Virus record (IMG/VR): IMGVR_UViG_3300020048_000009
Span: 64,001 to 128,000 of that record
Reading direction: 5' to 3' (one strand)
Length of the DNA: 64,000 bases
Source: a virus
Taxonomy: Duplodnaviria; Caudoviricetes
Shown here: positions 1-64,000 of the stretch, piece after piece
Numbering within the stretch: the stretch's first letter is position 1
How the letters are laid out: each line of letters starts with the position of its first letter
The notes under the pieces: generated by a model
The model's database searches: none
Told to the model about the DNA's origin: nothing
The model's input: the letters and a program-made list of their open reading frames with translations, nothing else
Made by a program: the position numbers and the translations under genes

Positions 1-176
1 GGATCTATTTCTTCTTCACCGGCGTCTAAATCAACATCATCAGTACCAGTGTCAGCAGCAGGATCCATTTCAGTATTTTCTAGATCTTCATCAGCTTCGG
101 ACACAACACCTTTTCTGCCAGTGCTAAAAATTTTCTTGTAAGCATTTGCAATATCATTATCATATTTGGTATACAT
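1..176 (-). CDS. Acidic late protein, N-terminal part (runs off window edge)
   Basis: Hand translation MYTKYDNDIANAYKKIFSTGRKGVVSEADEDLENTEMD...; ATAAATA late-promoter-like box and AAGGAAG RBS upstream on the minus strand; absent from ORF track. Confidence 0.7.
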   Translation of the reverse strand, partial: MYTKYDNDIANAYKKIFSTGRKGVVSEADEDLENTEMDPAADTGTDDVDLDAGEEEID

Positions 177-223
177 ATTCTCTTCCTTTATTAGTTTCGA
201 ATTTATTTTATTTATTAAAAATA

Positions 224-253
224 GTGTATATTTTAGAGGGGCCTTGCTATAAT
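224..253 (+). promoter_or_regulatory. Early-type promoter GTGTAT-N18-TATAAT
   Basis: Matches motif repeated more than 30 times in the window. Confidence 0.7.
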
Positions 254-274
254 TATATTTATAAGGAATTAATT

Positions 275-709
275 ATGTCTATTCAACAATTCAAGAGTAC
301 CGTAGAGTGTCCAACCTGTAAGCATGAGCATAAGGTAGAATGGCCTGGTGATCACGCGCTTTTCCATATGGGGATGCACTACATCTGTGAGAAGTGTCGC
401 TGTGATTTCCATGTAGAGGTACAGATTCAGGGTGTTACTTTCAAAACAACCCGGCATGATCCCCGAGAACAAGACCATTACTTGACGATTGATAAGCTCA
501 ATGGTCGAGCGGATCTCTGGAAGGTATTTCCTTTTCCTAAGAATCTTCTTGCGCCGCTTCGCTGCTTAAACGGAAAGGTCGGTGATGATTCCTGGAGCGG
601 CAACTGTTACATTGAAAGCTTTAAACATATCCCTTGGAGATGGGAATTGATCGGTCCAGACAGCAAAGAAAATCTTGTGGAGAAGGCAAAAGAGTTTAAA
701 CGAAAGTAG
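275..709 (+). CDS. Zn-ribbon-containing hypothetical protein
   Basis: CPTC...CEKC pairs; start at 275 follows AAGGA and a GTGTAT-N18-TATAAT promoter. Confidence 0.75.
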   Translation: MSIQQFKSTVECPTCKHEHKVEWPGDHALFHMGMHYICEKCRCDFHVEVQIQGVTFKTTRHDPREQDHYLTIDKLNGRADLWKVFPFPKNLLAPLRCLNGKVGDDSWSGNCYIESFKHIPWRWELIGPDSKENLVEKAKEFKRK

Positions 710-828
710 ATTTGTATACTGTATAACGTATCCTTTCTAGATATAAAGAAACCTATGGTTTTCATCCCATAGGTTTTTGCCCTCACGATTGGGCCTTTTG
801 GATACAGATACGAATACAATCAGATACA

Positions 829-2295
829 TTACACGAAAGTATCATCATCTTCGTTCATATTAGCTTCTTCTTGCTGTATGTAATCCTCAAGACTACCACT
901 GAATTTGCCGTTATGAACTAACTCATTATACTCTTTTAGGTACTGTTCTTCATCTGAACCTGTTACTTTATAACGAGGTTTGTTATCTACTTTTGGAATT
1001 CTGCTTTCTGCTGCAAACTCTTTTGATTCGCCTTTAAACCATTCCTTTATATACTCTATAAATTTTGAACGTTCAGCAGGGTTGTTAATGTTAAAGACAT
1101 CTGATTTATCTGTAGAAGGTTTGCCATTTTCAAAAACCTGGAATTGAATTTCTGCCATACCGTTATCAGGTTGAAATACTATTTGTATACCTTTTCCACC
1201 TTGCGTAGCGTCAGAATTTTCATAGAAGAATATCTTTATTCTGTTGTCTTTAAACTCTTTCTTGATTTCGTTAGACTGATAACCTTCCTTCTGATCAGTG
1301 AACCAGGTTTCATTCTTAAAGTTAAGCTGCACAGAAATGAATTCATTTAGTTCTGCTGCACTGTTAATGAATGTGGCATCACCTGTTTTTAGAGAACCAT
1401 TACCTTCATTTAGTTTAGCATACTGTTCTCTAGAACGAGCAGAATGGTTTCCTGATATTTCCCTTGCGGCTTTCTCTAATTTATCTTTAGGTATGTTATT
1501 ATATCTTTCATCTTCTTGTGATATTCTAAGTTCTTTTTCATCATCAGTTTCTTCATTTAGATTAATACTTTCAATATCTCTATTGACGTTGATATTACCA
1601 ATCGCTTTATTAACTGAATCTTTCCACTTGGCTAATTCCTGGATAAGTTCCTCTATGTTTGAACAGTCAACAGCGCCTTTATCATAATGTGCAGCGCCAT
1701 CTCTTACATTTAAATAGTCATCAATTGTTCTAGAAATGGTGTACGTATTACCTGGTTGAGTTTCTACCTCTGCGGTAAAAGTAATGTCGCCGTCTTTAGT
1801 ATAGATCTTGATTCCATAGGGTTCATCTTCTTCCATCGTCCAGTCTGAATCAAAGATATCAGCTTCATCGATCGCTCTGTATAGCTGTGCAATGTCTGAT
1901 TCGTCAGTTACTTCTTCAGGGATAGTACCAAACTCCTCACAGATGAATCCGCCCTTACCATATGTAAAGGTAATAGAATAAGGATACTGCGTTGTAACAG
2001 ATTCAGTTACAGGTTCAGGCGTCGCAGATTTCTTAGAAGTGAACAGTGGCTGGTGATTTAAAAAGTAAAAATCATAAACAAAGTCTTGAGTTACTTTTTT
2101 AGTAAGGGTATTGATATGTTTAGCATAACCCTTGTTTAGAAGTTTTGTTTTTAATTTCTTGGATTTAGATTCAGTAATTAAACTTTCAAATACCTCATCC
2201 ATTTCCTTGATGCTTAAAACTTTTTTGGATTTGATAAGAGGTGAAAATACTGATTCTAATATTGAATATTCTAAAAGATCTTGATTTGTAATCAT
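829..2295 (-). CDS. Large acidic late protein, possibly virion-associated
   Basis: Long ORF; GATAAATA box inside a CCGTTTT/AAAACGG hairpin just upstream of ATG 2295; no family recognised. Confidence 0.7.
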   Translation of the reverse strand: MITNQDLLEYSILESVFSPLIKSKKVLSIKEMDEVFESLITESKSKKLKTKLLNKGYAKHINTLTKKVTQDFVYDFYFLNHQPLFTSKKSATPEPVTESVTTQYPYSITFTYGKGGFICEEFGTIPEEVTDESDIAQLYRAIDEADIFDSDWTMEEDEPYGIKIYTKDGDITFTAEVETQPGNTYTISRTIDDYLNVRDGAAHYDKGAVDCSNIEELIQELAKWKDSVNKAIGNINVNRDIESINLNEETDDEKELRISQEDERYNNIPKDKLEKAAREISGNHSARSREQYAKLNEGNGSLKTGDATFINSAAELNEFISVQLNFKNETWFTDQKEGYQSNEIKKEFKDNRIKIFFYENSDATQGGKGIQIVFQPDNGMAEIQFQVFENGKPSTDKSDVFNINNPAERSKFIEYIKEWFKGESKEFAAESRIPKVDNKPRYKVTGSDEEQYLKEYNELVHNGKFSGSLEDYIQQEEANMNEDDDTFV

Positions 2296-2800
2296 ATGTG
2301 TATATCCCGTTTTTATTTTATTTATCACAAAACGGTATACAAATCAAGATCTTTATATTAATCCGGCAGTGAAGTAGAATCAGTATTAATTATTTCATCT
2401 TCTATGCGCAGGGTAACTTCAACCGACCTGCACCAAATACTCACCTCAACCTTAAGGTTTTCTTTTAGATATCTCTTTATTTCTTCTTTATCCATTTTAC
2501 TCCGTTCAGGTTGATAGTATTATCGCAGTCCCAATTGTGAATACGATAAATCCTACAATACCGCAAATAGCTTCTTTCATGTTTACTCCTTAGAACAACA
2601 CACATCCTGTCCAGATTGCAAGGCCGGCAAAAAAGATGATACCAATAATCTGCTGCCAATCATCGAGGCGGGGATCAGGCGTCATGATGCAAGAAAACAT
2701 TTTGAAGAGGAAGAGAATGAACATTGTAATCAGATATGCTTTCATTTGGATGCTCCTTGTTTGATTGTTATAATATTATTATAACGTAATTTCTAAAAAA

Positions 2801-2998
2801 TTACACCTCTTCTGACAGTGTTTTTAAAAATTCTTTTTGATCTCTTGCTTTGTCGCGGCGCCGCAAATCTCTCTTTAAATTGGCATCACGGTTACGGGTG
2901 TTATCTGAACGTATACCACTTCCTAGAAAAATGTTTGGCGGCAAGCCTTTATTGCGAATAGCTCGACACGCTTTTTTATGCCGGTGTGTGTTACTCAT
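2801..2998 (-). CDS. Small basic hypothetical protein
   Basis: Arg/Lys-rich, overlaps upstream ORF. Confidence 0.6.
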   Translation of the reverse strand: MSNTHRHKKACRAIRNKGLPPNIFLGSGIRSDNTRNRDANLKRDLRRRDKARDQKEFLKTLSEEV

Positions 2999-3188
2999 CT
3001 TGCTTCAATTCTTTCTGTAAGGAGCGTTTATCGATTGCCCGTGCACGACGATGTGAGATTTTGAGATTCTCACGCTTGTTCTGTTGTGAGCTTCGACCAT
3101 TCATTCTCCAGGGTTTAGCTCGATAGGATTTATTATTTTCGCCCCAACAGCGCTTAGACTCAATATCGATAGTATCATTCTGTTTCAT
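2991..3188 (-). CDS. Small basic hypothetical protein
   Basis: Arg/Lys-rich, co-oriented run. Confidence 0.6.
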   Translation of the reverse strand: MKQNDTIDIESKRCWGENNKSYRAKPWRMNGRSSQQNKRENLKISHRRARAIDKRSLQKELKQDE

Positions 3189-3214
3189 AATTTCCTAGAA
3201 TTTTGGTGTACAAA

Positions 3215-3460
3215 TTATTCTACTTGAAGTCTTTCAACTATGCCATTTCCAAGACATACTCCACATTCAAAAATATCTCCACCACATCCATCTTGACCAG
3301 ATCCATCACATTGGGGACAGGTAATAGCCTTCCACTTTTTAAATCCCTGTTCTTTAATACATTCACCGCATGGACGTTCTTCTTTTGTTGGATCAAAGTT
3401 TGAAATTGGTGCTCCATGATAATAGCAGGTAAGACAGGATTTTTGTACAATTTGTGCCAT
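3215..3460 (-). CDS. Cys-rich protein with DnaJ-type CxxCxGxG motifs
   Basis: CPQCDGSG, CGVCLGNG; AAGGAG RBS and early promoter upstream. Confidence 0.7.
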   Translation of the reverse strand: MAQIVQKSCLTCYYHGAPISNFDPTKEERPCGECIKEQGFKKWKAITCPQCDGSGQDGCGGDIFECGVCLGNGIVERLQVE

Positions 3461-3671
3461 AAAGTGCTCCTTGCTGCAACTTGTTATACTTATATATTAG
3501 CAAATGTTCTTAGAAAAGTATACCTAATATAATAAAAAAACGTGAACCAATCGCTTGATCCACGTTAAAAGGAATACGGACAGTTTACTTCCGCTTAATT
3601 TTATTTATCATTTCACAATAAAAAAATGATAATCAGTGTACAAAAAGTTCTAAGTTCTTTTAAATCATATA

Positions 3672-3863
3672 TTAATATCTTCGCCTGTGATGGCTGTCCT
3701 CATGGATATTGTACTCGTCATCATCCTTATCCCATCCTTCTCGGTGCTGGGATTCCCACTGGCCAAAGCTAAAGCGATCCTTATTCTTTGGTATGTTCTT
3801 TTTGCGAAGTGTAGCAGCTCTCTTATCTGAGCTGTCTGTCTCTTTGTGAATTGATTTGCTCAT
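3672..3863 (-). CDS. Hypothetical protein
   Basis: Follows minus-strand GTATAT-type promoter near 3930. Confidence 0.55.
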   Translation of the reverse strand: MSKSIHKETDSSDKRAATLRKKNIPKNKDRFSFGQWESQHREGWDKDDDEYNIHEDSHHRRRY

Positions 3864-4097
3864 GTTTTTATTTATTCGTTGTTCATTGAATACTTATATA
3901 TTATACTCTTATTTTAGAATAATATACTGGAATTAATCTGTTTTTATTAATTATTTTTCTCTAGAATATAAAAAATTGCAGTGTACATATAGTGATATTC
4001 GATGCAAGATTCTAATTACTTTTTTATGAATATCGGTGTACTTCCTAAGCAATACATCATATGATATTACTTTAAACAAAACACGAGGAGACTTTAT

Positions 4098-4376
4098 ATG
4101 ATTAAGTTACAAACGCCTATGGGTGATCTTTCGATTCCAATCGCACTGCTGAAGGATGGACAAACAGCAGTGATTACAAAATATGCAAACGGGTGTATGT
4201 ATAATGGACATATTATTATGCGTATGGGAAAGCATCTGATTAATATCACAAGTTGTGATTGGTGGTCTGATGCTTATTCTATTGGAACTTTTAACCGTGA
4301 TAACGATAATATCAATTATCGGTGTGAAGTTCTCCCCAATGGCACCACCCTTGTTGTATCTCAGCCGGAAGCATAA
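4098..4376 (+). CDS. Hypothetical protein
   Basis: GAGGAG RBS; GTGTAC-N18-TATGAT promoter upstream. Confidence 0.7.
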   Translation: MIKLQTPMGDLSIPIALLKDGQTAVITKYANGCMYNGHIIMRMGKHLINITSCDWWSDAYSIGTFNRDNDNINYRCEVLPNGTTLVVSQPEA

Positions 4377-4381
4377 GCTAT

Positions 4382-4777
4382 ATGCAAACACTACACAATT
4401 GGATGTTATCATGGGGGTTTGATTTAGAAAAATCATTACTCCCTATTGGGCAATGTGATCAGCTGTCTTTCAATACACTATTATATACATCGCCTATTGA
4501 TGATTTAGTAGTTAACTTTGATGATAACACGCTTAGCATTCGCTTCAATGATTACTATATATCACTATATAGTAATAATGTCGGTACCTTAATTATAACC
4601 ATCGAAAATCCCCAGGATGGTGTTAATAAGATTTCTACGTATGCCATCACGCGGAAATTAAACGGCGAGTATTTCACCCTGGTCAATCATAAGAATCGCA
4701 ATAAGATTGACGACAAATATGTTGAAACTTTCACCTGGAGAGATTCTAAGAATAATCTTGAAATAATTAATACCTAA
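4382..4777 (+). CDS. Hypothetical protein
   Basis: Co-oriented ORF. Confidence 0.6.
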   Translation: MQTLHNWMLSWGFDLEKSLLPIGQCDQLSFNTLLYTSPIDDLVVNFDDNTLSIRFNDYYISLYSNNVGTLIITIENPQDGVNKISTYAITRKLNGEYFTLVNHKNRNKIDDKYVETFTWRDSKNNLEIINT

Positions 4778-4788
4778 CAGTGTACGTT

Positions 4789-5187
4789 ATGAAATTAACA
4801 GAACGAGAACAGAAAACATTAAACACTATTATTCGCTGCGGTGATATGATAGGTGTTACAAGAGGTGTTACAAGCTTTACTTTTAGATGGGCAAAGGAGA
4901 ATGTAACTGAACCTTGTCCTATCTGGAAGGATATTCGAGGATTGATTCGAAAGGATAAAGTGTTTGGTCTTCCTTTCAGTGCTCTTGGAATTCCTGGTAC
5001 ACATGTGTTTGTAACTAATTATGATCGATTCCTTATTGATACTTGGAATTATCATCCTAGATATATTAAATGGCTGCGTGAACATAATCGAACAGAAGAT
5101 CTTTGTAATGAATTTGAAGCTGTTATTATTGAAGAACATGGTTTAGAATGGTCTAAACAAATTAATTCAATGGAATATAAAGCTTAG
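4789..5187 (+). CDS. Hypothetical protein
   Basis: Co-oriented ORF. Confidence 0.6.
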   Translation: MKLTEREQKTLNTIIRCGDMIGVTRGVTSFTFRWAKENVTEPCPIWKDIRGLIRKDKVFGLPFSALGIPGTHVFVTNYDRFLIDTWNYHPRYIKWLREHNRTEDLCNEFEAVIIEEHGLEWSKQINSMEYKA

Positions 5188-5199
5188 GTGTACATTAGC

Positions 5200-5373
5200 A
5201 TGATCTATAAAAACATACACGATGCGAGAGAAGCGCAGCATAAATTCCATGAGGAGTATGAAGCACTTTTAGAAAAATATGGTGCAAGTTTCTGGGAAAA
5301 TGATGATTGCGCTGGTTCGGGCTATTCCTTTCAATATCGAGATAATAAAGGAAATGTTCAAACTTTAGAATAA
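5200..5373 (+). CDS. Hypothetical protein
   Basis: Co-oriented ORF. Confidence 0.5.
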   Translation: MIYKNIHDAREAQHKFHEEYEALLEKYGASFWENDDCAGSGYSFQYRDNKGNVQTLE

Positions 5374-5378
5374 GTTAG

Positions 5379-5445
5379 GTGTATTTTTCCTAATTCATCT
5401 GTTAATATATAAGTATAACAAATCAACAACCAAGGAGTATTATTA
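5379..5445 (+). promoter_or_regulatory. Early-type promoter plus conserved A-rich leader TATAAGTATAACAAATCAACAA..AAGGAG
   Basis: Similar promoter+leader recurs near 9764, 10067, 11561, 13913, 15863 and on the minus strand near 3480-3525. Confidence 0.75.
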
Positions 5446-6746
5446 TGAAACAAATTATTATCATATCAGTTATAGCTGCCAGTTGTCTTTTATATGGAGC
5501 GATAGTTGTTAACGGTCTGATTAAGATTAAAGATACTAAGAGTACTACAGAAACCATAGTAACAGATACCGTTCAATTAAAGAAATTGGAGCTAGATACC
5601 AAAGAAAAAGAGCAGCAACTAATTCAGTTGGAACTAAATAATAAATACGCCGATTTAGAAAAGGAAAAGATTAAAAAAGACCAAGAAGAGTTAGAATATA
5701 ATTTAATGGTAGAAAAGAGGAAACAGTCCGAAGAAACGCTTAAACGAGAAACCGAAGAAATTGTTGATGCTCGAAATAACGTAAGTGTTTTGTTTGCTGA
5801 TCTATATAACAGAGCAGGAAAATTAAAAATACAAATTCCTATATTGATTGATGAATTGACTTCTATAAATAGAGATATTCCTATTCTATTAGATAGAGTA
5901 TCTGAATATAAAAATACGATTGTTACTAATTCATACACTGTATTAGATGGGCGAGCAAGAATTGATTATACTAAGAAATATACTAGAACTCCTATGGAAT
6001 TTGTCGAAGTATTGAAGAAAGATAGAATAATATTGTCTATATTGATTAGGTATGATAACGTCTTATTTAAACATGAATTAGACAAATTTGTAAGAAATTT
6101 AGAATTTGAGAATAATAGGTTGAAAACGTCGTTTGCATTATTGGCAAGAAGTCGAAACATATATGGAAATAAATTATCAGATGCTAACACTTCTACAGAC
6201 GATATTAATAAGGCGTTTGAGAAAGAATTAGAAAAAATTAACAAGAGGATTGAATTTCTAAAGTTTAGATTGAGTACATTGGATGTGTCTTCAAATAATA
6301 AGGAAGCTAAAGAACAATTAAAGCGAGAAATTCAAGATGAATTAGGACACTCTGAATCTTCAGGTTTATATGCCGAAAAGAAGCGGCTTGAACAGATGTC
6401 AAAGTTGTCTGTTAACACTGCACAACATGCTGATGCATCATCTAGTGGTATATGTTCTAACTTTGATCTTCAGGAAAAGAACTTACGAGATGAATATGAA
6501 TCTAATGTTAAGAAATGTTTTGATGATATAGAACGATCTTTGTTGATGACATTGTATGTTAAGAAAGAAAATACTGAACAAATGTTAAAACATTCTAAGG
6601 ATGCTTTAGATTCTATACAGAATATTATTAGTAATTATTCTAATAAGAGTATTGATAATAAATCATTGTTAAAGATGAATAGTAAGTTTAAAGAGTTTAA
6701 AACGAATGAATTAGATGTATGTTTAGATACTGTATATAAAAAGTAA
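5445..6746 (+). CDS. Membrane-anchored coiled-coil protein
   Basis: Hydrophobic N-terminus, long E/K-rich helical body. Confidence 0.7.
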   Translation: MKQIIIISVIAASCLLYGAIVVNGLIKIKDTKSTTETIVTDTVQLKKLELDTKEKEQQLIQLELNNKYADLEKEKIKKDQEELEYNLMVEKRKQSEETLKRETEEIVDARNNVSVLFADLYNRAGKLKIQIPILIDELTSINRDIPILLDRVSEYKNTIVTNSYTVLDGRARIDYTKKYTRTPMEFVEVLKKDRIILSILIRYDNVLFKHELDKFVRNLEFENNRLKTSFALLARSRNIYGNKLSDANTSTDDINKAFEKELEKINKRIEFLKFRLSTLDVSSNNKEAKEQLKREIQDELGHSESSGLYAEKKRLEQMSKLSVNTAQHADASSSGICSNFDLQEKNLRDEYESNVKKCFDDIERSLLMTLYVKKENTEQMLKHSKDALDSIQNIISNYSNKSIDNKSLLKMNSKFKEFKTNELDVCLDTVYKK

Positions 6747-6760
6747 AGGAAATAAATTAA

Positions 6761-7687
6761 ATGAAAAGATTAATTACTATATGTTTTTATATGACATGTT
6801 TATCATGTATTGGAATTGATTCTACTAATATAGTAGAGCTTCCTCAACAGAATAGAATATGGACCGCCACTGATGGAAATACCATAATGGCATATTATAG
6901 AGAATATAAAGATGCCGAAGATGTTGTATATTTTTTAAGAAAAGAAAAAGATAATTATAAGACAATTAGCATAAAATTTGATAAATTGATTTTAAAAGAT
7001 AGAAAAATTATATTTGATTATAATACAAATATAAAAAATAAAATAGAAAAGAAAGAACAAGAGATTGCTGATAATTTACAAAAAGAAAAAGAAGAAGAAT
7101 GTCGCTTAAAATTAATAGAAAAATATAAAAATATAAATTCTATAATTGGTAAATATAATATTCTATTAACAAACAGAACATTTAGTGTATACCATTATTA
7201 TTCGGGTAAAGATAGCACATTATATAATTCATTCTATATTAAAAGAATAGTAGAATTTAGGGATATAATAACTCAAATTAATGATGAAGCTAAAAGGCTA
7301 AATTTAATACAATATGATTTTGAAAATAAATCATTAGAACCAATTAATGAAGTTATATATTTATTTTGTATGACGTATTTTAAAAAAGGAAATGTATTAT
7401 CAATAACTAAAGATGGGGTATTATTTAAAAATAAAGATGAAATATTTCATATAATAAATCTTGAAAATCAAAATCATTTAGTTGATGGATCATATTTAGA
7501 TGGAATTTTTTGTTATGTTGATGGAAGATACCAATATGCTTCAGCAGATAATTCTTTAAAAACCGTAAGACAATATAAAGCGCTTTATCCTTATAAATAT
7601 TCAGTTGAAAATAAACAATTTATTGATATAGATATTATACCATTTAAGCAAATATTTCAAACATTGAAACCATTAGTACTATTTTAA
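6761..7687 (+). CDS. Exported protein with SHD1-like domain
   Basis: Signal-like N-terminus; RIWTATDGNTIMAY...ISIKFDKLILKDRKII resembles the RTWTxxxGxxIEA...LSxxDxxYI pattern. Confidence 0.55.
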   Translation: MKRLITICFYMTCLSCIGIDSTNIVELPQQNRIWTATDGNTIMAYYREYKDAEDVVYFLRKEKDNYKTISIKFDKLILKDRKIIFDYNTNIKNKIEKKEQEIADNLQKEKEEECRLKLIEKYKNINSIIGKYNILLTNRTFSVYHYYSGKDSTLYNSFYIKRIVEFRDIITQINDEAKRLNLIQYDFENKSLEPINEVIYLFCMTYFKKGNVLSITKDGVLFKNKDEIFHIINLENQNHLVDGSYLDGIFCYVDGRYQYASADNSLKTVRQYKALYPYKYSVENKQFIDIDIIPFKQIFQTLKPLVLF

Positions 7688-7720
7688 AAGTGTAGCTGAA
7701 ATAGTATAATATATTCTTTT

Positions 7721-7844
7721 ATAGGGACAGATGGTTGGTGCCATTTGGCATATTTATTCATATAATATGTCTAACCTATTTATATTTTTGATAAATAAAA
7801 TAGAGGTTACACCAATAACCTCTTTAAAATAAAGGTAAAACAAT
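7721..7844 (+). ncRNA. Endonuclease-leader structured RNA, copy 1
   Basis: Three-way junction plus downstream hairpin; loops TTGGTG (7735-7740) and CACCAA (7810-7815) are complementary. Confidence 0.7.
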
Positions 7845-8699
7845 ATGATTAATGAATTAAATACTATACATAAATTATGTGATTGTGGCTGTGGTAAAGA
7901 AGTTTCTATAAATAGAGATACCAAAAAGCCTAATAAAGTTATTAGGGGACATACATCAATAGCGATTAGAAAGAAATTAGCAGAATCGCATACTGGGAAA
8001 AAATTCTCAGAAGAACATAAAACAAATTTAGCACTTTCACATAAATGTAAAGAAACACAACAAAAGCTAAAAGATACCAATATAAAAAAATATGGTGTCG
8101 AAAGCCCAATGCAATCGCCTATTCTTAGAGAGAATCATAAAAAGGCATGTTTAAAAAACCTAGGATATAATACACCACGAGAATCCGCTCTGGTTAAAGA
8201 AAAGCATAATAAAACATGTATAGAGAAGTATGGGGTAGATAATTGGGCTAAATCAATAGATGGTCGCAAATTTGCTAGGGTTAATAGAATAAAGGTAATT
8301 GAAGTTCAGAAACTAAATGGTGAGCCTTTAAGCCCATGTATAGGTATAAAAGAAAGAGAATGCTTAAATGAATTACAACCCCATATTTCATTTAATATCA
8401 TTAGGAACGATCACTCCTTTAAAAAATTAACTGGAAGATTTCCAGATGGTCATATCAAAGAACTTAAATTATTTATACAATTTGATGAGCGGCACCATTT
8501 CATAGATAAAGAAATGTTAATATATAAAGAACAAGATATTCGATGTACTAAAGATTTAGAATCAATACCTGGTTATACGGTTTTTAGAATTTCAGAAAGA
8601 GAATGGTTAGACAATAAACAAAAGGTTATAATAGATTTTAAAAATATATGTAAACAGTGTACATTACCACAAAGCATGTCTGAAAATAATTTTAACTAA
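7845..8699 (+). mobile_element. Putative homing endonuclease (NUMOD3-like + KYGV repeats + PD-(D/E)xK/DUF559-like domain)
   Basis: CDCGCG; SHTGKKFSEEHKTNL; KKYGVESP/EKYGVDNW; FPDGHI..LFIQFDERHH..GYTVFRISEREW; GATAAATA upstream. Confidence 0.7.
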
Positions 8700-8777
8700 A
8701 TTTAGATTTGCGGTGTATTAACAACGACGTTTAAGGTAATATAGTATTATCTTAATTAAACAAAGGAGCAACAACTG

Positions 8778-8909
8778 ATGAAGACCGTGACCAATGGAAA
8801 AGAGATCAAGCGAGCAACCGATGCGCAAGCAACCAAGCTCGTTGATAAGCAGGGTTGGAAGTATTGTTCGAAAGAACTGTGGAAAAAAGAAGTTCGTGAT
8901 GTAAAGTAA
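8778..8909 (+). CDS. 43-aa hypothetical protein
   Basis: AAGGAG RBS after a GTGTAT promoter; MKTVTNGKEIKRATDAQATKLVDKQGWKYCSKELWKKEVRDVK. Confidence 0.6.
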   Translation: MKTVTNGKEIKRATDAQATKLVDKQGWKYCSKELWKKEVRDVK

Positions 8910-8932
8910 ACAAATCAAACAAGGAAAAAATT

Positions 8933-9547
8933 ATGAGCAAAGTATTCAAGTTGGACAAGGCTGGGCGTGACACATTGTTACAGGCGGTGGCGGCAAAATT
9001 CGCGGCAACATCTGCGTGGCCGATCAAGGAGTCAGATCGCAAGGAAAATTACGTTTTCCTGGATCCGGTTATGGGCATGAAGGCATACAATGAAGGCGTC
9101 CGCTTCTGTGTGCAGTCGTCAGCGAAGACCGTCAATGTCTGCCTGGAAGTTTATTCCCGCAAGGAGGATGAAGCCAAGCAGCACGCGTTCGCCGCTCGTT
9201 TGCAAGAAGTGTTTGCGGACAAGGTTGAAGTTGCAGGCCTCAAGATGGAGTGGAAGGTTATCTATAAGGGTGGATTGCTCCGCGTTGCAATTCCCGCCAA
9301 CAAGACGGATGACGAAATGGTGACCATCATGTCTGACTTCAAGGCCGCTTTGATTGCCGAGTATAACGGCTTCTTCGCTGAGCTGGCCGCATCTGCTGAT
9401 GATACACCCATCACACCTGTGCCTGAGCAAGCTCCCGTTGAAGAGGTAGCTGCTCCTGCCGAAGGTGCACCGGCCGCTGATCAGGTGATTGAAGATGAAG
9501 CGCCTGCTGCGCCGCCCGTTGTTGAAGAGGAAGTTGACTTGGCATAA
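8933..9547 (+). CDS. Hypothetical protein with acidic Ala/Pro tail, GC-rich codons
   Basis: AAGGA RBS; terminator follows. Confidence 0.8.
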   Translation: MSKVFKLDKAGRDTLLQAVAAKFAATSAWPIKESDRKENYVFLDPVMGMKAYNEGVRFCVQSSAKTVNVCLEVYSRKEDEAKQHAFAARLQEVFADKVEVAGLKMEWKVIYKGGLLRVAIPANKTDDEMVTIMSDFKAALIAEYNGFFAELAASADDTPITPVPEQAPVEEVAAPAEGAPAADQVIEDEAPAAPPVVEEEVDLA

Positions 9548-9568
9548 GCAAGTGAAATGGTCTTCGAG

Positions 9569-9598
9569 AAGGGTGTGTAGCAATACACACCTTTTTTA
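9569..9598 (+). terminator. Intrinsic terminator
   Basis: AAGGGTGTGTA gcaa TACACACCTT followed by T-run. Confidence 0.75.
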
Positions 9599-9644
9599 TT
9601 TTCTATAGGTGTATATCATCTAAAGCTTTTGTTATTATTAATAT

Positions 9645-9776
9645 ATGAAAGCAAAGAAAAAGAAACCTGTTATGAAATCGATTAGAAAGTCTTGGGGGAT
9701 CCGACCTGTAACAAAGGTAAAGGAATCTAAGAAAATCTATAAGCGGGATAATAAAAATCCGCAGTGTATTTATTAG
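9645..9776 (+). CDS. Small basic protein (RKSWGIRPVTKVKESKKIYKR)
   Basis: Hand-translated, after promoter. Confidence 0.55.
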   Translation: MKAKKKKPVMKSIRKSWGIRPVTKVKESKKIYKRDNKNPQCIY

Positions 9777-9903
9777 AATAGTTTTGGCATTATATAAGTA
9801 TAACAAATCAAACAAGGAGCACGTTATGAATGGTCAAGACTGGGATGATGATGGAATCTGGTGGGGACGTGGTGATTGGTCAAGTTACTAAGGAGAACAA
9901 GTT

Positions 9904-10053
9904 ATGAGAATCTATGGAATCTTCGCATACTTTTTTCCAAAGCGCAAGTATATGTGCCTTGGTTGTGGTGTACATGGAGAAATGGATCAGATTAAGGATC
10001 CTGCCATGAAGTGTCCCAAGTGTGGACATTGGACTGTAAAGTTTTTAAATTAA
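9904..10053 (+). CDS. Small Zn-ribbon protein
   Basis: CLGC...CPKCG; AAGGAG RBS. Confidence 0.55.
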   Translation: MRIYGIFAYFFPKRKYMCLGCGVHGEMDQIKDPAMKCPKCGHWTVKFLN

Positions 10054-10160
10054 AATTAAAACTTCGGTGTATTATCTTCAAACTATCTGTTATATTAATA
10101 GTATAACAAATCAACAACAGATGTTAATCAAAACATCTCATTAAGAAAGAGAACAAAAAC

Positions 10161-10472
10161 ATGAACAAGCGTGATTCAAAAGGTCGGTTCCTTCCCAAGT
10201 CGGCGAAGGTTGAAGCTACAGTTACCCCCAAGGTCGCTCCTCAGGTCGAGAAGATGATCCAGGGTATTCCCATGAAGGAAATCGTTGCACTCGGTCAGAA
10301 GGCAATTTCCCTTCTCGGCACGGCAACCATCCAGAAGATGGAAGCAGCTCTCATCGAGCAGTACAAGAATGAGCCCATCTTCGTCAGCAACATGGAAAAG
10401 CTTCTGCCCATCTATCTCAAGCTCGGTATGACGGATGTTGCAAATACCGTGGTTGACAAGCTGATCGGCTAA
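10161..10472 (+). CDS. Hypothetical protein, N-terminal RDxxGRF motif
   Basis: GC-rich codons; followed by hairpin terminator (about 10486-10525). Confidence 0.75.
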   Translation: MNKRDSKGRFLPKSAKVEATVTPKVAPQVEKMIQGIPMKEIVALGQKAISLLGTATIQKMEAALIEQYKNEPIFVSNMEKLLPIYLKLGMTDVANTVVDKLIG

Positions 10473-10687
10473 TCTCCTCACAACATAGGGTTGGATAGTG
10501 TCAGACTATCCAATCTTATTTTTTTAAAGACTTTACTTAAATGTAAAGATCTTTTTATTTTACTTTTTGCCTTTTGTTGGTATACACAACAGATTAAAAG
10601 GTTTTATATTTTCTAATAATGTTTAGGTGTATTATTAGAAGACTTTTTGTTATATTTATATTATAACAATTTGTACAGGAGCACGTT

Positions 10688-11554
10688 ATGCAGATATCGA
10701 TTAAATCCTTTGTTACCGAGACAATGACTAAAACCTATAAGATTCCTTTAAATAGGGATGCTAATGTTCGAGCTATTGCCATCAATGTACTTGCTCCTGA
10801 TGTCGAGTATCCTGTCTGGCTTATCCATGAGGTAGATGGTGCAGGACGTACCACCTTTAGAGTTGCAGGTCGTATTAATGACACGTATGCGCAGGCTGTT
10901 GGCAATGAAGTAGTTGATGTTACGATAGCATCACAACAGTATTATGCCTTTGTGACAGAGTGGAATGTTGAAGCCGAACGCCTACAGGAAATTGAAAAAC
11001 AAAAAGCCATTGCAATAGAAAATGAAAAAATTGCAGTGATAATGGCAGATATTAATAAGGTGTTTCCTGTTATGGGAGCAATCGGTGGTGAAAAGGTAGA
11101 CAATCAATGGTCGTTTAATGAACCTCCTACTTCTACTGTTGTTATTCTTTACTGTAACCTCGTAAAATTTAGACTAAGAAAAGAATATGACAAATGGGAG
11201 TTAACCGTTTTTGGTGAGTACACTTCTACGGCATATGAAAGCAAAAGATCAAAAAATCTTTTACCCGTTCTAAAATATATTCTAGAAATCTGTCAAGAGT
11301 ATTTTGATCGGGCTAAAATCCGGTTTGAAGAAAGACGTCGTGAAAAACTATTAAGAACCGTGATGACCGAGGCAGGCTGGGAACATGATAGCGGCAGCCG
11401 CTGGATTAAAAACAGACCTGATGGTGGAGAGTATAAAGCCTGGGTTGAAATGGATGATGCACCAAGTGAGAGGGTTTATATCGTTTCTCTTTCCAGGAAA
11501 ATTGCAGGAATGGAAATAGTTCCTAGCAAAAATGACTGTTGTATCATGGAGTGA
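10688..11554 (+). CDS. Hypothetical protein
   Basis: AGGAG RBS, promoter upstream. Confidence 0.75.
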   Translation: MQISIKSFVTETMTKTYKIPLNRDANVRAIAINVLAPDVEYPVWLIHEVDGAGRTTFRVAGRINDTYAQAVGNEVVDVTIASQQYYAFVTEWNVEAERLQEIEKQKAIAIENEKIAVIMADINKVFPVMGAIGGEKVDNQWSFNEPPTSTVVILYCNLVKFRLRKEYDKWELTVFGEYTSTAYESKRSKNLLPVLKYILEICQEYFDRAKIRFEERRREKLLRTVMTEAGWEHDSGSRWIKNRPDGGEYKAWVEMDDAPSERVYIVSLSRKIAGMEIVPSKNDCCIME

Positions 11555-11620
11555 TGCGAGTGTATTTCTTCTAAGTGTTTTAGTATTATATAAGTATAAC
11601 AAATCAACAAGGAGTATCAA

Positions 11621-11932
11621 ATGGTCTTAACAATTATTATTTTGTCGGTTGTAATCGTAATGCTCATCGGCGTTCTTATCGTGGGTAAAATGTTTTATTC
11701 TGATTTGATTGCCGGCTTTGAATGGGAAGCTGAAGAGTATAAGAAAAAGCTTGAGGTCTATAAAGCAGAACGAAACACATATATCACGCGCAGAGTGGAT
11801 CTTGAATGTGCTCTCCTCTGGTGGGTGAATGAATGTATGAAAGACTATTCCGATAAACAATACGGAAAAGGAAAGTTGAAAGAATTGATTGAAAAGGATA
11901 AATTAATTAACATTTCGAAAGTGAGTAAATAA
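11621..11932 (+). CDS. Membrane-anchored hypothetical protein
   Basis: N-terminal TM helix; AAGGAG RBS. Confidence 0.7.
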   Translation: MVLTIIILSVVIVMLIGVLIVGKMFYSDLIAGFEWEAEEYKKKLEVYKAERNTYITRRVDLECALLWWVNECMKDYSDKQYGKGKLKELIEKDKLINISKVSK

Positions 11933-11933
11933 T

Positions 11934-12632
11934 ATGAAAGATCTAATTGCATATCTAGGAAATTCTACAACTGATGAACGCTATCAGAAACTGATCGGGT
12001 TACTTCAGGAATGCGGCGCAGACTTCTATACACAAATGAATGATCCCTTTAACGCATTCTTTGCTGTGAAGAACATTATCATCCCGGCTCGTGAGCAAGT
12101 GAATAAGATTGTTCTCTGTGCACATTACGATGTTGTATATGGATCGTCTGGCTATTTGGATAATACATCAGCTATCGTTTTGGTGTTGTCCATTCTGCCT
12201 GATCTGTTGAAGCATGATAACGTTGAGATCATTTTCTCAGATAGAGAAGAGCAAGGCGGAACAGGTGCAAGTCACTATTGCAACATGTCCAAAACCGTTC
12301 CTCGCTTGGTTGTCAACCTTGACATCATCGGGCATGGCGAAGTGCTGTACTATTGTCGGTACAATGTACACTCTACAATCTTGGAGAAACTGAACGAAAA
12401 GTGTATTGAACAGAATTATCCCTTCTGTGATTTCAATATCTTTAGAATGAATCAGTTCCCTTGTGTGTCAATCATCTCTGCTCCATCTGGACCCTTTCAG
12501 GCAGCACTCACAGCAGACTACACATGTATGCATCGCGGGAAGTTCGATGGCGACATGGACAAGATTGACATCAACACTCTTGAACGTACACAAATCGTTT
12601 TACTTGAGCTGCTGGAATTTATGAATTCTTAA
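11934..12632 (+). CDS. M28-family Zn peptidase
   Basis: AHYD, DNTSA, DREE, VNLDIIG and late H motifs. Confidence 0.8.
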   Translation: MKDLIAYLGNSTTDERYQKLIGLLQECGADFYTQMNDPFNAFFAVKNIIIPAREQVNKIVLCAHYDVVYGSSGYLDNTSAIVLVLSILPDLLKHDNVEIIFSDREEQGGTGASHYCNMSKTVPRLVVNLDIIGHGEVLYYCRYNVHSTILEKLNEKCIEQNYPFCDFNIFRMNQFPCVSIISAPSGPFQAALTADYTCMHRGKFDGDMDKIDINTLERTQIVLLELLEFMNS

Positions 12633-12704
12633 AAGAGTAGGTATATTTTATAATAGAAATAACCTACAATAGTATTATAACAATTCATTAAGAGAGGTAT
12701 CATT

Positions 12705-12959
12705 ATGAAGAAGATGCGAGTTTCAATTTGCGGCAAGAAGCACACCATCGAAGTTCCTGAAGGTTACAAGCGAGTCTTCAAGGGCCGGATTTTTAATGGC
12801 GACCTTTGGTTTGATGCTAATGGTGATCGGACTGTTCTTGCGCACGCTGAGCATGCTTCAAATATCGAAGATGGCTGGGAATGTATTTTCAGAAAGATTG
12901 AGGATCTTCCTGCGCCTGAACCCAAAATCGATGTTGTAATTATTTTGGTAATTGTTTAA
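12705..12959 (+). CDS. Hypothetical protein
   Basis: GAGG RBS, promoter upstream. Confidence 0.65.
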   Translation: MKKMRVSICGKKHTIEVPEGYKRVFKGRIFNGDLWFDANGDRTVLAHAEHASNIEDGWECIFRKIEDLPAPEPKIDVVIILVIV

Positions 12960-13039
12960 TCCATCAGTATATTTTCAGAATGAATTGTTATATTATTTAA
13001 GTATAACAATTCGTTATTACTTATTAGAAAGGATTAAGT

Positions 13040-13501
13040 ATGCCAGTTTATACTGTGAAGAATATTAAAACTTTTAGAGGACATGAGGGCCATGGTTTTA
13101 ATGTAAGCTTATATTGTGACAATAAGAAAGTTGCATTTGTAATGGATCAAGCAGATGGTCACCCTGTCATTATTGAATGGGATGATCCTTCTGCTGAAGG
13201 CGTTTTAAATAATCATATTAAAGATATGACTTACACTTTTTATGAAACCGTTAATCCAATGACAGCTGATATTTTCATTGCACAACTTGTGGATAGGGTT
13301 GAAAATGAAAAAGCTGTTCTCGCTCAACAAAAACGTTGGATTAAAAATCAAACGGTTTTTCATATTAAAGGTGAACCTGAAGGAGACTTCAGAACTGTTA
13401 AATCTCCTTTTTCTAAAAAGATCAAAGAGTTTATCATAAATAAATATGGTGATCAAGTGGAGTATATTCTAAATGAACGTCATGGACAAATCGCAGTTTA
13501 A
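13040..13501 (+). CDS. Hypothetical protein
   Basis: AAGGA RBS, promoter upstream. Confidence 0.7.
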   Translation: MPVYTVKNIKTFRGHEGHGFNVSLYCDNKKVAFVMDQADGHPVIIEWDDPSAEGVLNNHIKDMTYTFYETVNPMTADIFIAQLVDRVENEKAVLAQQKRWIKNQTVFHIKGEPEGDFRTVKSPFSKKIKEFIINKYGDQVEYILNERHGQIAV

Positions 13502-13808
13502 CAACCCTTTAACAAACCCTATTGCAATCAATAGGGTTAATCTGCCCTTTATGAATGTTGGTGCAGATCCGCTGTTTGTGTTCTATATTGGTGTATTAGG
13601 AGAAGTTCATTTCTATGCTTTTCCGATTAGCTCTAAACTCAATCAAGAAGAAACGTCTGTCTTCATTGAGAAAGCTATTAAATACATCAAGCTGGAGTAC
13701 TCAAAGGAATACATCCTTGTGACCAGGGTTGAGCCTGATGGGTTTCTGATGTTGCAGGACGTAGACAAAATAATCGCTGATCGTAAAGCAGCACAAAAAG
13801 AAAAGTAA
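13473..13808 (+). CDS. Hypothetical protein
   Basis: Followed by terminator hairpin 13810-13852. Confidence 0.6.
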   Translation: MNVMDKSQFNNPLTNPIAINRVNLPFMNVGADPLFVFYIGVLGEVHFYAFPISSKLNQEETSVFIEKAIKYIKLEYSKEYILVTRVEPDGFLMLQDVDKIIADRKAAQKEK

Positions 13809-13974
13809 AATAGAATTCCTAGAGAACACCAATCTAGGAATTCTATTTTTTATTTAGAATATACGGTATACATATTATAATATTAATATGTTTTGATTTT
13901 TAAATAAATCCAGTATATTTCTTCTGAATGATTTGTTAATATATAAGTATAACAAATCAACAAAGGTTATCGCT

Positions 13975-14421
13975 ATGAAGAAGATTACGTTTTGGGAAGT
14001 GTTTCAAAATCGCGTATCGAATTGTGCTGGCTGCAAAGGCTGGCAATGTGCGTTCACAAAGGAGAATGGTTTTGAATTCCCTTATCGATATTCGAAGGAC
14101 ACAGAGCGCAATGATGGTGTGCCAGGGCCTTACACACCGGCTGAATGTAAGGTCATCAATGCTGATCTGTCTGATGCCAAGCGGCAGTTCAAGGCATATG
14201 TGGAGGGGCTCAAGATTCTCTTCAAGAACAATTTCTATCCGGGTGCATGTGAATCAATGGTACAGGGTGAAAAGGATCGCGTGGATTTGATCGCCAGGTT
14301 TCACAAGCTGATCTATTCCTTTAACAATGGGACGAAGGATATTATCAAGATTGGAATGGGATCTAAGTATTCCATTACCGATTATGTCGATGGCAGCTTT
14401 GTCGGGTATATAAGGGATTAA
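13975..14421 (+). CDS. Hypothetical protein (CAGCKGWQC)
   Basis: Promoter and conserved leader upstream. Confidence 0.7.
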   Translation: MKKITFWEVFQNRVSNCAGCKGWQCAFTKENGFEFPYRYSKDTERNDGVPGPYTPAECKVINADLSDAKRQFKAYVEGLKILFKNNFYPGACESMVQGEKDRVDLIARFHKLIYSFNNGTKDIIKIGMGSKYSITDYVDGSFVGYIRD

Positions 14422-14484
14422 TCAAACTAGGTGTATTAATTAAAATCATTCTTATATAATAATAAGAAACGAAAGGATTATATT

Positions 14485-14712
14485 ATGACAGATGGAGTTT
14501 ATGCTATTTTTACGACTATTTTACTGATTATTGCGGGCGTTCTCTTTTTTAGAATGGGAATGTCTTTTACGGATTTTGAATTTTCACGTGGCGAACGTAA
14601 AGTTTTTGCCTGGTCTAATGTTTCAGATCTGAATGCTGAATTGGCAAAAGGCTGGACGGTCATCAGAACATATGATGTTACAAATAATGTTCTAGGAAAA
14701 AAGTACAGGTAG
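14485..14712 (+). CDS. Small membrane protein
   Basis: TM helix; AAGGA RBS. Confidence 0.55.
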   Translation: MTDGVYAIFTTILLIIAGVLFFRMGMSFTDFEFSRGERKVFAWSNVSDLNAELAKGWTVIRTYDVTNNVLGKKYR

Positions 14713-14882
14713 CTGTATCTCGGTGGAATACATAAGGAGAAAATGATATGTTTACTAAGTTAGATGTCTATGGTTTTATACTGGGATCTGTTATTTTTTT
14801 CCAGGTGTACGGCCAGCAATATAGTGTAATGATTTACGAAATTACAGTGTGCAGCGTTTCAGCTTTCTGTTAATATGTTGTT

Positions 14883-15164
14883 ATGAATAAAACGTATAGC
14901 AACTTGAAAATCTTTGCACAATTCTATGCTTTATCTACTGGATATGTGGAAGGTACTATTCCACCGGTATTTAAAGAAGAGAACAAAATGCTTATTCCCG
15001 TGTGCGGATCAGATGGAACATTGCTTTTAGACGGTAGGAAATGTATTACTACTCTAATGAGCATTGCTAGCAAAACCTGTAAGGAAAGAAATTTCCTAGG
15101 ATATGTTATCAATAAAGGAACTTTTGATAATCCTAGACAACTTACAATGTTACAAACAGTTTAA
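14883..15164 (+). CDS. Hypothetical protein
   Basis: Co-oriented ORF. Confidence 0.55.
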   Translation: MNKTYSNLKIFAQFYALSTGYVEGTIPPVFKEENKMLIPVCGSDGTLLLDGRKCITTLMSIASKTCKERNFLGYVINKGTFDNPRQLTMLQTV

Positions 15165-15239
15165 AGTTTTAGTGTATTTTCTTATAGTATAAGGTTATAT
15201 TATAAGTATCAAAACAAACAAAGAAAGGTTATAAAACGT

Positions 15240-15713
15240 ATGAACATTAGTGCATGGTCTATCTATTGGTTGATTAAACTCGATGCGATTATCTCTATGA
15301 TGGGGGTGTTTGGATTTATTTCACTCCTGTTCGTGTGTGTGGCAATTGGAGGTATGTGTATATCTGCGGCCATTAAGTCAGATATTACGGTTAATTATTA
15401 CACCAACAAAGAAGAGGCAGAAGCGAAACGGGTGCGATTCACGGGGTATATTAGTTTCTGGTATAAGTTGTTTAAACGTCTAATTGCTTTGCCGATAATC
15501 TTTCTTATTATGGGACACATGCTTCCTACAACAAAAGAAATGGCTGCGATTTTCGTAATCCCCAAGATCGCCAACAGCGAATTCGTTAATGAAACACTTC
15601 CTGCTGAAATGGCCGAGATCTACAGTCTGGCTAAGGATTGGATGAAGTCAATCGTTCCTACTCCTCCGATTCGAAAGCAGGCCGCAACCAATGAGGTTGA
15701 AAAAGCCAAGTAA
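15240..15713 (+). CDS. Membrane protein
   Basis: Two hydrophobic segments; terminator about 15751-15785. Confidence 0.7.
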   Translation: MNISAWSIYWLIKLDAIISMMGVFGFISLLFVCVAIGGMCISAAIKSDITVNYYTNKEEAEAKRVRFTGYISFWYKLFKRLIALPIIFLIMGHMLPTTKEMAAIFVIPKIANSEFVNETLPAEMAEIYSLAKDWMKSIVPTPPIRKQAATNEVEKAK

Positions 15714-15922
15714 AAGTCTTATCAAAAAATAAGTGGTGCACAGGTGCATGAAACCTGGTAGATGAAAGTCTACCGGGTTTTTTATTTATTTTATTAACTA
15801 TTACAGTGTACATAACAAATAGAATGTTCCTAAAAAATAATTAATAAATTTAACAATCTTCGGTGTAAAACTGTTTGATTCTTTTATATTATATAAGTAT
15901 AACAAATCACAACAAGGAGTTT

Positions 15923-16207
15923 ATGACAAACGAGTTAATAAACACGATTATGACAATGACCGAGGATCAAGTTGAAGAGGTTTATAAATTCACGGCCAAT
16001 CGTCTTAACACGTTCCTCAGAGAGCGTCAACGTCGGGCAGCGTTTAACTTTAACATTGGCCAACGTGTTCAGTTCTATTCGAGCAAAATGTGCCGGAATA
16101 TAATCGGCCCTATTACAAAGATTAATTCTAAGTCGGTTAAAATGACAGAAACATGTTCTGGAATAAAGTGGACGGTTTCTGCGGATCTTTTGAAGGCAGT
16201 GGTATAA
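15923..16207 (+). CDS. Hypothetical protein with SH3-like C-terminal half
   Basis: FNIGQRVQF...GPITKINSKSV. Confidence 0.7.
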   Translation: MTNELINTIMTMTEDQVEEVYKFTANRLNTFLRERQRRAAFNFNIGQRVQFYSSKMCRNIIGPITKINSKSVKMTETCSGIKWTVSADLLKAVV

Positions 16208-16231
16208 AACAAAACAACAAGGAGATTCATT

Positions 16232-17236
16232 ATGGCAGCAGGCATTCAAGAGTTTGACAAAGGTGTGCTTAAGGGCACAAGCTGGCATATGTCACCCAAG
16301 TTTATCCATCAGGATACACCCGTGACACGTGAGCAGGTTAATACTGTATTCGGTTTCAACATCATTAAGAAGCCGTTGCACTTCATCACTGATGCAGGCG
16401 TGACGGTTAAGGTTGATGGTGCAAATGCTCTCATCCGTGAAGATACCGGTCATATCCTGGTGCCTTCTGTGGGCGATCGCTTTGTCGCTGAATCAAACCT
16501 CAAGCTCGCTGATATTGTGTATGGCGGCGTTTTGAAGGCCTTCCCTGATCTGATCGTTGAGGGTTGTATTACTCTCTGGAATAATCAGACAGCTGTTCTG
16601 CAGCTGCACGGCGGGGAATTCCAAGTTCGCGGTGATCAGTCACCATCCTTCACCCGGATGATGTACGTCAATCCCCTTGGTAAGGGTGCATACTCGGCAA
16701 TGGTTCACAATGAACGCGTCGTGTGTAACAATACGCTGCGTGCGGCGATGGCTGAAGGTGCTGCTAACAAGAGCTTGCGCCGGTTCTCACACACTCACAC
16801 GGCTTTTGATAAGATCAACAGCTACATGGAGGAAATCGCAGCGACCAAGCTGGCTCTTGCGCGGCATGTTGAAGAGCTCAATGTTCTGTCTGGCTTGAAC
16901 GTAACAACTGAAGAGGTCCAAGACTTCCTCAAGGTTATGTTCCCGAAGTCGGAAGCTATGTCTGATTGTCAGCTCGAACGTTCGGAACTTGCACGGGCAA
17001 ATCTTCTGGAAGTTTTTGAGTCTGATCAGAATCTCGTCGCAGAAAACAACAAGTCTCGTTATGCTCTGTTGAATGCCCTGACGTATTCGATTGATCATGA
17101 CGCGTCTAAAATCGGAAAGCGTGGTCGTGACGCTGCGGCAAACCAGTGGGATAACTGGACAGGTATGGGCATGGACAAAAAGATTGAGGCCTTCAACTAT
17201 CTCAATCGTCCGGTCTTAGCACCAGTTGCTGCATAA
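16232..17236 (+). CDS. DUF932/DUF945-like phage-plasmid protein
   Basis: WH near N-terminus, ERVVCNNTL, HT, ALLNALTY..DH motifs. Confidence 0.75.
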   Translation: MAAGIQEFDKGVLKGTSWHMSPKFIHQDTPVTREQVNTVFGFNIIKKPLHFITDAGVTVKVDGANALIREDTGHILVPSVGDRFVAESNLKLADIVYGGVLKAFPDLIVEGCITLWNNQTAVLQLHGGEFQVRGDQSPSFTRMMYVNPLGKGAYSAMVHNERVVCNNTLRAAMAEGAANKSLRRFSHTHTAFDKINSYMEEIAATKLALARHVEELNVLSGLNVTTEEVQDFLKVMFPKSEAMSDCQLERSELARANLLEVFESDQNLVAENNKSRYALLNALTYSIDHDASKIGKRGRDAAANQWDNWTGMGMDKKIEAFNYLNRPVLAPVAA

Positions 17237-17312
17237 ATTTAATAAAACTTGGTGTATGTTATTGTTGTATCTTACTATGATACATACATCAAGTTTAAAT
17301 TAAAGGTTACTT

Positions 17313-17564
17313 ATGAAGACAAGTTTTAAAGCTGCTCCTGCTGTAGAAACCGGAATTAACAAATTTCCCTGTGTTGGTGTTCTTGATGATTCCTATAAAA
17401 CGGATCTTAAAAAGGAATTGGTGGTTTTGTTTACCGCTAAACAAAGGGGAACAGTCCTGCACGTTCGTAAATCGAATTGGAAAGTTGGCGAGCATGTTGT
17501 ATGCTGGGATATGGATCAGTTCAGGAAGCTGCGCCCAGGTGAAGAGATTATTATCAAAGGTTAA
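17313..17564 (+). CDS. Hypothetical protein
   Basis: Similar in style to 17578 and 18468 ORFs (VLF..K..G.V). Confidence 0.6.
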   Translation: MKTSFKAAPAVETGINKFPCVGVLDDSYKTDLKKELVVLFTAKQRGTVLHVRKSNWKVGEHVVCWDMDQFRKLRPGEEIIIKG

Positions 17565-17577
17565 AAAAGGAAAGTTT

Positions 17578-17874
17578 ATGAAAGTTATTATCACGGCTAT
17601 TAAAACAGCCAATAAACCGGTTCTCACACAGGCCGAACGCAATGAAAAGTTTTGGAAGGAAACGTCTTATCCGAGACTTGGTATCGATGAACAACTGGGA
17701 AATATTATTTATTTCATGTCTTATGGTAAAGGTATGAAGATTGTAAATACAACACCCATTGGTCGTGATGGCCATGCAAACGTTGTCCCAGGTGTCTTTA
17801 GAGATAATTGGACAATGGGGTATTATGCCGAATTGCCAGAAGATGTGAAGGTGAATGTTACCTTTTCAAATTAA
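17578..17874 (+). CDS. Hypothetical protein
   Basis: AAGGAAAG RBS. Confidence 0.6.
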   Translation: MKVIITAIKTANKPVLTQAERNEKFWKETSYPRLGIDEQLGNIIYFMSYGKGMKIVNTTPIGRDGHANVVPGVFRDNWTMGYYAELPEDVKVNVTFSN

Positions 17875-17882
17875 GGATTGTT

Positions 17883-18239
17883 ATGAAGACATCTGGATTT
17901 GATAGAAGTTTGGGTTCTAGGGAAAATAAAGGTTTCCTTCAATTGACGAATAATGGAGGAGCCTTACTTTTCACGACATCTTTTAATGGTAATGAAGTTC
18001 CAATTATGTTGGGGCCTGCATTAGAAAAGAAAGGTGTATCATCTTTAACCGGTCAGCCATATACCTATATGAATAGTATTATATGGATCCCTAATAAGAA
18101 CGGTCCAGGCAGGGGAGCAGTAGTTCCTCTAGAAGAATTCAAACAGGCATATGCCGATAAGAATGAAGAGTACATTAAAAAGTTATGTGATTTGGGAATT
18201 CCTGATATCACATATATAAGTAAGAGATTTTTGGTATAA
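17883..18239 (+). CDS. Hypothetical protein
   Basis: AAGGA RBS. Confidence 0.6.
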   Translation: MKTSGFDRSLGSRENKGFLQLTNNGGALLFTTSFNGNEVPIMLGPALEKKGVSSLTGQPYTYMNSIIWIPNKNGPGRGAVVPLEEFKQAYADKNEEYIKKLCDLGIPDITYISKRFLV

Positions 18240-18241
18240 TT

Positions 18242-18463
18242 ATGCTAACAGAAGTAACCAAAGATTTTTATAGACAGATTACAGAACATAGAACTTATGA
18301 ATTTGAAAAGAATCGTAGGGGTGAATGGAATGTAAATGTTTATTCAAATGATCAAAAGCTAAATGAAGATGAAGCTTTTATTTCTAGAGAATCTGGAAAC
18401 ATCATGGTTATAACTGAAGCAGAAGATTTTATTAGAAACAACGAACAAGTGATTATAGGGTAA
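18242..18463 (+). CDS. Hypothetical protein
   Basis: Co-oriented ORF. Confidence 0.55.
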   Translation: MLTEVTKDFYRQITEHRTYEFEKNRRGEWNVNVYSNDQKLNEDEAFISRESGNIMVITEAEDFIRNNEQVIIG

Positions 18464-18467
18464 GAAA

Positions 18468-18809
18468 ATGAGTATTAAGAAACCGAAATTAACTATTATG
18501 CGTACACCAAAAGCGGGTAAAGTATTACCCAAAATTGGGGAGTTCTTTACTGTTAAGAATTTTGAAAATCCGGATAACAATGGATTAGTATTAATTAGAA
18601 TCGATCCTTGTTATATATCTCCAGCAATTGTTGAAGCTGGATGTAGTTGGAATAATTGTGGTGCTCATGAAATTGTTTTTGGTATTCCGCTTGGAGAAGC
18701 ATTTAATAGTGCTCAAACTAAAATCAATGGCGCATGTACATGTCCTATTAAAACTATGGATTTTATAGTTTTGGATATTGAAGAAATTAAAGCAAAAATT
18801 AAAAGTTAA
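18468..18809 (+). CDS. Hypothetical protein
   Basis: Co-oriented ORF. Confidence 0.6.
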   Translation: MSIKKPKLTIMRTPKAGKVLPKIGEFFTVKNFENPDNNGLVLIRIDPCYISPAIVEAGCSWNNCGAHEIVFGIPLGEAFNSAQTKINGACTCPIKTMDFIVLDIEEIKAKIKS

Positions 18810-18810
18810 G

Positions 18811-18840
18811 GTGTATATTGTAGCGAGTATCAAGTATAAT
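18811..18840 (+). promoter_or_regulatory. Promoter opening the RNA island
   Basis: GTGTAT-N18-TATAAT. Confidence 0.75.
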
Positions 18841-18854
18841 TAAAGTATAAATTT

Positions 18855-19330
18855 TGATTCCATCAGGGGAATGAAAAGTGGTTTAAGCCTGATGCGTCTC
18901 GACGGTTTGCTGAATATTGTTAGGGTCCTTTCTTCCTAATAATGTTTATACTGTCGAGGGTACCGATAGGTTACGGAAAATTATTTTCAAAAATATTTCA
19001 TTTTTATTTTTGGAAATGATAAATAAAATAAAATTAAGGATAAAGCAAATGTTTACGAACACATATAGAGGCAATGATAAAGGCAATACAGAACTATGTA
19101 TTACTAATGCCGGGGCTTTATCCAATCTTACAGCAGTAAATTTCCCAGAACGAATAAAGCCCGTAACCCAAGTTTAATTTAAACGGTAAAATGTTTTGGG
19201 TTACTACTAGGAGAGGTTAAGCCTAGTGCGTTCTATAAAATTTACTGTGTCTAATGCTAAACACGAAATTTTGTAGAGGTCCTCAAAAGAAATGAGCAAT
19301 TATTTCTTTAGATTTGATCTGTGACAATTG
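18855..19330 (+). ncRNA. Large structured RNA candidate (about 470 nt) leading the tRNA array
   Basis: At least eight hand-identified helices; see findings. Confidence 0.55.
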
Positions 19331-19393
19331 AATAGAAAACTTTAAATTATTTTTTGGTGGTTTTTATAACTCAAAAAACTACCCAACTTTTAT

Positions 19394-19470
19394 GAGCTCG
19401 TAGAGGAAATGGTTAACTCATGTGGTTTTCATCCACAAGATTGCCGGTTCGAATCCGGTCGGGCTTACCA
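19394..19470 (+). tRNA. trnE: tRNA-Glu(TTC)
   Basis: Cloverleaf; TGTGG-TTTTCAT-CCACA; CCA. Confidence 0.92.
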
Positions 19471-19561
19471 TATAAGCATGACGACTAGACTAGCAATGCT
19501 TTCAGCTTATAGCTAAACTAGTGACACGGCGGAGAGCACGTCGGACAATTTTATAATTTAT

Positions 19562-19647
19562 GGATAGGTGCTCCTGAATGGTAAGGGGACGGTCTTGAAA
19601 ACCGTAGGCTAACCCCACTGCACGTTCGATTCGTGTCCTATCCTCCA
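19562..19647 (+). tRNA. trnS: tRNA-Ser(TGA)
   Basis: ACGGT-CTTGAAA-ACCGT; long V-arm; CCA. Confidence 0.9.
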
Positions 19648-19694
19648 ATTTGTGGCGCGTCACGGTGTGTGTATAAGTCGCTTCGATTTATTAT

Positions 19695-19772
19695 GGGGCC
19701 ATAACTCAGTCCGGCTAGAGTGTCTCCCTTGCACGGAGAAAGTCGGGGGTTCAAATCCCTCTGGCTCCACCA
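19695..19772 (+). tRNA. trnA: tRNA-Ala(TGC)
   Basis: G3:U70; TCTCC-CTTGCAC-GGAGA; CCA. Confidence 0.95.
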
Positions 19773-19776
19773 ATTT

Positions 19777-19868
19777 GGCTGCATTCCGGATGCAGTCGGA
19801 TCAATTCACCTGATGTACTAGAGCGAGTCAGGAATTATGAAACAGTAAAATTCTGTATCGGTCTGCCA
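19777..19868 (+). ncRNA. Structured RNA ending in CCA, not a cloverleaf
   Basis: GCTGCA/TGCAGT hairpin; CGGATC/GGTCTG; CCTGA/TCAGG; ACAG/CTGT. Confidence 0.4.
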
Positions 19869-19876
19869 ATTTATGT

Positions 19877-19952
19877 AGAACGTTCGCGTAGTGGTTAGCG
19901 CACTAGACTGTCGATCTGGATTTCACGGGTTCGATTCCCGTACGTTCTGCCA
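19877..19952 (+). tRNA. trnD: tRNA-Asp(GTC)
   Basis: CTAGA-CTGTCGA-TCTGG; G73; CCA. Confidence 0.92.
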
Positions 19953-19962
19953 TTTTAATTTA

Positions 19963-20039
19963 CGGAGTGTGGAGGCAATTGGCTGCCCACGTGCCTTGGA
20001 CGCATGGTTATGTCGGATCGTTCCCGACCACTCCGACCA
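19963..20039 (+). tRNA. trnP: tRNA-Pro(TGG)
   Basis: CGGAGTG/CACTCCG; CTTGGAC loop; atypical T-loop ATCGTTC. Confidence 0.9.
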
Positions 20040-20052
20040 ATTTTTCTAGAAA

Positions 20053-20127
20053 GCCAACTTGACTGAATGGTTAAGTACCTCATTTGTAATGAGACCCATA
20101 ACGGTTCGATCCCGTTAGTTGGCTCCA
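20053..20127 (+). tRNA. trnT: tRNA-Thr(TGT)
   Basis: GCCAACT/AGTTGGC; TTTGTAA loop; CCA. Confidence 0.9.
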
Positions 20128-20220
20128 TATTTTATATACGAAAGTAATATATTCTAAAACCGGTACTTTCTTTTCAAATATGTATACCGGCTTTAATAAA
20201 TAAAATTAAAGGAATATATT

Positions 20221-20946
20221 ATGAATACAGTAATTTGTCCAATATGTGGAAAAGAATACAAACAATTAATAGCACAACATATTTTTAAACACGGTTTGAC
20301 TATTGAAGAATTTAAACTTAAATTTCCAGATTTTTATTTAGGTAGTCCGGGTATTGAAAGTACTAGAAAAGAAAAAATGGTACTTCAATATGAAAAAGAT
20401 AATATACGATGTAAACATTGTAATAAATTAATAACATCACCAAATAGAAAACATAGAATCTTTTGTAGTACTTTATGTAAAGCTACTTATTATTCTTTTA
20501 ACAAAGAGCTTGTTCAAACAAAAGGAAAACATTTTAAAAAAATCTGTTGTGCATGTAATAAAGAATATAAAGCCTTTAGAGATAATTCTAAATTTTGTTC
20601 TAATAAATGTCAACAAGAATATATTAATGTTCAAAAAATTAAAGAATGGAAAGACGCCACAGAACAGGGAAAACCTTTTCCCTATAGAAAATGGATAAGA
20701 CATTATCTTTTTAAAAAATATGATAACAAATGCTGTAAATGTGGGTGGAGTAAGATTAATCCTTTTACAGGAAATGTTCCTTTAGAACTTGAACATATTG
20801 ATGGTAATTCAAATAACAATAAAGAAGAAAATTTAGAATTGTTATGTCCCTGTTGTCATGCCTTAACTTCCACATATAAGGGTGCAAATAGAGGTAATGG
20901 AAGATTCTCTAGAAGACAAAGATACCAAGAAGGTAAATCTTATTAA
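20221..20946 (+). mobile_element. HNH homing endonuclease with Zn-finger N-terminus
   Basis: CCKCG...LELEHIDGNSNNNKEENLELLCPCCH; ATAAATA upstream. Confidence 0.88.
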
Positions 20947-20957
20947 TAAAATTTAAT

Positions 20958-21031
20958 GCGTCTGTAGCTCAATGGTCGAGCCCGTCCTTGCCAAGGATGT
21001 TATACGAGTTCAATTCTCGTCAGATGCTCCA
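20958..21031 (+). tRNA. trnG: tRNA-Gly(GCC)
   Basis: TTGCCAA loop; U73; CCA. Confidence 0.92.
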
Positions 21032-21040
21032 ATTTAAAAT

Positions 21041-21115
21041 GTTTAATATGAGCTAATGGTAAGCTTCCAGGTTTAAAGACCCAGAGTATATAGGTTCAAC
21101 TCCTATTATTAGATA
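21041..21115 (+). pseudogene. Degenerate tRNA, anticodon unresolved (TAA or TTA register)
   Basis: D-arm and ATAGG-TTCAACT-CCTAT T-arm intact; anticodon stem mismatched; no CCA. Confidence 0.55.
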
Positions 21116-21120
21116 TTTAT

Positions 21121-21195
21121 GCGTTTGTAACTCAATTGGCAGAGTGCTGGGCTTCCAACCCGGATATACGGGATCATACCCCGTCAGATGCTCCA
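21121..21195 (+). tRNA. trnG: tRNA-Gly(TCC)
   Basis: CTGGG-CTTCCAA-CCCGG; T-loop ATCATAC. Confidence 0.88.
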
Positions 21196-21201
21196 TTTAA
21201 A

Positions 21202-21275
21202 GCGATGTTAGCAAAATGGTTATGCGGCGGTCTGCAAAACCGCTTACATGTGTTCAATTCACATACATTGCTCCA
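21202..21275 (+). tRNA. trnC: tRNA-Cys(GCA)
   Basis: GCGGT-CTGCAAA-ACCGC; U73. Confidence 0.92.
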
Positions 21276-21285
21276 TTTTATTTAT

Positions 21286-21361
21286 GCTCTCTTATTTCAG
21301 TGGCTAGAATGCTTCCTTTACACGGAAGAGGTCAGGAGTTCGAATCTCTTAGGGAGTACCA
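21286..21361 (+). tRNA. trnV: tRNA-Val(TAC)
   Basis: CTTCC-TTTACAC-GGAAG; CCA. Confidence 0.92.
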
Positions 21362-21367
21362 TTTTTT

Positions 21368-21444
21368 CGAAGTATAACTCAGTTGGTTAGAGTACCTGTC
21401 TGATACACAGAATGTCGGTGGTTCGAATCCATCTACTTCGACCA
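21368..21444 (+). tRNA. trnI: tRNA-Ile(GAT)
   Basis: CTGATAC loop; CGAAGTA/TACTTCG; CCA. Confidence 0.92.
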
Positions 21445-21451
21445 TTTTATT

Positions 21452-21535
21452 GGGACTGTGGCGTAATGGCAGACGCGCTGGTTTTAGACACCAGTGGAGA
21501 AATCCGTGAAGGTTCAAGTCCTTTCAGTCCCACCA
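21452..21535 (+). tRNA. trnL: tRNA-Leu(TAG)
   Basis: CTGGT-TTTAGAC-ACCAG; V-arm GGA-GAAA-TCC; A73. Confidence 0.92.
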
Positions 21536-21564
21536 GTTTTGTTTCATTAAAGCATATAATATCA

Positions 21565-21636
21565 GTGTATAAAAGCCAATGAATATACTACTATATTAAT
21601 ATCAATTACGCAATTGATACTGTTCTTTGAATAACA
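21565..21636 (+). promoter_or_regulatory. Promoter + hairpin + boxA-like site
   Basis: GTGTAT-N18-TACTAT; ATCAATT-acgc-AATTGAT; TGTTCTTTGAATAAC at 21621. Confidence 0.65.
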
Positions 21637-21646
21637 ATTTTTAAAT

Positions 21647-21735
21647 CGCAGGGTGGCGTAATTGGCAGCCGCAGCGGACTTAAAATCCGCTGGGTGGTAA
21701 CACCCGTGAGGGTTCGAGTCCCTCCCTTGCGACCA
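21647..21735 (+). tRNA. trnL: tRNA-Leu(TAA)
   Basis: GCGGA-CTTAAAA-TCCGC; long V-arm; CCA. Confidence 0.92.
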
Positions 21736-21994
21736 TTGATCCTTAGTTAGAAGATTGTGTTCTGTCAGCCCATCAAGATAGACGTTTGAGATCATGCCTC
21801 TTCTGGAACAAGTATATAAACTTTAAGCCTTTGAGCGGACAGGTTTATATTAAGTGAAATCCTTGATGGTCGGCGGTGTATTCCAGTCTTTTGTTTTAGT
21901 ATGATATTAATGTTTTCGTTACCTGACCGTTGGACTAAGTGCACTTCGTAAGAAGGCTCCAATCAATCAGCTTCTCCATTAACCAGCAGCATAT

Positions 21995-22071
21995 AGGCGT
22001 GTAGCTCAGCTGGTTAGAGCGGGATCCTTATAAGGTCTAGGTCGCTGGTTCAACTCCAGCCACGCCTACCA
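21995..22071 (+). tRNA. trnI: tRNA-Ile(TAT)
   Basis: GGATC-CTTATAA-GGTCT; AGGCGTG/CACGCCT; A73. Confidence 0.85.
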
Positions 22072-22088
22072 TTTTTTAGAAAGTAATT

Positions 22089-22238
22089 ATGCTTTATTAT
22101 TGGACAAGAGTTTATAATACAGGTGCTGCCCATTATTGGGAAGTAGAAAGTGAAGAAGCTTTACTTATCGCTGCAAAAGAAAAGTATGGTGAATCACTTT
22201 TTGATTATGGAATGACAACTCAAAAGAAAACAAAGTAA
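22089..22238 (+). CDS. 49-aa hypothetical protein
   Basis: Hand-translated ORF between tRNAs. Confidence 0.45.
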   Translation: MLYYWTRVYNTGAAHYWEVESEEALLIAAKEKYGESLFDYGMTTQKKTK

Positions 22239-22250
22239 ACAATTTTTAAT

Positions 22251-22332
22251 GGGAATGTATCTCCCCCGCCTTCTAAGCGGACGTTAAAAGAGTAATTGGA
22301 GTATGCAGGTTCGATCCCTGTCTTTCCCGCCA
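22251..22332 (+). ncRNA. Rearranged tRNA-Arg(TCT)-like RNA lacking a positional D-arm
   Basis: GGGAATG/CTTTCCC-G-CCA; CCGC-CTTCTAA-GCGG; GCAGG-TTCGATC-CCTGT. Confidence 0.7.
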
Positions 22333-22417
22333 TTTTAGCTAAGAGTAGTAAATATTTAATTTACTTATATATTTAAGCTGCGCTTTTAATAAATAAAATT
22401 AAGGGTATAACTTAAAT

Positions 22418-22924
22418 ATGAAAAATAAATGTCATAAATGTAATGTAGATATTCCAAACAGGGTTAAAATAGATAACTGTTGGAAAACAATTAACCATAG
22501 AAAATTTTGTTTAATCTGTTCACCGTGGGGTAAACATAATACTAAAAGCGTGGATCCTTCTAAAAGAACGCTTTCAGAAAAAGAAAGACATTCCTGGAAA
22601 AATTTAACAGATAAACAAAAAACATGTCATAAAACATCACAACATAAGAGAGCCGTTAAGCGTAAGGTTGAACTTATTAATATGCGAGGTGGGAAGTGTG
22701 AAAGATGTGGTTATGATAAATGTATTGATGTATTTCATTTTCATCATATAGATCCATCGTTAAAAACCATGAACATGGGATTAAATTCTCTATGGTGTAA
22801 ATCATGGGAAAAGATTTTACAGGAATTTGAAAATTGTAAAGTATATTGTTCTAATTGCCACATGGAAGTGCATTATGAATTAAAAAATCCTGATAATAAA
22901 CAATGTACTTTAATTTCAAAATAA
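22418..22924 (+). mobile_element. HNH homing endonuclease
   Basis: GGKCERCG...FHFHHIDP...CKVYCSNCHMEVH; ATAAATA upstream. Confidence 0.85.
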
Positions 22925-22936
22925 TATGATTAGCCA

Positions 22937-23007
22937 GTGTATAAAAAGAAGAGATTATCATATTATATATCTATCAAGTATGTACTTGAGCATGTTCTTT
23001 GACAATT
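22937..23007 (+). promoter_or_regulatory. Promoter + hairpin + boxA-like site
   Basis: GTGTAT-N18-TATTAT; TCAAGT-atgt-ACTTGA; TGTTCTTTGACAATT at 22993. Confidence 0.65.
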
Positions 23008-23029
23008 AATAGCAAATGATTTTTTTAAT

Positions 23030-23114
23030 GGAAGCGTGGCCGAACGGCTAGGCATCGGACTTTTAATCCGAGGGAGAAATCCTAACGCAGGTTCGACCCC
23101 TGTCGCTTCTACCA
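23030..23114 (+). tRNA. tRNA with Lys(TTT) anticodon on a class II long-V-arm body
   Basis: TCGGA-CTTTTAA-TCCGA; V-arm GGA-GAAA-TCC; 3-bp D-stem; A73. Confidence 0.85.
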
Positions 23115-23132
23115 TCTTTTTAGTTTTCAAAT

Positions 23133-23206
23133 TGTCCCATAGTGTAATGGCAGCACAGCACCCTTTGACGGTGTTTGTATTGGTTCAAGTCCAGTTGGGA
23201 CAACCA
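23133..23206 (+). tRNA. trnQ: tRNA-Gln(TTG)
   Basis: GCACC-CTTTGAC-GGTGT; T1:A72. Confidence 0.92.
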
Positions 23207-23208
23207 AT

Positions 23209-23282
23209 ATTCCCATGTTGTAAAGGATGCATGCGGCGCTACGAACGCTTCGGTTGGAGTTCGAATCTCTATGGGAATACCA
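23209..23282 (+). tRNA. trnR: tRNA-Arg(ACG)
   Basis: CTACGAA loop; ATTCCCA/TGGGAAT; CCA. Confidence 0.85.
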
Positions 23283-23287
23283 TTTTA

Positions 23288-23346
23288 AAGACGCAAACAG
23301 CAATTCAAATAAAAATTCACTGTTAATGAAAAAAAAAACGCGTCTT
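23288..23346 (+). ncRNA. Anticodon-stem-loop mimic (Asn GTT) in an AAGACGC/GCGTCTT stem
   Basis: TTCA-CTGTTAA-TGAA at 23316-23330. Confidence 0.5.
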
Positions 23347-23354
23347 GTTTTTAT

Positions 23355-23429
23355 AGTAGAGTAGGCAAGTGGTAATCCGCCTCCCTGTTAAGGAGGACAG
23401 CGCTGGTTCGATCCCAGCCTCTACTGCCA
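23355..23429 (+). tRNA. trnN: tRNA-Asn(GTT)
   Basis: CCTCC-CTGTTAA-GGAGG; G73. Confidence 0.92.
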
Positions 23430-23432
23430 CTT

Positions 23433-23555
23433 TGGGAACAGATGGTTAGCGCCATTTGGCATATTTATTCATGTAGTATGCCTAACCCATTTATATTTTT
23501 GATAAATAAAATAGAGGTTACGCTAAGAACCTCTTTAAAATAAAGGTAAAATAAT
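23433..23555 (+). ncRNA. Endonuclease-leader structured RNA, copy 2
   Basis: Loops TTAGCG (23446-23451) and CGCTAA (23521-23526). Confidence 0.7.
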
Positions 23556-24236
23556 ATGATTAATAAATTAGATGAATCATGGAAGCAAGTAAACGGTTTA
23601 TATAAATGTCCAATATGTAGTAAAGAGTATTCTAAAAAAGGAATTTGTTCGCATATCTTTAGATCACATACAAAAGACGGTAAATATAATTCTTTTAAAG
23701 ATAATAACAGATTATATACTTCATCGTGGAATAAAGGTTTAATAAAAGAAACAGATCTTAGAATCAAGAAATCTGGTGAGAAACTTAAAGAAAGTCTTAA
23801 CTCTGGTAAAGTAATACCACCACAAACAGGAAAACCTATTGCTCCTGAAATAAAAGCTAAAATATCCAATACGATGAAGATTGCTCATAAAGAAGGAAGA
23901 GCGTGGAATATTGGAAAGTCTAGATGGAATAACAAAGCTTCATATCCAGAAGAATTCTTTATGAAGGTTATTGAAAATGAATTTGAGGATAAGAATTATA
24001 TAAGAGAATTTAATGTTGGTATTTATTCTATAGATTTTGCATGGACCGATAAAAAGTTAGCTATAGAAATAGACGGACAACAGCATAAACGATTTGAAGA
24101 ATATAAACAGAGAGATCTTCGGAAAGATGAATGTTTATTAGAGAATGGATGGAAAGTTCTAAGAATTTTATGGATTGATATGTATAAGGATCCACACAAG
24201 TGGATTAAAATTGCTAAAGATTTTATACATAATTAA
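23556..24236 (+). mobile_element. Putative homing endonuclease, DUF559/Vsr-like nuclease with C2H2- and NUMOD-like N-terminus
   Basis: CPICSK..HIFRSH; YSIDFAWTDKKLAIEIDGQQH..RD..L..NGWKVLRI. Confidence 0.82.
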
Positions 24237-24249
24237 GAATTTTATTAAT

Positions 24250-24325
24250 GCGATTGTAGCTCAGTAGGCAGAGCGTCGGACTCTTAATCCGAAGCGCGTG
24301 GGATCATAGCCCTCCAGTCGTACCA
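24250..24325 (+). tRNA. trnK: tRNA-Lys(CTT)
   Basis: TCGGA-CTCTTAA-TCCGA; T-loop ATCATAG. Confidence 0.88.
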
Positions 24326-24363
24326 TTTTGATGTACAAGATCAGATAGACATGAGAATTTTAT

Positions 24364-24437
24364 TGCGCGGTTGAGGAGAGGCCCCTCTGCAGGCTCATAA
24401 CCTGCCTACGCCGGTTCGAATCCGGCCTGCGCAACCA
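24364..24437 (+). tRNA. trnM: tRNA-Met(CAT)
   Basis: GCAGG-CTCATAA-CCTGC; CCA; initiator vs elongator unresolved. Confidence 0.88.
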
Positions 24438-24446
24438 ATTTAACAA

Positions 24447-24597
24447 CACGGCGTGAGGAAAGAACTTGTTCTATGATTCTTAATTCGATTCTAGTAAGAT
24501 AGTACTGTCTGAACGAGGATGTTATTAAGCGGAGAACAGAAATCCTACCGGAAACATGTCCGGAAATCGCAGGTATCGAATCCTGTCGCCGTAACCA
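24447..24597 (+). ncRNA. 151-nt initiator-tRNA-like RNA with 83-nt D-loop insertion
   Basis: C1:A72 mismatch; AGGA/TCCT D-stem; CCGGA-AACATG-TCCGG; T-arm; A-CCA. Confidence 0.65.
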
Positions 24598-24603
24598 ATT
24601 TTA

Positions 24604-24679
24604 GGAGTTTTGTTGTAGATGGTTCGCAAAACGGTCTGAAAAACCGAAGGATAGGGTTCGATCCCCTGAAACTCCACCA
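24604..24679 (+). tRNA. trnF: tRNA-Phe(GAA)
   Basis: CTGAAAA loop; GGAGTTT/AAACTCC. Confidence 0.9.
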
Positions 24680-24690
24680 TTTTATTTTCT

Positions 24691-24778
24691 GGTAGTTTAT
24701 TCCGTAGGTAGTCTCGGGGCGCACTGTAAATGCGCTGGCTAATACCCTAAGGTAGTGCAACTCTATCAACTACCACCA
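24691..24778 (+). tRNA. trnY: tRNA-Tyr(GTA)
   Basis: GCGCA-CTGTAAA-TGCGC; long V-arm; T-loop TGCAACT. Confidence 0.88.
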
Positions 24779-24783
24779 GCTTT

Positions 24784-24920
24784 AAATAAGGACAGATGGT
24801 TAGCGCCATTTGGATGTTTTTCATATGACACGCCTAACTTATTTAATTATTTTTTCATATTTTTTGATAAATAAAATAGAGGTTACGCTAAGAACCTCTT
24901 AAAAATAAAGGTAAAATAAT
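24784..24920 (+). ncRNA. Endonuclease-leader structured RNA, copy 3
   Basis: AAATAAG/CTTATTT closing stem; loops TTAGCG and CGCTAA (24886-24891). Confidence 0.7.
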
Positions 24921-25457
24921 ATGAGTAAAAAATTAATTGATCGCATCGGTGCTGATAAAATCATTGAAGTCTGCAAATCTGCAAAAACATTTAAAGAAGC
25001 ATGTGAAAAACTTAACTGTGGTTATAGATATTTAATGACAGCAGCCGTTGAATTAAATGTTTTCGATGAGTTAAAGTCTAGATCTAAAGAATTTGCACAT
25101 AAATTTAAAAAGGCTGATGGTTCAAGATTATGGTTGATTAAAACTAATACGGGACAAGGCTTTACATCATACAGAACTGATACTAAAATTTGGTGTGAAG
25201 AACTTTTTAAAGGAAATCATACATCAACCGCTGTTAGAATTAAAACACATTTAATTAATGCTGGGTATAAAGAAGATCATTGTGAATGCTGTGGTATTAA
25301 TGAATGGAACAATAAGCCAATAAGTTTACAATTACATCATATAGATGGAAATTCTAGAAACAATCAGTTAGATAATTTAAAAATTCTTTGTCCTAATTGT
25401 CACGTTCAAACAGATAATTATGGTTCTAAGAATGCTCGAAATAAAGAGCGCGAGTAA
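24921..25457 (+). mobile_element. HNH homing endonuclease
   Basis: CECCG...LQLHHIDGNSRNNQLDNLKILCPNCH. Confidence 0.88.
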
Positions 25458-25473
25458 AGATTCCACCATTTTA

Positions 25474-25545
25474 GGGCAGCATGAAGGTACAAGCTCTACC
25501 TATAACTTAGGTACCTGGTGAGTTCAATTCTCATCCTGTCCACCA
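25474..25545 (+). pseudogene. Degenerate tRNA-like RNA with CCA
   Basis: GGGCAG/CTGTCC; GTGAG-TTCAATT-CTCAT; non-canonical D and anticodon regions. Confidence 0.55.
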
Positions 25546-25551
25546 TTTTAT

Positions 25552-25628
25552 GTAGCAGTAATTCAAGAGATAGAAATGCTGGGGTAATTCCTGGCGTGTT
25601 GTTGGTAAAAATCCAGCCTGCTACACCA
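25552..25628 (+). pseudogene. Degenerate tRNA-like RNA with CCA
   Basis: Perfect GTAGCAG/CTGCTAC-A-CCA; T-loop TAAAAAT; no valid anticodon loop. Confidence 0.55.
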
Positions 25629-25630
25629 CT

Positions 25631-26064
25631 TTCAGTTGTAATTCAAGCCATGTCCGATAGGGTACTTCTATATGAGCGCGCCCTATTTGTAAAGAATGAG
25701 ATAGACGAGAGTCGGCCGTAAGAGAATCCTCTGCAGGGGTTCAAAGACTAAAGACTCAGGAGGAACGTGTTACGTGAAATCCTCATTGACAAAGATCCCT
25801 AATGAACGGGAATGATAGTAAGTTAGTAAGAGAGATATTTGTGATTATGCCTTTAGTGTAACGGTTAGCACGTGGGATAATTCCCTTAGATCGGTTCGAC
25901 TCCGCAGGAAAAAACAAATCACATACAGAACCTTGTGAAATCCTTATATGGTACCTATCCAACTGAGCCATTCCAAGAATCCCCAGAGACGGTGTAGTAG
26001 GGATATACGAAGCAACACATTCATAGGCCTATCGGTGTTGTTGTAGATAGGACAAGACCGTTTC
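25631..26064 (+). ncRNA. Large structured RNA (about 430 nt) with embedded tRNA-like domain and 3' pseudoknots
   Basis: TTCAGTTG/CAACTGAG; GATAGGGTAC/GTACCTATC; GAGACGG/CCGTTTC; CCTATC/GATAGG; GCAACAC/GTGTTGT. Confidence 0.65.
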
Positions 26065-26069
26065 ATTTT

Positions 26070-26206
26070 TATACTGAGTAATGTAGAGAATTGGCAAATC
26101 AGCGGGCCAGTAGGCAAGTCTTAGAGATGCTGAAATCCGGCGGAATAACATTAGCTGGTAAGAGGTTATTCATTTATGGGTTCGAGTCCCATCATTATTC
26201 AGTGTA
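26070..26206 (+). ncRNA. tRNA-like RNA on a 14-bp closing stem with expanded anticodon region, no CCA
   Basis: CTGAGTAATG/CATTATTCAG; AATTGG D-loop-like; ATGGG-TTCGAGT-CCCAT. Confidence 0.55.
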
Positions 26207-26237
26207 TTTCTTTTTAAATTTAGTTATAATATAATTT

Positions 26238-26546
26238 ATGAAAACCAACAAATTTGTTTTTGAAATCAGTGTTGAAGGCCCAGGTTATAATGAAGAAAAT
26301 GTAGAAGAACTTTATGGTGAAGGTGCCATGTATAATCCAGATTTTTCAGAACACTCTGTAGTCATGGATGAGGTCTATGAAATCTTTAAGGATGCATTAA
26401 TGCAGCGAATGGAATTTAAAATGAATGCATTAATTAAACCTGTTCCAAATGAAGCAGCACAAAAAGCTTATCTAACTCATGTTGATGCAGCAATTGAGCT
26501 TTATAGAAAAGTTCAAGGAAGTTTAAAATTCGTTAGAAAAGAATAA
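26238..26546 (+). CDS. Hypothetical protein
   Basis: Behind GTGTAT-N17-TATAAT promoter at 26202. Confidence 0.65.
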   Translation: MKTNKFVFEISVEGPGYNEENVEELYGEGAMYNPDFSEHSVVMDEVYEIFKDALMQRMEFKMNALIKPVPNEAAQKAYLTHVDAAIELYRKVQGSLKFVRKE

Positions 26547-26552
26547 TTTATG

Positions 26553-26684
26553 GGGGTTGTTGGCTGAATAGGCATAAGCAGGGCACAAGAGGCCTGACAA
26601 AGCATAAAGGCATGTAGAAAACCGGCCGGGAATATTCTATATGTACTGTGCAGCGTGGAGGTTCGATTCCTTCCAGCCCCACCA
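26553..26684 (+). ncRNA. 132-nt tRNA-like RNA with giant variable arm
   Basis: GGGGTTG/CAGCCCC-A-CCA; class II D-arm; CATGTAGAA/TTCTATATG helix; GGAGG-TTCGATT-CCTTC. Confidence 0.65.
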
Positions 26685-26690
26685 ATTTAT

Positions 26691-26765
26691 ATAGCAGTAG
26701 TTCAATTGGCAGAATGGCGATCTCCAAAAGCGATGAAGTGGGTTCGATTCCTGCACATCCTGCCA
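26691..26765 (+). pseudogene. Degenerate tRNA-Trp(CCA)
   Basis: CTCCAAA loop, D and T arms present; acceptor strands ATAGCAG/ACATCCT do not pair. Confidence 0.6.
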
Positions 26766-26770
26766 TTTAT

Positions 26771-26849
26771 GGTAGTATTAGCTTAGTCTGGCCTAAAGCT
26801 ACGGACCGTGACTCCGTGATCGTGGGTTCGAATCCCATATACTTCCCCA
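26771..26849 (+). tRNA. trnH: tRNA-His(GTG)
   Basis: G-1:C73; ACGGA-CCGTGAC-TCCGT (C33). Confidence 0.85.
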
Positions 26850-26855
26850 AAATTA

Positions 26856-26922
26856 ATTCATAATTCGATCCCACTATTTGATAAATAAAATAAATATCAA
26901 ATAGTGGGATCGAATTATGAAT
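26856..26922 (+). repeat. Perfect 28-bp inverted repeat enclosing a late promoter and burying the next ATG
   Basis: ATTCATAATTCGATCCCACTATTTGATA / TATCAAATAGTGGGATCGAATTATGAAT. Confidence 0.9.
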
Positions 26923-27858
26923 ACTTTATTAATAAGACATTGTGAAAATTGTGGAATAGAACATGATGGAACATATGGATCTGGAAGATTTTGTTCTAAA
27001 GAATGCGCTAGAAGTTTTTCTTCTAAATTAAATACAAACATACGAAATGAAAAAATTTCAAAAACATTAAAAAATAAACATATTAGAGAAACTATATGTA
27101 AAAAATGTGGAACTATTGTATATACAAAGGGTTCTAGTCCAAATGTATGTTGTGACAAATGTAGACAAAAAAGAAAAAGCAATACCCCCTATTGTAATAG
27201 ATGTGGTGCCGAACGTGGAAAATGTAAATATCCATCTTTATGTAAAAAAAAGTTAAAATTATTTGATGGATTAGAAAAATATTTTGGATTTGATAAAACA
27301 AGTTTTGGGTCGAAAAGATATTATGAAGAAATCTTTAGAATAAAAGCAATGATAGAAGAAGATTATTATGAAAATAATAACTCAACAGTTGAATTATGTA
27401 AAAAATATAATCATACAGCATGTGGTAGTTTTATAAGAATACTAAAAAGCATTGATATTGTATTAAGAAATTTAAAAGAATCTTCATTACTGGCATATAA
27501 AACTGGTAGATCTGTTATATCAATAGATAATAGTACTCAATATAAACATGGGTGGCATACTGCATGGGATAACACACAAATATTTTATAGATCTTCATAT
27601 GAACTTGATTATGCTGAAAAATTAGATGAGCAAAAAGTAAAATATGACGTCGAAGCTTTAAGAATATCTTATTTTGATACTCAAAAATGTATAGAAAGAA
27701 CGGCAATTCCTGATTTTTATCTTCCTGAAACTAATACTATAGTTGAAATAAAATCTTCATGGACATATAATGAACAGAATATGAATGATAAAATTAAAGC
27801 TTATAAGAAGCATGGTTATAATTTTAAACTAATTTTAGATCATAAGGAAGTTGTTTAA
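26917..27858 (+). mobile_element. Putative homing endonuclease, TnsA-like PD-(D/E)xK domain with Zn-finger N-terminus
   Basis: CENCG..GSGRFCSKEC; FYRSSYELDYA...PDFYLPETNTIVEIKS. Confidence 0.75.
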
Positions 27859-27927
27859 AAAATTTATTTTTTTGCGTATAATTATAGTATACAAATAAAT
27901 TGTAATACAAATAAGGAAAACAATATT

Positions 27928-28068
27928 ATGTTAAAGAGAGATAAGCTCGGTAGATTCGTTGCTGCTAAGAAAGCACCTAAGGCTAAGCCCTGTGCACCAT
28001 GTAAACCTTCCAAGAAGGATTCATGTAAACCTTGCGCACCTAAGAAAACAAAGAAATGTTGTAAGTAA
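27928..28068 (+). CDS. 46-aa Lys/Cys/Pro-rich peptide
   Basis: MLKRDKLGRFVAAKKAPKAKPCAPCKPSKKDSCKPCAPKKTKKCCK; AAGGA RBS. Confidence 0.6.
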   Translation: MLKRDKLGRFVAAKKAPKAKPCAPCKPSKKDSCKPCAPKKTKKCCK

Positions 28069-28331
28069 TTTTCAACGTTTAGATAAATAAAAATATCAAA
28101 CCTGCGGTGCCTCTATTCGGGTGGATTTATTCCTTCGTACTGAATATGCATAATTCCGCGGGTATTTTATTTCAGGTGTACTTTTTAAATAAATCCGTGT
28201 ATTATATAATCATAACAAGTTAAATGGAGATGAGACAATGGATATTCCTTTTGCAGAATTAATGATTAAAGCTGGAGAATTGAACAAAGATACTTTCGTA
28301 ATCGATGTTGATACTCTTAGGAGATGGTTAG

Positions 28332-28547
28332 ATGAACAAAATCAAAAAGAATCAAACACAATGTAATTGTGAATCCCAATGTAATTGGGAAGTTCAAGGA
28401 ATGTCTCCTTCTCCCATACAGAATAAAACAATTGTTTTTAGAATGTCATGTGATGGTAAATACTTTACGACAACTACAAATGAAGTATCAACCCTCACCA
28501 TCTGCCCTCACTGTAATCAACCCATAACTCACCTAAACAAGGTTTAA
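28332..28547 (+). CDS. Zn-ribbon hypothetical protein
   Basis: CPHC near C-terminus. Confidence 0.55.
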   Translation: MNKIKKNQTQCNCESQCNWEVQGMSPSPIQNKTIVFRMSCDGKYFTTTTNEVSTLTICPHCNQPITHLNKV

Positions 28548-28551
28548 CATT

Positions 28552-28983
28552 ATGCGTACACAAATAGAAGGTATAAAATACGAGATGCCTGATGGCTATT
28601 ATCGCGTGACTAATAAGCTCGATATGGCCAGACGTGATGATTTAGTTTGGGGATCTTGTGAAGACCTATGGTCTAAACCTACAGGAAGACTTGATCTTGT
28701 TGGTAATTATTATGCGGTTATCCGTAAAGGTGTGAAACCTCCAAAAGTAATTAAAGAGAATTCTAAACCACCAGCTTATATAAAAGTTACTTCAGTTGAT
28801 GATATCAAAAAATATAATCTTAAAGAAGGTTCTAAGATTATTATAAACGATTTGAAATATACAATCGTTAAAATCCATTCAGCTGGTAATTATGGTTGGG
28901 GATTGTTAAGCCAACAATTTGCTATTTGTCTTATCACATCAAAACTTGAGCTTTTAATAAGCGCTTATACTCTTGGTATATAA
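28552..28983 (+). CDS. Hypothetical protein
   Basis: Co-oriented ORF. Confidence 0.65.
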   Translation: MRTQIEGIKYEMPDGYYRVTNKLDMARRDDLVWGSCEDLWSKPTGRLDLVGNYYAVIRKGVKPPKVIKENSKPPAYIKVTSVDDIKKYNLKEGSKIIINDLKYTIVKIHSAGNYGWGLLSQQFAICLITSKLELLISAYTLGI

Positions 28984-28989
28984 TTTAAT

Positions 28990-29081
28990 GGAAGTGTGGC
29001 CGAGCCTGGTTTATGGCGGCTGATTACTAATCAGCAGGGGCCTTAAAACCCCCGTAGGTTCAAATCCTATCGCTTCCTCCA
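28990..29081 (+). tRNA. trnS: tRNA-Ser(ACT)
   Basis: GCTGA-TTACTAA-TCAGC; V-arm GGGG/CCCC; U73; followed by terminator. Confidence 0.85.
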
Positions 29082-29090
29082 ATTTCTAAG

Positions 29091-29125
29091 AAATCAATAT
29101 CTTAATCGATGTTGATTTTTTTTTA
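29091..29125 (+). terminator. Intrinsic terminator closing the RNA island
   Basis: AAATCAATATC-ttaatc-GATGTTGATTT plus T-run. Confidence 0.7.
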
Positions 29126-29246
29126 TCTTTTCTAAATTATTTTAGTATACATACTATAAAATATTATTTTCTAATTTTCTTAAAATCACGGTATATTTAC
29201 GCAGTCTTTTTTATTATAATATTTATATTGTTTAACCGATAAGGAT

Positions 29247-29678
29247 TTGTCGATGGAATGTAAATACACAAAAGGCAATATTGTTCAAGTATCCCTCATA
29301 CCAAAGATGTATACTTGGTGTGAGCCTTTTTATAAAAACAACATAAAAGTTTTTATAGAAGTTACAGAGGCCGTAGCAGATAATGGCGGACATGAAGGTT
29401 ATTATAGGGGAATTTTAATACTTGAAAATGTAAATACAGAAACCTTTAAGAATCTTTATCGTTGGGATAGAACACTAGAACAATGGCTTGCCTATATATT
29501 GCCCTTATCTGTTAATGGTGAAAAATATGCAAGTCGAAATAAAGAAGATCCATACCCCTGGTCTTTTGTTGAAAATGAATTAGTCCTTAACCGAATTACC
29601 AAAGCTCTTCCTGAAGATATTGATTATGATAATATGCTGCCAGAAGCATATACTGCTTCTGTCTCAGATACATTATAA
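29247..29678 (+). CDS. DALIP-motif family protein 1
   Basis: C-term LPEDIDYDNMLPEAY. Confidence 0.75.
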   Translation: MSMECKYTKGNIVQVSLIPKMYTWCEPFYKNNIKVFIEVTEAVADNGGHEGYYRGILILENVNTETFKNLYRWDRTLEQWLAYILPLSVNGEKYASRNKEDPYPWSFVENELVLNRITKALPEDIDYDNMLPEAYTASVSDTL

Positions 29679-29686
29679 GGATTATT

Positions 29687-30046
29687 ATGAAACATAAATT
29701 TGACGTTGGTGATACAGTAGATATTATTTTTATAGATCCACCTGTTGGTGATGGTTATCGTTATGCTAAACCTTATCATTGGCAAGTATGGGCAGATAAA
29801 CAAAAGGTTAGACTATATGGTAAAATTACAAAGCGCGATGAAGAAAATGGATATAGAGTAGATATCTATAGATATGATACTGGAAATTTATGGAGAGTAG
29901 AGGCATTTTTTCAAGATTCTTGGAGTGATGCTTATAACTGGCGTTTGTATGAACATGAAGTAGTATCACAAGTACCCATTTGTGTTTTACCAGAAAATAT
30001 TGATTATGATGATTTTCTTCCAGCATCAATTGTAAACGTATTTTAA
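29687..30046 (+). CDS. DALIP-motif family protein 2
   Basis: KFDVGDTV; C-term LPENIDYDDFLPASI. Confidence 0.75.
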   Translation: MKHKFDVGDTVDIIFIDPPVGDGYRYAKPYHWQVWADKQKVRLYGKITKRDEENGYRVDIYRYDTGNLWRVEAFFQDSWSDAYNWRLYEHEVVSQVPICVLPENIDYDDFLPASIVNVF

Positions 30047-30047
30047 T

Positions 30048-30461
30048 ATGAATGAATTAGAAAATTTAAATGTTGGCGATCGTGTGATGTTTAATAGCCT
30101 GTCTATGCCTTGGAGATGGCATAGTGAACTACAAGCATTAAAGATTCCAGTGGTTGGTGAAATCTTTGAAAAACATCAATCCATTCTAGGACACGGTTTG
30201 CTTTTTACAGTATATGCACATATTCCAAATATTTCAATACAACAAATAGAGAGACTTGATAATTACAATCCTGGAAGTTTCTTTAGAAGATTTATTCCTA
30301 GAACTGTAAATGGAACACCTTATATATCGGATATGGGTGAACCACAAAGACATACATGGGAATATCATATCAGATATGTAATACCATTTATTCCGGTTTC
30401 ATTACCTGAAATTTTTGATTATGATGCATTACTTCCTGAAGAAATTATAAGAGGTATTTAA
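30048..30461 (+). CDS. DALIP-motif family protein 3
   Basis: LNVGDRV; C-term LPEIFDYDALLPEEI. Confidence 0.75.
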   Translation: MNELENLNVGDRVMFNSLSMPWRWHSELQALKIPVVGEIFEKHQSILGHGLLFTVYAHIPNISIQQIERLDNYNPGSFFRRFIPRTVNGTPYISDMGEPQRHTWEYHIRYVIPFIPVSLPEIFDYDALLPEEIIRGI

Positions 30462-30462
30462 T

Positions 30463-30795
30463 ATGGATATTCCAAACATAGATAGAAACATTAAGATTGT
30501 AAGATTGTCAAGTGGTAATGTCCTGGCTAGATTTACTAAAGCTGGTGAAGACTTACCAATAGTTTCTTTTTATCTAAAGGTTTTAAAATCAGGTATAGTT
30601 ATTAGGGGTGATCATGTTATTGAAGCTGTTGTATTCGATATGGATACAAACCAGGAATTGCTTGATGGTAAAGTCTTTACTATATATTTAAACAATATTA
30701 ACGTGTGGGAATATTGTGAATATGTTCCTAAAGTAAATGTAGATCTTTCATCTCTTGATGAAGATAGTCTTATTCCTGAGGATTTATATAAATGA
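30463..30795 (+). CDS. DALIP-motif family protein 4
   Basis: C-term DLSSLDEDSLIPEDLYK. Confidence 0.75.
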   Translation: MDIPNIDRNIKIVRLSSGNVLARFTKAGEDLPIVSFYLKVLKSGIVIRGDHVIEAVVFDMDTNQELLDGKVFTIYLNNINVWEYCEYVPKVNVDLSSLDEDSLIPEDLYK

Positions 30796-31211
30796 GTAAG
30801 ATGGATTTTGAAAAAGGTGATATAGTTTATTTTGATGCAGCAATCACTGACACCAGTTGGAGATGGCATAATGAACTGCGAGCATTGGGCATTACAGTAC
30901 ATGGTGAGTTTGCCTATAGCTGGGATTACTCCTATGAAGTATATATACACCTTCCGAAGATTACCGAAGAACAATTAAGGGCTTTAGATAAAGGTGATAC
31001 TCCTGGGAATTTCTTAAGACGCTTTAAACCCAAATCAATAAATGGAATATCATGCAGCTATTTTCATAGTATCTATGAAGGGTGTAGAACGTGGGAATAT
31101 AGTATGGAAACCGTACCAATCCACAAATTAAGTGCAGTCAAACCCCTTCCTGAAGATATTGATTATGATGCTCTTATTCCTAAAGAATTATATGAGGACC
31201 TATACAAATGA
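30792..31211 (+). CDS. DALIP-motif family protein 5 (closest to protein 3)
   Basis: WRWH.EL.AL shared with 30048; C-term LPEDIDYDALIPKELY. Confidence 0.75.
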   Translation: MSKMDFEKGDIVYFDAAITDTSWRWHNELRALGITVHGEFAYSWDYSYEVYIHLPKITEEQLRALDKGDTPGNFLRRFKPKSINGISCSYFHSIYEGCRTWEYSMETVPIHKLSAVKPLPEDIDYDALIPKELYEDLYK

Positions 31212-31555
31212 ACGAATATAGACTAACAGCTAAAATCGGAGATCTTGTTCGTCCCATATCTATTTCTAGTTATGACTGGTGGCAAGAATTAGGTATCAAA
31301 GGACAACATGATAATGTGTATGGAGTAGTTGTAGATCTAGCACTACATCTTTCAGGGTATATTGCAATAAATTTCTTTTATTGTGATACTGACTTGCCTA
31401 TTCGTCCATATCTTCATGATGATAGTGTGGCTAATCATTGGAATTTTTTGGATGATAGTATTGAATTTATACCTTATGTTAAGATAGATAATTCTAAAAT
31501 AAATATTCTAGAGATAGATGAAGATGCATTAATACCGGAAAATTTATATAATTAA
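31208..31555 (+). CDS. DALIP-motif family protein 6
   Basis: KIGDLV; C-term LEIDEDALIPENLYN. Confidence 0.75.
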   Translation: MNEYRLTAKIGDLVRPISISSYDWWQELGIKGQHDNVYGVVVDLALHLSGYIAINFFYCDTDLPIRPYLHDDSVANHWNFLDDSIEFIPYVKIDNSKINILEIDEDALIPENLYN

Positions 31556-31717
31556 CAGTGTACATTTAATAACAACAACTTCTAATTTATACTTTTTAAT
31601 CACGCTTTTTTCCTCCACCCTAGAGAATATCAAATAAATTTACACTTTTCAATCATTTCTGGTGTACATTCCATAAGAAAGACTTTAGAAATCCTGATAA
31701 ATAAAATAAAGGATTTT

Positions 31718-31981
31718 ATGTATTTGAAATTTTTTAGAAGCTTTTCGGATGAAATCATCAGGTTTGACAATTCTAATATTAGAAAATCTGAAGTTTTCCT
31801 AGTAAAACACCTGGGTATATCTTATAAGATAATAATCACTTCATATTGCTGTATAGTATCTTACTTCATATTAGGTAGAAATATCCCAGATAAACTAAAA
31901 GTAAATCCACATGATTACATCATCATCAAAAATAATAGATCAATCCTTTTAAAAGATGCTTATACCTATTTTATAAACTAA
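31718..31981 (+). CDS. Hypothetical late protein
   Basis: GATAAATA and AAGGA upstream. Confidence 0.5.
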   Translation: MYLKFFRSFSDEIIRFDNSNIRKSEVFLVKHLGISYKIIITSYCCIVSYFILGRNIPDKLKVNPHDYIIIKNNRSILLKDAYTYFIN

Positions 31982-32163
31982 AATATTAAAGCTAAACCCT
32001 TATTATTAAAGGATTTATATATCTAAGAAAAGCCTATCCCATTGTATCTCCGTGAGATACTTAACCTATATTAAAAACACCAGTAAGAACTAATAAGTTC
32101 AGTGTATATTATAATAAGTATAAAGTATAATATTAACATCTTGAAACATTAAAGGATTATAGT

Positions 32164-32412
32164 ATGATGCTTGCATGTATAACATGGTTCGGTTTAGGTT
32201 TATGTGGTGCTCTCGTTTATCTATTAACATCTATTCACTGTATGTATATGGGTGAATCTATTACCATGGGTGATTTTCTACTTATGGCTGTTATAATTAT
32301 TATGGGACCTCCTGCTTTTATAATTATAGGCTTTCTATGCATTCTCGCTGCTATACCTAATAATGAAAAGTTAAATAGATTTCTAGATAAAACAGTAATC
32401 AAAGGAAAATAA
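32164..32412 (+). CDS. Small membrane protein
   Basis: Two hydrophobic helices. Confidence 0.6.
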   Translation: MMLACITWFGLGLCGALVYLLTSIHCMYMGESITMGDFLLMAVIIIMGPPAFIIIGFLCILAAIPNNEKLNRFLDKTVIKGK

Positions 32413-32422
32413 AAGGATTCAT

Positions 32423-32665
32423 ATGATAACTTACTTCACCATATTACTCCTATTCGCGCCAGGTATCATCCTCGCCATAGTCTATACGTTTAGCTGCATT
32501 CGTAAGAAGAAGCTTACATGGGGAGATCTGGCTATTATCATACTCAGTGCAGTCTTCGGTGTATATAGTACCATATTCGCAGGTGTAATCTATATGGGTA
32601 ATCATCCTAAACGAATTAAAGAATTATGGAATCGTCCAATATGGACTAATAGACGAATCATTTAA
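32423..32665 (+). CDS. Small membrane protein
   Basis: Two hydrophobic helices. Confidence 0.6.
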   Translation: MITYFTILLLFAPGIILAIVYTFSCIRKKKLTWGDLAIIILSAVFGVYSTIFAGVIYMGNHPKRIKELWNRPIWTNRRII

Positions 32666-32934
32666 GGTGTATTTATGTATGATTTTTTTATATTATATAT
32701 CTATCTTATTTGTTATTAGTATATTCATCACACCAAACTAAAGGATTAAACAATATGAGCATAATTACTGTCTATATCATCATAGTCATTTTCGCTTTGG
32801 CTTTTAGTATTGGTCCTGATAAGCGATAACAGATATAAGGATTTAATAATAAAGGATTTATATGTGGATTTATTTAATTTTAATAATAATTATCGGTGGA
32901 TTAATAATGCAGTTTCACAGGAGATACTAACAAT

Positions 32935-33129
32935 ATGAAATATAACATGGATGATATAATCGATACACTAACACCTATGGAAATGGTAGAATTTTTAAAT
33001 AAGCTTCCTCTTCAGATTAACGTAGATGTAAATGCTAAAGCAACATTCTTTGGTAATATAAAGGGTGATGTTAAAGTAGAGCTTATCTATAAGGGTAATG
33101 TATTACAACAAAGAACTGAAAAAATTTAA
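32935..33129 (+). CDS. Hypothetical protein
   Basis: GGAG RBS. Confidence 0.5.
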   Translation: MKYNMDDIIDTLTPMEMVEFLNKLPLQINVDVNAKATFFGNIKGDVKVELIYKGNVLQQRTEKI

Positions 33130-33352
33130 ATAAAACAGTAAATAATTACATGGGAATATTCATAGTAATTATTTGTATACTGCTCGCGCTAATAACCTTA
33201 AGCCTTATCATTAAAGAGATGATAGGCTAAAATTTCAGTTAAAAATTAAAGAACTTTAAAAAGCAGACATTACGCGCGAGAAGAAATTTACGCGCGAGGA
33301 ATCTAGGAAAAGCACTCGGTCCATATTTTATATTCTTAGAAGGTAACTTTAT

Positions 33353-33616
33353 ATGAAAATAATTAAACGTGGTTTCTTCAATAAGGATATATATGAAGCA
33401 AATGGAAGGTATCCTATTGATAGAGGAGAGAATTATACCTTAGAAGATATACAGGGTATGTTTACTCTTGTATATAAGAAGGGTACTAAAGTAAATCTCT
33501 ATAATGATGGTGATAAAGAAGAGCCTCATTATTTCTGGTATCTTAATAAAGATGTTGATGGTGGTTGGTGGTCTGAAAGTGATTTCGTTAAAGCCAATAT
33601 TACTATTAAAGAATAG
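33353..33616 (+). CDS. Hypothetical protein
   Basis: AAGGT RBS. Confidence 0.55.
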   Translation: MKIIKRGFFNKDIYEANGRYPIDRGENYTLEDIQGMFTLVYKKGTKVNLYNDGDKEEPHYFWYLNKDVDGGWWSESDFVKANITIKE

Positions 33617-33846
33617 TTCCATATTTTATTTTCTTAAAAGAGGTAACTTTATATATGAATACTAGAGAGAGTGCATTACGTTGGTGGAGAGACCTAACTC
33701 ATTTACAGCAATGTGAATTGATTGGTAAATTTTTTCCAGGAAAATCTTTTATTGAAGTATCTACATCAAGCAGTAGAATCGAACAAATATTCTTAAAGGT
33801 AACTTTTTAAGTGTATTCTTATCCTTATACATGTTAATATCTATAT

Positions 33847-34071
33847 ATGAATATTCCAATACATATCTTATATAGATTTATGCAGACGATGATTGAACAT
33901 CCATTTCCTAGCATATGTAAGCATCATGTTTGTGTAAGTCTAATATCAGAGTTAGAACTTTCTGGTTATAAACTTACAGAAGATGAAACTTCTTTAGTGG
34001 TTTCTTTATGTGATAATAGTGCAGGTGATATTCAATCTCTTATTACTCTCGATAAATTATTAAAGGTTTAA
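33847..34071 (+). CDS. Duplicated hypothetical protein, copy A
   Basis: Near-identical to 35949-36173. Confidence 0.7.
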   Translation: MNIPIHILYRFMQTMIEHPFPSICKHHVCVSLISELELSGYKLTEDETSLVVSLCDNSAGDIQSLITLDKLLKV

Positions 34072-34240
34072 TTAATATGTATGAAAATTCTAGAATATTA
34101 GAACCTAATGAAGAAGTAAAGAAAGGTGATTTAATTCTATTAGTAGGTAAGAGTTGGATTATTGCAATAGATACACCAGTTAAATATTTAGCTAAAGATT
34201 TTATAGAAGTAAGAAGAAGGAAAGAAGAGGTTTAAAGATT

Positions 34241-34540
34241 ATGGTAGTAGTTGATATTGAATGTTTATTACATGTGGTGACATTATCGGAATTGTCATTA
34301 GTTTGTCCTATTGTTATGGAAAAATTTAGGAGTAATGATAAGTATTTCCATATCGATCAATATGTCAGAGAGAATGGTGCAACTGTATGTATAGATTTAA
34401 ATGAATGGTGGAATGTTTTACCTGGGAAAGAGAAGGTAGATATTATAAGTACTTTCCATAGAGAATATAGACAGAGGCAAAAGGATTGTGAATATTCTGC
34501 GGATCAATTGTTTGAATATTGTTATGATATTAAAGACTAG
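34241..34540 (+). CDS. Hypothetical protein
   Basis: Co-oriented ORF. Confidence 0.55.
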   Translation: MVVVDIECLLHVVTLSELSLVCPIVMEKFRSNDKYFHIDQYVRENGATVCIDLNEWWNVLPGKEKVDIISTFHREYRQRQKDCEYSADQLFEYCYDIKD

Positions 34541-34552
34541 GAGAATATAGAT

Positions 34553-34768
34553 ATGTTATCAGAAGAACAATTAGAAGCTTTAAAGGATTTAAGAGATGCA
34601 GGTATCATGGATCACGGTACGATTTCTGATTGTGGTGAAGCGTGCAACTGTCCTGCTTCTAATTTTATGTCTAAAGAAAGATGTGAATGTGGAGCAGATG
34701 AACATAATGAGCATCTTAATAGGGTTTATGATAATGTTCTGAAAATACTTACTGCTAAAGAAGTCTAG
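34553..34768 (+). CDS. Cys/His-rich hypothetical protein
   Basis: H...CGEAC..CECGA..HN. Confidence 0.6.
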   Translation: MLSEEQLEALKDLRDAGIMDHGTISDCGEACNCPASNFMSKERCECGADEHNEHLNRVYDNVLKILTAKEV

Positions 34769-34770
34769 AT

Positions 34771-35073
34771 ATGAATAAGTTTAGTGTAGGTGATAAAGTT
34801 AAGGTTGTTCAATATGCAGGACGTGATTCTGAGAATCACCGCTATTTTAAAATTGGTAACGTCGGGATTGTTAGACAGGTAAATCTTCGTGGTGTCGGTG
34901 GATATCAGGATATGTTATTTGTTGATTTTAATGATCCTTCTAATACATATATATTCGGAAATGGTTGTTGGTATGTTTATAATGAAAATAGTTTAAGGTT
35001 GGATACTATTGAAATTGATATATCAACTTTAGATGAAGATGCTTTAATCCCTCAGGAATTATATGAAAAATAA
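34771..35073 (+). CDS. DALIP-motif family protein 7
   Basis: KFSVGDKVKV; C-term DISTLDEDALIPQELYEK. Confidence 0.75.
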   Translation: MNKFSVGDKVKVVQYAGRDSENHRYFKIGNVGIVRQVNLRGVGGYQDMLFVDFNDPSNTYIFGNGCWYVYNENSLRLDTIEIDISTLDEDALIPQELYEK

Positions 35074-35332
35074 TATTTATAACGGAACGATTGAAATAGA
35101 GAAACACATCTATGGATATGAATGGTGGAGTAATAAAAAAGCTTTTCCTAAAGAAATAGATGAAATGCTAAAAGCTTATTCTGAGAATTATATTAAGACG
35201 TGGTATTATTGTAAGAAGACGTTTAGTAATGATTGTGATTTTGATTATGCTAATAATGGATATTTTCCTGGTATTGAGCGTTTTAATATTGAATTAATAG
35301 GATGGTTTGATGGTAGAAGAATTTCTTGGTGA
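35063..35332 (+). CDS. Hypothetical protein
   Basis: Co-oriented ORF. Confidence 0.5.
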   Translation: MKNNIYNGTIEIEKHIYGYEWWSNKKAFPKEIDEMLKAYSENYIKTWYYCKKTFSNDCDFDYANNGYFPGIERFNIELIGWFDGRRISW

Positions 35333-35505
35333 TAACTTATGGATGAATTATTAGAAGAGTTAAGTAAATGTGATAAGATTCTTACATCTTTAGCTGGAAG
35401 GTATTATAGTAATGATCCTTTAGCTTGGAGAGGTACTGTATCGGAAAGACTTTCTTATATAACGGATAATTTAATAAAAGATGTAGAAGAAGGTAGAGGA
35501 AATGG

Positions 35506-35688
35506 ATGATACCTTTATGTGATAGAACTTATGAGACTTGTCAAGTATGGGATGATCCTGAAATGTATGACGATGATATTGTAGGAACATCTGTTGCTGA
35601 AAGTAATGCTTTGATTAGAGATTGTGAATATTGTAGAGATTGTCCCTTTCATTTTAGAAATGCAACGTTTACACCTCTAAAGGAATAG
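35506..35688 (+). CDS. Cys-rich hypothetical protein
   Basis: GAGGA RBS. Confidence 0.5.
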   Translation: MIPLCDRTYETCQVWDDPEMYDDDIVGTSVAESNALIRDCEYCRDCPFHFRNATFTPLKE

Positions 35689-35693
35689 TTTAT

Positions 35694-35912
35694 ATGAAAT
35701 TAATTTATGTATCAGAGAATCATTCTACTCCTATTTGTGCACAAACAAGTAGTGGTATATCTATTCTTTTATATTGGTTAATTCAGGATAGAGATATTGG
35801 GAAAATTGTTAAATTTAATACTTGTTCACATTCTGTAGAAATTGGACAAGTTGGTAAAATCTTAGTTCATAATAGAACAGCTGGAACAATTGCTATTATT
35901 GATTCTATGTAG
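35694..35912 (+). CDS. Hypothetical protein
   Basis: AAGGA RBS. Confidence 0.5.
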   Translation: MKLIYVSENHSTPICAQTSSGISILLYWLIQDRDIGKIVKFNTCSHSVEIGQVGKILVHNRTAGTIAIIDSM

Positions 35913-35948
35913 GTGTATTATCATTATTTCTTTTGATATTATTTATAT

Positions 35949-36173
35949 ATGAATATTCCAATAGATATATTATATAGGTTTATGAAAACCATAGTTAAGC
36001 ATCCTGGTCCACATGCATGTAAGCATTATGTATGTGTTACTCTTATATCAGAGTTAGAACGTTCTGGTTATAAACTTTCAGAAGATGAAATATCTTTAGT
36101 TCATTCTTTATGTGATAATAGTGCAGGAGATGAACAGTCTCTTATTACGCTTGATAAATTAATAAAGGCTTAG
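35949..36173 (+). CDS. Duplicated hypothetical protein, copy B
   Basis: Near-identical to 33847-34071. Confidence 0.7.
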   Translation: MNIPIDILYRFMKTIVKHPGPHACKHYVCVTLISELERSGYKLSEDEISLVHSLCDNSAGDEQSLITLDKLIKA

Positions 36174-36181
36174 GTGATATT

Positions 36182-36460
36182 ATGGATGACTGGGAACGTA
36201 CTTTATTAAAGGCAATGCATGAGAGGGATATGAATGATCCTGTTTATAAAGAGGGTTTCGAATCGGAGTGGGAGTTAAACCCTTATGTATTTCCAGAAGA
36301 GTTGAGCGATGCTAGAACGAGAATTGCCTGTTTAGACCGGGCTCTTACATCAGAAGAAAAAGAAAAATTGTTTTTTCTTGGGAGAGACTTCGATGCGACT
36401 GATTGGAATAGATGGTCAAAGGGTTTTTATAGGAGAAATCTTTTTAAGAAAATGGAGTAA
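36182..36460 (+). CDS. Hypothetical protein
   Basis: Co-oriented ORF. Confidence 0.55.
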   Translation: MDDWERTLLKAMHERDMNDPVYKEGFESEWELNPYVFPEELSDARTRIACLDRALTSEEKEKLFFLGRDFDATDWNRWSKGFYRRNLFKKME

Positions 36461-36461
36461 T

Positions 36462-36608
36462 ATGAAAATAAATGATTTATCAGTAACGGATATAACAAAT
36501 CTTCTAAAATTTTCTCCTATTTCAAGGGAGCTACATCAAATTTTAATTAAAAGAATTGATGAGATTAAAAGTGACCTTATTAAAGAAGATCGGGATAAAG
36601 GCTTATGA
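36462..36608 (+). CDS. Hypothetical protein
   Basis: GGAG RBS. Confidence 0.45.
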   Translation: MKINDLSVTDITNLLKFSPISRELHQILIKRIDEIKSDLIKEDRDKGL

Positions 36609-36829
36609 AAATTAAAGCTCCTAGAAAAGTAAAACCCTTTATAACAACTGAATATATTGTAGGATGTCCTAATAGATATTACTTTATAATTTATGTGAAT
36701 AAAAGAATCTCACCATTGAAAAGTAAATATTATACTTCTAAAAAAAGTGCAACGAACGCATTAAATAAAGTATTGAAGTATTATAATTTAATAGATGAAA
36801 CTGTTTTAGATTTTAGTACTACAAAATGA
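36605..36829 (+). CDS. Hypothetical protein
   Basis: Co-oriented ORF. Confidence 0.5.
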   Translation: MKIKAPRKVKPFITTEYIVGCPNRYYFIIYVNKRISPLKSKYYTSKKSATNALNKVLKYYNLIDETVLDFSTTK

Positions 36830-37129
36830 CACAGATAGAAATAATTTCCGAGTTACTTAAGATTATACGAGATCCTATTAAGGGTGCCAATTTATCTATT
36901 AAAGATATGGCGATAACTGAGGAGGCCGATCTGATTGTTAAGAACGCTAAGGATTCTCTTATATGAGCACATATTATCAGCAACTTGGTAAAGCTTCTAA
37001 TGCTAAAAATAAAAGATGTCGGAGAGGTAACGAGTCTAGAAATAATATCTTTGATGAACCTTGGAAACAATTTATACCTAGTCACATTTCTAAAAGAATT
37101 ATTAAATTTAGAAAATTAAAGGAGTCTAA

Positions 37130-37318
37130 ATGAAAGAATTAAAATTAGTACTTGAAAGTTGCAAAGGTTGTCCTTATCTTACATGGGAAGAGAATAATGG
37201 ATGTGGAAATTATGCTGGCTGGAGTCATTGCAACAAGAAGAATCAACATATTGAAAGAAATACTATGTATCCAGAATTCCCTGTATGGTGTCCATTAACC
37301 GATAAACCCAAAGCGTAG
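37130..37318 (+). CDS. Cys-rich small protein (CKGCPY...C...PVWCPL)
   Basis: AAGGAG RBS. Confidence 0.6.
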   Translation: MKELKLVLESCKGCPYLTWEENNGCGNYAGWSHCNKKNQHIERNTMYPEFPVWCPLTDKPKA

Positions 37319-37542
37319 GAAATTTATGAAGGATATTTTTAAACAATTGATGCATGATAATTGTGGTGTTGGTGGTATAAAATGCTATTGCTGTAATGAT
37401 TGGAAAGGTAAGGCTAGAAAAGGTTTGAATAGAATTGTTCGAGCTATGTTAAAGCAGCATGACCTAAAAGAAAATATCAGAGAGCAAGAAAAAGATTAAC
37501 GTAATAGTGTATTTATCGAAGAGTATTTGTTAGTATTTATAT

Positions 37543-37794
37543 ATGAGTATTACAAGTAGAAAGTTAACATCTGAAGATAGAATACCTTTATATAGAATAT
37601 ACGGCCATATGTATGAATGGACGAGCGGTATGGCCTCTAAAGGAATTCGGGATGGTGATGTAACTATTAACGGTGTTGTAATTACAGATGATAAGTTCTT
37701 AGTAAAAGACGGTGATAAGATATGTGAATCTAAAGGTAAGGAATATGTTATAGAAATTCCTTCTTATTGGAGACAGAGTTGTAATACAAAATAG
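37543..37794 (+). CDS. S4-like RNA-binding domain protein
   Basis: SKGIRDGDVTINGVVITDDKFLVKDGDKI matches the S4 pattern. Confidence 0.6.
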   Translation: MSITSRKLTSEDRIPLYRIYGHMYEWTSGMASKGIRDGDVTINGVVITDDKFLVKDGDKICESKGKEYVIEIPSYWRQSCNTK

Positions 37795-37820
37795 ATTTTT
37801 AGAAAAGAAAGAGAGAAATT

Positions 37821-38051
37821 ATGATAGAGTTATCAATATACTTTGGGTGCGGCCTGTTGGCATTTATAATTTGGTTTATATTATGTAAGATTGAAGGTTC
37901 TACTATTAAAGAATTACTTTTAGGTTTTTTATTTTTTGCATTGGGATATGTTGGGCTTATGCTTCTTTTAGGTGTAACTATTTGTGTTACTGTTGACCAA
38001 TATATAGTAGGTAATCCTAAATTTCAGGCATGGTTAAATAAAAAGATTTAA
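37821..38051 (+). CDS. Small membrane protein
   Basis: Two TM helices. Confidence 0.6.
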   Translation: MIELSIYFGCGLLAFIIWFILCKIEGSTIKELLLGFLFFALGYVGLMLLLGVTICVTVDQYIVGNPKFQAWLNKKI

Positions 38052-38054
38052 AAT

Positions 38055-38924
38055 ATGAAGTTAAAAGATTACGTTGATAATTCAATTTTGTATTATCCCA
38101 GTTTATATAGAGCTCATAATTATGAAGACTCTAGGCTTCTTGTATTGGATCATATATTTCTAACAATTGGTAATGGCTTAGAATGGCATAAAGATGGTTT
38201 TATTACCGAATTGGGATATAGGGGAAAATATAATACAAAGTATAAAGCCAAAAAGATTCCCGAAAATTTCTTTTCTGATGATTTATGGGAATTGCATTTA
38301 CTTAAAGAACATTTAAAAGAAGTAAAGAAATTGTTGAAGGGTTATTATTCTTATATATTAAGAAATGGACATACTAAAATAACATTAGCTTTTCTATGTA
38401 ATGATATGTCTTTAGTTAATTCCATTTTCTTGAAATATGATATTAAAACTAGTATGGAAATTTGTTTAGAAAAGTTTTTGAAAGAAAATCAAATTGAAAA
38501 AACAAGAACACCTAGAAAGTTTCAAGTTAATAAAGAAGAAGAACATACGCCTTACCCGATGTGTCATTATAGTGCTATTGTAGAAATGATTAATAGGAAG
38601 ACGGAGTCTCTACATATAACAAATTTTGGTTTAGTTAATATCCAGCCTGATTATATAGAAGGTGCATTGGATGCTGCTAAAAGGGCATTAAGATTTTATA
38701 AAGATCCTGAAAAAAATAAACTGGACCATTACCATCCGTCGAAATCATTAAAAGGCTTTAAAGAATTTTATGAAACAGATCCTGAGAAATTTAGACGTGA
38801 AAGAGTAAAAGATGGAATGTTACCAGAACATACGATTGAGCAATGGTGTCAGATTTGTTGGGAGAAACATCTTGTTGAACAAATAGGTTATTGTGAGAAG
38901 CTTATTGAGATGTATGGAAAATAA
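38055..38924 (+). CDS. Hypothetical protein
   Basis: Long ORF, no family recognised. Confidence 0.75.
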   Translation: MKLKDYVDNSILYYPSLYRAHNYEDSRLLVLDHIFLTIGNGLEWHKDGFITELGYRGKYNTKYKAKKIPENFFSDDLWELHLLKEHLKEVKKLLKGYYSYILRNGHTKITLAFLCNDMSLVNSIFLKYDIKTSMEICLEKFLKENQIEKTRTPRKFQVNKEEEHTPYPMCHYSAIVEMINRKTESLHITNFGLVNIQPDYIEGALDAAKRALRFYKDPEKNKLDHYHPSKSLKGFKEFYETDPEKFRRERVKDGMLPEHTIEQWCQICWEKHLVEQIGYCEKLIEMYGK

Positions 38925-38990
38925 TATTATATCTTAAGTGTATTATTTTGTTTGAATTACTTATAATGTAAGTACTTAAAGGCTTATTAT

Positions 38991-39305
38991 ATGAGTAGAT
39001 TTAAAAGGGGTGATAAAGTTAGAGTTGTTTGTTATGCCGGTAATGATACTGGTAATACAAGATATTTTAGTATAGGTGATATTGGAGTTGTTGAGTTTAT
39101 CGAGGTTATCGGTATAAAAAACCCGAGTATGATACAGGTTAATTTTAATGACCCATCAAATAAAAAAATATATCAAAAGGGTATATGGTACGTATATTGT
39201 GAAGATAGCTTAGAATTTCATGGTAAATACGATAAAATTGATATTTCAACTCTTGATGAAGATGCGTTAATTCCTGATGTATTATATAAACAGGAAATAA
39301 AATAA
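38991..39305 (+). CDS. DALIP-motif family protein 8
   Basis: RFKRGDKVRV; C-term DISTLDEDALIPDVLYK. Confidence 0.75.
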   Translation: MSRFKRGDKVRVVCYAGNDTGNTRYFSIGDIGVVEFIEVIGIKNPSMIQVNFNDPSNKKIYQKGIWYVYCEDSLEFHGKYDKIDISTLDEDALIPDVLYKQEIK

Positions 39306-39306
39306 C

Positions 39307-39615
39307 ATGAGCCGATTTAAAAAAGGTGATAAAGTTAGAGTTATACAATTTGCAACTCCTGATATTGGTAATAATCGATACTTTAGTATTGGTGATATCG
39401 GAATTGTTATGGAGTCAAATGTTCATGCTCGAGGTTTAATATTGACGGATGTTAGTTTTAAGGGGCAGGGAAATAAAAATGTTATAGACGGCGGTAGATG
39501 GTGGGTTTATTGTGAAGATAGTTTAGCGTTAGTTTATGATTTTAAATTTGATATTTCGACTCTTGACGAAGATGCACTTATACCAGAGGAACTTTATAAA
39601 AAAGGAGAAAATTAA
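39307..39615 (+). CDS. DALIP-motif family protein 9
   Basis: RFKKGDKVRV; C-term DISTLDEDALIPEELYK. Confidence 0.75.
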   Translation: MSRFKKGDKVRVIQFATPDIGNNRYFSIGDIGIVMESNVHARGLILTDVSFKGQGNKNVIDGGRWWVYCEDSLALVYDFKFDISTLDEDALIPEELYKKGEN

Positions 39616-39616
39616 T

Positions 39617-39859
39617 ATGAAACGTTGCGGATTTACTATTGTTGAGTTTATGATTATTGTTGCTATTCTTGGAATACTTTTAGCTATTATTATTCCTAAT
39701 GTTATGGTTTCTAATAATACTCCTTCTTCTTTTTCTAAAAATGTTAAGGATAGCGGAAAATTTACCTGTAACGATCATTCATATCTTAAAATTGAATATC
39801 AAACCACTGCAACAATTGTACATGATCCTGATTGTGGTAAATGTAATGTGGAAAAATAA
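39617..39859 (+). CDS. Type IV prepilin-like signal fused to an HDPDC domain
   Basis: MKRCG|FTIVEFMIIVAILGILLAIIIP; C-term HSY..VHDPDCGKC. Confidence 0.75.
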   Translation: MKRCGFTIVEFMIIVAILGILLAIIIPNVMVSNNTPSSFSKNVKDSGKFTCNDHSYLKIEYQTTATIVHDPDCGKCNVEK

Positions 39860-39868
39860 GAGGAATTT

Positions 39869-40114
39869 ATGTTTTTATTATATAGTTTTATTATAGGATA
39901 TATTGCGGCTGGAATAATTTCTTGTGTTTTGTATTATGAAGGCGAAAAGAAAATGTCACTAGAAATGGAACATGAATATTGTATATTTAATTATTGTGAT
40001 TTATTTTTAATTATAGTAATTTTTATATTAGGTTATATTTCTTTAATAGCATCTATTGGGATTATTCTTTGTAGCTATAGTGATAAGGAAGCATTTAGAG
40101 TTAAAGTAAAATAA
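39869..40114 (+). CDS. Small membrane protein
   Basis: Two TM helices. Confidence 0.55.
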   Translation: MFLLYSFIIGYIAAGIISCVLYYEGEKKMSLEMEHEYCIFNYCDLFLIIVIFILGYISLIASIGIILCSYSDKEAFRVKVK

Positions 40115-40127
40115 AGGAAATAAATAA

Positions 40128-40625
40128 ATGAAAACTGCTGGAAATTGGATTAAGGTATTGGATCTTTCTACTCTTAAAGTAGGAGATATTGTTAAGTATT
40201 GTAGTCTTGAGGGTAATAAAAAGTATTGGTGTGGTGATGGTACTACAGCTGGTGGTGGTGGTCGAGTTGTTTTTTATATTGATGAAAAAAAAATTAAAAC
40301 CTGTAACCCTGATGATGTAGACCAGAATTTTATGTCTGAGCTTATTAATGATGAATGGTCTGAGGTTTATGTTTGGGTTTCTGATGAACAAAATAATGTT
40401 GAAGAAGTAGTACTTGATATTAAAAAGTCTTCTGCGAAAATAGCAACAATTCATATTGAAAGAGGATGTGATGAATATTGTTGGCTTATTGAATTACCAT
40501 TTAAGTCTAAACCTATATTTGAATCGGCTGGTTTTTATAATAGAAAGTATGATGCTATTAGAGCAGCCGTAAAGGTTTGTAAGCAATTGGGTATTTTATA
40601 TACAGTAAGCAAGGAATTAGTATAA
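40128..40625 (+). CDS. Two-domain paralog family member A
   Basis: W..V...LKVGDIVKY; Y.RK..AIRAA..C..LG. Confidence 0.7.
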   Translation: MKTAGNWIKVLDLSTLKVGDIVKYCSLEGNKKYWCGDGTTAGGGGRVVFYIDEKKIKTCNPDDVDQNFMSELINDEWSEVYVWVSDEQNNVEEVVLDIKKSSAKIATIHIERGCDEYCWLIELPFKSKPIFESAGFYNRKYDAIRAAVKVCKQLGILYTVSKELV

Positions 40626-40628
40626 ATA

Positions 40629-40901
40629 GTGACTATATTCTATAACAATGGAAAAACTCTGGCAATATTTACCAAGAACGAAAATGGTAAATATGTCGGA
40701 GATTTTACTTGTTATTGGTTTAATGGGAATTTATGCGGTATGTGTTCATATCATGCTGATGGATCTGAGAAAAGAGTTGGCATGTATGAATACTATACAT
40801 TTGAAGGGGATCTTTATAAAAAAGGATCATTTGATAGTAATGGAAAAAATGAAAAAATATATTTTTCTTTAAATCCTTTGGATAAAATTTGTAAAGATTA
40901 A
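40629..40901 (+). CDS. MORN/YwqK-like repeat protein
   Basis: GDFTCYWFNGNL; GMYEYYTFEGDLYKKGSF. Confidence 0.55.
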   Translation: MTIFYNNGKTLAIFTKNENGKYVGDFTCYWFNGNLCGMCSYHADGSEKRVGMYEYYTFEGDLYKKGSFDSNGKNEKIYFSLNPLDKICKD

Positions 40902-40918
40902 TACTATTAGGAATTATC

Positions 40919-41461
40919 ATGAGTAAAAAATTTGAAGATTTACCACAAGAATATAAAGATCTTGTTCAGAAGATTAAAGATGCAAGGGTTGAAACGGAAA
41001 AGACCAGAACTAAAGAGGTTGAAGCTCAGAATACCGAAACCGAATTTAAAGAATATTGTAATATTGAGTTTTCTCCCTTATTAAAGGAATTATCAAAGAT
41101 TGCTTTAGAATATAAGAAACATCTTAAAGCCCAAGAAGAACATGCAGCAGCTCAGAAAAAATTATATGGTAAGCATATTGATGGTGAATATCGTTATTAC
41201 TGGGAAAAATGTGAAAACTGTCATGGTAACGGAAGTATTCGTGTTGGTACTGGTCATTATAAACATCAGGGTGATTCTGATTCAGAAGGATTTTATATTG
41301 AATCTGAAGTAATGGAAGATAGAACTTGTACTAAATGTAGTGGTTCTGGGGGCTTTATTAAATATATCAAAGGTGGTTCAGTATGGGAACAACAGAAACC
41401 TTGTAGTATTTATCAGTTTGAACGAAATCAAGATGATTTTCTAAAAATTATATTAGATTAA
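40919..41461 (+). CDS. Coiled-coil protein with DnaJ-type Zn finger
   Basis: CENCHGNG, CTKCSGSG. Confidence 0.7.
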   Translation: MSKKFEDLPQEYKDLVQKIKDARVETEKTRTKEVEAQNTETEFKEYCNIEFSPLLKELSKIALEYKKHLKAQEEHAAAQKKLYGKHIDGEYRYYWEKCENCHGNGSIRVGTGHYKHQGDSDSEGFYIESEVMEDRTCTKCSGSGGFIKYIKGGSVWEQQKPCSIYQFERNQDDFLKIILD

Positions 41462-41469
41462 TAAAAGAA

Positions 41470-41862
41470 ATGTTGGTTAGTATGTTTGAATTTTTTATGA
41501 CTCTAGGCTTTATATGTTTCTTTGGGGTATTTATATTTATTTTAGCTATAATGTTCGCAGAGAGATCTGAAAATATTCCTATATATTTTCTTGGGATATT
41601 TTTCTGTTTATTATTTGGTATTATGTTTGTAGTAGGATCAGAGCAATTTTTGCAGATTGATACTATCAAAGAAGAGATTCCTATTGAATTTATTAAAAGA
41701 ACTCCTGATGGTGTTATTAATGTTTATGGCAACGGTGTATGTGTACGGTCAGAATTAGCATCTCATTATATTGCATCTTCAAATAATCTAGCTATCATGA
41801 GATATAAAAAAGTAAGAAACAATACAGTTCTTAGTTATTCTAATGTATTAGAGCTTAAATAA
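41470..41862 (+). CDS. Membrane protein
   Basis: Two TM helices; similar layout to 44122 and 52207. Confidence 0.6.
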   Translation: MLVSMFEFFMTLGFICFFGVFIFILAIMFAERSENIPIYFLGIFFCLLFGIMFVVGSEQFLQIDTIKEEIPIEFIKRTPDGVINVYGNGVCVRSELASHYIASSNNLAIMRYKKVRNNTVLSYSNVLELK

Positions 41863-41977
41863 AAAATTAGAATAAAAATATTAAATACATTATTCATATT
41901 GAATAGTGTATTTCATACTTTATAAAGGCTATTATATTAATATCTTAAATGACATTAACTAATGTATAAAGGATTTT

Positions 41978-42424
41978 ATGATAATTAATAATATTGAAGA
42001 AGCCCAAGCTTTAGTGAATAGAGTTTTAGTATTCAATAAAAAGGTAGAAAATACGGAAACCGATTTTGATGTCGGGATGAAAGCTCTTGTAACAGGTGTT
42101 TATTTAAAAGATGATATTTTGCATATTAATTTAGATTTTTCAAAATTTGAAGAATATAATAAAACATTAATGCAATCGACATACTGGGATAAAGAAGGAA
42201 AGCCTACACTTAAATGGTGTGAAACTCCTTATTATCCTAAAGACTGTAAAACTACAGAATATTGTGCACTTTATGATGATGAGCAATGTCCGTTTGATGT
42301 AGAAGATACATCTCCACTTTTTAGATATTCGGTACAAGAGTTAATTGATGAATTAAAATCTAGAAATGTTATGTCATTTGATGAGTCTGGATATGTTATT
42401 CAATCTATTAATGAGGAGAAATAA
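41978..42424 (+). CDS. Hypothetical protein
   Basis: AAGGA RBS, promoter upstream. Confidence 0.7.
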   Translation: MIINNIEEAQALVNRVLVFNKKVENTETDFDVGMKALVTGVYLKDDILHINLDFSKFEEYNKTLMQSTYWDKEGKPTLKWCETPYYPKDCKTTEYCALYDDEQCPFDVEDTSPLFRYSVQELIDELKSRNVMSFDESGYVIQSINEEK

Positions 42425-42425
42425 T

Positions 42426-42641
42426 ATGCCTGATAAAAAACCACAAGTGAAATATGTTACCGTTAAGCATGATGGATATGTTTTTCATATTAATTCTAAC
42501 AGTTTCTATAAAACCCCTGTACATGTTGGAACTGCCCCTATCGGTTGGTATAATGATTATAATGGATTTTTACAGATAATTTATAGGGATAGTGTTTATG
42601 GTGCTGCTGTTACAAGAAAAATGCCGGCTAAAGAAGAATAG
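42426..42641 (+). CDS. Hypothetical protein
   Basis: GAGGAG RBS. Confidence 0.55.
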   Translation: MPDKKPQVKYVTVKHDGYVFHINSNSFYKTPVHVGTAPIGWYNDYNGFLQIIYRDSVYGAAVTRKMPAKEE

Positions 42642-42651
42642 GAGTATATTT

Positions 42652-42945
42652 ATGAAGAAAATAATTGTATTGTTTGTTTGTTTAATGTCACTGTGTGGTT
42701 ATTGTAATTATAATACCCAACAAGTTGTTCTAGTTAATTGTGTTGGTTCTCCTGATATTACATTTCTTTCTAAATGTTTGAGTGAGGGGTGGAGAATTGT
42801 AAATTCAACTCCTATTACAAACTCTAAAAGAGAGCATTCTATAAGTGGACCAATATCTATAGTATATACTTCGTACATTATATACATTATTGAAAAAGAA
42901 GTTATAGAAGATCGTGCAACTGAACATAAAAGAACCGGGAAATAA
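42652..42945 (+). CDS. Exported hypothetical protein
   Basis: Signal-like N-terminus. Confidence 0.6.
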   Translation: MKKIIVLFVCLMSLCGYCNYNTQQVVLVNCVGSPDITFLSKCLSEGWRIVNSTPITNSKREHSISGPISIVYTSYIIYIIEKEVIEDRATEHKRTGK

Positions 42946-42948
42946 TTT

Positions 42949-43434
42949 ATGGCAAAAAATATTAAAGATGCTGGTAAATGGGTTATCGTTAAAAATTCTA
43001 AAAATCTTAATGTTGGTGATAGGATCCGATATTATGATTCTTCATTTAAATATGGATATACCGATAGCTCTATGGGTATTAATAGGCATAGATTTGTAAA
43101 ACAAATTTTTGAAGAAAATGAAGTATCTTCTGCTGATGAAACAGGCAGGATAACATGTAATGATATTTTTAGAAATGGTTTTACTAAAATTGAAGTATGG
43201 GTGCCATCAGGAAATGTTAAAAAGTTGAGAAACGATAATAAAGAAAAAACACTTATCATATCTATTCATAAATGTTCTGGTAAATATTCACTTCAAATTA
43301 AGTTTCAATCTTCTATTGAAATTTATGGATATTCACCATATAATTATCGTTTAAAGCATAAAGCAATAGAAGCTGCAGAAAAATTTTGTAATGAATTGGG
43401 TTTAATCTGTATCATCGAAGATAAAAGCGAATAA
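42949..43434 (+). CDS. Two-domain paralog family member B
   Basis: W.IV...LNVGDRIRY; Y..K..AIEAAEKFC..LG. Confidence 0.7.
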   Translation: MAKNIKDAGKWVIVKNSKNLNVGDRIRYYDSSFKYGYTDSSMGINRHRFVKQIFEENEVSSADETGRITCNDIFRNGFTKIEVWVPSGNVKKLRNDNKEKTLIISIHKCSGKYSLQIKFQSSIEIYGYSPYNYRLKHKAIEAAEKFCNELGLICIIEDKSE

Positions 43435-43438
43435 TATT

Positions 43439-44059
43439 ATGACAAAAGAACAAATTATAGAAAATTTTCAAAAGGCTATTCAAGGTAGACTTGATAATGC
43501 CATTTCTTATCAGAATAATCTGTATTTTGATAAGCTTTTAGAATTTTGTAATACTGATTATGGGTATTTATTATTTTTTCCTATTGCAAAAGGTTATTTC
43601 AATTGTGGTATTCAATTTGACCATTTTTGTGAATTATTCGACAGAATTGATTATGCTTGCACTGATTGCGGCATGATGCTTTGTCATGTTGTTACTGAAT
43701 ACGCATTTACTAAAGACCCTGTATTTATTAAAAGATTTAATGTTGATCCCATCCTGCAATATAAAAATACTTTTATCTTAAATCGTGATTACAATGATTA
43801 TAATAAAGAAGTTGTTTTAGAAACAGCCATAACCCATTTCAATTATGAAAAACATACTTTAAAAGAAATTCATTCTACTCCAATGAATTATGCTCTTATA
43901 GATTTTCTATATAGTATTATTCCAGATATTAAAAACTTTAAAGAATTATCTAAGCTTGATGATAACGGTGAAGCTTCCATGAAAGCTGAAAAACTTTTAG
44001 AACAAAAAATAGTAGATTATATTAAAAACGCTAAATTTTATTATGTTCAAAGGTTTTAG
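43439..44059 (+). CDS. Hypothetical protein
   Basis: Long ORF. Confidence 0.7.
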   Translation: MTKEQIIENFQKAIQGRLDNAISYQNNLYFDKLLEFCNTDYGYLLFFPIAKGYFNCGIQFDHFCELFDRIDYACTDCGMMLCHVVTEYAFTKDPVFIKRFNVDPILQYKNTFILNRDYNDYNKEVVLETAITHFNYEKHTLKEIHSTPMNYALIDFLYSIIPDIKNFKELSKLDDNGEASMKAEKLLEQKIVDYIKNAKFYYVQRF

Positions 44060-44121
44060 TGTATTAGTATATTAAGTTTTGTTATAATAGGTTTTTATTA
44101 AATTAATAAAGGAGAGTTGTT

Positions 44122-44550
44122 ATGATGACGTGTCATTTTGTTTGTATGGGTTTGATATTTTTTGGTTTATTTTTAATGACTATTGATTTTATATTATTTT
44201 CTAATGCTGTTGGAAATCCTGATAGTCGAGATGTTGCAGTAACCGGTGTGATGATTATACTTTTTACTCTCATTTTTGGTTTTGGTATGTGGTGCACATG
44301 GGCAACCCAAAGATATGAGATTAAAGAAATTGAGCCGACTGAAATTGTTAGATTTAAAGATAGTCTAATTGTTAAATATGAAAGATCTAGACTTGAAGAT
44401 GATACCGTACGTATTTATAATGCTGATGATAAAGATATAGTAATTATTAGAAAGATCGCATATAATTCTTATAATTGTCGGAGCTATTTTGATTATGATG
44501 TACTTGGAATCAGATCAAATAAAGTTCAAAATGTTGAGAAGTCAAAATAA
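44122..44550 (+). CDS. Membrane protein
   Basis: Two TM helices. Confidence 0.65.
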   Translation: MMTCHFVCMGLIFFGLFLMTIDFILFSNAVGNPDSRDVAVTGVMIILFTLIFGFGMWCTWATQRYEIKEIEPTEIVRFKDSLIVKYERSRLEDDTVRIYNADDKDIVIIRKIAYNSYNCRSYFDYDVLGIRSNKVQNVEKSK

Positions 44551-44804
44551 TGAAACTGTATATTTTATATAGAGGTAGGAGTAAGAGTAATTTAAAGCCG
44601 ATAATGATTGATCGTATAGAAAAGGTCGATAATTATTATAAGACATTAATTAAATCTGATCCTGGAAGCGGTAAGACTTGGCATTATGATATTCAAATGG
44701 CACCTTCTGATGCAGAAGTCTGGAGAAAGAATAATAATTCTAATCAATGGACTAACTATAATTCGTCTAATCCACCTAAAGTAAAAAATGGAAGTAGGTT
44801 TTAA
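44550..44804 (+). CDS. Hypothetical protein
   Basis: Coupled ORF. Confidence 0.55.
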   Translation: MKLYILYRGRSKSNLKPIMIDRIEKVDNYYKTLIKSDPGSGKTWHYDIQMAPSDAEVWRKNNNSNQWTNYNSSNPPKVKNGSRF

Positions 44805-44990
44805 ATGTTAAGTATTGAACAACTAAAAAAATTAAGTACTCAGAGACTTGTTGCCTATAAAAGAAAGTATTTTCCTAGAGAAATTGGAAATCCTTTTGAA
44901 TACCAAAAAGAATATAATGCATATCATGCTGCAATTAAAAATATTCTAAAGACCAGGGGACATGTTAAAAGAAAACATGAAAAAGCTTAG
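44805..44990 (+). CDS. Small basic protein
   Basis: Coupled ORF. Confidence 0.55.
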   Translation: MLSIEQLKKLSTQRLVAYKRKYFPREIGNPFEYQKEYNAYHAAIKNILKTRGHVKRKHEKA

Positions 44991-45198
44991 TGTATTATTT
45001 TTAATGTTTTTTATATAATAACATTATTAAAAGGATAATTATGAATGTACGAAAAACAAATAAAAAGATATTAGCCGCATGGTTTGAATATAAAGAAATG
45101 CCTAATGTTTCAGATAGATTAAGCGTGCCTTCTTTTGTTGCTGGTTATCAGTTTGCAATAAGAGATCAAAAGCGAAAAGTTTCTAAAAAGAAATAATT

Positions 45199-45477
45199 AT
45201 GTCTGAATTATCAAAAAGTAGAGTTGTTTGTGCCGCCTGTAGAAATAAAGCAGGAGTTATTGTTTGTGGTCCTAGACATTTAGATGGAACCATGAGGGCT
45301 TTGTTTACTTTAACGGGTGGAAGAGATGCTTGGCTTTCTTGTGAACAAGGTTTTGTAGATCAGCATGGTAAATTTCTTACCAGAGAAGAAGCCCATATTA
45401 TTGCAACAGAAAATAATCAATTTTATAGACATTGTGGCGGTGATAAAGAAACACTTTATTCTGAAAATCTTTATTAA
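45199..45477 (+). CDS. Conserved phage hypothetical protein
   Basis: VVCAA..GPRH..EQGFVDQHGKFLTREEA..LYSENLY, a pattern recalled from many phages. Confidence 0.7.
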   Translation: MSELSKSRVVCAACRNKAGVIVCGPRHLDGTMRALFTLTGGRDAWLSCEQGFVDQHGKFLTREEAHIIATENNQFYRHCGGDKETLYSENLY

Positions 45478-45886
45478 TAAGAGAAAAACATTATGAAAGA
45501 TAAAATGAATTGGATTTTTGTGGCTGTTTTGGTTACCTTTGGTATATTGTTTTATTTTCAGGGAATTCAATATTCTAATATAACTGAATTGGAAACTGAA
45601 TTTAAAGCGCATTCCCATCATATTGAAATAAATCTTGATACTGGTAGAGTAACAGAACATTATGAATAAAAAAGAAGATAGTGAACTTTTAATGTATTTT
45701 GAAAGAAGTAGTGGTTATCCTGGATATAGATGTCAAAGATGTGGAAAATGGGAATATCTACAAGACGCATCAAAGCATAAATGTCCAGAACAAACTTCTT
45801 CAAATAACAAATAAAGTTCAGTGTATATTGTGAAGTAAAATATGCATAATATGTATATTAATTGATTAAATGTAAGGAGTATAAAA

Positions 45887-46162
45887 ATGAAGGCATTGAA
45901 GGTCGTACTATGGGTTATGGTTATTTCTGGTGGTTTGCTATTTAGCAATATTTGGACAAACGCTCTAGAACCCCATGTTTTAGCTGATGCATCTATTGCC
46001 GCTGTTAATGGCAAGGATGGGGACGCAATGAAGCTTAATATACTTCAAACGAATAAGCATGTTGGGGCAAAGGTTGGTGGTGTTGTAATGATGATTGGTA
46101 TCATCGGAATTCTCTGGGTATTGTGCCCAAAGAAGGGTGAAGGTCAAAAGACGGTAGTATAA
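45887..46162 (+). CDS. Membrane protein upstream of SPFH gene
   Basis: Two TM helices; AAGGAG RBS. Confidence 0.7.
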   Translation: MKALKVVLWVMVISGGLLFSNIWTNALEPHVLADASIAAVNGKDGDAMKLNILQTNKHVGAKVGGVVMMIGIIGILWVLCPKKGEGQKTVV

Positions 46163-46192
46163 GTAATAACAATAAAAAGGAAAAGATTAAGT

Positions 46193-47275
46193 ATGAAGAA
46201 GAATATGTTTATGTATGGTATTATGGCGGCATGTATTGCAATGGTTACGGTAAATACGGGCTGTATTAAGCCTTATGATGTTCCTGAGTATGTTGATGTT
46301 AAGACGAGTGAAACGGCTTTTGTTATCAAGCTCGAGGGTGATAGCAGTAAGCAGGCAAAGTTTGATTCCGCAGAGAAGTTGGCTTCTAACAAGGTTGCTT
46401 CTAAGCGTATTCAGGTTACGCATCGTTGGAACCAGACGGGACGATGGGAGCATATTGGGGAATGGATTCCTGAAATTGCAGTAATTAAGGTTGATCGTTC
46501 GCCTGTAACGGTCCAATGGGAAAGTATTGAGACTGCGGGAAAATCAAAAGATAATGCAATTTGGGTAGAGTCTGCAGATTCTGTAGGATTTTCTATGGGA
46601 TTTTCTGTGACGGCATTTATTAAAGAGGAAAATGCGGCATTGTTCCTATATATGTATCCAACGGGTGGTCTTAAGGCTGTTATTGACAGTGAAGTAAGAG
46701 CTCGAATTCAACAGGTTGCGGCCGATGTTTCTTCTAAATATACTCTTGATAATCTAAGAGATAAGAAAGCAGAAATCTCGGACGGTGTACGAAAAGATAT
46801 TGTGCCCTTCTTCGAAACTCGTGGAATTACAATCACTACTGTCGGTATGTTCGGCGGTATGACATATGAAAATCCAAAGATTCAAGATGCCATCGATCAG
46901 ACGTTCATCGCTCAACAAGAAAAGGTTGTATCAAAAGCTATCCTTGATGCACAAGCTGATAAGAATAAGAAAATTGAGCTAGAAGCTGAAGCTAAGGCTA
47001 AAGCATCTGAAACTGAAGCTAAGGGTATTGCTAATGGTAACTTGCTAAAGGCAGAGGCTGAAGCTAAGGGCATTGAAGCGGTTAATCTTGCAATCGCTAA
47101 AGCTAATAACAACCCGATGCTAATTGAGCTTCGTAAGATTGAAGTCCAAAAGGCTCAAATGGAAAAGTGGTCAGGCAAGTATCCTGATACGGTTGTAGGT
47201 GATGGCGCAAATACATGGGTTGGCCTGTCATCTAATGTAGAAAAAGCAAATATTGTAAGTACTTCTACTAAGTAA
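46193..47275 (+). CDS. SPFH/band-7 (prohibitin-like) lipoprotein
   Basis: Lipobox-like TGC; band-7 core (FFETRGITIT..G), AEA-rich coiled coil, EKWSGKYP. Confidence 0.82.
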   Translation: MKKNMFMYGIMAACIAMVTVNTGCIKPYDVPEYVDVKTSETAFVIKLEGDSSKQAKFDSAEKLASNKVASKRIQVTHRWNQTGRWEHIGEWIPEIAVIKVDRSPVTVQWESIETAGKSKDNAIWVESADSVGFSMGFSVTAFIKEENAALFLYMYPTGGLKAVIDSEVRARIQQVAADVSSKYTLDNLRDKKAEISDGVRKDIVPFFETRGITITTVGMFGGMTYENPKIQDAIDQTFIAQQEKVVSKAILDAQADKNKKIELEAEAKAKASETEAKGIANGNLLKAEAEAKGIEAVNLAIAKANNNPMLIELRKIEVQKAQMEKWSGKYPDTVVGDGANTWVGLSSNVEKANIVSTSTK

Positions 47276-47285
47276 TACATATAAC

Positions 47286-47322
47286 AAAAAACCCATCGGA
47301 AATATTTCCGATGGGTTTTTCT
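47286..47322 (+). terminator. Intrinsic terminator
   Basis: AAAAACCCATCGGAAA/TTTCCGATGGGTTTTT. Confidence 0.8.
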
Positions 47323-47393
47323 CTTTTAATAGTGTATTATAGGGTTAAGATTATGTATAATAATTTTATTCAAGTTTAAATAAGGAGCGTCAA

Positions 47394-47954
47394 ATGAGTT
47401 ATGTTGATTGTATGAGAGATAATATTGATTGGGATTGTGTTGTTGGTTGGATTATTGCTATTTTATTTGTATCGTTTGTTGTATTTCTTATTGCTGGAGT
47501 AACAATATCTGGAATAAACGAACAAAAGGAATTTAAACGCCAATGTGTTATTCAAGATACTTTCTTTAAGGGAGAGCATGAACTTCAATGTTTAGGTAAT
47601 AAGAGTTCTATGTCTGGAAGCTTTACATATTCACGTTCTCTTTTCGGCGGAAGCGGTTCGGGTAGTATGACAGGAAGTGAAAGTGTTAAATTTATCTGGA
47701 AAAATGAAGACACAAGTATGCTTATTCCAACAGTTCTTCCTGTTAATAAAGTTAAAATAGTACTCTTAGGTAAAGATGATCCTAGAAAACCTTTTGTTCA
47801 GTTTGGATGTTGGTATTATACTCGTGATTATGGCGCATTTGAAAACAATTGGATGTCTAATGTTATTATTGCATATGTCTGTATTAAAGAAGAACAAGTA
47901 GATAATAACATTTATTTTAAATTAGACACTGATAATACAAACGTTGAAAGATAA
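47394..47954 (+). CDS. Membrane-anchored hypothetical protein
   Basis: One TM helix; AAGGAG RBS. Confidence 0.7.
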   Translation: MSYVDCMRDNIDWDCVVGWIIAILFVSFVVFLIAGVTISGINEQKEFKRQCVIQDTFFKGEHELQCLGNKSSMSGSFTYSRSLFGGSGSGSMTGSESVKFIWKNEDTSMLIPTVLPVNKVKIVLLGKDDPRKPFVQFGCWYYTRDYGAFENNWMSNVIIAYVCIKEEQVDNNIYFKLDTDNTNVER

Positions 47955-47965
47955 GGAGAAAGTTT

Positions 47966-48199
47966 ATGGAAGTTATATATTGGTTGGGATTGGTTTTATT
48001 TTGGCTGACGGCGATGATATTAGATGCATCATATGAATCTAAAGAAGGATGTGGTTATGACTTTGGTGAATTTATGGTTGGTGCTATGTTTATGTTAGCG
48101 CTTTCAGTGGTTTGGCCGGTTGTGATAATGCTTTTGATTTTTGTCGGATCGTTATATTGTTTATTTAAACTGTTAAAATTAATTTTTAAAATAAAATAA
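47966..48199 (+). CDS. Small membrane protein
   Basis: Two TM helices. Confidence 0.6.
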   Translation: MEVIYWLGLVLFWLTAMILDASYESKEGCGYDFGEFMVGAMFMLALSVVWPVVIMLLIFVGSLYCLFKLLKLIFKIK

Positions 48200-48214
48200 G
48201 GAGCGTATATAAAA

Positions 48215-48478
48215 ATGAACTGGAAATTCTGGAAGAAAGAGATTATAGAAGATGATCCCGTAGAAGAAGTTGTACCAAAAGTATGGGTCGTACGAGATCC
48301 TGTGACTATCATGAAGATTGCACAATTATGGGATGACATGATTAAAGCAGAAAGAACGGCTGTTACTACTATGGCTCTTAGATTATATTTAAGGGAAATT
48401 CTGGATATTGGTGATGCAAGTGTTTATGTTGCATTTAAAGCTCGCAGTATTCAAATTACAGAAAATTTGGAGGATTAA
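48215..48478 (+). CDS. Hypothetical protein
   Basis: AAGGAG RBS. Confidence 0.6.
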   Translation: MNWKFWKKEIIEDDPVEEVVPKVWVVRDPVTIMKIAQLWDDMIKAERTAVTTMALRLYLREILDIGDASVYVAFKARSIQITENLED

Positions 48479-48670
48479 AAAATGTTTAAGATTAAAAATT
48501 CTACGAAAGCTATCTTTTTTACATTGGGTTTGTGTCTTCTTACAGGAATAGCTGCTCAATGCTCATTGGTAAGTATTTCAGTAAGTCTTGGGTTTATGAC
48601 CGTTATCGCTTTTATTTTTTTTGGTGTATGTCTTACTAAAGAACTTGATGGACAAGATTAAAGGTTTATT

Positions 48671-48919
48671 ATGGGAAAATACCTAGTATTAGTTATAGCC
48701 GCTCTTTTAACAGGGTGCTCAACCTTTAAAGTTGATTCTATTGATTTAAATATATATGCAGAATCGGATTATGCTTTTATTAAAATCGGTTTAGTTTTCG
48801 GAAATACCCAATATAATCAGTATAATGAAGATTATTATATTGAAAGTATGCGGGATACTTTTAAAGGTAGGGGTAACGGCGGCGGATCTTCTGGGTGTTC
48901 AAATTGTTCTCTTAGATAG
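48671..48919 (+). CDS. Putative lipoprotein
   Basis: LLTGC lipobox. Confidence 0.6.
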   Translation: MGKYLVLVIAALLTGCSTFKVDSIDLNIYAESDYAFIKIGLVFGNTQYNQYNEDYYIESMRDTFKGRGNGGGSSGCSNCSLR

Positions 48920-48927
48920 GATATATT

Positions 48928-49314
48928 ATGAGTAAGTGTTCTATGATAGTTAGAAAGATTCCAAATAATAGTATTCGTATTACTTTGAGTCTTTTAAATT
49001 TTAGTATTCCAGAATTGAATACCATTCAAAACTGTAGAAAATTTGTTCTTGGCGGGTTTTGGCTTACTACTGAAGATTCTAAAATACAAGAGCAATTAAT
49101 TAATCTTTTTGGAGAGGATAATCTTGAATTGATTAATTGTAATGACGGAGAAGTGGATAGATATACTGGTTGTTTTGTAGATGGAGATGCTCTTAAATTA
49201 AATGAAGCCGAAGAATGGTATAATGGTTTAACTGAATATGAACAAAATAATGTTCAGGTTCTAATTAAAGAATGGGGTTTACACCCTGCAATGGCTTATC
49301 CAGCAATGGGCTAA
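48928..49314 (+). CDS. Hypothetical protein
   Basis: Co-oriented ORF. Confidence 0.6.
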   Translation: MSKCSMIVRKIPNNSIRITLSLLNFSIPELNTIQNCRKFVLGGFWLTTEDSKIQEQLINLFGEDNLELINCNDGEVDRYTGCFVDGDALKLNEAEEWYNGLTEYEQNNVQVLIKEWGLHPAMAYPAMG

Positions 49315-49329
49315 AAATAGGATAATATA

Positions 49330-49743
49330 ATGCCTAAAATACCAAATGATGTTTTCTATTCAGAGATTGCACAAACTATCGCTAAGCGTTCATATGCTAA
49401 ACGTAAGCAGGTGGGAGCTGTCGCAGTAAAGGATAATAATATAATAGCCTATGGCTACAATGGCATGCCAAGCGGTATGGATAACGTTTGTGAAGACCAA
49501 AATGGTGAGACTAAACCCGAAGTGCTTCATGCTGAATTAAACCTTATATGTAAATGTGCTAAAGCTGGAATTTCTTTAGAAGATTCTACAATATATATAA
49601 CACTCTCTCCCTGTATAAATTGTGCCAAATTGATTTTACAGTGTGGTATTAAAAATGTTTTCTATATTCAAGAGCATACTAATTTAGAAGGTATACATTT
49701 TCTAAAAAATAATGGTATTAATATCGAACAAATCTTGAAGTAG
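49330..49743 (+). CDS. cd: dCMP deaminase
   Basis: QVGAV..GYNGMPSG..HAELN..LSPCINCAKLI. Confidence 0.9.
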   Translation: MPKIPNDVFYSEIAQTIAKRSYAKRKQVGAVAVKDNNIIAYGYNGMPSGMDNVCEDQNGETKPEVLHAELNLICKCAKAGISLEDSTIYITLSPCINCAKLILQCGIKNVFYIQEHTNLEGIHFLKNNGINIEQILK

Positions 49744-49816
49744 TTTGGTGTATTTGCCTCTTAATTTTCAATATAATTATTATATTGAATGTTTAAATGT
49801 TTAAAGGAAAAACAAT

Positions 49817-50278
49817 ATGAAAAAGATTTTAGATGAATCAAAAGGCCAATGGGTAGCAGTCAAAAAGTTTAAAGATGTACAAGATGGCCAATTTATTAGG
49901 TACGTCTATGGTGATGGTGATAAATGTGGATATTCTGATAATGATAGAAGGGTTCTTCGCCTTAATGATGATGGCACCTTTGATACATTAATAAATGGTG
50001 AAAGTAATGCCGTTGGTGTATATAACTTCTTTAAGTTTTTTAACAACCTGGTTGTTGTGGAAGCCTTTATTGAATTTACTTTGGTGAATAAAACAGTAAA
50101 AGTATACATTGACGACTGTATGAATGGTAAGGGTTTTTGTTTTGAAGTAAAATTTGCATCCAAGATAGATACAATGACATGTTCAGGGAGTTATACCCTT
50201 AGGAGTTCTGCTATTAGAGCGGCTAAACGTTTTTGTGAAGATTTGGGTTTTAAATGTGAAATTGTAAAAGCAAAGTAA
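49817..50278 (+). CDS. Two-domain paralog family member C
   Basis: W.AV..DG.FIRY; Y..RSSAIRAAKRFC..LG. Confidence 0.7.
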   Translation: MKKILDESKGQWVAVKKFKDVQDGQFIRYVYGDGDKCGYSDNDRRVLRLNDDGTFDTLINGESNAVGVYNFFKFFNNLVVVEAFIEFTLVNKTVKVYIDDCMNGKGFCFEVKFASKIDTMTCSGSYTLRSSAIRAAKRFCEDLGFKCEIVKAK

Positions 50279-50292
50279 GAGGGAATTATATT

Positions 50293-51198
50293 ATGGGTTA
50301 CGCACATATTGAAAATTTATATAAGAATACATTGATTCTTCAGTTTAAGAAATGTTATGAGATGGAAAAGACTCATGGAACATCTGCACATATCAAGAGA
50401 AATAAAGACGGAACTATTACTTTTTCTTCAGGTGGAGCATCACATAATGTTTTCGTAAGTCTTTTTAATGAAGAGGAACTTAAAGCAAAGTTTATTGAAC
50501 ATTTCGGTGGTGTTAGTACTGTTACAATATATGGTGAAGCTTATGGTGGTAAGGAACAAGGAATGCGCCTTACTTATGGTGATAAGTTATGCTTTATTGT
50601 TTTTGATATTTCTGTTACCAATGATGACAAAGAACTTTGGCTAGATGTTCCAGTTGCTGCAGATTTTGCAGCTAAGATGGGATTAGAATTTACACCATAT
50701 TCAGAAATTGAAGCGACACTTGAGAATATCAATGCTGCTAGAGATAAACCCTCAGAGGTTGCCGTTCGTAGAGGATGTGGAAATAACGTAGATAAGTTTG
50801 GTTTTAATCCTCCTATTAGAGAGGGTACTGTACTTCGTCCTCTAATCCAAGTGGTTGATATGTATGGAAACCGTATTGTTTCTAAGCATAAAAGAGATGA
50901 ATTTTCTGAGAGAGCTCAAACCCCTAAAGTAGAAGATGCTGCTAAAATTAAGGTTTTAGAGGAAGCAACAGCTATCGCAGAGGAATGGGTTACTCCAATG
51001 CGTCTTGAGCATGTTCTTGATAAAATGGGGAACACTAGAGATTTGCAGAAAATTCCTCAGCTTATCGTGGCGATGATTGAAGATGTATACCGTGAAGGTA
51101 AGGGCGAAATTGTAGAAAATAAAGATGTAGAAAAAGCTATCGGCAAGAAGGCGGTTCATCTTTTCAAAACATTGGTGAAGACAGAAAATCTTAAGTAA
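50293..51198 (+). CDS. rnl2: RNA ligase, Rnl2 family
   Basis: EKTHGTS (motif I), YGEAYG, FIVFDI, REGTVLRP, SKHKRDEFSE. Confidence 0.82.
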   Translation: MGYAHIENLYKNTLILQFKKCYEMEKTHGTSAHIKRNKDGTITFSSGGASHNVFVSLFNEEELKAKFIEHFGGVSTVTIYGEAYGGKEQGMRLTYGDKLCFIVFDISVTNDDKELWLDVPVAADFAAKMGLEFTPYSEIEATLENINAARDKPSEVAVRRGCGNNVDKFGFNPPIREGTVLRPLIQVVDMYGNRIVSKHKRDEFSERAQTPKVEDAAKIKVLEEATAIAEEWVTPMRLEHVLDKMGNTRDLQKIPQLIVAMIEDVYREGKGEIVENKDVEKAIGKKAVHLFKTLVKTENLK

Positions 51199-51807
51199 AT
51201 GAATACTCTTAGATATAGATATTTTATAAATCATCCTGATAATAAGGATAAATGGAAAACCATTTTATTTATACGATATGACAATATCGATAGAAAGTGT
51301 TTATATTATCTAAATAATTCTCAATTGGAATCTAGAACAACCCTGGCTGGATATTCAATTGATGAATTACAAGAATTAGCATTACATAATAAGTTAGTAG
51401 AAGTAAAAATTAGAATATTCACTTATGCTGATGCTCCAATGTATTTAATTGAATCCATCAATAAAGAAAAGATGACACAAGTAATTTATTATCGTAGATA
51501 TGCCGATAGTTATACTAATATTGATGAAGATCAGCTTGAGTCTATTTTAAAGGAAATCGCCGAGAAAAGGTATACTGAAGTAACAGATAATACAGAAATT
51601 AATTTAGAACAATTATATCTGTATATTAATAAAAACGATCCACTTAGACAAGTATTAGTATCGCAGTCCAGATTAGCAGAAACACAAGAGATTTTTAGAA
51701 AATGTAACAATTCCTTATCTGAAAATTATATTGAAATTTTTCTTGGGGCTATTCATATATATAATGAATTTGCTATGACTAACTCACAAATAAGGAAATA
51801 TATTTAA
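51199..51807 (+). CDS. Hypothetical protein
   Basis: Coupled ORF. Confidence 0.65.
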   Translation: MNTLRYRYFINHPDNKDKWKTILFIRYDNIDRKCLYYLNNSQLESRTTLAGYSIDELQELALHNKLVEVKIRIFTYADAPMYLIESINKEKMTQVIYYRRYADSYTNIDEDQLESILKEIAEKRYTEVTDNTEINLEQLYLYINKNDPLRQVLVSQSRLAETQEIFRKCNNSLSENYIEIFLGAIHIYNEFAMTNSQIRKYI

Positions 51808-52196
51808 TGAAAACAAAAAGTAATTGGGAAAGAGTTGAAAATTCATCTTCACTTAAAATTGGAGATAGAGTAAGATACTGGAATAAAAAAGTAGTCTTTG
51901 GTAAAGATATTAAAGATAAAAGAATCGTTCGAAGTATTCATGCAAATGGTAGTGCAAGCAGCCAACATGCTAAAAATATTTTTGATTGGGCTAATGTAGA
52001 AGTTCTTAGAAAGAACCCGAAAGTTATTGAGTTCTTTATTGTCTATATGAATGATGAATGTTATTTTAATGCAAATATTGATAAGCCGTTTAATATTGCT
52101 ATTAAATCTAGACTTTATAAACATAAAAGAAGTTTAGTACGGGCAGCAAAACGTTTATGCGAAGTATTTGGATGCACATATAAGGAACTTAAGTAA
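51807..52196 (+). CDS. Two-domain paralog family member D
   Basis: W.RV...LKIGDRVRY; Y.HK..LVRAAKRLC..FG. Confidence 0.7.
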   Translation: MKTKSNWERVENSSSLKIGDRVRYWNKKVVFGKDIKDKRIVRSIHANGSASSQHAKNIFDWANVEVLRKNPKVIEFFIVYMNDECYFNANIDKPFNIAIKSRLYKHKRSLVRAAKRLCEVFGCTYKELK

Positions 52197-52206
52197 AGGA
52201 AATATT

Positions 52207-52569
52207 ATGTTTAGTATTATTATGCTGGTTTGTTCATTTATTATTGGGTGTTTGTGTTTAACTGATTATATGGCGACAATGCATCCTAATGGAGCATGCA
52301 ATATTTTTGGTGTATGTTTTATTGTGTTTTTATCAAGTATTATCATGACAATGATTGAACCAGTAAAAGAAATATCAACACCTGTAAAAATTCTACAGAT
52401 TTATAAAACCCCTGATAGAATGATTATTATTCATGAAAAGGGTGAAATTGTTACTAAAGATATTTCTATCTATACTGTAGATACTAATAATATTAGTATT
52501 GTTGAAAATGGTGGAAAAAATATATATGGTTGGAATACCCTATCTGATTTTCAAATTAAGGTTAAATAA
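52207..52569 (+). CDS. Membrane protein
   Basis: Two TM helices. Confidence 0.6.
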   Translation: MFSIIMLVCSFIIGCLCLTDYMATMHPNGACNIFGVCFIVFLSSIIMTMIEPVKEISTPVKILQIYKTPDRMIIIHEKGEIVTKDISIYTVDTNNISIVENGGKNIYGWNTLSDFQIKVK

Positions 52570-52732
52570 AATGGATGAAGAACTAAGACAAGTTTATTGG
52601 GATACTGTAAAAAATCAATTCTATTGGATTTCCTGGTTTGATACAGGAAATGGTGAAATACCAACAAGGCATTATATCCAGGTTGTTGTACAAAATTTAG
52701 TAAAATAGTATAATTTAAAATAAGGAACAATA

Positions 52733-53152
52733 ATGCTTCGAAAATTTAAAAAATGTGATGTTGTAGAATGGGTAAGCCAAAGTCATGGTACGTATACTTT
52801 TAAAGTGGGTACCGTTGTGGCAGTTATTCCACCAGAAGGTTTTCCACAGGATTATCTTCAAGGCATATATAAAGCTAGGTCCTTTGGTTTTACTAGAAAC
52901 CATGAATCATATTTAATTCAAGAAGTGAATAAGTCTTATGTTTCATGGCCGCTTGTTAAGAATCTTAAACCTTCTTTCCATAGAACATTCGATTGTACTA
53001 AAGAAAGAATGGAAGAACTAAATTTAATTATGTATCGAGAGAGGGCAGAAGAAGCATTATATGCATGTCTTGATAAAGTGAATAGTTCTTCTAATAAGAA
53101 AGCTCTTGAACAAGTTAAAAAGTATTACGACTATATAGAAAAAGCACTTTAA
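52733..53152 (+). CDS. Hypothetical protein, SH3-like N-terminus
   Basis: AAGGA RBS. Confidence 0.65.
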   Translation: MLRKFKKCDVVEWVSQSHGTYTFKVGTVVAVIPPEGFPQDYLQGIYKARSFGFTRNHESYLIQEVNKSYVSWPLVKNLKPSFHRTFDCTKERMEELNLIMYRERAEEALYACLDKVNSSSNKKALEQVKKYYDYIEKAL

Positions 53153-53160
53153 GGAAAATT

Positions 53161-53634
53161 ATGCGTACAATTGGAATGAGTTCACAATTATTTGAGTTTC
53201 TAAAAGAAAATGAAAAAGGTGGAGTCGCCTTTAGCTTTTGGCCTAAAAAGTTTCAATCTGAATTTGAAAATTTTAAAGAAAAAGATCCAACTCTTTTTAA
53301 AGTTTTTGGTTCACAGGGATGGCATCAATGTGATAATATATTTTGTTTAGACTCTTCTGTTTATTCTATATGTTCAGATGTAGACTTAAAAGAATCAAAA
53401 GATTATTGGTATTATGTTCCTATTAAAAGGGAATACGCTGAACTTTGTCATAACATCTATGAAATTATGATAAAGGATATGACCACTCCCAATTGCGGTA
53501 TCGTTAAAATTCCTATAACATGGGCACCTTCATTTGAAGGATTTGCAGGATATGAACATGAAAAAAATCCTGGAGAGTTTCTTTCAAATATTGATTATAC
53601 TTTAGGTAAAGTTACACGGGTTAGATTTGTTTAA
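53161..53634 (+). CDS. Hypothetical protein
   Basis: AAGGA RBS. Confidence 0.65.
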   Translation: MRTIGMSSQLFEFLKENEKGGVAFSFWPKKFQSEFENFKEKDPTLFKVFGSQGWHQCDNIFCLDSSVYSICSDVDLKESKDYWYYVPIKREYAELCHNIYEIMIKDMTTPNCGIVKIPITWAPSFEGFAGYEHEKNPGEFLSNIDYTLGKVTRVRFV

Positions 53635-53983
53635 AATGAATACTGATTTAAAAATTATATGGGTTGGTGATAAAAATTTTTCAAAAGACGGGTTTCCTTT
53701 ATATATAGGATATGTAGAGGATAAACCTATCTATGAGGTTTTAGATACTCTTGATGGTATTATTGCCATGTTTGAAGGGGTTTATCTAAAAGATAGAATT
53801 TTAGTTTCTATTAAATCAGATGTAACTTATCCATTTTATTATAATTCTATAGCTGATGCAAAGATAGAGTGTCAAAAACATTTAGATACTTTTGGAAAAG
53901 ATGCAACTGTTAATATGAGATTACAGCATAAAATTAATTTATCAGAAAAAATTAAAAATTTTTGGGGAAAATTCAGAGGCTAA
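53627..53983 (+). CDS. Hypothetical protein
   Basis: Coupled ORF. Confidence 0.6.
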   Translation: MFKMNTDLKIIWVGDKNFSKDGFPLYIGYVEDKPIYEVLDTLDGIIAMFEGVYLKDRILVSIKSDVTYPFYYNSIADAKIECQKHLDTFGKDATVNMRLQHKINLSEKIKNFWGKFRG

Positions 53984-53989
53984 AAATTA

Positions 53990-54232
53990 ATGAAAATTGT
54001 AGTTAATAAAGGCTGTACTTCTGATTCTATTATTATAGATGGTAAAAATATAAATGATTTGAATGAATCAGATATTCTAGATTATCTTTTACCAAAAGTT
54101 AAAGAAGCTTGTTTAAATAATCAATTTAGTATTAGAGAGATTATTGAACTTTTTCAATATGATGATGAAGTAGATCTGGGATATTGTGAAACATGTTTCG
54201 ATAATGCTTACAGTATAACATATAATATTTAA
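53990..54232 (+). CDS. Hypothetical protein (CETC)
   Basis: Co-oriented ORF. Confidence 0.6.
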   Translation: MKIVVNKGCTSDSIIIDGKNINDLNESDILDYLLPKVKEACLNNQFSIREIIELFQYDDEVDLGYCETCFDNAYSITYNI

Positions 54233-54308
54233 AAAATATGGTGTATAATATTTTAAAGTTATACTATCATATATACATAACGTAAACACAAACAAGGAAC
54301 AAATTAAT

Positions 54309-55442
54309 ATGCCACATTATCTTATTTCAGGTAATACAGTAAGAATTATTGCAGAAGAAGCTATCAATGTTAAGACGGTTCTTCCTCTTGGAACATATAC
54401 CGTTGAAATTAATCCTATGTCACAAGAACTCTTTCTTCAGAAGGCACAGGGTTTTGATAAGCCTACTCGGGTATATGGTGAAGCTGAAAAGCATTCAGAT
54501 CGTATTATTAATACTTTTGAAAGCCGTGCAAAAAATACAGGCGTTCTATTAAATGGTGAGAAGGGTTCTGGAAAAACCTTCTTGGCTAAATATATTTCTT
54601 GGAAGCTTCACACTAAGGGATATTCAACCATTCTTATTAATGCTGAATATAATACGGTTGCATTGTCACAATTGATTCAAACTATTTCTGAACCCTGTTT
54701 AATCATTTTTGATGAATTTGAAAAGGTTTATTCTAAAAATGATATGGATGACGAGAAGGATCCACAAAACGGTCTTCTAACACTTCTTGATGGTTTGCTT
54801 GTTACCAAGAAATTATTCATCTTTACTTGTAATGATGAACATAAGGTTTCAGGTATGATGCAAAACCGTCCTGGTCGTATTTTCTATAATATCGCTTTCG
54901 GTGGCCTTTCTACAGAAACTGTTGAAATGTATTGCCGGGAAAAGCTTACGAACGATAAGCATCTCAAAGAAATTCTGAACATGAAGAAGCTTTTCGGCAA
55001 GTTTACTTTCGATATGCTTCAAGCTCTTGTAGAAGAAGTTAATCGTTATGATGAAAATCCTCTAGAAGTTGTTAAGCTGATGAACATTATCCCAACTATT
55101 GAAAATCAATATTACCATGTTGCGGTGACATCTGTTATCGATAATACTAAATATTGTACAAATATGGATACAGATAGTGACGGCATCTGGGCAAATGCTT
55201 ATAATACACGGGTCGCCTCAATATATATCTGGGAAAAGCCAGTTAAAACAACAGATGATGACAATGCAGCAGAAGATATAAAGAAAATTCGTATCAATAT
55301 TGGTATCAATAATATGATAGAACAAGACGGAAATGTTTATACATATCTTATTGATAAGACTTACAAAGTGGTCTTAACCTTAAATGAAGGTGCTAATAAT
55401 AGATCAATGTGGCGTTTTGCTGATCCGTATATGGCATTTTAA
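54309..55442 (+). CDS. AAA+ ATPase
   Basis: Walker A GEKGSGKT, Walker B IIFDEFEK, sensor FTCN, NRPGR. Confidence 0.9.
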   Translation: MPHYLISGNTVRIIAEEAINVKTVLPLGTYTVEINPMSQELFLQKAQGFDKPTRVYGEAEKHSDRIINTFESRAKNTGVLLNGEKGSGKTFLAKYISWKLHTKGYSTILINAEYNTVALSQLIQTISEPCLIIFDEFEKVYSKNDMDDEKDPQNGLLTLLDGLLVTKKLFIFTCNDEHKVSGMMQNRPGRIFYNIAFGGLSTETVEMYCREKLTNDKHLKEILNMKKLFGKFTFDMLQALVEEVNRYDENPLEVVKLMNIIPTIENQYYHVAVTSVIDNTKYCTNMDTDSDGIWANAYNTRVASIYIWEKPVKTTDDDNAAEDIKKIRINIGINNMIEQDGNVYTYLIDKTYKVVLTLNEGANNRSMWRFADPYMAF

Positions 55443-55445
55443 TCT

Positions 55446-55475
55446 CAACGGGGAGTGTTTAAACGCTCCCCGTTG
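55446..55475 (+). terminator. Stem-loop after AAA gene
   Basis: CAACGGGGAGTG-ttta-AACGCTCCCCGTTG. Confidence 0.6.
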
Positions 55476-55552
55476 CATTAGGTTGAAGATATAAGTAATG
55501 TATACGTCTTATTGTCAATGATTCAACATGGTTCAAATATGGAGGTATTGAT

Positions 55553-55867
55553 ATGTTTGGATTTAATACCGAAGATAAATTAGAATATGCTAGACTATTA
55601 GATGAAATTGGAGAAGACTATTGTCCTGCTGGAAATTATTGTATCTTTAAAATATTTCTAGTTAATGCACATCCCTCTAGAAGATTATTAGTACAATTAA
55701 AATGTATGGATAGATTTAAATACATTAGAAGTAAAGATTCTGGTATTGATATAGGTTGGGATATTACAATGACGTTATGGATAGATGAAGGACATGCTAA
55801 GAAATTTGCAGAAGTTTATTCTGATTTTAAATCAGATAAAGTAATTTTTAAAGAGATGTTCGGCTAA
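55553..55867 (+). CDS. Hypothetical protein
   Basis: GGAGG RBS. Confidence 0.7.
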   Translation: MFGFNTEDKLEYARLLDEIGEDYCPAGNYCIFKIFLVNAHPSRRLLVQLKCMDRFKYIRSKDSGIDIGWDITMTLWIDEGHAKKFAEVYSDFKSDKVIFKEMFG

Positions 55868-56098
55868 GTATACTTTACTTTTACATTTTGGTATAATTAT
55901 TTATAAAGGAAAATTATGGAATATAAAATCATACAAAGCGATGATGTTGAAATTTTTAACACAAGGGTGGAGCATTTCTTAAAATTAGGATTTAAATTAT
56001 ATGGAAATCCTTTTGCTACCCTAGAAAAACGTTACCATACACATTTAACTAATGATGTTAGTTTATATAATCAGGCCGTGATTAAGGAATAATTAGAT

Positions 56099-56320
56099 AT
56101 GGTTAATAAACATGGTAATAAAATTTGCGGAGAAATGTTAACATTAGCTTTTTCTGCTGATAACGGTTCAGGACTTAAAGAAAAGTATGAAGCTTTTTAT
56201 TGCACACTACCGCCTGGACATCAGGGCAATCATGTTGCTGTAGGTGATGAACTATCTCCAGATGAATTAAAAGGTAAGGTTCTTAAAACTTGGGCTAAAG
56301 AAAAATTTAAAAAGAAATAA
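56099..56320 (+). CDS. Hypothetical protein (CxLPxGHxGxH)
   Basis: AAGGA RBS. Confidence 0.6.
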   Translation: MVNKHGNKICGEMLTLAFSADNGSGLKEKYEAFYCTLPPGHQGNHVAVGDELSPDELKGKVLKTWAKEKFKKK

Positions 56321-56423
56321 TATAGAAGATATTTATTTTTTGTATCTGCTGTAGATACAGTGTATTTTATATTGATAATATTATAAAATATATCTTTAAA
56401 TTAAATTTAAAGGAGATACGTAA

Positions 56424-56768
56424 GTGAGAATGTGGATGATTCCGGCCAAATATCTTTGCAATCGTCATATTTTAGGGGAACATGGTGAGATCCATAAACA
56501 TAAACATAATTTTGTTAAGGGTCATTCTATGGCAGGTAGAATTTCACCGATTGTTCAAATTGAACCTGCTTCAATGCAAAGTAGACATGATGAACTGGCT
56601 GCAGAAATGTTAAGTAGAGGATTAAATCATAAATCCCCATATGAACAACCTGATTTATCAAAGTATTCATTAGAAGTAATAAATGCAAAAGTGGATTTAG
56701 GTATTACTATACGTACATTACATGAACGTTGTGAAGGCTGTCGAAAAAAACTTGATCATGAAGAATAA
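56424..56768 (+). CDS. denV: Pyrimidine-dimer DNA glycosylase (endonuclease V-like)
   Basis: MRMW....LCNRHILGEHGEIH...RHDELAAEMLSRG..H. Confidence 0.75.
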   Translation: MRMWMIPAKYLCNRHILGEHGEIHKHKHNFVKGHSMAGRISPIVQIEPASMQSRHDELAAEMLSRGLNHKSPYEQPDLSKYSLEVINAKVDLGITIRTLHERCEGCRKKLDHEE

Positions 56769-56785
56769 TTTTTAAAGGAGATATT

Positions 56786-57148
56786 ATGTTAGAATTTTTT
56801 ATAGTTGCTGTTATTATATTTGTTGTTGTGTTTTTTATCGGTTTGTATTTTTTCTGTAAAAGAATTAAAAGGAAATATGAAACAAAAGAAGCAAATGATA
56901 CGTCTTTAAAGTTTTGTAAAGATTGTAAATTCTTTATGCCAGATACGACATGTAGGGGTGATTTAAGTATTAAATATGCTAAATGTAAAAGATCAATTAG
57001 AATAGGCTCAGATGATTCTAATTATTTTGTAACAGGTATAGCACCTGTTAATTCCAATTATACATGTTCTGTTGAAAGACAATTTGAATGTGGTAAAGAG
57101 GCTAAATTTTTTGAAAAAATAGAAAGTACTTATGAAAATAGAAAATAG
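56786..57148 (+). CDS. Membrane-anchored Cys-rich protein
   Basis: TM helix; CKDCKF..C..CG. Confidence 0.65.
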   Translation: MLEFFIVAVIIFVVVFFIGLYFFCKRIKRKYETKEANDTSLKFCKDCKFFMPDTTCRGDLSIKYAKCKRSIRIGSDDSNYFVTGIAPVNSNYTCSVERQFECGKEAKFFEKIESTYENRK

Positions 57149-57419
57149 AGATGAAGCGTTGGGCTTTTTTTCAAATAATGAATTAAAAGCAGAATTAAAA
57201 AGACGTGAAGATCTTGAAAGATTAGCGGCTATTCCAAAGCCAATAGAAAATCCTAATTTTTCAGAACTTGTAACTCAATGTAATACATATATAACAGAAC
57301 TTTCAGAAAGTATTTTCCCCATTGAAAGCGGCGATCATATACAATATATTTTTGAAGAAGCCATGAAAGCTGTATATGGTAAAAATGTATTTGAGTGGAT
57401 TAATGAAAAGTTAATGTAA
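57132..57419 (+). CDS. Hypothetical protein
   Basis: Coupled ORF. Confidence 0.65.
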   Translation: MKIENRDEALGFFSNNELKAELKRREDLERLAAIPKPIENPNFSELVTQCNTYITELSESIFPIESGDHIQYIFEEAMKAVYGKNVFEWINEKLM

Positions 57420-57971
57420 ATGATTAGAAATATTATATTTATAGATGTAGATGGTGTTTTAAATAATACTAAATGCCCTAATACTTGCACATATAGTTTT
57501 AAATTACAAAACTGTCCATGTAAACCTGAGTATGGAATTCAAGAAGTATTTAAAAATAGATTTATTAATTTAATAAAAGCCTGTCCGGAAAATACAGAAT
57601 TTGTTTTAATTTCTAGTTGGAGACTTCAAACTAGATTATTGAATACTTTTAAAGAAACCTTTAAAGAACTATCTAATAAGTATTGGGGATGTCTAGAGTT
57701 TACTTGGGATGAAGTACATAGAGAAACTTCTATATCTCAATGGATTGCTAAAAATATAGAAACATGGACAGACTATTTTATGGGTGGAGAACTTGTTTAT
57801 CCAACTGATAATAAATGTAATTATGTTGTTTTAGATGATCGAAAGTATAATTTAATAAATAGACATAATCCTAATATTAAAGGTTTAAAAATAGATGTTG
57901 TTTCTAATATCGGATTAAGTGATGAAGATTGTAATGCGGCTAAACTATTCTTAGAAGCAAATGCATCATAA
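57420..57971 (+). CDS. HAD-family phosphatase, RNA-repair (Swiss-Army-Knife) type
   Basis: IFIDVDGVLN, VLISSWR, YVVLDD, GLSDED. Confidence 0.78.
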   Translation: MIRNIIFIDVDGVLNNTKCPNTCTYSFKLQNCPCKPEYGIQEVFKNRFINLIKACPENTEFVLISSWRLQTRLLNTFKETFKELSNKYWGCLEFTWDEVHRETSISQWIAKNIETWTDYFMGGELVYPTDNKCNYVVLDDRKYNLINRHNPNIKGLKIDVVSNIGLSDEDCNAAKLFLEANAS

Positions 57972-58020
57972 TAAATGGTGTATTTATTTTACAACTTATA
58001 TTATATTAATAACATAACGT

Positions 58021-58326
58021 ATGAATAAATCAAATACAAATATGACTCTTTTAAAGTTTTTAGGATGGATTGAAATTCCTAAAAATTCAAATTATCATGA
58101 AGAGATTAAATTGGCGATGATGTTAGATCCGCATAGGAATTTAAAGGTTCCGCCTGATATTGAAAAGGATTTGAATGCTTTACATGATGTTGAAGTCTTA
58201 TTAAGCAAGGTTGATAATATTTTATATAATGTATATTGTAAAAAACTTACATATCTAAAAAAACCTATATTAAAAATTACAGTAAAGGATAGAGCTAAAA
58301 TTTTAGCAGAATTGATGCAAGGATAA
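58021..58326 (+). CDS. Hypothetical protein
   Basis: Promoter upstream. Confidence 0.6.
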   Translation: MNKSNTNMTLLKFLGWIEIPKNSNYHEEIKLAMMLDPHRNLKVPPDIEKDLNALHDVEVLLSKVDNILYNVYCKKLTYLKKPILKITVKDRAKILAELMQG

Positions 58327-58329
58327 AAT

Positions 58330-58989
58330 ATGAATAGATCAAATAAAGAATTTACATTTTTTTGGCGTGGTCCGTTTAGTCAATGGCATAAAGCCAATAT
58401 GACTATTAATAATGTCACATATTTTTGTGCTGAGCAATATATGATGGCAGCTAAGGCAAAAGTTTTTGAAGACTATGAGACTTTAAATAAAATTTTACAA
58501 TCAACCTCTCCTAAAGAAATTAAAGATCTTGGTAGAGTTGTTAAAAACTTTAAACAAGAGGTTTGGGATAAAGTTAAGTATTCCATTGTTTATACTGGAA
58601 ATTTCTATAAATTCATCCAGAATTATGATTTAAAAACATTGTTATTAAATACAGAAGATAGTACTTTAGTAGAAGCCAGTCCATATGATAAAGTTTGGGG
58701 TATTGGTATGTCTGAAGATGATCCCGATTGTTTAGATGTAAATAAGTGGAAGGGCGAGAACCTTTTAGGTAAAGCTATTACTAATGTTAGACAAACCATT
58801 AAAAAAGGTATTACGATTATACTTGATTATCAAAATAGCCCTACTCTTTTTGATATTGGTCGTACTAATGAAGAACATAAAGCTATAATTGATGAAAAAA
58901 CATGTACCCATAGATTTGATTTGAAGTATAAAGGTGATACTCCAAGTTGTAATAGATGTGAAATATGTGGATATACGGAGTGGTTTTAA
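58330..58989 (+). CDS. NADAR (YbiA/DUF1768) family protein
   Basis: FSQWH, AEQYMMAAKA..F.D, LVEASPYDKVWGIG, GENLLG. Confidence 0.9.
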   Translation: MNRSNKEFTFFWRGPFSQWHKANMTINNVTYFCAEQYMMAAKAKVFEDYETLNKILQSTSPKEIKDLGRVVKNFKQEVWDKVKYSIVYTGNFYKFIQNYDLKTLLLNTEDSTLVEASPYDKVWGIGMSEDDPDCLDVNKWKGENLLGKAITNVRQTIKKGITIILDYQNSPTLFDIGRTNEEHKAIIDEKTCTHRFDLKYKGDTPSCNRCEICGYTEWF

Positions 58990-59129
58990 TATGGGTATTC
59001 TAATAGGAATTGGTATTGGAATAATGGCACAACTGGTAGCAGTTGGTTTAGATTTATGTACAATACGAATTAGACTCACTGAAATACGAGATTTACTTAA
59101 AGAAAACAAATAAAAAAGGAAAAAATAAA

Positions 59130-59495
59130 ATGCTAATATCATTATTCGAATTACGTAAAAAAGTAAATGATCAATATGATTATCTTATTAAAACACAAGG
59201 TGACATAGCCAAGAATATTGAAAAGTGTTATGTTGCTAAAATTCAGGAAAAAGCTGCAAATAATTGGTTTTATAGAACATTTACTGATTATAACAATAAA
59301 ATTTATATGGCTTGTATTTATTGTAACTATTCTAAGGATACGCTCTATAAGAAAATAGATAAAATGAAAGCCCAAATAAATAAACTATATCAAGAGTTTT
59401 ATTATACAGGTAGCAACTATACGGATAAAGAGCAGAAGAAAATGTTTATTCGTTTAACAGATGAAGAAGCTGCTGTTTTAGATTATAAGGTATAA
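59130..59495 (+). CDS. Hypothetical protein
   Basis: AAGGA RBS. Confidence 0.6.
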   Translation: MLISLFELRKKVNDQYDYLIKTQGDIAKNIEKCYVAKIQEKAANNWFYRTFTDYNNKIYMACIYCNYSKDTLYKKIDKMKAQINKLYQEFYYTGSNYTDKEQKKMFIRLTDEEAAVLDYKV

Positions 59496-60482
59496 ATGAG
59501 TATTAAAGTATTATATACAGGTAGTTTTAATCCCTTCCATAATGGTCACCAATATGTTTATGATATTGCTTGTAAATGTTTTGGTAAAGAAAATGTATGG
59601 ATTGGGATTGGCCAAAACTCTGAAAAAGCTACATCTAATCTTAATAATTTAGCTTTTAGTGTTCGTCCTATTACTAAAAATATTATTACTTATACTGGTT
59701 TAACTGCAAAGGTTCTAAGAGAACATAATTTTGATTTAATTGTTAGAGGTGTTAGACCTGGTAGATCACTAGAAGATGAAAATGATTTACTATATTGGAA
59801 TCGTAAGTTAAGCGGCGGTATAGAGACTATACTTATTCCTACGCCACCAGAGGTCAACCAGATTTCATCTGGTGCCATTAGAATATTGGATGCTAATAAT
59901 GCAACAGTTCTTCCTTATATGAACGAAATAGTTTATTATCGTTGGAAGGATAATACAGATCCTTATGCTAAAAAAATTCCAGTATATTTTGGAAAATGTT
60001 GTTCTGGTAAATCTACACATTTAATGGACCATGTTGCTAGATCATGGGATAATATTGTTTTAGATATGGATAAAACTCTTTTAACCTATCATAATAGAGC
60101 AGACGATCCAAATTTTAATATGGCCGAATTAAAAGAAGATATTAAGAAAATTTTTTATTCTAAAAATGTAAAAGCATTTTATGAGGAAATTGTTGATTTG
60201 GGACATGATATAAATTGGGAAAAATTATTTGGTGTTATTACAGAAATAGAAAAAAATAACTGTAAACCTTTGTTTGATATGCCAAATATTGGTTCATATT
60301 ATAATTGTATTCCTAAAAAATTATTAGGTCGTTTTAAATTTGTTAAGGTTTCGACTTCAGAAGAAAATAGAAAATATTTTGCAGAGCTTAGAAAGGTTAA
60401 TCCGTTATTATTAGAATGTAATGATTTAATGTATGTGGATATGCCATTCTGGGATGAAGAAATAGTTATAGAAAGAAAGTAA
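59496..60482 (+). CDS. HIGH-family nucleotidyltransferase (CoaD/NadM-like) fused to a P-loop kinase-like domain
   Basis: YTGSFNPFHNGH, VRGVR, ISSGAIR; GKCCSGKST. Confidence 0.8.
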   Translation: MSIKVLYTGSFNPFHNGHQYVYDIACKCFGKENVWIGIGQNSEKATSNLNNLAFSVRPITKNIITYTGLTAKVLREHNFDLIVRGVRPGRSLEDENDLLYWNRKLSGGIETILIPTPPEVNQISSGAIRILDANNATVLPYMNEIVYYRWKDNTDPYAKKIPVYFGKCCSGKSTHLMDHVARSWDNIVLDMDKTLLTYHNRADDPNFNMAELKEDIKKIFYSKNVKAFYEEIVDLGHDINWEKLFGVITEIEKNNCKPLFDMPNIGSYYNCIPKKLLGRFKFVKVSTSEENRKYFAELRKVNPLLLECNDLMYVDMPFWDEEIVIERK

Positions 60483-60483
60483 T

Positions 60484-61521
60484 ATGAATTTACAAGAACT
60501 AAAAGATGATGCGGTAGATTTTGCTAAAGAACCTGATGAAAAAGTAAGAGAGTTGCTACTTGGTGGTGTTGAAAGAGGTGTGGCGATTGTTGAAAAATTA
60601 CTAAATTATATTAAGAATGATGGATATACTTTAGATAAATGTGGTCATTATTTAAGTGGTATTAACCCCAAAGATGATGAAGAGTTTATTTGTGCAATGG
60701 TTTATGGCGTAATGGGGGGATCGGACCGTGACTATAAAAATTTAGCAGATAATGATGTTGTTATATTTTCTAATATATATCAGTCTGCTTGTTGGAATTG
60801 TGCTGAGAGCGGGTTTTCATTAAAAGTAGATAAAATACAAAAAACAATATCATTGGTTTCATGTAATTATGATAGAACCGCCCCACTTGGTTCTTGTAAA
60901 AAAATAATTAAAGATACCGTATGTAAATATAAAGATGGTCGTCCACCATATAGTATTAGATTAAACATTTCATCGGGTGTAATGTTATTTGCTAATCATT
61001 TTAAACGTTTATTTGATTTTACAGAATTACCAGAATTTAAAGGTAGAGCATATTCTAATGAATTTTGTATTAATTATTTTGAAGGTAGAAAACGCAGTAC
61101 AGAAGAATATGCTAAATTAGGATTAGGCGAATTTAATATTGGTAACTGTGGATGTAATATGTATAAGAAATCTGATGAAGAGTTTTTCGTCGGATATGAT
61201 TATACAGAATATGACGATGATGAAGCAAATAATAAGCCTAATGTTTTTGATAATACTAAAGTTGTCGGAAATGTTTGTACAGACTTCTGGGGCTTTTGTG
61301 TTATAGATAAAGATACATATGAAGCCAAGGTAGGAAAAGACGATTTAACTAAAAGGAAAAAAGAGAATAATATAACATATCTTGATTCTAAAATATTAGA
61401 TGATACTATTAATGCTATTAAATGTACGCCTGGAATTTATGAATTTACTCATTACTATCATCTGTTAAAAGATGGTGATCCTAATGTTTATACAACAATT
61501 AAATTAGTGGAGAAAATTTAA
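60484..61521 (+). CDS. Hypothetical protein
   Basis: Long ORF. Confidence 0.75.
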   Translation: MNLQELKDDAVDFAKEPDEKVRELLLGGVERGVAIVEKLLNYIKNDGYTLDKCGHYLSGINPKDDEEFICAMVYGVMGGSDRDYKNLADNDVVIFSNIYQSACWNCAESGFSLKVDKIQKTISLVSCNYDRTAPLGSCKKIIKDTVCKYKDGRPPYSIRLNISSGVMLFANHFKRLFDFTELPEFKGRAYSNEFCINYFEGRKRSTEEYAKLGLGEFNIGNCGCNMYKKSDEEFFVGYDYTEYDDDEANNKPNVFDNTKVVGNVCTDFWGFCVIDKDTYEAKVGKDDLTKRKKENNITYLDSKILDDTINAIKCTPGIYEFTHYYHLLKDGDPNVYTTIKLVEKI

Positions 61522-61971
61522 ATGGATAATATAGTAAAAACAGATGCAGAAGCTTGGAATTTTCTAATTGAAATGGGCGGTGAATTTAGAATTCATACTA
61601 ATAGGGACGGATTAAGGGTTTATATTTGTATTTGTGATAGAAAATATAGTGGATATTGTAAAGCATTTGAATACCGATGGGATTTATCTAAACCAATAGA
61701 TAAAAATGCTTTAAGCGGAAGACCTGCATATATTAATAAGAAAGCTATTAAAGAACTTACTACAGGTTATAATGGAACACATACGGGTAAAACATTAACC
61801 GAGGCGGTTAATAAACATATTATTGATATGCCTGGAGATGTTCATATTAAAGCTGATGATGAATTAGATATTAAAGACTATTTATGTAAAGATAAATGTT
61901 GTGTTAGATGGACTTTAGAATTTAAAGGTTCTGAAGAAGAATTTAAAAAATTAAGTCTTACTGATGAATAA
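61522..61971 (+). CDS. Hypothetical protein
   Basis: Coupled ORF. Confidence 0.65.
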   Translation: MDNIVKTDAEAWNFLIEMGGEFRIHTNRDGLRVYICICDRKYSGYCKAFEYRWDLSKPIDKNALSGRPAYINKKAIKELTTGYNGTHTGKTLTEAVNKHIIDMPGDVHIKADDELDIKDYLCKDKCCVRWTLEFKGSEEEFKKLSLTDE

Positions 61972-62016
61972 TATAGTGTATTCTTTTTCATAATAAGAGT
62001 ATTATTGTTTTACTTT

Positions 62017-62217
62017 ATGAATGCAAGTGAAACAAAACATCGATATAAATTACTTAGAGCCCAAAAAAGAAGAGAAAAGAATAAGGTTCGTAATAATAGA
62101 ATTAAACCACGTTATCGTCGGTGTGATAATTGTGGTGGTTCAGAGCAATGGTGTTCTTGTTGTAAGATGTGGACCAAAACATGTTGTGTTGATTATGGGA
62201 CATGTATGTGTAGTTAA
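62017..62217 (+). CDS. Small basic Cys-rich protein
   Basis: CDNCG..WCSCC..CC..GTCMC. Confidence 0.6.
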   Translation: MNASETKHRYKLLRAQKRREKNKVRNNRIKPRYRRCDNCGGSEQWCSCCKMWTKTCCVDYGTCMCS

Positions 62218-62225
62218 TTTTTAAT

Positions 62226-62289
62226 GGGTATGTAACTCAATTGGTAGAGTCATTGTGTATTGCAGGTTCGACCCCTGTCATATCCATCA
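62226..62289 (+). ncRNA. tRNA-like RNA lacking the anticodon arm
   Basis: GGGTATG/CATATCC; ACTC-AATTGGTA-GAGT; GCAGG-TTCGACC-CCTGT; only 11 nt between D and T arms; ends ATCA. Confidence 0.65.
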
Positions 62290-62311
62290 ATTTAAATGAT
62301 TAGGAGAAAAT

Positions 62312-62560
62312 ATGAAAACCTTTGATCGTGTTGTAAGCTGTATTGTGGTTGTTATTTTTATAGCCCTTTTTGGGGTCTTTACCTATGTCCTTTTAACTAT
62401 GACAGCCCCTAAAAGGACTGTTGTTAATAATACATCATGTATTGAAAGTGAATATGATATTAAACCTTTTACATATAAGGGGCATACTTTATTAAAAATT
62501 TATAGAACAACTGATTATGCATTTGTACATGATCCTGATTGTATTAAATGTAAAAAATAA
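62312..62560 (+). CDS. Membrane-anchored HDPDC-domain protein
   Basis: TM helix; GHTL..VHDPDCIKC shared with 39617. Confidence 0.65.
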   Translation: MKTFDRVVSCIVVVIFIALFGVFTYVLLTMTAPKRTVVNNTSCIESEYDIKPFTYKGHTLLKIYRTTDYAFVHDPDCIKCKK

Positions 62561-62723
62561 AATAGGAAGGGATTAATATTATGTGGTGGGGATTAATTAG
62601 AGAAGGTGAATTGGTATCAACATTAAGATCTGGTTTTCGTCCTGTAACAACTGATTTTAATTTTCCTCTTTTTAGCGGTTTAAAATATAAAGTCGTAGAA
62701 GTACATATTACTTGGTAATTTTT

Positions 62724-63320
62724 ATGTCTAAAGAATTTAAAGTTGGCGATATAGTTTATTATAAAGCGGGTAGAATTGGTAATGGCAAATATGGATCTAT
62801 TGATTTTGGTCCAGATAATACCCTATGTGTACTCGATAATGAAGGTGCACCTGATATGGATGTTAAGGGCAACGAGGAATTATTAGAAGTTGTCGGAAAT
62901 ATCGATGACAATATCGATTTATTAAATGAGCACACATATCAAGATTCTCTGTATAGTATAGAAGATTTACGCCAAACATACATTGAATATCAAATTGATA
63001 TTAATACTAATTTCGATGACATTATAAAAGAGATGAAAGCTAATGCTCGCTTTTTAATTAGGCAAGAAGCTTTTGAAAATAAAGTATTAAAAACCGTTAA
63101 AAATATTTATCCTGACTATATTTATAGATGGAGAAATTCTGAAGATGGCGGTCGTCTTTTTGAAGTGTTTAATGTAGACGAAGAAAAAGTTAAGGAATGT
63201 GAAGAGGTTTGTCATAATGTAATAGATTTTAATGATTCAACACGTGAATTTGATTCTTTAATTCATGTTGTCAATAAAAAAATTACAGAAAGACATTATT
63301 CAAAAGTCTTAGAAAAATAA
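62724..63320 (+). CDS. YopX-like domain protein
   Basis: VGDIVY...LEVVGNIDDNIDLL. Confidence 0.6.
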   Translation: MSKEFKVGDIVYYKAGRIGNGKYGSIDFGPDNTLCVLDNEGAPDMDVKGNEELLEVVGNIDDNIDLLNEHTYQDSLYSIEDLRQTYIEYQIDINTNFDDIIKEMKANARFLIRQEAFENKVLKTVKNIYPDYIYRWRNSEDGGRLFEVFNVDEEKVKECEEVCHNVIDFNDSTREFDSLIHVVNKKITERHYSKVLEK

Positions 63321-63333
63321 AGGAAAATAATAT

Positions 63334-63600
63334 ATGAAGAGTGTTGACGAAATTATAGCATTATGGAAAGAAATGGGTATTTCTAACTTAGAAGATTATC
63401 GTAGAAATACCGCAAATAGAGCATGGTTTGATGATAATATAGAAAATTTTAAAAAATTTGATGCTAATATTATTGATTGTAAATTATTCTGGCAAGCGGC
63501 TAGAAATGAAAAAGCAAAATATACAAACGAAGTTGTTTGGCAAGTTTTAGTTAATATTAAAAAGAATAAGATTGCAAGCTGGATGAAGAAGAATCCCTAG
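63334..63600 (+). CDS. Hypothetical protein
   Basis: AAGGA RBS. Confidence 0.6.
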   Translation: MKSVDEIIALWKEMGISNLEDYRRNTANRAWFDDNIENFKKFDANIIDCKLFWQAARNEKAKYTNEVVWQVLVNIKKNKIASWMKKNP

Positions 63601-63608
63601 AAAAATAT

Positions 63609-63983
63609 ATGAATATACTTATTGATAGAGGTAATGAAAGTACGGCTAAATACAGTGTACACTTTTTACAGGAATTGGATCTGTATTGTACTATTTTAGA
63701 TTCTGAAAGAGTTTATATTTTTAAAAATAGAGGCTCTGCAGAACGTGGTGAGGTTGATTATTCGACCTTTTTGAAAGTTCTTAAAATATTTGATGAAACA
63801 TTATATATGAAATATTATATTCAAAAGCTTAGAGAAATTTCTGAGAAATATAATTGTACGATTATTACGGCAAAACAACAGCCATATGTTTCATATACTA
63901 CTGATACTTTTGTTAAAATGACAGCACCGAGATTTGTATGTATCGATTATGTAGATGTAATTACTCCTTCTAAGAACATATAA
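63609..63983 (+). CDS. Hypothetical protein
   Basis: Co-oriented ORF. Confidence 0.55.
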   Translation: MNILIDRGNESTAKYSVHFLQELDLYCTILDSERVYIFKNRGSAERGEVDYSTFLKVLKIFDETLYMKYYIQKLREISEKYNCTIITAKQQPYVSYTTDTFVKMTAPRFVCIDYVDVITPSKNI

Positions 63984-64000
63984 AATATGAAAACTGAGCT

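Follow-up and report, generated by a model that had tools for sequence, protein, structure and literature searches.

The window, a stretch of 64,000 nucleotides covering positions 64,001 to 128,000 of the IMG/VR virus record IMGVR_UViG_3300020048_000009 (Caudoviricetes), belongs to a large lake-water phage. The sequencing runs that contain this phage are all DNA runs. The + strand of the window carries three copies of an RNA element, which run up to the start codons (ATG) at 7845, 23556, and 24921 of three nuclease genes, as had been proposed. The two conserved cores of the element occur three times each in the window, where ~0 occurrences are expected by chance, and the same count is obtained for the whole virus record of 211,678 bp. 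In 5' to 3' order, the element comprises the stem P1, the dinucleotide GA, the hairpins P2 and P3, CUAA, the second strand P1', a variable linker, the hairpin P4, a leader with the conserved motif AAAGNUAAAA, the Shine-Dalgarno (SD) sequence, and AUG. All stems named in the original prediction were found, namely ATAGG/CCTAT, TGGG/CCCA, (TT)AAATAAG/CTTATTT(AA), CAGATGG/CCATTTG, and AGAGGTT(A)/(T)AACCTCT, together with CTAA and GATAAATA.

The three-way-junction domain of copy 1 (7721–7779, + strand) contains P1 (7721–7725 paired with 7775–7779), GA at 7726–7727, P2 (7728–7734 paired with 7741–7747) with the loop L2 TTGGTG at 7735–7740, the P3 hairpin at 7748–7770, and the junction CTAA at 7771–7774. 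The linker (7780–7801, +) holds the promoter-like box GATAAATAAAAT at 7790–7801. It is followed by the hairpin P4 (AGAGGTTA/TAACCTCT) at 7802–7823 (+), whose loop L4 CACCAA (7810–7815) is the exact complement of L2. The leader (7824–7848, +) contains AAAGGTAAAA and the start codon 7845, and the P3 loop TCATAT (7758–7763) is complementary to ATATGA at 7843–7848. Nuclease gene 1 (7845–8699, +; 284 aa) matches DUF7487 and a PHROG 'homing endonuclease'.

In copy 2, the junction domain (23433–23489, +) consists of P1 (23433–23436 paired with 23486–23489), AA at 23437–23438, P2 (23439–23445 paired with 23452–23458) with L2 TTAGCG at 23446–23451, P3 at 23459–23481, and CTAA at 23482–23485. Its 3' half (23490–23555, +) carries the linker box GATAAATAAAAT at 23501–23512, P4 at 23513–23534 with L4 CGCTAA at 23521–23526, and the leader at 23535–23555. 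Nuclease gene 2 (23556–24236, +; 226 aa) encodes a Vsr-like PD-(D/E)xK protein of the DUF559/MTES_1575 type with an N-terminal zinc finger. The junction domain of copy 3 (24782–24846, +) has a longer P1 (24782–24790 paired with 24838–24846), GA at 24791–24792, P2 (24793–24799 paired with 24806–24812) with L2 TTAGCG at 24800–24805, an irregular P3 at 24813–24833, and CTAA at 24834–24837. The 3' half of this copy (24847–24920, +) includes a 31-nt linker with the box GATAAATAAAAT at 24866–24877, P4 at 24878–24899 with L4 CGCTAA at 24886–24891, and the leader at 24900–24920, after which comes nuclease gene 3 (24921–25457, +; 178 aa; HNH). The three nuclease genes are thus unrelated, as originally described, and the complementary loops do change together, with two compensatory pair changes between copy 1 (TTGGTG/CACCAA) and copies 2 and 3 (TTAGCG/CGCTAA). 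A tRNA had been placed directly before copies 2 and 3. For copy 2 this holds, with a tRNA-Asn (23355–23429) ending 4 nt before the start of the element; the stretch 24686–24779 before copy 3 resembles a tRNA in its acceptor stem, includes an anticodon-like GTA loop, and carries ACCA, but it is not called as a tRNA by ARAGORN or Rfam.

The same tRNA cluster contains a perfect 28-bp hairpin (26856–26922, +), which is not a member of the family and serves here for comparison. The promoter-like box, as ATAAATAAAATAAATA, lies in the loop, and the AUG (26917) of a fourth nuclease gene (26917–27858) is covered by the 3' arm. By analogy, this locus is a textbook example of the classical T4-type promoter-in-hairpin arrangement.

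The search of other contigs with a covariance model, which the original prediction had called for, extends the family to at least 41 elements across ~25 contigs that are phage or mis-binned, a count that takes in the three copies of the window. The family members come from uncultured large phages. Kissing loop, context, and leader ORFs were parsed in 36 copies, and covariation was scored on 29 non-redundant sequences. The genes behind the elements are homing-endonuclease-like and represent at least four families, with DUF559, HNH, GIY-YIG, DUF7487, and NUMOD3 types among them, in keeping with the proposed portable leader for unrelated homing-endonuclease genes. A tRNA 3' end lies at most 10 nt before the element in ~23 of the 36 copies; of all 41 copies, 13 or more have no adjoining tRNA. 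A conserved leader ORF was not found among the parsed elements, as 16 of 36 are without an upstream ORF of at least 8 codons and the positions of the other ORFs vary; the window copies carry a frame of 21–25 codons in the leader. The leader RNA matches no Rfam family, which agrees with the novelty claimed for it. A gathering-score scan of the window with Rfam 15, whose families include the C4 antisense RNA, the pistol, hammerhead, and twister ribozymes, and riboswitches, matched tRNAs only. In a permissive scan (E<=10) of 23400–24930 and of the related elements L028, L031, and L005, no family fell on the element except SAM-II, which was sub-threshold (E ~1; 19 bits, with the gathering score set at 44).

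The tertiary contact between L2 and L4 is the most regular feature of the family. This kissing helix is Watson-Crick at 6/6 positions in all 36 parsed copies and occurs in 18 sequence versions, some of them strand-swapped, e.g., UUGCCG/CGGCAA and CGGCAA/UUGCCG. Among the 29 non-redundant sequences, the helix is 100% paired and both sides vary at all six pairs. The covariation score of 0.675 compares with 0.214 in shuffles (none of 500 as high) and at most 0.115 in slid controls, while paired cells amount to 96.3% versus 72.3% in shuffles. Some copies were found by the covariance model alone, with the loops left unconstrained. Among these, L065:647, L116:2801, and L073:6563 have 6/6 kissing pairs, L133 and L131 have 7-nt loops with 7/7 pairs, and L134 has 5/6. 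A selected RNA tertiary structure, as originally suggested, is thereby supported. The junction itself is small, with 2, 0, and 3–4 unpaired nucleotides, and its invariant positions are the G-C pair closing P1, GA, the C-G and A-U pairs at the base of P2, and CUAA. In no copy is the third pair of P2 a Watson-Crick one (G.U in 26 copies, A.C in 8, U.U in 1, and C.C in 1).

A new observation of this analysis is that the P3 loop complements the SD or start codon of the downstream gene. For 26 of 28 elements, the best duplex of the P3 loop falls between -14 and +12 relative to the AUG. In a swap test, P3 loops bind their own leaders better than swapped ones (-6.61 versus -5.04 kcal/mol; 0 of 20000 permutations as low), even though many P3 loops are generic and CUCC-like, so that swapped loops bind fairly well too. 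Compensatory changes are seen in the series UAAUUA/UAAUUA (L072), UGAUUA/UAAUUA (L116), and UGAUUA/UAAUCA (L113), and between UUUCUC/GAGAAA (L028) and AUUCUC/GAGAAU (L031). Individually strong examples come from L027 (UACUCCAA/UUGGAGUA), L057 (UGAACCU/AGGUUCA), and L060 (AAUUCCA/UGGAAUU). In two divergent copies, the loops have exchanged their roles: the P3 loop kisses P4 in L132 (UUUCCGG/CCGGAAA) and L135 (CUGCCA/UGGCAG), and pairing with the SD falls to the P2 loop (GCUUUCC/GGAAAGC and ACCACUCC/GGAGUGGU, respectively). Anti-SD pairing involves short duplexes of -3 to -11 kcal/mol, and in several members, such as L065:647, L116:2801, and L067, the contact amounts to 3–4 bp. In the window copies it consists of six A/U-rich nucleotides at the start codon and is not significant when taken alone (shuffle fractions 0.09–0.16). 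On statistical and covariational grounds, the SD or start codon is predicted to be paired on read-through transcripts.

The box GATAAATA had been described as a late promoter and as a regular part of the element, and both descriptions hold in part. The form ATAAATAA is enriched 7.3-fold upstream of genes and precedes 54 of 307 genes in the window phage, which makes it promoter-like; the attribute 'late' goes too far, as the box-carrying genes of this phage are not clearly late genes. The ATAAATA box between P1' and P4, a putative promoter, is present in the window phage and many relatives. It is absent from the linkers (3–7 nt) of the subgroup L062/L064/L066/L069 and weakened in L027:2675, and release through an internal promoter therefore cannot be general in the family.

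The preferred reading, to which a probability of about 0.62 is given, is that the element acts as a cis lock which keeps the nuclease untranslated on transcripts reading through from the tRNA cluster. It builds on what the sequences show: the fold, two long-range complementarities that covary, and the neighbouring genes and tRNAs. Free-standing homing-endonuclease genes, mostly lodged in tRNA clusters of phages and in fewer cases behind other genes, would have the element as their 5' leader RNA. On a read-through transcript from upstream, the RNA would fold as a three-way junction of P1, P2, and P3, with the two apical loops serving as built-in antisense arms. One loop, usually that of P2, would form the 6–7 bp kissing helix with the P4 loop in the leader, and the other, usually that of P3, would pair with 5–8 nt of the SD or start-codon region. 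The weak anti-SD contact would be held in place by the kissing contact, and the masked initiation region would yield little or no nuclease from the abundant tRNA-operon transcripts. Transcripts begun at the box ATAAATAAAAT, between the junction and P4, would carry P4 and an open ribosome site without the antisense loops and would be translatable. Masking is thus expected to lower translation, and the element probably acts in cis. The original prediction had offered a processing element and a read-through silencing switch as options; the switch is favoured since the contact between the P3 loop and the SD or AUG supplies a physical basis for it, and the neighbouring promoter-in-hairpin nuclease gene points the same way. 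A pure cis lock leaves unexplained the diversity of the kissing sequence beside a nearly invariant P2 stem and the third P2 pair that is never Watson-Crick.

By analogy, the lock reads as a device that would work like the T4 endonuclease hairpins and is built like the P1/P7 C4 antisense RNA. Hairpins of the T4 type, with embedded promoters, sequester the ribosome-binding site of I-TevI, I-TevII, I-TevIII, segB, and Aeh1 mobE; the ribosome site is masked on read-through transcripts, and the promoter inside the structure gives rise to open mRNAs (PMC2988022). The gene class is common to both systems, i.e., phage homing endonucleases inside other transcription units, and segB sits in a tRNA cluster like many of the element-led genes. 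The presumed logic of read-through masking and an internal promoter is also the same. In contrast, the T4-type mask is one local hairpin, whereas the element is a three-way junction that would mask at a distance through a loop-SD duplex that a kissing helix holds in place. Members of the element family can lack the embedded promoter, and the window phage, with a DNA polymerase (phrog_262), NAD-dependent ligase, and GroEL among its genes, is not evidently T4-like. In the C4 RNA of P1 and P7, a closing stem, at which RNase P processes the RNA, is combined with two hairpins (PMC5320573). The b' loop blocks the ribosome-binding site, and specificity comes from the a' loop, which binds further upstream; the specificities of P1 and P7 differ by a few changed bases (PMC5320573). 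The resemblance of the element to C4 is architectural only: a closing stem, two hairpins with loops as antisense arms, one loop over the ribosome-binding site and the other upstream, a target downstream on the same transcript, and compensated base changes that create new specificities. However, both C4 targets are linear segments, whereas one target of the element is a hairpin loop, which makes a true kissing complex. The regulated genes differ as well, with an antirepressor operon of lysogeny immunity under C4 and, presumably, homing endonucleases of lytic-type large phages under the element. Excision from the transcript as an RNA of ~77 nt and trans action have been shown for C4 and would be conjectural for the element.

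This resemblance leads to another reading, in which the junction domain is cut from the tRNA-operon transcript and released as a small, C4-like antisense RNA that silences endonuclease mRNAs in trans, with the kissing loop as the address of the silenced cassette. Its 5' end would come from 3' processing of the upstream tRNA or from RNase P at P1, the small RNA would accumulate, and the targets would be nuclease mRNAs with a matching P4 loop, made from the internal promoter or by a co-infecting phage. The build fits C4 as described (PMC5320573), the nearly invariant P2 stem carries 18 address versions, several addresses exist per genome (UUGGUG and UUAGCG in the window phage, three kinds in L027), and ~23 of 36 elements lie right behind a tRNA. 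However, the addresses are not orthogonal within a genome, being shared by window copies 2 and 3 and by several copies in L007 and L027. Moreover, regulator and target are always adjacent on one strand, which makes cis action simpler, a 3' end of the small RNA is not evident, and the C4 model of Rfam has no match. Trans silencing is thus a possible but doubtful explanation. An RNA processing or stability device, i.e., a self-cleaving ribozyme or a substrate of RNase P or RNase III that frees the nuclease mRNA from the tRNA, is considered unlikely. The cut would replace one formerly given by the next tRNA, now displaced, and the element may also cap the mRNA 5' end against decay; the stacked helix of P2, kissing helix, and P4 (~17–21 bp) could be an RNase III site. 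The tight position against tRNA 3' ends, the invariant junction nucleotides and non-Watson-Crick P2 pair, as at recognition or catalytic sites, and the otherwise unexplained AAAGNUAAAA motif behind P4 suit such a device. In contrast, ribozyme and other Rfam models have no match at E<=10, the copies away from tRNAs do not fit, and the tracking of each gene's SD or AUG by the second loop is not accounted for.

A sensory role, as a riboswitch or as a leader bound by protein, in which a ligand or a protein of phage or host stabilises or opens the two-contact fold and makes nuclease translation responsive to a signal, appears less probable still. The conserved junction core with its non-canonical pair is compatible with it, and the subgroup that lacks the internal promoter needs another route of expression; however, the small junction has no evident pocket, no riboswitch model of Rfam matches, and the unrelated nuclease families behind the element make autoregulation by the encoded protein unlikely. 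A feature of the DNA itself, e.g., a homing site, a PeSL-like recombination cassette, or a plain repeat with incidental pairings, would agree with the repeated copies per genome and the association with mobile nuclease genes. It is nevertheless very unlikely, as covariation preserves pairing and not sequence in two long-range contacts, G.U pairs are confined to the sense strand and would be C.A on the opposite one, and the orientation of the element always matches that of the ORF.

The cis lock remains the preferred reading. Should the trans-silencing reading prove true instead, the kissing-loop versions, 18 or more in number, would serve as specificity codes on which diversifying selection acts. 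A phage or cassette would then silence the matching endonuclease mRNAs of competitors or escape being silenced, which would add an RNA-level layer to homing immunity, and the family would represent a natural set of orthogonal kissing-loop translational repressors.

The phage record (211,678 bp, 30% G+C, aquatic metagenome source), of which the window covers bases 64001-128000, carries three copies of a folded RNA leader, at 7721-7844, 23433-23555 and 24782-24920. The copies align with a mean column identity of 82%. For each of the two conserved cores, the window yields exactly three occurrences, where about zero would be expected, and the count for the full 211,678-bp record is likewise three. 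Each copy runs up to the ATG of an ORF on the plus strand, namely 7845-8699, with DUF7487 and PHROG 'homing endonuclease' matches, 23556-24236, with a DUF559/MTES_1575 match, and 24921-25457, with an HNH match. The original prediction of three genuine copies, each ending at the start codon of a nuclease gene, is therefore borne out. Copy 1 follows a protein gene. A start 3-5 nt after a tRNA CCA, claimed for copies 2 and 3, holds fully for copy 2, which begins 4 nt after tRNA-Asn, and in part for copy 3, where the preceding stretch is tRNA-like and ends in ACCA and receives no tRNA call from ARAGORN or Rfam. In this stretch (24686-24779), the acceptor stem GGTAGTT/AACTACC precedes the ACCA, the anticodon-like loop reads CUGUAAA (GTA, Tyr) and the extra arm is long; it may represent an atypical tRNA-Tyr or mimic a tRNA. 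The window holds 24 tRNA genes; unusual anticodons among its ARAGORN tRNAs are Phe(AAA) and Ser(ACT), at 21041-21115 and 28990-29081.

No close relatives were found by megablast against GenBank phages, with an exact 21-mer in IMG/VR or through relatives of the upstream 308-aa protein, and the phage lineage is poorly sampled. Relatives were first reached with a degenerate pattern for the P2 hairpin in IMG/VR and metagenomes, many matches to which were unrelated coding sequence or terminators; a P4-only pattern gave false matches alone (loci L008 and L009). A covariance model of five relatives, R1, gave further copies within the same contigs, and later additions came from a wider pattern, from R1 on new loci and from a second model, R2, run across whole phage records; L053 (E 0.035) and L087 were dropped as members. 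Together, the patterns and the covariance models, the latter proposed in the original prediction, extended the family to 41 elements, including the window's three, in about 25 contigs, with one to three copies per genome. Several of the contigs are large phage records (185, 189, 204, 248 and 554 kb), and some are binned into rumen or gut MAGs. The 204-kb phage also carries an ARAGORN tmRNA gene (L064:1691-2057, minus strand; tag ANDDIELAIAA*) at the end of its tRNA cluster. In the 554-kb phage (IMGVR_UViG_3300045988_166570, 553,716 bp), the leader is followed from L060:7285 onward by a nuclease-like ORF that contains some ten TAG codons in frame and no other stop codon, which suggests that this phage decodes TAG as an amino acid.

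The common fold opens with the closing stem P1 of 4-14 bp, always with a G-C closing pair, followed by GA or rarely AA. P2 has 7 bp and a 6-nt loop (L2), P3 has 5-9 bp and abuts P2 directly, and the junction C-U-A/U-A leads into P1'. Next come a 3-31 nt linker, the hairpin P4 (4-10 bp, loop L4), the conserved AAAGNUAAAA, the SD and the AUG. The third P2 pair is never Watson-Crick (G.U 26, A.C 8, U.U 1, C.C 1), and AAAGNUAAAA, just 3' of P4, is kept in all members whether or not it has an SD role (e.g. window 7831-7840). The junction nucleotides are invariant.

When 29 non-redundant sequences are aligned with MAFFT under a structure that includes the pseudoknot, 96.3% of cells are paired, compared with 72.3% in shuffles, and double-sided changes occur in 21 of the 28 pairs. 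The covariation score is 0.675 against 0.214 in shuffles, none of 500 shuffles scored as high, and sliding the partner columns by 1-3 reduces it to at most 0.115. The kissing helix between L2 and L4 is 100% paired in the alignment, with double changes at all six pairs. It is fully Watson-Crick in all 36 parsed elements, part of which were selected by requiring the complement, and comes in 18 versions, some of which have their two strands exchanged between P2 and P4. Because of this selection, the unbiased copies found by the covariance model alone matter, and these comply: three pair at 6/6, two at 7/7 with 7-nt loops and one at 5/6. The covarying kissing loop seen in the three window copies extends to the family.

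A second contact, absent from the original prediction, is indicated by the P3 loop, whose sequence complements the region where translation of the following gene starts. In most relatives, a UUCUC(C)-like loop stands opposite GGAGAA, and loop and target differ together elsewhere, as in UACUCCAA/UUGGAGUA (L027:7215), UGAACCU/AGGUUCA (L057), UUUACC/GGUAAA (L056 and L074) and AAUUCCA/UGGAAUU with the target spanning the AUG (L060). A stepwise series runs through UAAUUA/UAAUUA (L072), UGAUUA/UAAUUA with a G.U pair (L116) and UGAUUA/UAAUCA (L113), and in L133 the loop UGCUCUA is opposite UAGAGCA at codons 3-5. In 26 of 28 non-redundant elements, the P3 loop has its best duplex partner between -14 and +12 relative to the AUG. 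Loops bind the target of their own element better (-6.61 kcal/mol) than loops exchanged among elements do (-5.04 kcal/mol), with 0 of 20000 permutations as low, a kind of test that relatedness inflates. The window copies have UCAUAU (UCAUGU in copy 2) opposite AUAUGA at the start codon, a match that is A/U-rich and not significant alone. The strongest single argument for the second contact is a role swap in L132 and L135, two divergent copies of one phage, where the loops trade partners: that of P3 forms the kissing helix with P4 (7/7 and 6/6), and that of P2 the duplex with the SD (GCUUUCC/GGAAAGC, 7/7, and ACCACUCC/GGAGUGGU, 8/8). From these comparisons the contact is probably real, and it is held short of certainty because of the inflation by relatedness and the weakness of many duplexes.

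Intact ORFs behind the leaders match DUF559/MTES_1575 (with zinc fingers or NUMOD3), HNH, SegE-type GIY-YIG, DUF7487 and NUMOD3-only proteins. Nearly all elements are housed in tRNA clusters, and about 23 of 36 start no more than 10 nt from the 3' end of an annotated tRNA; the divergent copies L131-L135 sit behind protein genes. Intact leaders also precede nuclease frames broken after 7-48 codons (L007:5102-5248, L037:4114-4254, L027:4478-4552, L027:2781-2846 and L031:3979 onward); either these homing-endonuclease genes have decayed or the assemblies contain frameshifts. It seems that the leader persists longer than the nuclease gene.

The linker before P4 can hold a promoter-like ATAAATA box. 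In the phage genome, ATAAATAA is 7.3-fold enriched within 100 nt upstream of ORFs, standing before 54 of 307, with the consensus ttttaATAAATAAAATAaa, typically 25-40 nt 5' of the ATG. The tRNA cluster has three more nuclease genes, and the box stands before these as well. A further upstream class in this genome is TAGTGTATT / (G)GTATAAT, and the two classes look like two promoter types of the phage. The label 'late' given to the box is not supported, since among the genes that follow it are an exonuclease subunit of a DNA polymerase, a Nudix hydrolase and a further endonuclease. The box is absent from the short linkers of one subgroup, so what defines the family is the RNA fold, with the promoter as an optional release. 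Among sequencing runs, the phage is carried by DNA runs only; the two RNA-labelled runs contain <10% of its words. The same phage also has a perfect 28-bp hairpin at 26856-26922 (-40.8 kcal/mol, z = -13), with a promoter-like ATAAATAAAATAAATA in its loop and a 3' arm covering the start codon of a nuclease gene (26917-27858). The 5' arm of this hairpin (TTCGATCCCAC...) resembles a remnant of a tRNA T-arm and acceptor. The arrangement is like that of T4 I-TevI, I-TevII, I-TevIII, segB and Aeh1 mobE, where a promoter lies inside an RBS-masking structure, the ribosome site is sequestered on read-through transcripts and transcripts from the internal promoter escape (PMC2988022). One problem thus appears to be solved in two ways by the same phage.

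The element is best read as a cis-acting translational lock, at a probability of roughly 0.6 judged from sequence comparison. The junction would display two antisense loops, of which one forms the kissing helix and would provide affinity and register, while the remaining loop would mask the SD or AUG. Direct SD sequestration by local folding is not supported: in the window copies, RNAfold pairs the SD with A/U-rich flanks, and these pairings are not conserved. An address-coded version acting in trans would account better than the cis lock for the 18 loop versions, and is considered unlikely. A processing or ribozyme device, which draws on the closeness to tRNAs, the invariance of the junction and a third P2 pair that is never Watson-Crick, leaves the SD-tracking loop unaccounted for and is improbable. 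A resemblance to the pistol ribozyme, in which a hairpin loop UUAGGG pairs with CCCUAA, was set aside, with no pistol match in the Rfam scan and a different topology. A sensor is more improbable still, and a translated leader peptide was rejected. Sense-strand G.U pairs occur in P1-P4 and the orientation relative to the ORF is fixed, so the constraint acts on RNA; a feature of the DNA itself is given very little weight.

The cis lock shares its build, a closing stem and two hairpins with antisense loops, with the C4 antisense RNA of P1/P7, where the b' loop occludes the ribosome site, the a' loop binds upstream and sets specificity, and RNase P cuts out the RNA (PMC5320573). Membership in the C4 family is unsupported, because Rfam scans find nothing. 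As originally supposed, the element falls outside known families: a family with a kissing-plus-anti-SD clamp, portable across nuclease families, has no match in Rfam 15 or in the searchable literature. A bulk catalogue of about 8,500 IMG/VR candidate RNAs, whose text does not describe the motif (PMC10690425), might list it without description. T4 provides the precedent for the regulatory idea, and C4 that for the antisense build with two loops.

Homing endonucleases need to be nearly silenced, or else they harm the carrier phage. The solution known so far, from T4-type phages, is a plain hairpin that covers the ribosome site. The leader is a more elaborate and portable solution, in which a compact junction RNA would clamp its own mRNA at two points, and it moves among at least four unrelated nuclease families and among phages from lake water to rumen. 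Rfam lacks this class of structured RNA, which is well supported and, given its unusually clean covariation at two tertiary contacts, well suited to structural studies. Naturally compensated loop pairs are numerous in the family and amount to a ready set of orthogonal RNA-RNA interaction modules. The family also offers direct experimental access to the question of how highly expressed tRNA operons tolerate selfish genes within them.

Follow-up and report, generated by a model that had tools for sequence, protein, structure and literature searches.

Two predicted pistol-type ribozymes, one of them lacking P1, bracket a 42-codon reading frame ahead of a phage tRNA array

The phage record from which this DNA comes is 211,678 bp long, with 29.8% G+C, and encodes a DNA polymerase that shares about 29% identity with the enzymes of T4-like cyanophages and pelagiphages. 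We analysed one stretch of 64,000 nt from it (the window) and describe here a locus with a small ORF on one side and, on the other, the first gene of a 24-tRNA array (Table 1). A putative promoter is followed almost at once by a module with the canonical layout of a pistol ribozyme; then come a phage promoter motif, a Shine-Dalgarno sequence, a 42-codon mini-gene and a second, pistol-type module, and further hairpins occupy the space up to tRNA-Glu. The initial annotation had reported an internal promoter-type motif with GATAAATA (at 19018), the AAGGA and the ORF at the head of the tRNA array. All of these elements are present, and this arrangement is supported, with the ORF kept open in relatives.

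Table 1. Features of the locus, with positions in the window.
Feature	Position	Strand	Description
Putative sigma-70-like promoter	18811..18840	+	GTGTAT (18811-16), 18-nt spacer, perfect TATAAT (18835-40)
Module 1, predicted pistol ribozyme 1	18857..18965	+	complete canonical pistol layout by comparison with the Rfam consensus
Module 1 P1	18857-61/18868-72	+	ATTCC/GGAAT; loop ATCAGG (18862-67) is the 5' pseudoknot strand
Module 1 linker		+	GAAAAG, A-rich (AUAAAG in L104); follows P1
Module 1 P2	18879-82/18962-65	+	TGGT with ACCG; U.G is U-A in L104
Module 1 TTAAG	18883-87	+	core
Module 1 3' pseudoknot strand	18888-93	+	CCTGAT, complementary to ATCAGG
Module 1 GCGT	18894-97	+	core
Module 1 P3	18897-18959	+	long arm of 61 nt, closed by U18897.G18959
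Predicted scissile bond 1	G18960^U18961	+	between G18959 and A18962, by analogy with the pistol G-U junction (PMC4604425, PMC6154101)
A/U-rich hairpin	18980..19020	+	16 bp; overlaps the 5' edge of the internal promoter motif; in MFE and centroid structures
Phage-specific promoter-type motif	19017..19030	+	TGATAAATAAAATA; invariant in four lineages; putative promoter activity
Shine-Dalgarno sequence	19036-40	+	AAGGA, 8 nt upstream of ATG; conserved
42-codon mini-ORF	19049-19177	+	ATG 19049, TAA 19175-77; start conserved
9-bp hairpin	19113..19162	+	GGGCTTTAT/ATAAAGCCC, arms at 19113 and 19154; inside the ORF; 100% paired, invariant
Hairpin with ORF stop codon	19163..19204	+	GTAACCCAA/TTGGGTTAC, arms at 19163 and 19196; abuts ribozyme 2
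Module 2, predicted pistol-type ribozyme 2	19206..19284	+	without P1 or linker; matches the descriptor
Module 2 5' pseudoknot strand	19206-11	+	ACTAGG, free single strand, then the single base A19212
Module 2 P2	19213-16/19281-84	+	GAGG with CCTC; 1 nt after the pseudoknot strand
Module 2 TTAAG	19217-21	+	core
Module 2 3' pseudoknot strand	19222-27	+	CCTAGT, complementary to ACTAGG
Module 2 GCGT	19228-31	+	core
Module 2 P3	19231-19278	+	46-nt arm
Predicted scissile bond 2	G19279^U19280	+	by analogy with the pistol G-U junction
Variable hairpin	19286..19309	+	AAAGAAAT/ATTTCTTT, arms at 19286 and 19302; directly after the 3' strand of P2
Near-invariant stretch	19312..19355	+	sigma-70-like GTGACA (19321-26) and TAAATT (19343-48); 9/12 in the promoter scan
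Terminator-like hairpin	19356..19392	+	GGTGGTTTTT/AAAAACTACC, then CAACTTTTAT; from the terminator scan; ends 1 nt before tRNA-Glu
tRNA-Glu(UUC)	19394..19470	+	first of 24 tRNA genes; ARAGORN and Rfam

The relatives used for comparison are assembled contigs, reached through homologues of two neighbouring genes in a large protein collection: L093 (91% identity to the window), L094, which is the same as L095, and L129 (both about 75%), and L096, which covers the 5' part only. One further, full-length relative, L104, was added by a metagenome motif scan. The metagenome pattern scan yielded 30 loci, among which L104 and the L110/L111/L112/L124/L125 group are real and the remainder are chance matches. 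Since blastn of 18700-19500 against 50,697 curated phage records and tblastn of the 433-aa neighbour against the curated phage collection both returned no match, and the polymerase is so distant from its known counterparts, no cultured relative is at hand. Scans of IMG/VR with the 113-aa neighbour, the polymerase and exact strings of the long hairpin and of module 1 found nothing, and a scan of prokaryote genomes gave no match. GroEL loci were dropped as a comparison set because they are not close relatives, and contigs reached through a 334-aa DUF932 neighbour end before the RNA region. All four sequencing runs are contigs. Two of them, true metatranscriptome runs (X19 and X20), contain pieces from relatives that span 19096-19241 and 18827-18902, which do not show transcription, and the RNA-library contigs across the locus, a weak kind of evidence, have no informative ends or joints.

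The RNA of this region folds strongly. On the + strand, 18845-19393 has a minimum free energy (MFE) of -145.1 kcal/mol, a value that none of 100 dinucleotide shuffles matched (-108.9 +/- 6.1; z -5.9), and the - strand of the same segment gives z -3.2. In an alignment of five homologues (A2), 97.6% of cells are paired, compared with 43-50% when the partners are slid, and 15 pairs are changed on both sides, a number that 0 of 500 shuffles reached. The highly paired RNA that the initial annotation had described is real, and its pairing is kept in homologues; all arms of the helices listed there occur where they had been placed. These include CATCAGG/CCTGATG (18861-67/18888-94), CTCGACGG/CTGTCGAG (18898-905/18951-58), which stacks on an inner stem of 14 bp (18911-24/18935-48), CTAGG/CCTAG (19207-11/19223-27) and TCTATAAAATTT/AAATTTTGTAGA (19232-43/19266-77). 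Most of the two-sided changes sit in the long hairpin 18898-18958, at 11 of its 22 pairs; CTCGACGG/CTGTCGAG, CTTGATAA/TTATCAAG and CTCAATAA/TTATTGAG are examples. The stretches 18835-18897 (in five lineages) and 19196-19243 are invariant. An extent of about 470 nt had been suggested; the conserved region is real, but the block retained by homologues, at 75-91% identity, is longer and runs from about 18811 to 19393, up to the tRNA. L093 lacks the gene upstream of it (18468-18809), L094 has another gene in that place, and because the block is kept while this gene varies, we regard the block as an independent conserved unit.

The pistol ribozyme (Weinberg et al. 2015) is Rfam family RF02679, with a gathering cut-off of 34.5 bits. 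We compared the locus with the defining features of the family described by Harris et al. 2015 (PMC4604425) and with its key positions, a purine at 32, G33, G40, C41 and G42, with the cut at a G-U junction (PMC6154101). Module 1 can be aligned base for base with the Rfam Pistol consensus and its structure line. It shares with the family P1, a 6-bp pseudoknot that links the P1 loop to the junction of the 5' strands of P2 and P3 (invariant in five lineages), the A-rich linker, P2, UUA-R-G and GCGU, a variable P3 closed by a U.G pair, the 2-nt G-U junction and the phage context. In the Rfam search this module missed the gathering cut-off and was absent at E <= 10; a search of the whole genome gave 18858-18930, at 11.1 bits, as the only Pistol match in 211 kb. 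The weak score in the window probably reflects the length of P3, which is 61 and 46 nt in the two modules versus about 21 in the Rfam model, and neither module is reported by Rfam. By its anatomy, module 1 is a pistol, with self-cleavage predicted from the sequence. Its position is close behind the putative promoter at 18811, from which transcription is predicted to start at about 18847, some 10 nt upstream of the ribozyme. GTGTA and GTATAAT are invariant in five lineages despite the differing or missing upstream gene; this promoter was not listed by the consensus scan owing to its weak -35 element.

Module 2 shares all features of module 1, namely the pseudoknot, P2, UUA-R-G and GCGU, P3 and the G-U junction, except P1 and the linker. 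The same P1-less layout recurs in three other phage-like lineages (L110/L112/L124/L125, L111 and the IMG/VR contig L127), and L110, L111 and L127 likewise lack P1 and linker. Across the four lineages P2 appears as GAGG/CCTC, CGGG/CCCG and GGGT/ACCC, all compensated; the P3 sequences are unrelated yet paired, and GGT is found in every case. When the Rfam Pistol model was searched, L127 and L111 scored 30.7 and 27.5 bits over model positions 23-68 only, and L110 scored 28.7 bits. These P1-less cores with scores of 27.5-30.7 bits have a short P3; all of them fall below the gathering cut-off, as does module 2 itself, which Rfam does not report in the window. L110-L112, L124 and L125 are G+C-rich contigs whose similarity to the window is confined to a 34-nt piece. 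The pseudoknots of the P1-less relatives are identical because the search pattern had fixed the pseudoknot sequence, an ascertainment effect; a pseudoknot-free pattern, ANNNGGANNNNTTAAGCCNNNTGCGT, found 10 further loci in IMG/VR, none of them with P2, P3 or a complementary pseudoknot. A version of module 2 with P1 shifted to its 3' end was also considered and ruled out, since CCTAGT has no complement in the loop (19294-19301) of the hairpin on that side. Module 2 is a variant of the pistol core that fails one defining feature, P1 with its linker, and it too is predicted to cleave. We found no description of a P1-less pistol form in searchable papers.

A descriptor consisting of P2, TT-R-AG, N6, GCGT, an abutting P3 of at least 5 bp, GGT, the complementary strand of P2 and an upstream 6-bp pseudoknot partner, searched on both strands of the 211 kb, matched at exactly two sites, modules 1 and 2. 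On 60 simulated genomes it gave no match, even when the pseudoknot was not required. The pseudoknots of the two modules differ at two pairs, both of which are compensated (AUCAGG/CCUGAU versus ACUAGG/CCUAGU). Within the clade, P1, the pseudoknot and P2 are invariant and so give no support from covariation. Invariant catalytic parts next to a P3 that covaries freely are the pattern that would be expected of a ribozyme core.

Between the two modules, the A/U-rich hairpin has 98% of its cells paired in four lineages, with one-sided changes only. The promoter-type motif that it overlaps belongs to a set that recurs in this genome: TGATAAATAAAA occurs 9 times on the + strand versus 0.40 expected and 5 times on the - strand versus 0.24 expected, a total of 14 versus 0.64, or more than 20-fold enrichment. 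Among the + strand copies, which were the ones examined, all nine are located approximately 10-115 nt before an ORF start, and three of the ORFs preceded in this way are endonuclease genes in the tRNA region. In each of the four lineages with sequence across the mini-ORF, the frame stays open and has 40, 42 or 45 residues. All four of its indels are in frame (-3, +3, +3, +3), in contrast to arbitrary lengths outside the ORF. Substitutions are distributed over the codon positions as 7/9/9, without third-position bias, and 14 of the 18 changed codons are non-synonymous, which suggests that the mini-protein is fast-evolving or is constrained mainly at the RNA level. Searches with the 42-aa product gave no family match, and the homologues found were limited to the corresponding mini-ORF of relatives; there is no sign of the remnant of an endonuclease invasion that had been postulated here. 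Its weak likeness to repeats in a TPR protein and in a PKD/SdrD protein, which rests on repeated short motifs, was judged spurious. The 9-bp hairpin inside the ORF never varies and so contributes no covariation. In the hairpin that holds the stop codon, one two-sided change (C-G to A-U) is seen in L094 and L129; a hairpin also stands upstream of the P1-less module in the other lineages, adjoining it in L110 and not adjoining it in L111 and L127.

Downstream of module 2, the variable hairpin is found in every lineage, with differing sequence and length; it shows 75-92% pairing and three two-sided changes in MAFFT columns. The near-invariant stretch that follows does not differ between the window, L093 and L094, and L104 has a similar sequence. 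The terminator-like hairpin is 100% paired with two one-sided changes, shows a double change from G-C to A-U in L129, and is present as two copies in tandem in L104.

Both modules and the ORF between them are on the + strand of the 212-kb phage record, and we think it fairly probable, from this analysis, that the mini-gene RNA is released from its neighbours and from the tRNA precursor through cuts which two ribozymes make on either side of it in the nascent transcript. During transcription, each ribozyme would fold and cut its own G-U junction (18960^18961 and 19279^19280), so that, by analogy with known pistols, the 5' fragment would end in a 2',3'-cyclic phosphate and the 3' fragment would begin with a 5'-OH. 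The first cut would strip the 5' triphosphate leader, or upstream read-through, so that the RNA of the mini-gene would start with a 5'-OH. The second would detach this RNA from the tRNA precursor and leave it with a 3' end made of the folded ribozyme and a 2',3'-cyclic phosphate. The mini-gene may then have an insulated message to itself, with the tRNA precursor as a separate RNA.

RtcB acts on exactly the kind of ends produced by self-cleaving ribozymes, and this phage encodes an RtcB (160 bits, intact 396-aa frame, G000 156331-157521) as well as two RNA-ligase family proteins; a search with the RNA_lig_T4_1 family gave zero matches here but also in control genomes and is therefore uninformative. 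It is therefore conceivable that the 319-nt RNA 18961-19279 is excised and circularised by the phage RtcB, or that the outer pieces are joined, much as in an intron made of ribozymes and a ligase. As we read the sequence, neither ligation product would rebuild P2, so re-cutting would not occur, and Perreault et al. voiced the same idea for hammerhead arrays, although they sought spliced and circular products and found none (PMC3088659). With 24 tRNA genes in this phage, tRNA repair is the ordinary explanation of a phage RtcB, and since it accounts more simply for the ligases we rate ligation as decidedly unlikely. Moreover, a transcript from the internal promoter motif would carry a 5' triphosphate and could not circularise, and no contig, weak as such evidence is, joins 19279 to 18961. 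Another possibility is that the pistol-like motifs, or at least the P1-less one, are structural folds derived from ribozymes that no longer cut and instead bind protein or stabilise RNA. Module 2 and its relatives do lack P1 and linker and do score below the Rfam cut-off, and disrupting P1 substantially lowered the activity of a tested pistol, in which P1 is important (PMC4604425). Against this, all key core positions are kept, namely the purine and the G of UUAAG, the GCG of GCGU and the G-U junction (PMC6154101), and the core is invariant across lineages in which P2 and P3 have been replaced, which is hard to explain without catalysis; we consider a non-cutting fold unlikely. The compound proposal that the P1-less module is a natural, active minimal pistol and that the ribozyme pair and the phage RtcB excise and circularise, or splice out, the 319-nt small-gene RNA is a long shot.

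ROOL and GOLLD are big phage-borne RNAs with extensive pairing that occur close to tRNA genes, and a position beside tRNA genes, as here, is typical of RNAs of this kind. The region might accordingly be read, as it was in the initial annotation, as one large non-coding RNA or a regulatory leader of the tRNA operon in which the ORF is incidental, and the strong fold and the lack of third-position bias in the ORF agree with that. The Rfam check proposed for ROOL, GOLLD and introns was carried out: in the 64-kb window only tRNAs reach the gathering score, and in 18700-19500 at E <= 10 nothing relevant appears, with no match to ROOL, GOLLD, group I/II introns or other large families. A conserved long-range architecture is also missing, unlike in ROOL and GOLLD, in that no long-range helix is conserved. 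The sole one proposed pairs GGTTACGG (18969) with CCGTAACC (19161). The window has both arms, whereas L093 and L104 lack the GGTTACGG arm and L094 has two copies of it; the two-state switch that had been built on this helix is not conserved. The paired parts are local modules with known counterparts, two of pistol type and the others separate hairpins, and the ORF has the in-frame indels described above. A single large RNA is highly improbable; the region is better explained as a small transcription unit. A different, translational switch can be drawn in which GCUUUAUCC (19115-23) has two alternative partners, namely the ribosome-binding region GGAUAAAGC (19038-46) and AUAAAGCCC (19154-62), the ribozymes being secondary. 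The first of these pairings is in the MFE structure and the second in the centroid, both are 9 bp long with four G-C pairs each, and all three segments are invariant in four lineages. Because they never vary they offer no covariation, they are located in or beside coding sequence, and such a switch would be compatible with cutting by the ribozymes; we give it little credence as the main function.

Cutting of the transcript around the mini-gene by two ribozymes resembles what has been proposed for clustered hammerheads that flank single prophage genes or short blocks of them, where likewise two self-cleaving ribozymes bracket a small gene in a phage transcript (PMC3088659). Perreault et al. 2011 proposed that a long transcript is cut there into single-gene RNAs, and considered circular or spliced products (PMC3088659). 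The present locus differs in that the ribozymes are of the pistol class, the first is behind a putative promoter, the unit heads an array of 24 tRNAs and the phage has its own RtcB. Theta ribozymes, which are minimal HDV-like ribozymes (Kienbeck et al. 2024, PMC10879173), are also small self-cleaving ribozymes that occur among phage tRNA genes and are presumed to help process the tRNA transcript. They belong to a different class, and the theta cut adjoins the tRNA, whereas the cut predicted here is 114 nt before tRNA-Glu, with the promoter-like stretch and a hairpin in between. The pseudoknot-containing hammerhead (Zhan et al. 2024, PMC11300833) has the same connectivity as pistol and module 1. 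This type was ruled out because its core of CUGANGA, GAAA and cleavage after a UH triplet is absent and UUAAG, GCGU and G^U are present instead (PMC11300833). Pistols in phages and ribozyme-flanked genes are already known; what is new here is the recurring P1-less form, of which searchable papers gave no description, together with P3 arms of great length, a pistol so near a putative promoter, and a location just ahead of the tRNA array of an RtcB-encoding phage.

The chemistry of pistol ribozymes is well understood, more so than their biological purpose. This locus provides a compact, conserved test case, with a textbook pistol about 10 nt behind a putative promoter and a stripped-down one that separates a very small gene from the tRNA genes. 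Cleavage by the P1-less form would mean that the minimal pistol has to be redefined, with P1 and linker dispensable, and that standard annotation is missing a class of phage ribozymes, since all the examples described here fall below the Rfam cut-off. Were this form inactive, a ribozyme fold would have been reused for another purpose. Should the doubtful involvement of RtcB prove true, the locus would represent a protein-assisted ribozyme cassette in a phage.

Two elements flanking the first pistol ribozyme vary among related phages. The 113-aa gene just 5' of this block (window 18468-18809) is an indel, being absent from L093, a contig homologous to this block, with the junction at 18468/18790, while its place is taken by an unrelated 79-aa gene in the homologous contigs L094, L095 and L096. 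Immediately 3' of predicted cut site 1, the unit GATAGGTTAC is found in zero, one or two copies, depending on the lineage.

Surroundings of P1-less pistols were also inspected in contigs of separate lineages (see table). In the G+C-rich contigs the ribozyme is set in hairpin-dense stretches that lack ORFs and extend to about 1.1 kb at most, and approximately 150 nt 3' of it are conserved between L110 and L111; this segment matched no Rfam family at E <= 1. In L111 and L127 the P1-less pistol adjoins a small ORF, starting at its stop codon or within a few bases of it, and in L127 the ribosome-binding site of the next gene follows P2 within 10 nt.

The sequence TGATAAATAAAA is a recurrent promoter-type motif, with 14 copies in the genome versus 0.64 expected. 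All nine plus-strand copies examined lie a short way 5' of an ORF start, and the ORFs preceded by them include three free-standing endonuclease genes. Four HNH-type endonuclease genes are scattered between the tRNA genes, two of which carry unusual anticodons in the ARAGORN calls. Elsewhere in its genome, beyond the window, the phage has genes for an RtcB ligase and for two proteins of an RNA-ligase family (PF09414).

Within the 42-codon mini-ORF between the two ribozymes, GCUUUAUCC has two alternative partners, the ribosome-binding region GGAUAAAGC or AUAAAGCCC, and the predictions differ, one partner being chosen in the MFE structure and the other in the centroid. A translational switch of the mini-ORF by this alternative pairing is possible; the three segments are all invariant, so covariation speaks neither for nor against it.

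Between the second ribozyme and tRNA-Glu, an almost invariant stretch carries sigma-70-like hexamers followed by a terminator-like hairpin, which ends 1 nt before tRNA-Glu in the window; in the homologous contig L104, where this part spans 600-741, the hairpin is present as a tandem pair. The tRNA transcript may have its promoter and 5' leader here, or else this may be the terminator of the mini-gene.

Coordinates of the features (G000, whole phage record)
Feature	Position	Source
RtcB and two PF09414 loci	G000 156331-157521, 153587-154765, around 163274-163726	
HNH-type endonuclease genes	window 20221-20946, 22418-22924, 23556-24236, 24921-25457	
tRNA-Phe(AAA)	window 21041-21115	ARAGORN
tRNA-Ser(ACU)	window 28990-29081	ARAGORN
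Hairpin-dense ORF-free regions	L110 6290-7420; L111 4775-5350	
Small ORF with P1-less pistol	L111 5030-5174; L127 10136-10378	
GATAGGTTAC unit	window 18966-18976; L094 around 7892-7915	
GGAUAAAGC	window 19038-19046	
GCUUUAUCC	window 19115-19123	
AUAAAGCCC	window 19154-19162	
Hexamers and terminator-like hairpin	window 19312-19392; L104 600-741	
TGATAAATAAAA copies	window 19017-19030 and 13 other genome sites, e.g. window 7789, 23500, 24865, 26879, 31695

What the first reader, a model, noticed from the sequence alone, without database searches (positions are those of the whole stretch)
19394..62289. Possible integrated tRNA decoy and repair system
Seen: 24 cloverleaf tRNAs, about ten non-canonical tRNA-like RNAs that mostly keep the acceptor, T-arm or CCA while altering the anticodon region, plus an Rnl2-type ligase (50293), an RNA-repair-type HAD phosphatase (57420) and an S4-like protein (37543). 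Established: hosts deploy anticodon nucleases (PrrC, and tRNA-cleaving effectors of PARIS and some retrons), and phages counter them with RNA healing and sealing enzymes and variant tRNAs. Inference: the aberrant RNAs are a selected arsenal of decoys or sensor antagonists rather than decay products.
Basis: inference. Interest (0 to 1): 0.68.

Follow-up and report, generated by a model that had tools for sequence, protein, structure and literature searches.

The report
Unorthodox tRNAs in a jumbo phage
A giant lake-water phage carries, beside 24 ordinary tRNA genes, ten tRNA-shaped genes of unusual build: at least one is a working-looking tRNA with a rewired fold, one is half of a conserved RNA-plus-mini-protein pair, and nothing ties them to the phage's RNA-repair genes as one decoy-and-repair machine.

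Summary
ARAGORN finds 24 tRNAs (19394-29081, + strand), and I catalogued ten further tRNA-shaped elements (A-J). The Rnl2-type ligase and the SAK-type HAD phosphatase are real; the S4 hit is marginal.

- A (Arg-UCU) and C (Tyr-GUA) keep textbook anticodon loops and are the phage's only carriers of those anticodons. AGA makes up 58% of Arg codons.
- A belongs to a covarying class of phage tRNAs in which the D stem closes around the anticodon arm. This scan noted that class earlier on an Acinetobacter phage.
- I is a decayed tRNA-Trp.
- B, D, E, G and H keep only the acceptor/T-arm half and lack any anticodon-nuclease target. I could not test their conservation because no close relative was reachable.
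- J (62226-62289) is a different thing: an anticodon-arm-less RNA with alanine identity marks (G3:U70, A73), placed 6-10 nt from a small basic Cys-rich ORF in seven phage lineages. I found no description of this pair.

The repair genes are the known, scattered jumbo-phage toolkit; RtcB, a CCA-adding enzyme and a Ro60-like gene lie elsewhere in the genome. They are not syntenic with the odd RNAs. The decoy idea remains untested.

The parts
19394..29081 (+). tRNA operon: 24 ARAGORN tRNAs covering 18 amino acids (no Tyr, no Trp), interrupted by five free-standing endonuclease genes
22251..22332 (+). A: 82-nt tRNA-Arg(UCU) with a rewired D arm. The 3-bp D stem (CUC/GAG) closes around the anticodon arm and the UAAUUGG 'D loop' follows it. 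Loop CUUCUAA, G73-CCA
   Evidence: CM R1 94 bits against <=35 bits for cloverleaf tRNAs; covariation in A8
24447..24597 (+). B: initiator-like tRNA-shaped RNA (C1xA72, A73-CCA) with an 83-nt hairpin in the D loop, a 6-nt CAU-containing loop and an 8-nt T loop
24691..24778 (+). C: class-II tRNA-Tyr(GUA) candidate. 7/7 acceptor, loop CUGUAAA, A73-CCA, odd T loop UGCAACU, G:U-rich D stem. Called by ARAGORN only at a relaxed threshold
25474..25545 (+). D: acceptor (6/7), T arm and A73-CCA; no D arm; one hairpin with a 5-nt loop
   Evidence: z -2.5
25552..25628 (+). E: cloverleaf-shaped. 7/7 acceptor, A73-CCA, 9-bp hairpin with a tetraloop where the anticodon arm should be, T loop UAAAAAU, D loop without GG
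   Evidence: z -3.1; 25 bits
25845..25915 (+). F: tRNA-like D arm and a 6-nt-loop hairpin embedded in a larger repeated ncRNA; poor acceptor stem
26077..26203 (+). G: 127-nt RNA with a long terminal stem and a canonical T arm (UUCGAGU); no CCA
   Evidence: (tRNA 23.5 bits)
26553..26684 (+). H: 132-nt tRNA-shaped RNA. 7/7 acceptor, 3-bp D arm, canonical T arm, A73-CCA, about 60-nt extra arm, no usable anticodon loop
   Evidence: (tmRNA model only 18.7 bits)
26691..26765 (+). I: tRNA-Trp-derived (loop CUCCAAA, G73-CCA; 73-79% identical to phage tRNA-Trp), but acceptor paired 3/7 and anticodon stem 3/5: probable pseudogene
62017..62217 (+). 66-aa basic plus Cys-rich protein (CxxCGG..WC..C...C..YGTCxCS-stop), partner gene of J
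   Evidence: no Pfam or PHROG family; AF2 pLDDT 72
62226..62289 (+). J: 64-nt tRNA-shaped RNA with no anticodon arm (11-nt linker); G1-C72, G2-C71, G3:U70, A73; 3' UCA rather than CCA
   Evidence: (41 bits)
50293..51198 (+). Rnl2-type RNA ligase
57420..57971 (+). Stand-alone HAD phosphatase of the 'Swiss army knife' RNA-repair family (DVDGV motif)
37543..37794 (+). 83-aa protein with a marginal S4-domain hit; no link to the rest was found
20221..20946 (+). HNH homing endonuclease inside the tRNA operon. Others at 22418-22924 (HNH), 23556-24236 (DUF559/Vsr-like), 24921-25457 (HNH) and 26917-27858 (endonuclease)

Best explanation
This is three separate things, not one system.

(1) The tRNA operon, 19394-29081. 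It belongs to a freshwater jumbo phage of at least 212 kb and is broken up by five homing-endonuclease genes.
- Shown: 24 callable tRNAs plus nine more tRNA-shaped genes lie on one strand.
- Inferred: the operon is transcribed as long precursors, RNase P cuts at each acceptor stem, and the encoded CCA sets the 3' ends.
- A (Arg-UCU) and C (Tyr-GUA) are most likely working decoders for codons that dominate phage genes. A belongs to a conserved non-cloverleaf class in which a 3-bp D stem encloses the anticodon arm and a GG-bearing loop follows it. That loop could still reach the T loop.
- I is a decayed tRNA-Trp, probably a by-product of endonuclease-driven recombination.
- B, D, E, G and H keep only the acceptor/T-arm 'minihelix' half. 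They would be matured like tRNAs and accumulate as stable small RNAs, like T4 species 1 and 2. My best guess is that they work through that half, either as processing punctuation for the ORF messages embedded in the operon or as ligands for enzymes that read acceptor ends. They are unlikely to be anticodon-nuclease decoys, because they lack the target.

(2) The J module. J is half of an independent, conserved two-gene module with a 66-aa basic, Cys-rich protein. Its G1-C72, G2-C71, G3:U70 and A73 predict charging by host AlaRS once a CCA end has been made. The protein probably binds the RNA.

(3) The repair genes. The Rnl2-type ligase and the SAK-type HAD phosphatase belong to the known, scattered jumbo-phage RNA-repair toolkit, together with RtcB, a CCA-adding enzyme and a Ro60-like gene elsewhere in the genome. 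They probably heal and seal cleaved tRNAs in general.
For: Catalogue and non-randomness.

Decoder argument. The 24 tRNAs lack Tyr, Trp and Arg-UCU. AGA is 20.6 per 1000 codons (58% of Arg), TAT 45 per 1000 and TGG 11.7 per 1000.

Rewired class.
- A pattern scan that specified only the 3' part returned three further genes. All have the same 5' layout, 7/7 acceptor stems, canonical loops and CCA.
- CM R1 then found three more in loci fetched for unrelated reasons, at 58-78 bits; cloverleaf tRNAs score <=35 bits.
- In A8, 98.5% of cells are paired and 14 of 19 pairs change on both sides. The rewired helix reads CUC/GAG, ACC/GGU or CAC/GUG.

J family and module.
- 13, then 72, distinct anticodon-arm-less RNAs were found. 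The acceptor stem was not in the search pattern, yet all 7 of its pairs covary.
- The Cys-rich ORF lies 6-10 nt from the RNA in seven contigs. One of these was found through the protein alone.
- 6 of those 7 carry the alanine identity set, against 13 of 72 overall.

Repair genes: and PMC7824862. Lack of linkage.
Against: - There are no expression, processing or charging data.
- No close relative of this phage could be fetched, so selection on B, C, D, E, G and H is untested. Only their intact stems and modest folding z-scores (-1.6 to -3.1; G about 0) speak for them.
- A has a U6xU67 mismatch and only 4 bp in its anticodon stem.
- C is missed by Rfam and has G55 in its T loop.
- Alignment A8 was fitted to the model, which favours the model's structure.
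- One ORF-linked J-type RNA (L286) lacks G3:U70, and CCA is not conserved in the family.
- The T4 species 1/2 comparison rests on my own knowledge; the papers were not in the library.
Confidence: 0.62

Rival explanations
1. One reading: the aberrant RNAs are a selected arsenal of decoys or sensor antagonists against host tRNA-directed immunity, working together with the ligase, the phosphatase and the S4 protein as one system.
For: - Host systems that cut anticodon loops, anticodon stems or CCA tails exist, and phage tRNAs do counter them (PMC10264068 and PMC11555353; PMC12445682; PMC12851939).
- Seven odd RNAs keep an acceptor stem, a T arm and CCA. That half is what a tail-cutting or tail-modifying effector would read.
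- The genome does carry several RNA-repair genes.
Against: - A and C are the sole carriers of needed anticodons.
- The anticodon-less RNAs have nothing for an anticodon nuclease to cut.
- There is no synteny or phyletic link between the ligase, the HAD gene and the odd RNAs.
- No kinase was found.
- The S4 hit is marginal.
- J travels with its own partner protein, not with repair genes.
Confidence: 0.12
2. The odd elements are mostly decaying or rearranged tRNA pseudogenes, produced by homing-endonuclease traffic in the operon and evolving neutrally.
For: - Five endonuclease genes interrupt the array.
- I has clearly broken stems.
- G and F lack CCA and a good acceptor end.
- No sequence relatives of B, C, D, E, G or H turned up in 3.5 Mb of other large-phage DNA.
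Against: - A and J belong to families with strong covariation.
- C, E and H have perfect 7-bp acceptor stems, B and D pair at 6 of 7, and all five have perfect 5-bp T stems plus CCA, while their loops deviate. That is the signature of kept structure.
- E folds unaided into a full cloverleaf shape (z -3.1).
Confidence: 0.12
3. The anticodon-less tRNA shapes are chiefly RNA-processing punctuation. They act as RNase P and 3'-end sites that cut embedded ORF messages free and stabilise them, like the t-elements of plant mitochondria.
For: They abut ORFs.
- D starts 16 nt after the stop of the HNH gene.
- H starts 6 nt after the stop of ORF 26238-26546.
- G ends 34 nt before that ORF.
- J starts 8 nt after its ORF and ends 22 nt before the next ATG.
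- The 6-10 nt spacing of J-type RNAs from their ORF holds in seven lineages.
t-elements are an established precedent (PMC1920247, listed).
Against: - Punctuation alone does not need an encoded CCA.
- It does not need the alanine identity set kept in 6 of 7 J-type RNAs.
- It does not explain why the gene order flips (RNA before the ORF in L018 and L228) while the spacing is kept.
Confidence: 0.25

Closest known systems
T4 tRNA gene cluster with its two stable RNAs of unknown function (species 1 / RNA C and species 2 / RNA D); from my own knowledge, papers not held in the library
   Same: A phage tRNA operon that also encodes RNAs of about 120-140 nt with an acceptor-like terminal stem and a CCA end, matured by the tRNA-processing machinery. 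This resembles H, B, D and E.
   Different: This phage has more such RNAs, of diverse architecture. I found no sequence similarity, and homology was not tested.
Phage tRNAs that evade tRNA-targeting defences (T5 and others: PMC10264068, PMC11555353; OLD-resistant tRNA-Thr, PMC12445682)
   Same: Phage-encoded decoders whose departures from host tRNAs can confer nuclease resistance. A's shortened anticodon stem recalls the OLD-resistant tRNAs.
   Different: The published variants are cloverleaf tRNAs with changes in the anticodon loop or stem. In A the whole D arm is rewired. Resistance is untested here.
Rewired phage tRNA-Arg(UCU) noted earlier in this scan on an Acinetobacter phage (e1-4040528)
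   Same: No D arm in the normal place, a perfect UCU anticodon hairpin, and an intact acceptor stem, T arm and CCA, recurring in other phages.
   Different: That note calls the fold a pseudoknot. On my seven sequences the covarying helix is nested (the D stem encloses the anticodon arm). The class also carries UAU and GAU anticodons.
tmRNA tRNA-like domain with SmpB
   Same: An alanine-identity tRNA mimic (G3:U70, A73) that lacks an anticodon arm and works with a small basic partner protein. J plus its Cys-rich protein has the same outline.
   Different: J has no mRNA-like domain and no pseudoknots. The partner shows no SmpB similarity and is 66 aa with 10 cysteines (8-10 across the family). 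The Rfam tmRNA model does not hit J. H, which it hits weakly (18.7 bits against a cut-off of 47), has G3-C70.
Jumbo-phage RNA-repair toolkit (Iyer et al. 2021, PMC7824862) and T4 Pnk + Rnl1/Rnl2
   Same: Rnl2, SAK-type HAD phosphatase, RtcB, NADAR, a TROVE/Ro60-like protein and many tRNAs in one genome.
   Different: No polynucleotide kinase was detected, and the genes are dispersed over more than 130 kb.
Bacterial Y RNAs of the YrlA type with Ro60 (PMC4201824)
   Same: tRNA-like D and T arms without an anticodon.
   Different: YrlA has a long Ro-binding helix in place of the anticodon arm. None of A-J shows it, and the Ro60-like gene lies about 40 kb upstream of the window.

Membership tests
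Canonical tRNA (Rfam RF00005 cloverleaf) | 7-bp acceptor stem, D arm at positions 10-25, anticodon arm with a 7-nt loop, T arm, and N73 (CCA) | tested here: not met
   Taken together, A-J fail. A lacks a D arm in place. B has a 6-nt loop and an 83-nt insert. D has no D arm. E has a tetraloop hairpin. H has no usable loop. I has its acceptor paired 3/7. J has no anticodon arm. Only C approximates a class-II cloverleaf. Rfam bits: J 41, A 25.6, I 24.4, G 23.5; the others are unreported.
Rewired-D-arm phage tRNA class (element A) | U8-A9 followed by a 3-nt strand, then the anticodon arm directly, a linker, the complementary 3-nt strand, UAAU(U)GG, and then a normal T arm, acceptor and CCA | tested here: met
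   A scores 94 bits on R1. Seven distinct members were found. The helix covaries as CUC/GAG, ACC/GGU and CAC/GUG.
Rewired-D-arm phage tRNA class (element A) | Functions as a decoder (charged and used on the ribosome) | not testable with these tools
   Support is indirect: canonical CU-NNN-AA type loops in all members, and A is the only UCU carrier in a genome where AGA is the main Arg codon.
Anticodon-arm-less tRNA-Ala-like RNA plus Cys-rich mini-protein module (J) | Acceptor, D arm, 8-13-nt linker, T arm; a partner ORF ending YG(T/S)CxCS within 10 nt | tested here: met
   Found in the window, L104, L126, L222, L286, L018 and L228. In A6, 100% of cells are paired and 10 of 16 pairs change on both sides.
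Anticodon-arm-less tRNA-Ala-like RNA plus Cys-rich mini-protein module (J) | AlaRS identity set: G1-C72, G2-C71, G3:U70, A73 | tested here: met
   J has all four. 6 of 7 ORF-linked members have them, against 13 of 72 in the unselected family. Actual charging is untested.
T4 Rnl2-type RNA ligase | Nucleotidyltransferase motif I (KxHG) and an Rnl2-type C-terminal domain | tested here: met
   PF09414 at 43 bits. K26, H28 and G29 are at least 90% conserved in 35 homologues. The alignment to 2hvq runs to residue 270 of 301.
SAK-type HAD RNA-repair phosphatase (PF18143) | HAD motif I (DxDx[TV]) and a family HMM score above the cut-off | tested here: met
   48.3 bits against a cut-off of 27.5; D9-V-D11-G-V. 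The substrate is untested.
T4-type tRNA healing-and-sealing pathway (Pnk + Rnl) | A 5'-kinase that partners the phosphatase and the ligase | tested here: not met
   PF13671 gives no match in the 211,678-bp record, which is estimated 84% complete. RtcB, which needs no healing step, is present at genome 156445-157509.
tmRNA | G3:U70 tRNA-like domain, pseudoknots, and a tag reading frame | tested here: not met
   H scores 18.7 bits against a cut-off of 47 and has G3-C70. J has G3:U70 but is only 64 nt.
Operon-like 'integrated' system (ligase + HAD + S4 + odd RNAs) | Conserved neighbourhood or co-occurrence of the parts | tested here: not met
   Within 10 kb of 80 ligase homologues there is no HAD, ATPase or other window neighbour. 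tRNA proximity is no more than chance.

The most novel reading that the evidence does not exclude
J and its Cys-rich mini-protein form a phage-specific ribonucleoprotein: an alanine-chargeable tRNA mimic without an anticodon arm, whose small basic zinc-type partner stands in for the missing arm, much as SmpB does for tmRNA. The particle would act either on the ribosome or on host enzymes and defence effectors that read tRNA acceptor ends. In parallel, D, E and H would be selected minihelix-type mimics aimed at the same acceptor-end readers.
Probability: 0.2. Interest if true: 0.85.

Novelty: new variant of a known kind. Interest (0 to 1): 0.6.

Why it matters
Phage tRNA genes are now read as counter-defence as well as codon supply, but annotation pipelines only see cloverleaves. 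This window shows three things such pipelines miss.
- A covarying class of non-cloverleaf phage tRNAs, carrying Arg-UCU, Ile-UAU and Ile-GAU anticodons, which challenges the assumption that the D arm must sit in its usual place.
- A widespread family of tRNA shapes without an anticodon arm: at least 72 distinct examples from one narrow pattern.
- A subfamily with alanine identity marks that is tied to a previously unnamed mini-protein.
Each gives a direct bench test: charging, RNase P cutting, protein-RNA binding, and protection assays. The window also cautions against reading every tRNA-related gene in a jumbo phage as one system.

Tried and rejected
Searches for close relatives, all of which failed:
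- megablast against GenBank phages;
- single-protein scans of IMG/VR with three window proteins;
- a metagenome scan with ORF 22418-22924, which proved to be a mobile HNH gene with hits of 51% identity or less;
- BLAST of 21900-27000 against five whole phage records, which matched only canonical tRNAs and A;
- the 3' 28-mer of H against genome contigs;

Other dead ends:
- blastn of all ten elements against the fetched loci matched only A, I and J.
- Aligning H with other long tRNA-like RNAs showed no homology.
- H as a tmRNA was rejected: G3-C70 and a score well below threshold.
- HAD tblastn against GenBank phages gave no match.
- The S4 protein against PDB gave nothing.
- The Cys-rich protein has no Pfam, PHROG or Atlas family and does not occur in bacterial genomes.
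- A tRNA/ligase proximity test was not significant.
- T4 RNA C/D papers could not be retrieved.

Full report
**Setting.** The window is bases 64001-128000 of a single 211,678-bp virus record that CheckV estimates to be 84% complete. GC content is about 30-37%. Earlier notes of this scan describe it as a freshwater jumbo phage. GenBank holds no near relative. The best ligase match there is 49% identical, in a 485-kb uncultured phage.

**Checking the observation.** ARAGORN calls exactly 24 tRNAs, all on the + strand, between 19394 and 29081. A 25th, an amber suppressor, lies outside the window. Rfam's tRNA model hits 23 of the 24. The 24 cover 18 amino acids; Tyr, Trp and an Arg-UCU species are missing.

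To find the "about ten non-canonical" RNAs I combined three approaches:
- Rfam in E-value mode;
- relaxed ARAGORN;
- my own scan for a 5-bp T stem with a TTCRA loop followed by a 7-nt strand complementary to a strand 45-170 nt upstream.

This gives ten elements, A to J (coordinates are listed under parts). All are on the + strand. Nine lie inside the tRNA operon. Seven end in N73-CCA, as do 23 of the 24 tRNAs. Shuffled sequence yields only loose hits, and the loose hits in the real sequence outside the array lack both TTCRA and CCA. Across the whole genome, the only other convincing tRNA shapes are J and the suppressor tRNA. The RNAs are therefore real and not chance.

- The ligase hits PF09414 and aligns to T4 Rnl2 into its C-terminal domain. 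The motif I lysine, histidine and glycine are at least 90% conserved in 35 homologues.
- The phosphatase hits PF18143 and has the DxDxV motif.
- The S4 hit is marginal, at 24.6 bits against a cut-off of 22.8, and has no other support.

**What the ten RNAs are.** They are not one kind of thing.

*A (22251-22332).* A has a 7-nt loop, CUUCUAA, with anticodon UCU. It has a canonical T arm and G73-CCA, but no D arm where one is expected. After U8-A9 comes UCUC, then the anticodon arm directly, a short linker, then GAG-UAAUUGG, and then the T arm.
- A pattern that specified only this 3' part returned three more genes from IMG/VR. Their unspecified 5' parts show the same layout, with 7/7 acceptor stems, canonical loops and CCA.
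- A covariance model built from these four scores them at 90-99 bits and ordinary tRNAs at 35 bits or less.
- The model then found three further members (58-78 bits) in loci I had fetched for unrelated reasons.
- Across the seven, 98.5% of cells pair and 14 of 19 pairs change on both sides. The unusual helix itself covaries: CUC/GAG, ACC/GGU, CAC/GUG. The caveat is that this alignment was fitted to the model.
- Anticodons in the class are UCU, UAU and GAU.
- In this phage AGA makes up 58% of arginine codons, and A is the only UCU carrier.

I conclude that A is a working decoder of an unorthodox, conserved architecture. This scan had noted a similar tRNA-Arg(UCU) on an Acinetobacter phage (e1-4040528). 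My data agree on the class but show a nested helix rather than a pseudoknotted one.

*C (24691-24778).* C has a perfect acceptor stem, the loop CUGUAAA (Tyr-GUA), a long variable region as in bacterial tRNA-Tyr, and A73-CCA. Its D stem is rich in G:U pairs and its T loop is odd, UGCAACU. It is the only Tyr candidate for a genome that uses TAT at 45 per 1000 codons. It is probably a working tRNA, but I have no relatives to show it.

*I (26691-26765).* I is 73-79% identical to phage tRNA-Trp genes and keeps the loop CUCCAAA and G73-CCA. Its acceptor stem pairs at only 3 of 7 positions and its anticodon stem at 3 of 5. It looks like a pseudogene.

*B, D, E, G and H.* These keep the acceptor/T-arm half. 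C, E and H have perfect 7-bp acceptor stems; B and D pair at 6 of 7. All have perfect T stems, and B, D, E and H also carry CCA. None has a usable anticodon loop:
- B has a 6-nt loop plus an 83-nt hairpin in the D loop.
- D has a hairpin with a 5-nt loop.
- E has a 9-bp hairpin with a tetraloop.
- H is a 132-nt RNA with an extra arm of about 60 nt.

Their folds are modestly more stable than shuffles: z is -2.3, -2.5, -3.1 and -1.6 for B, D, E and H, and about 0 for G. F is a tRNA-like fragment inside a larger repeated RNA that another reader noted. I found no sequence relatives of these elements in 3.5 Mb of other large-phage DNA. No close relative of the phage was reachable (see Tried and rejected).

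*J (62226-62289).* J is a different thing, 33 kb away from the operon. It has a 7/7 acceptor stem, a normal D arm, an 11-nt linker in place of the anticodon arm and variable loop, and a normal T arm.
- One pattern scan found 13 such RNAs in IMG/VR, and a broader one found 72 distinct, well-paired examples.
- The acceptor stem was not part of either pattern, yet all seven of its pairs covary.
- In seven contigs from large phages, the RNA lies 6-10 nt from a 61-72-aa ORF with a basic N-terminal helix and an invariant Cys-rich tail that ends YG(T/S)CxCS-stop. One of these contigs (L222) was found through the protein alone, and its RNA has a different linker.
- The ORF precedes the RNA in five contigs and follows it in two.
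- Six of the seven RNAs carry G1-C72, G2-C71, G3:U70 and A73, against 13 of 72 in the unselected family. This is the established identity set for alanyl-tRNA synthetase, which does not read the anticodon (identity rules reviewed in PMC9976931, listed; I did not read that paper here).
- CCA is not conserved in the family. The phage does encode a CCA-adding-type enzyme.
- The protein has no Pfam, PHROG or Atlas family and is absent from the bacterial genome collection.
- An AlphaFold model shows a long helix followed by small hairpins, at pLDDT 72.
- I found no published description in the searches I ran.

**The repair genes.** Besides the Rnl2-type ligase and the HAD phosphatase, the genome encodes RtcB at 156445-157509 and a CCA-adding-family enzyme at 32078-32437. 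By earlier notes it also encodes a Ro60-like protein and a Pth2-like gene. No AAA_33-type kinase was found.

The HAD gene's neighbours are a DenV-like glycosylase, a NADAR protein and a NadR-like nucleotidyltransferase. Around 80 ligase homologues of 44-52% identity from IMG/VR, none of the window's neighbouring genes recurs. About one locus in eight has a tRNA array within 10 kb. A tRNA or tRNA-like gene lies within 1 kb in 9 of 80 loci, against 6.6 +/- 1.9 for random windows in the same loci.

Iyer et al. 2021 already describe this same scattered set for jumbo phages: tRNAs, RtcB, Rnl1/2, SAK-type HAD, NADAR, and TROVE with a tRNA-like partner (PMC7824862). The repair theme is real and known. 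The "integration" is not supported.

**How it most likely works.**
- Shown: the gene content, the architectures, the covariation for A and J, the codon usage and the lack of synteny.
- Inferred: the operon is transcribed in long precursors. RNase P and 3' trimming release every acceptor-stem-bearing unit.
- A and C then supply AGA and UAU/UAC decoding. Their unusual bodies might also escape host nucleases, as published phage tRNAs do through smaller changes (PMC10264068, PMC12445682). That is speculation.
- B, D, E and H would accumulate as stable CCA-ended RNAs, like T4 species 1 and 2 (my own knowledge).
- These RNAs start 6-16 nt after ORF stops or end shortly before ORF starts. A role as processing punctuation is therefore plausible, but it does not explain the CCA ends.
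- They lack the anticodon stem-loop that PrrC, RloC, PARIS, retron-Eco7 and OLD cut. If they are decoys at all, they must be aimed at readers of the acceptor end, such as tail-cutting Cas12a3 (PMC12851939). Nothing here tests that.
- J is predicted to be alanylated and bound by its partner protein. Its purpose is unknown.

Noticed in passing
window 23030-23114: tRNA-Lys(UUU) has a class-II-like body: a Ser/Leu-type D arm and a 15-nt variable arm. Its acceptor stem resembles that of the phage tRNA-Ser (28990-29081), and its T arm is identical to J's. A Lys anticodon on such a body is unusual and may bear on tRNA-Lys-directed defences.
   Followed up: no
window 19963-20039, 21121-21195, 24250-24325: Three ARAGORN tRNAs (Pro-UGG, Gly-UCC, Lys-CUU) have T loops that begin AUC instead of UUC. 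Rfam misses the Pro gene altogether.
   Followed up: no
window 21041-21117: The 'tRNA-Phe(AAA)' counted among the 24 has no CCA, an AT-only acceptor stem and an anticodon stem paired at 3 of 5 positions. It may be an eleventh aberrant element.
   Followed up: partly
window 26607-26615 versus 26754-26760: The interior of H contains AGG(C)AUGU, which is complementary, with one bulge, to the orphan 3' acceptor strand of I. This may be chance, or H and I may fold together.
   Followed up: no
window 26856-26922: A near-perfect 27-bp palindrome with GATAAATAAA in its loop lies between tRNA-His and the endonuclease gene that starts at 26917. It hits only unrelated miRNA hairpin models.
   Followed up: no
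L021:9700-9863, L024:9048-9151, L026:9162-9280, L041:7673-7836, L061:4271-4544: In one lineage of IMG/VR phages, one or two long tRNA-shaped RNAs (100-163 nt, with a good acceptor stem and T arm, no CCA) sit 140-950 nt upstream of the Rnl2-type ligase gene on the same strand.
   Followed up: partly
L018:12727-12830: After the Cys-rich ORF comes a T arm plus a 3' acceptor strand. This is followed, 7 nt later, by the complementary 5' strand and a D arm. The order looks like a circularly permuted tRNA-like gene.
   Followed up: no
L153:10720-10891: Two rewired-D-arm tRNAs (anticodons GAU and UAU) stand in tandem 10 nt apart, next to an HNH endonuclease homologue. Both end in CAA rather than CCA.
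   Followed up: partly
L063:9225-9324 and 12491-12561: Two more CCA-ended tRNA-shaped RNAs without anticodon loops lie in a 395-kb phage. One is just upstream of its Rnl2 gene. The other directly follows tRNA-Trp and has a Trp-like acceptor stem.
   Followed up: no
genome 32078-32437 and 156445-157509 (outside the window): A CCA-adding/poly(A) polymerase family gene (435-aa frame) and an RtcB ligase (397-aa frame) are present. No AAA_33 kinase was found.
   Followed up: partly
window 56424-61521: The genes around the HAD phosphatase are a DenV-like pyrimidine-dimer glycosylase, a NADAR protein and a NadR-like cytidylyltransferase-fold protein. This looks like a mixed DNA-repair/NAD island rather than an RNA-repair operon.
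   Followed up: partly
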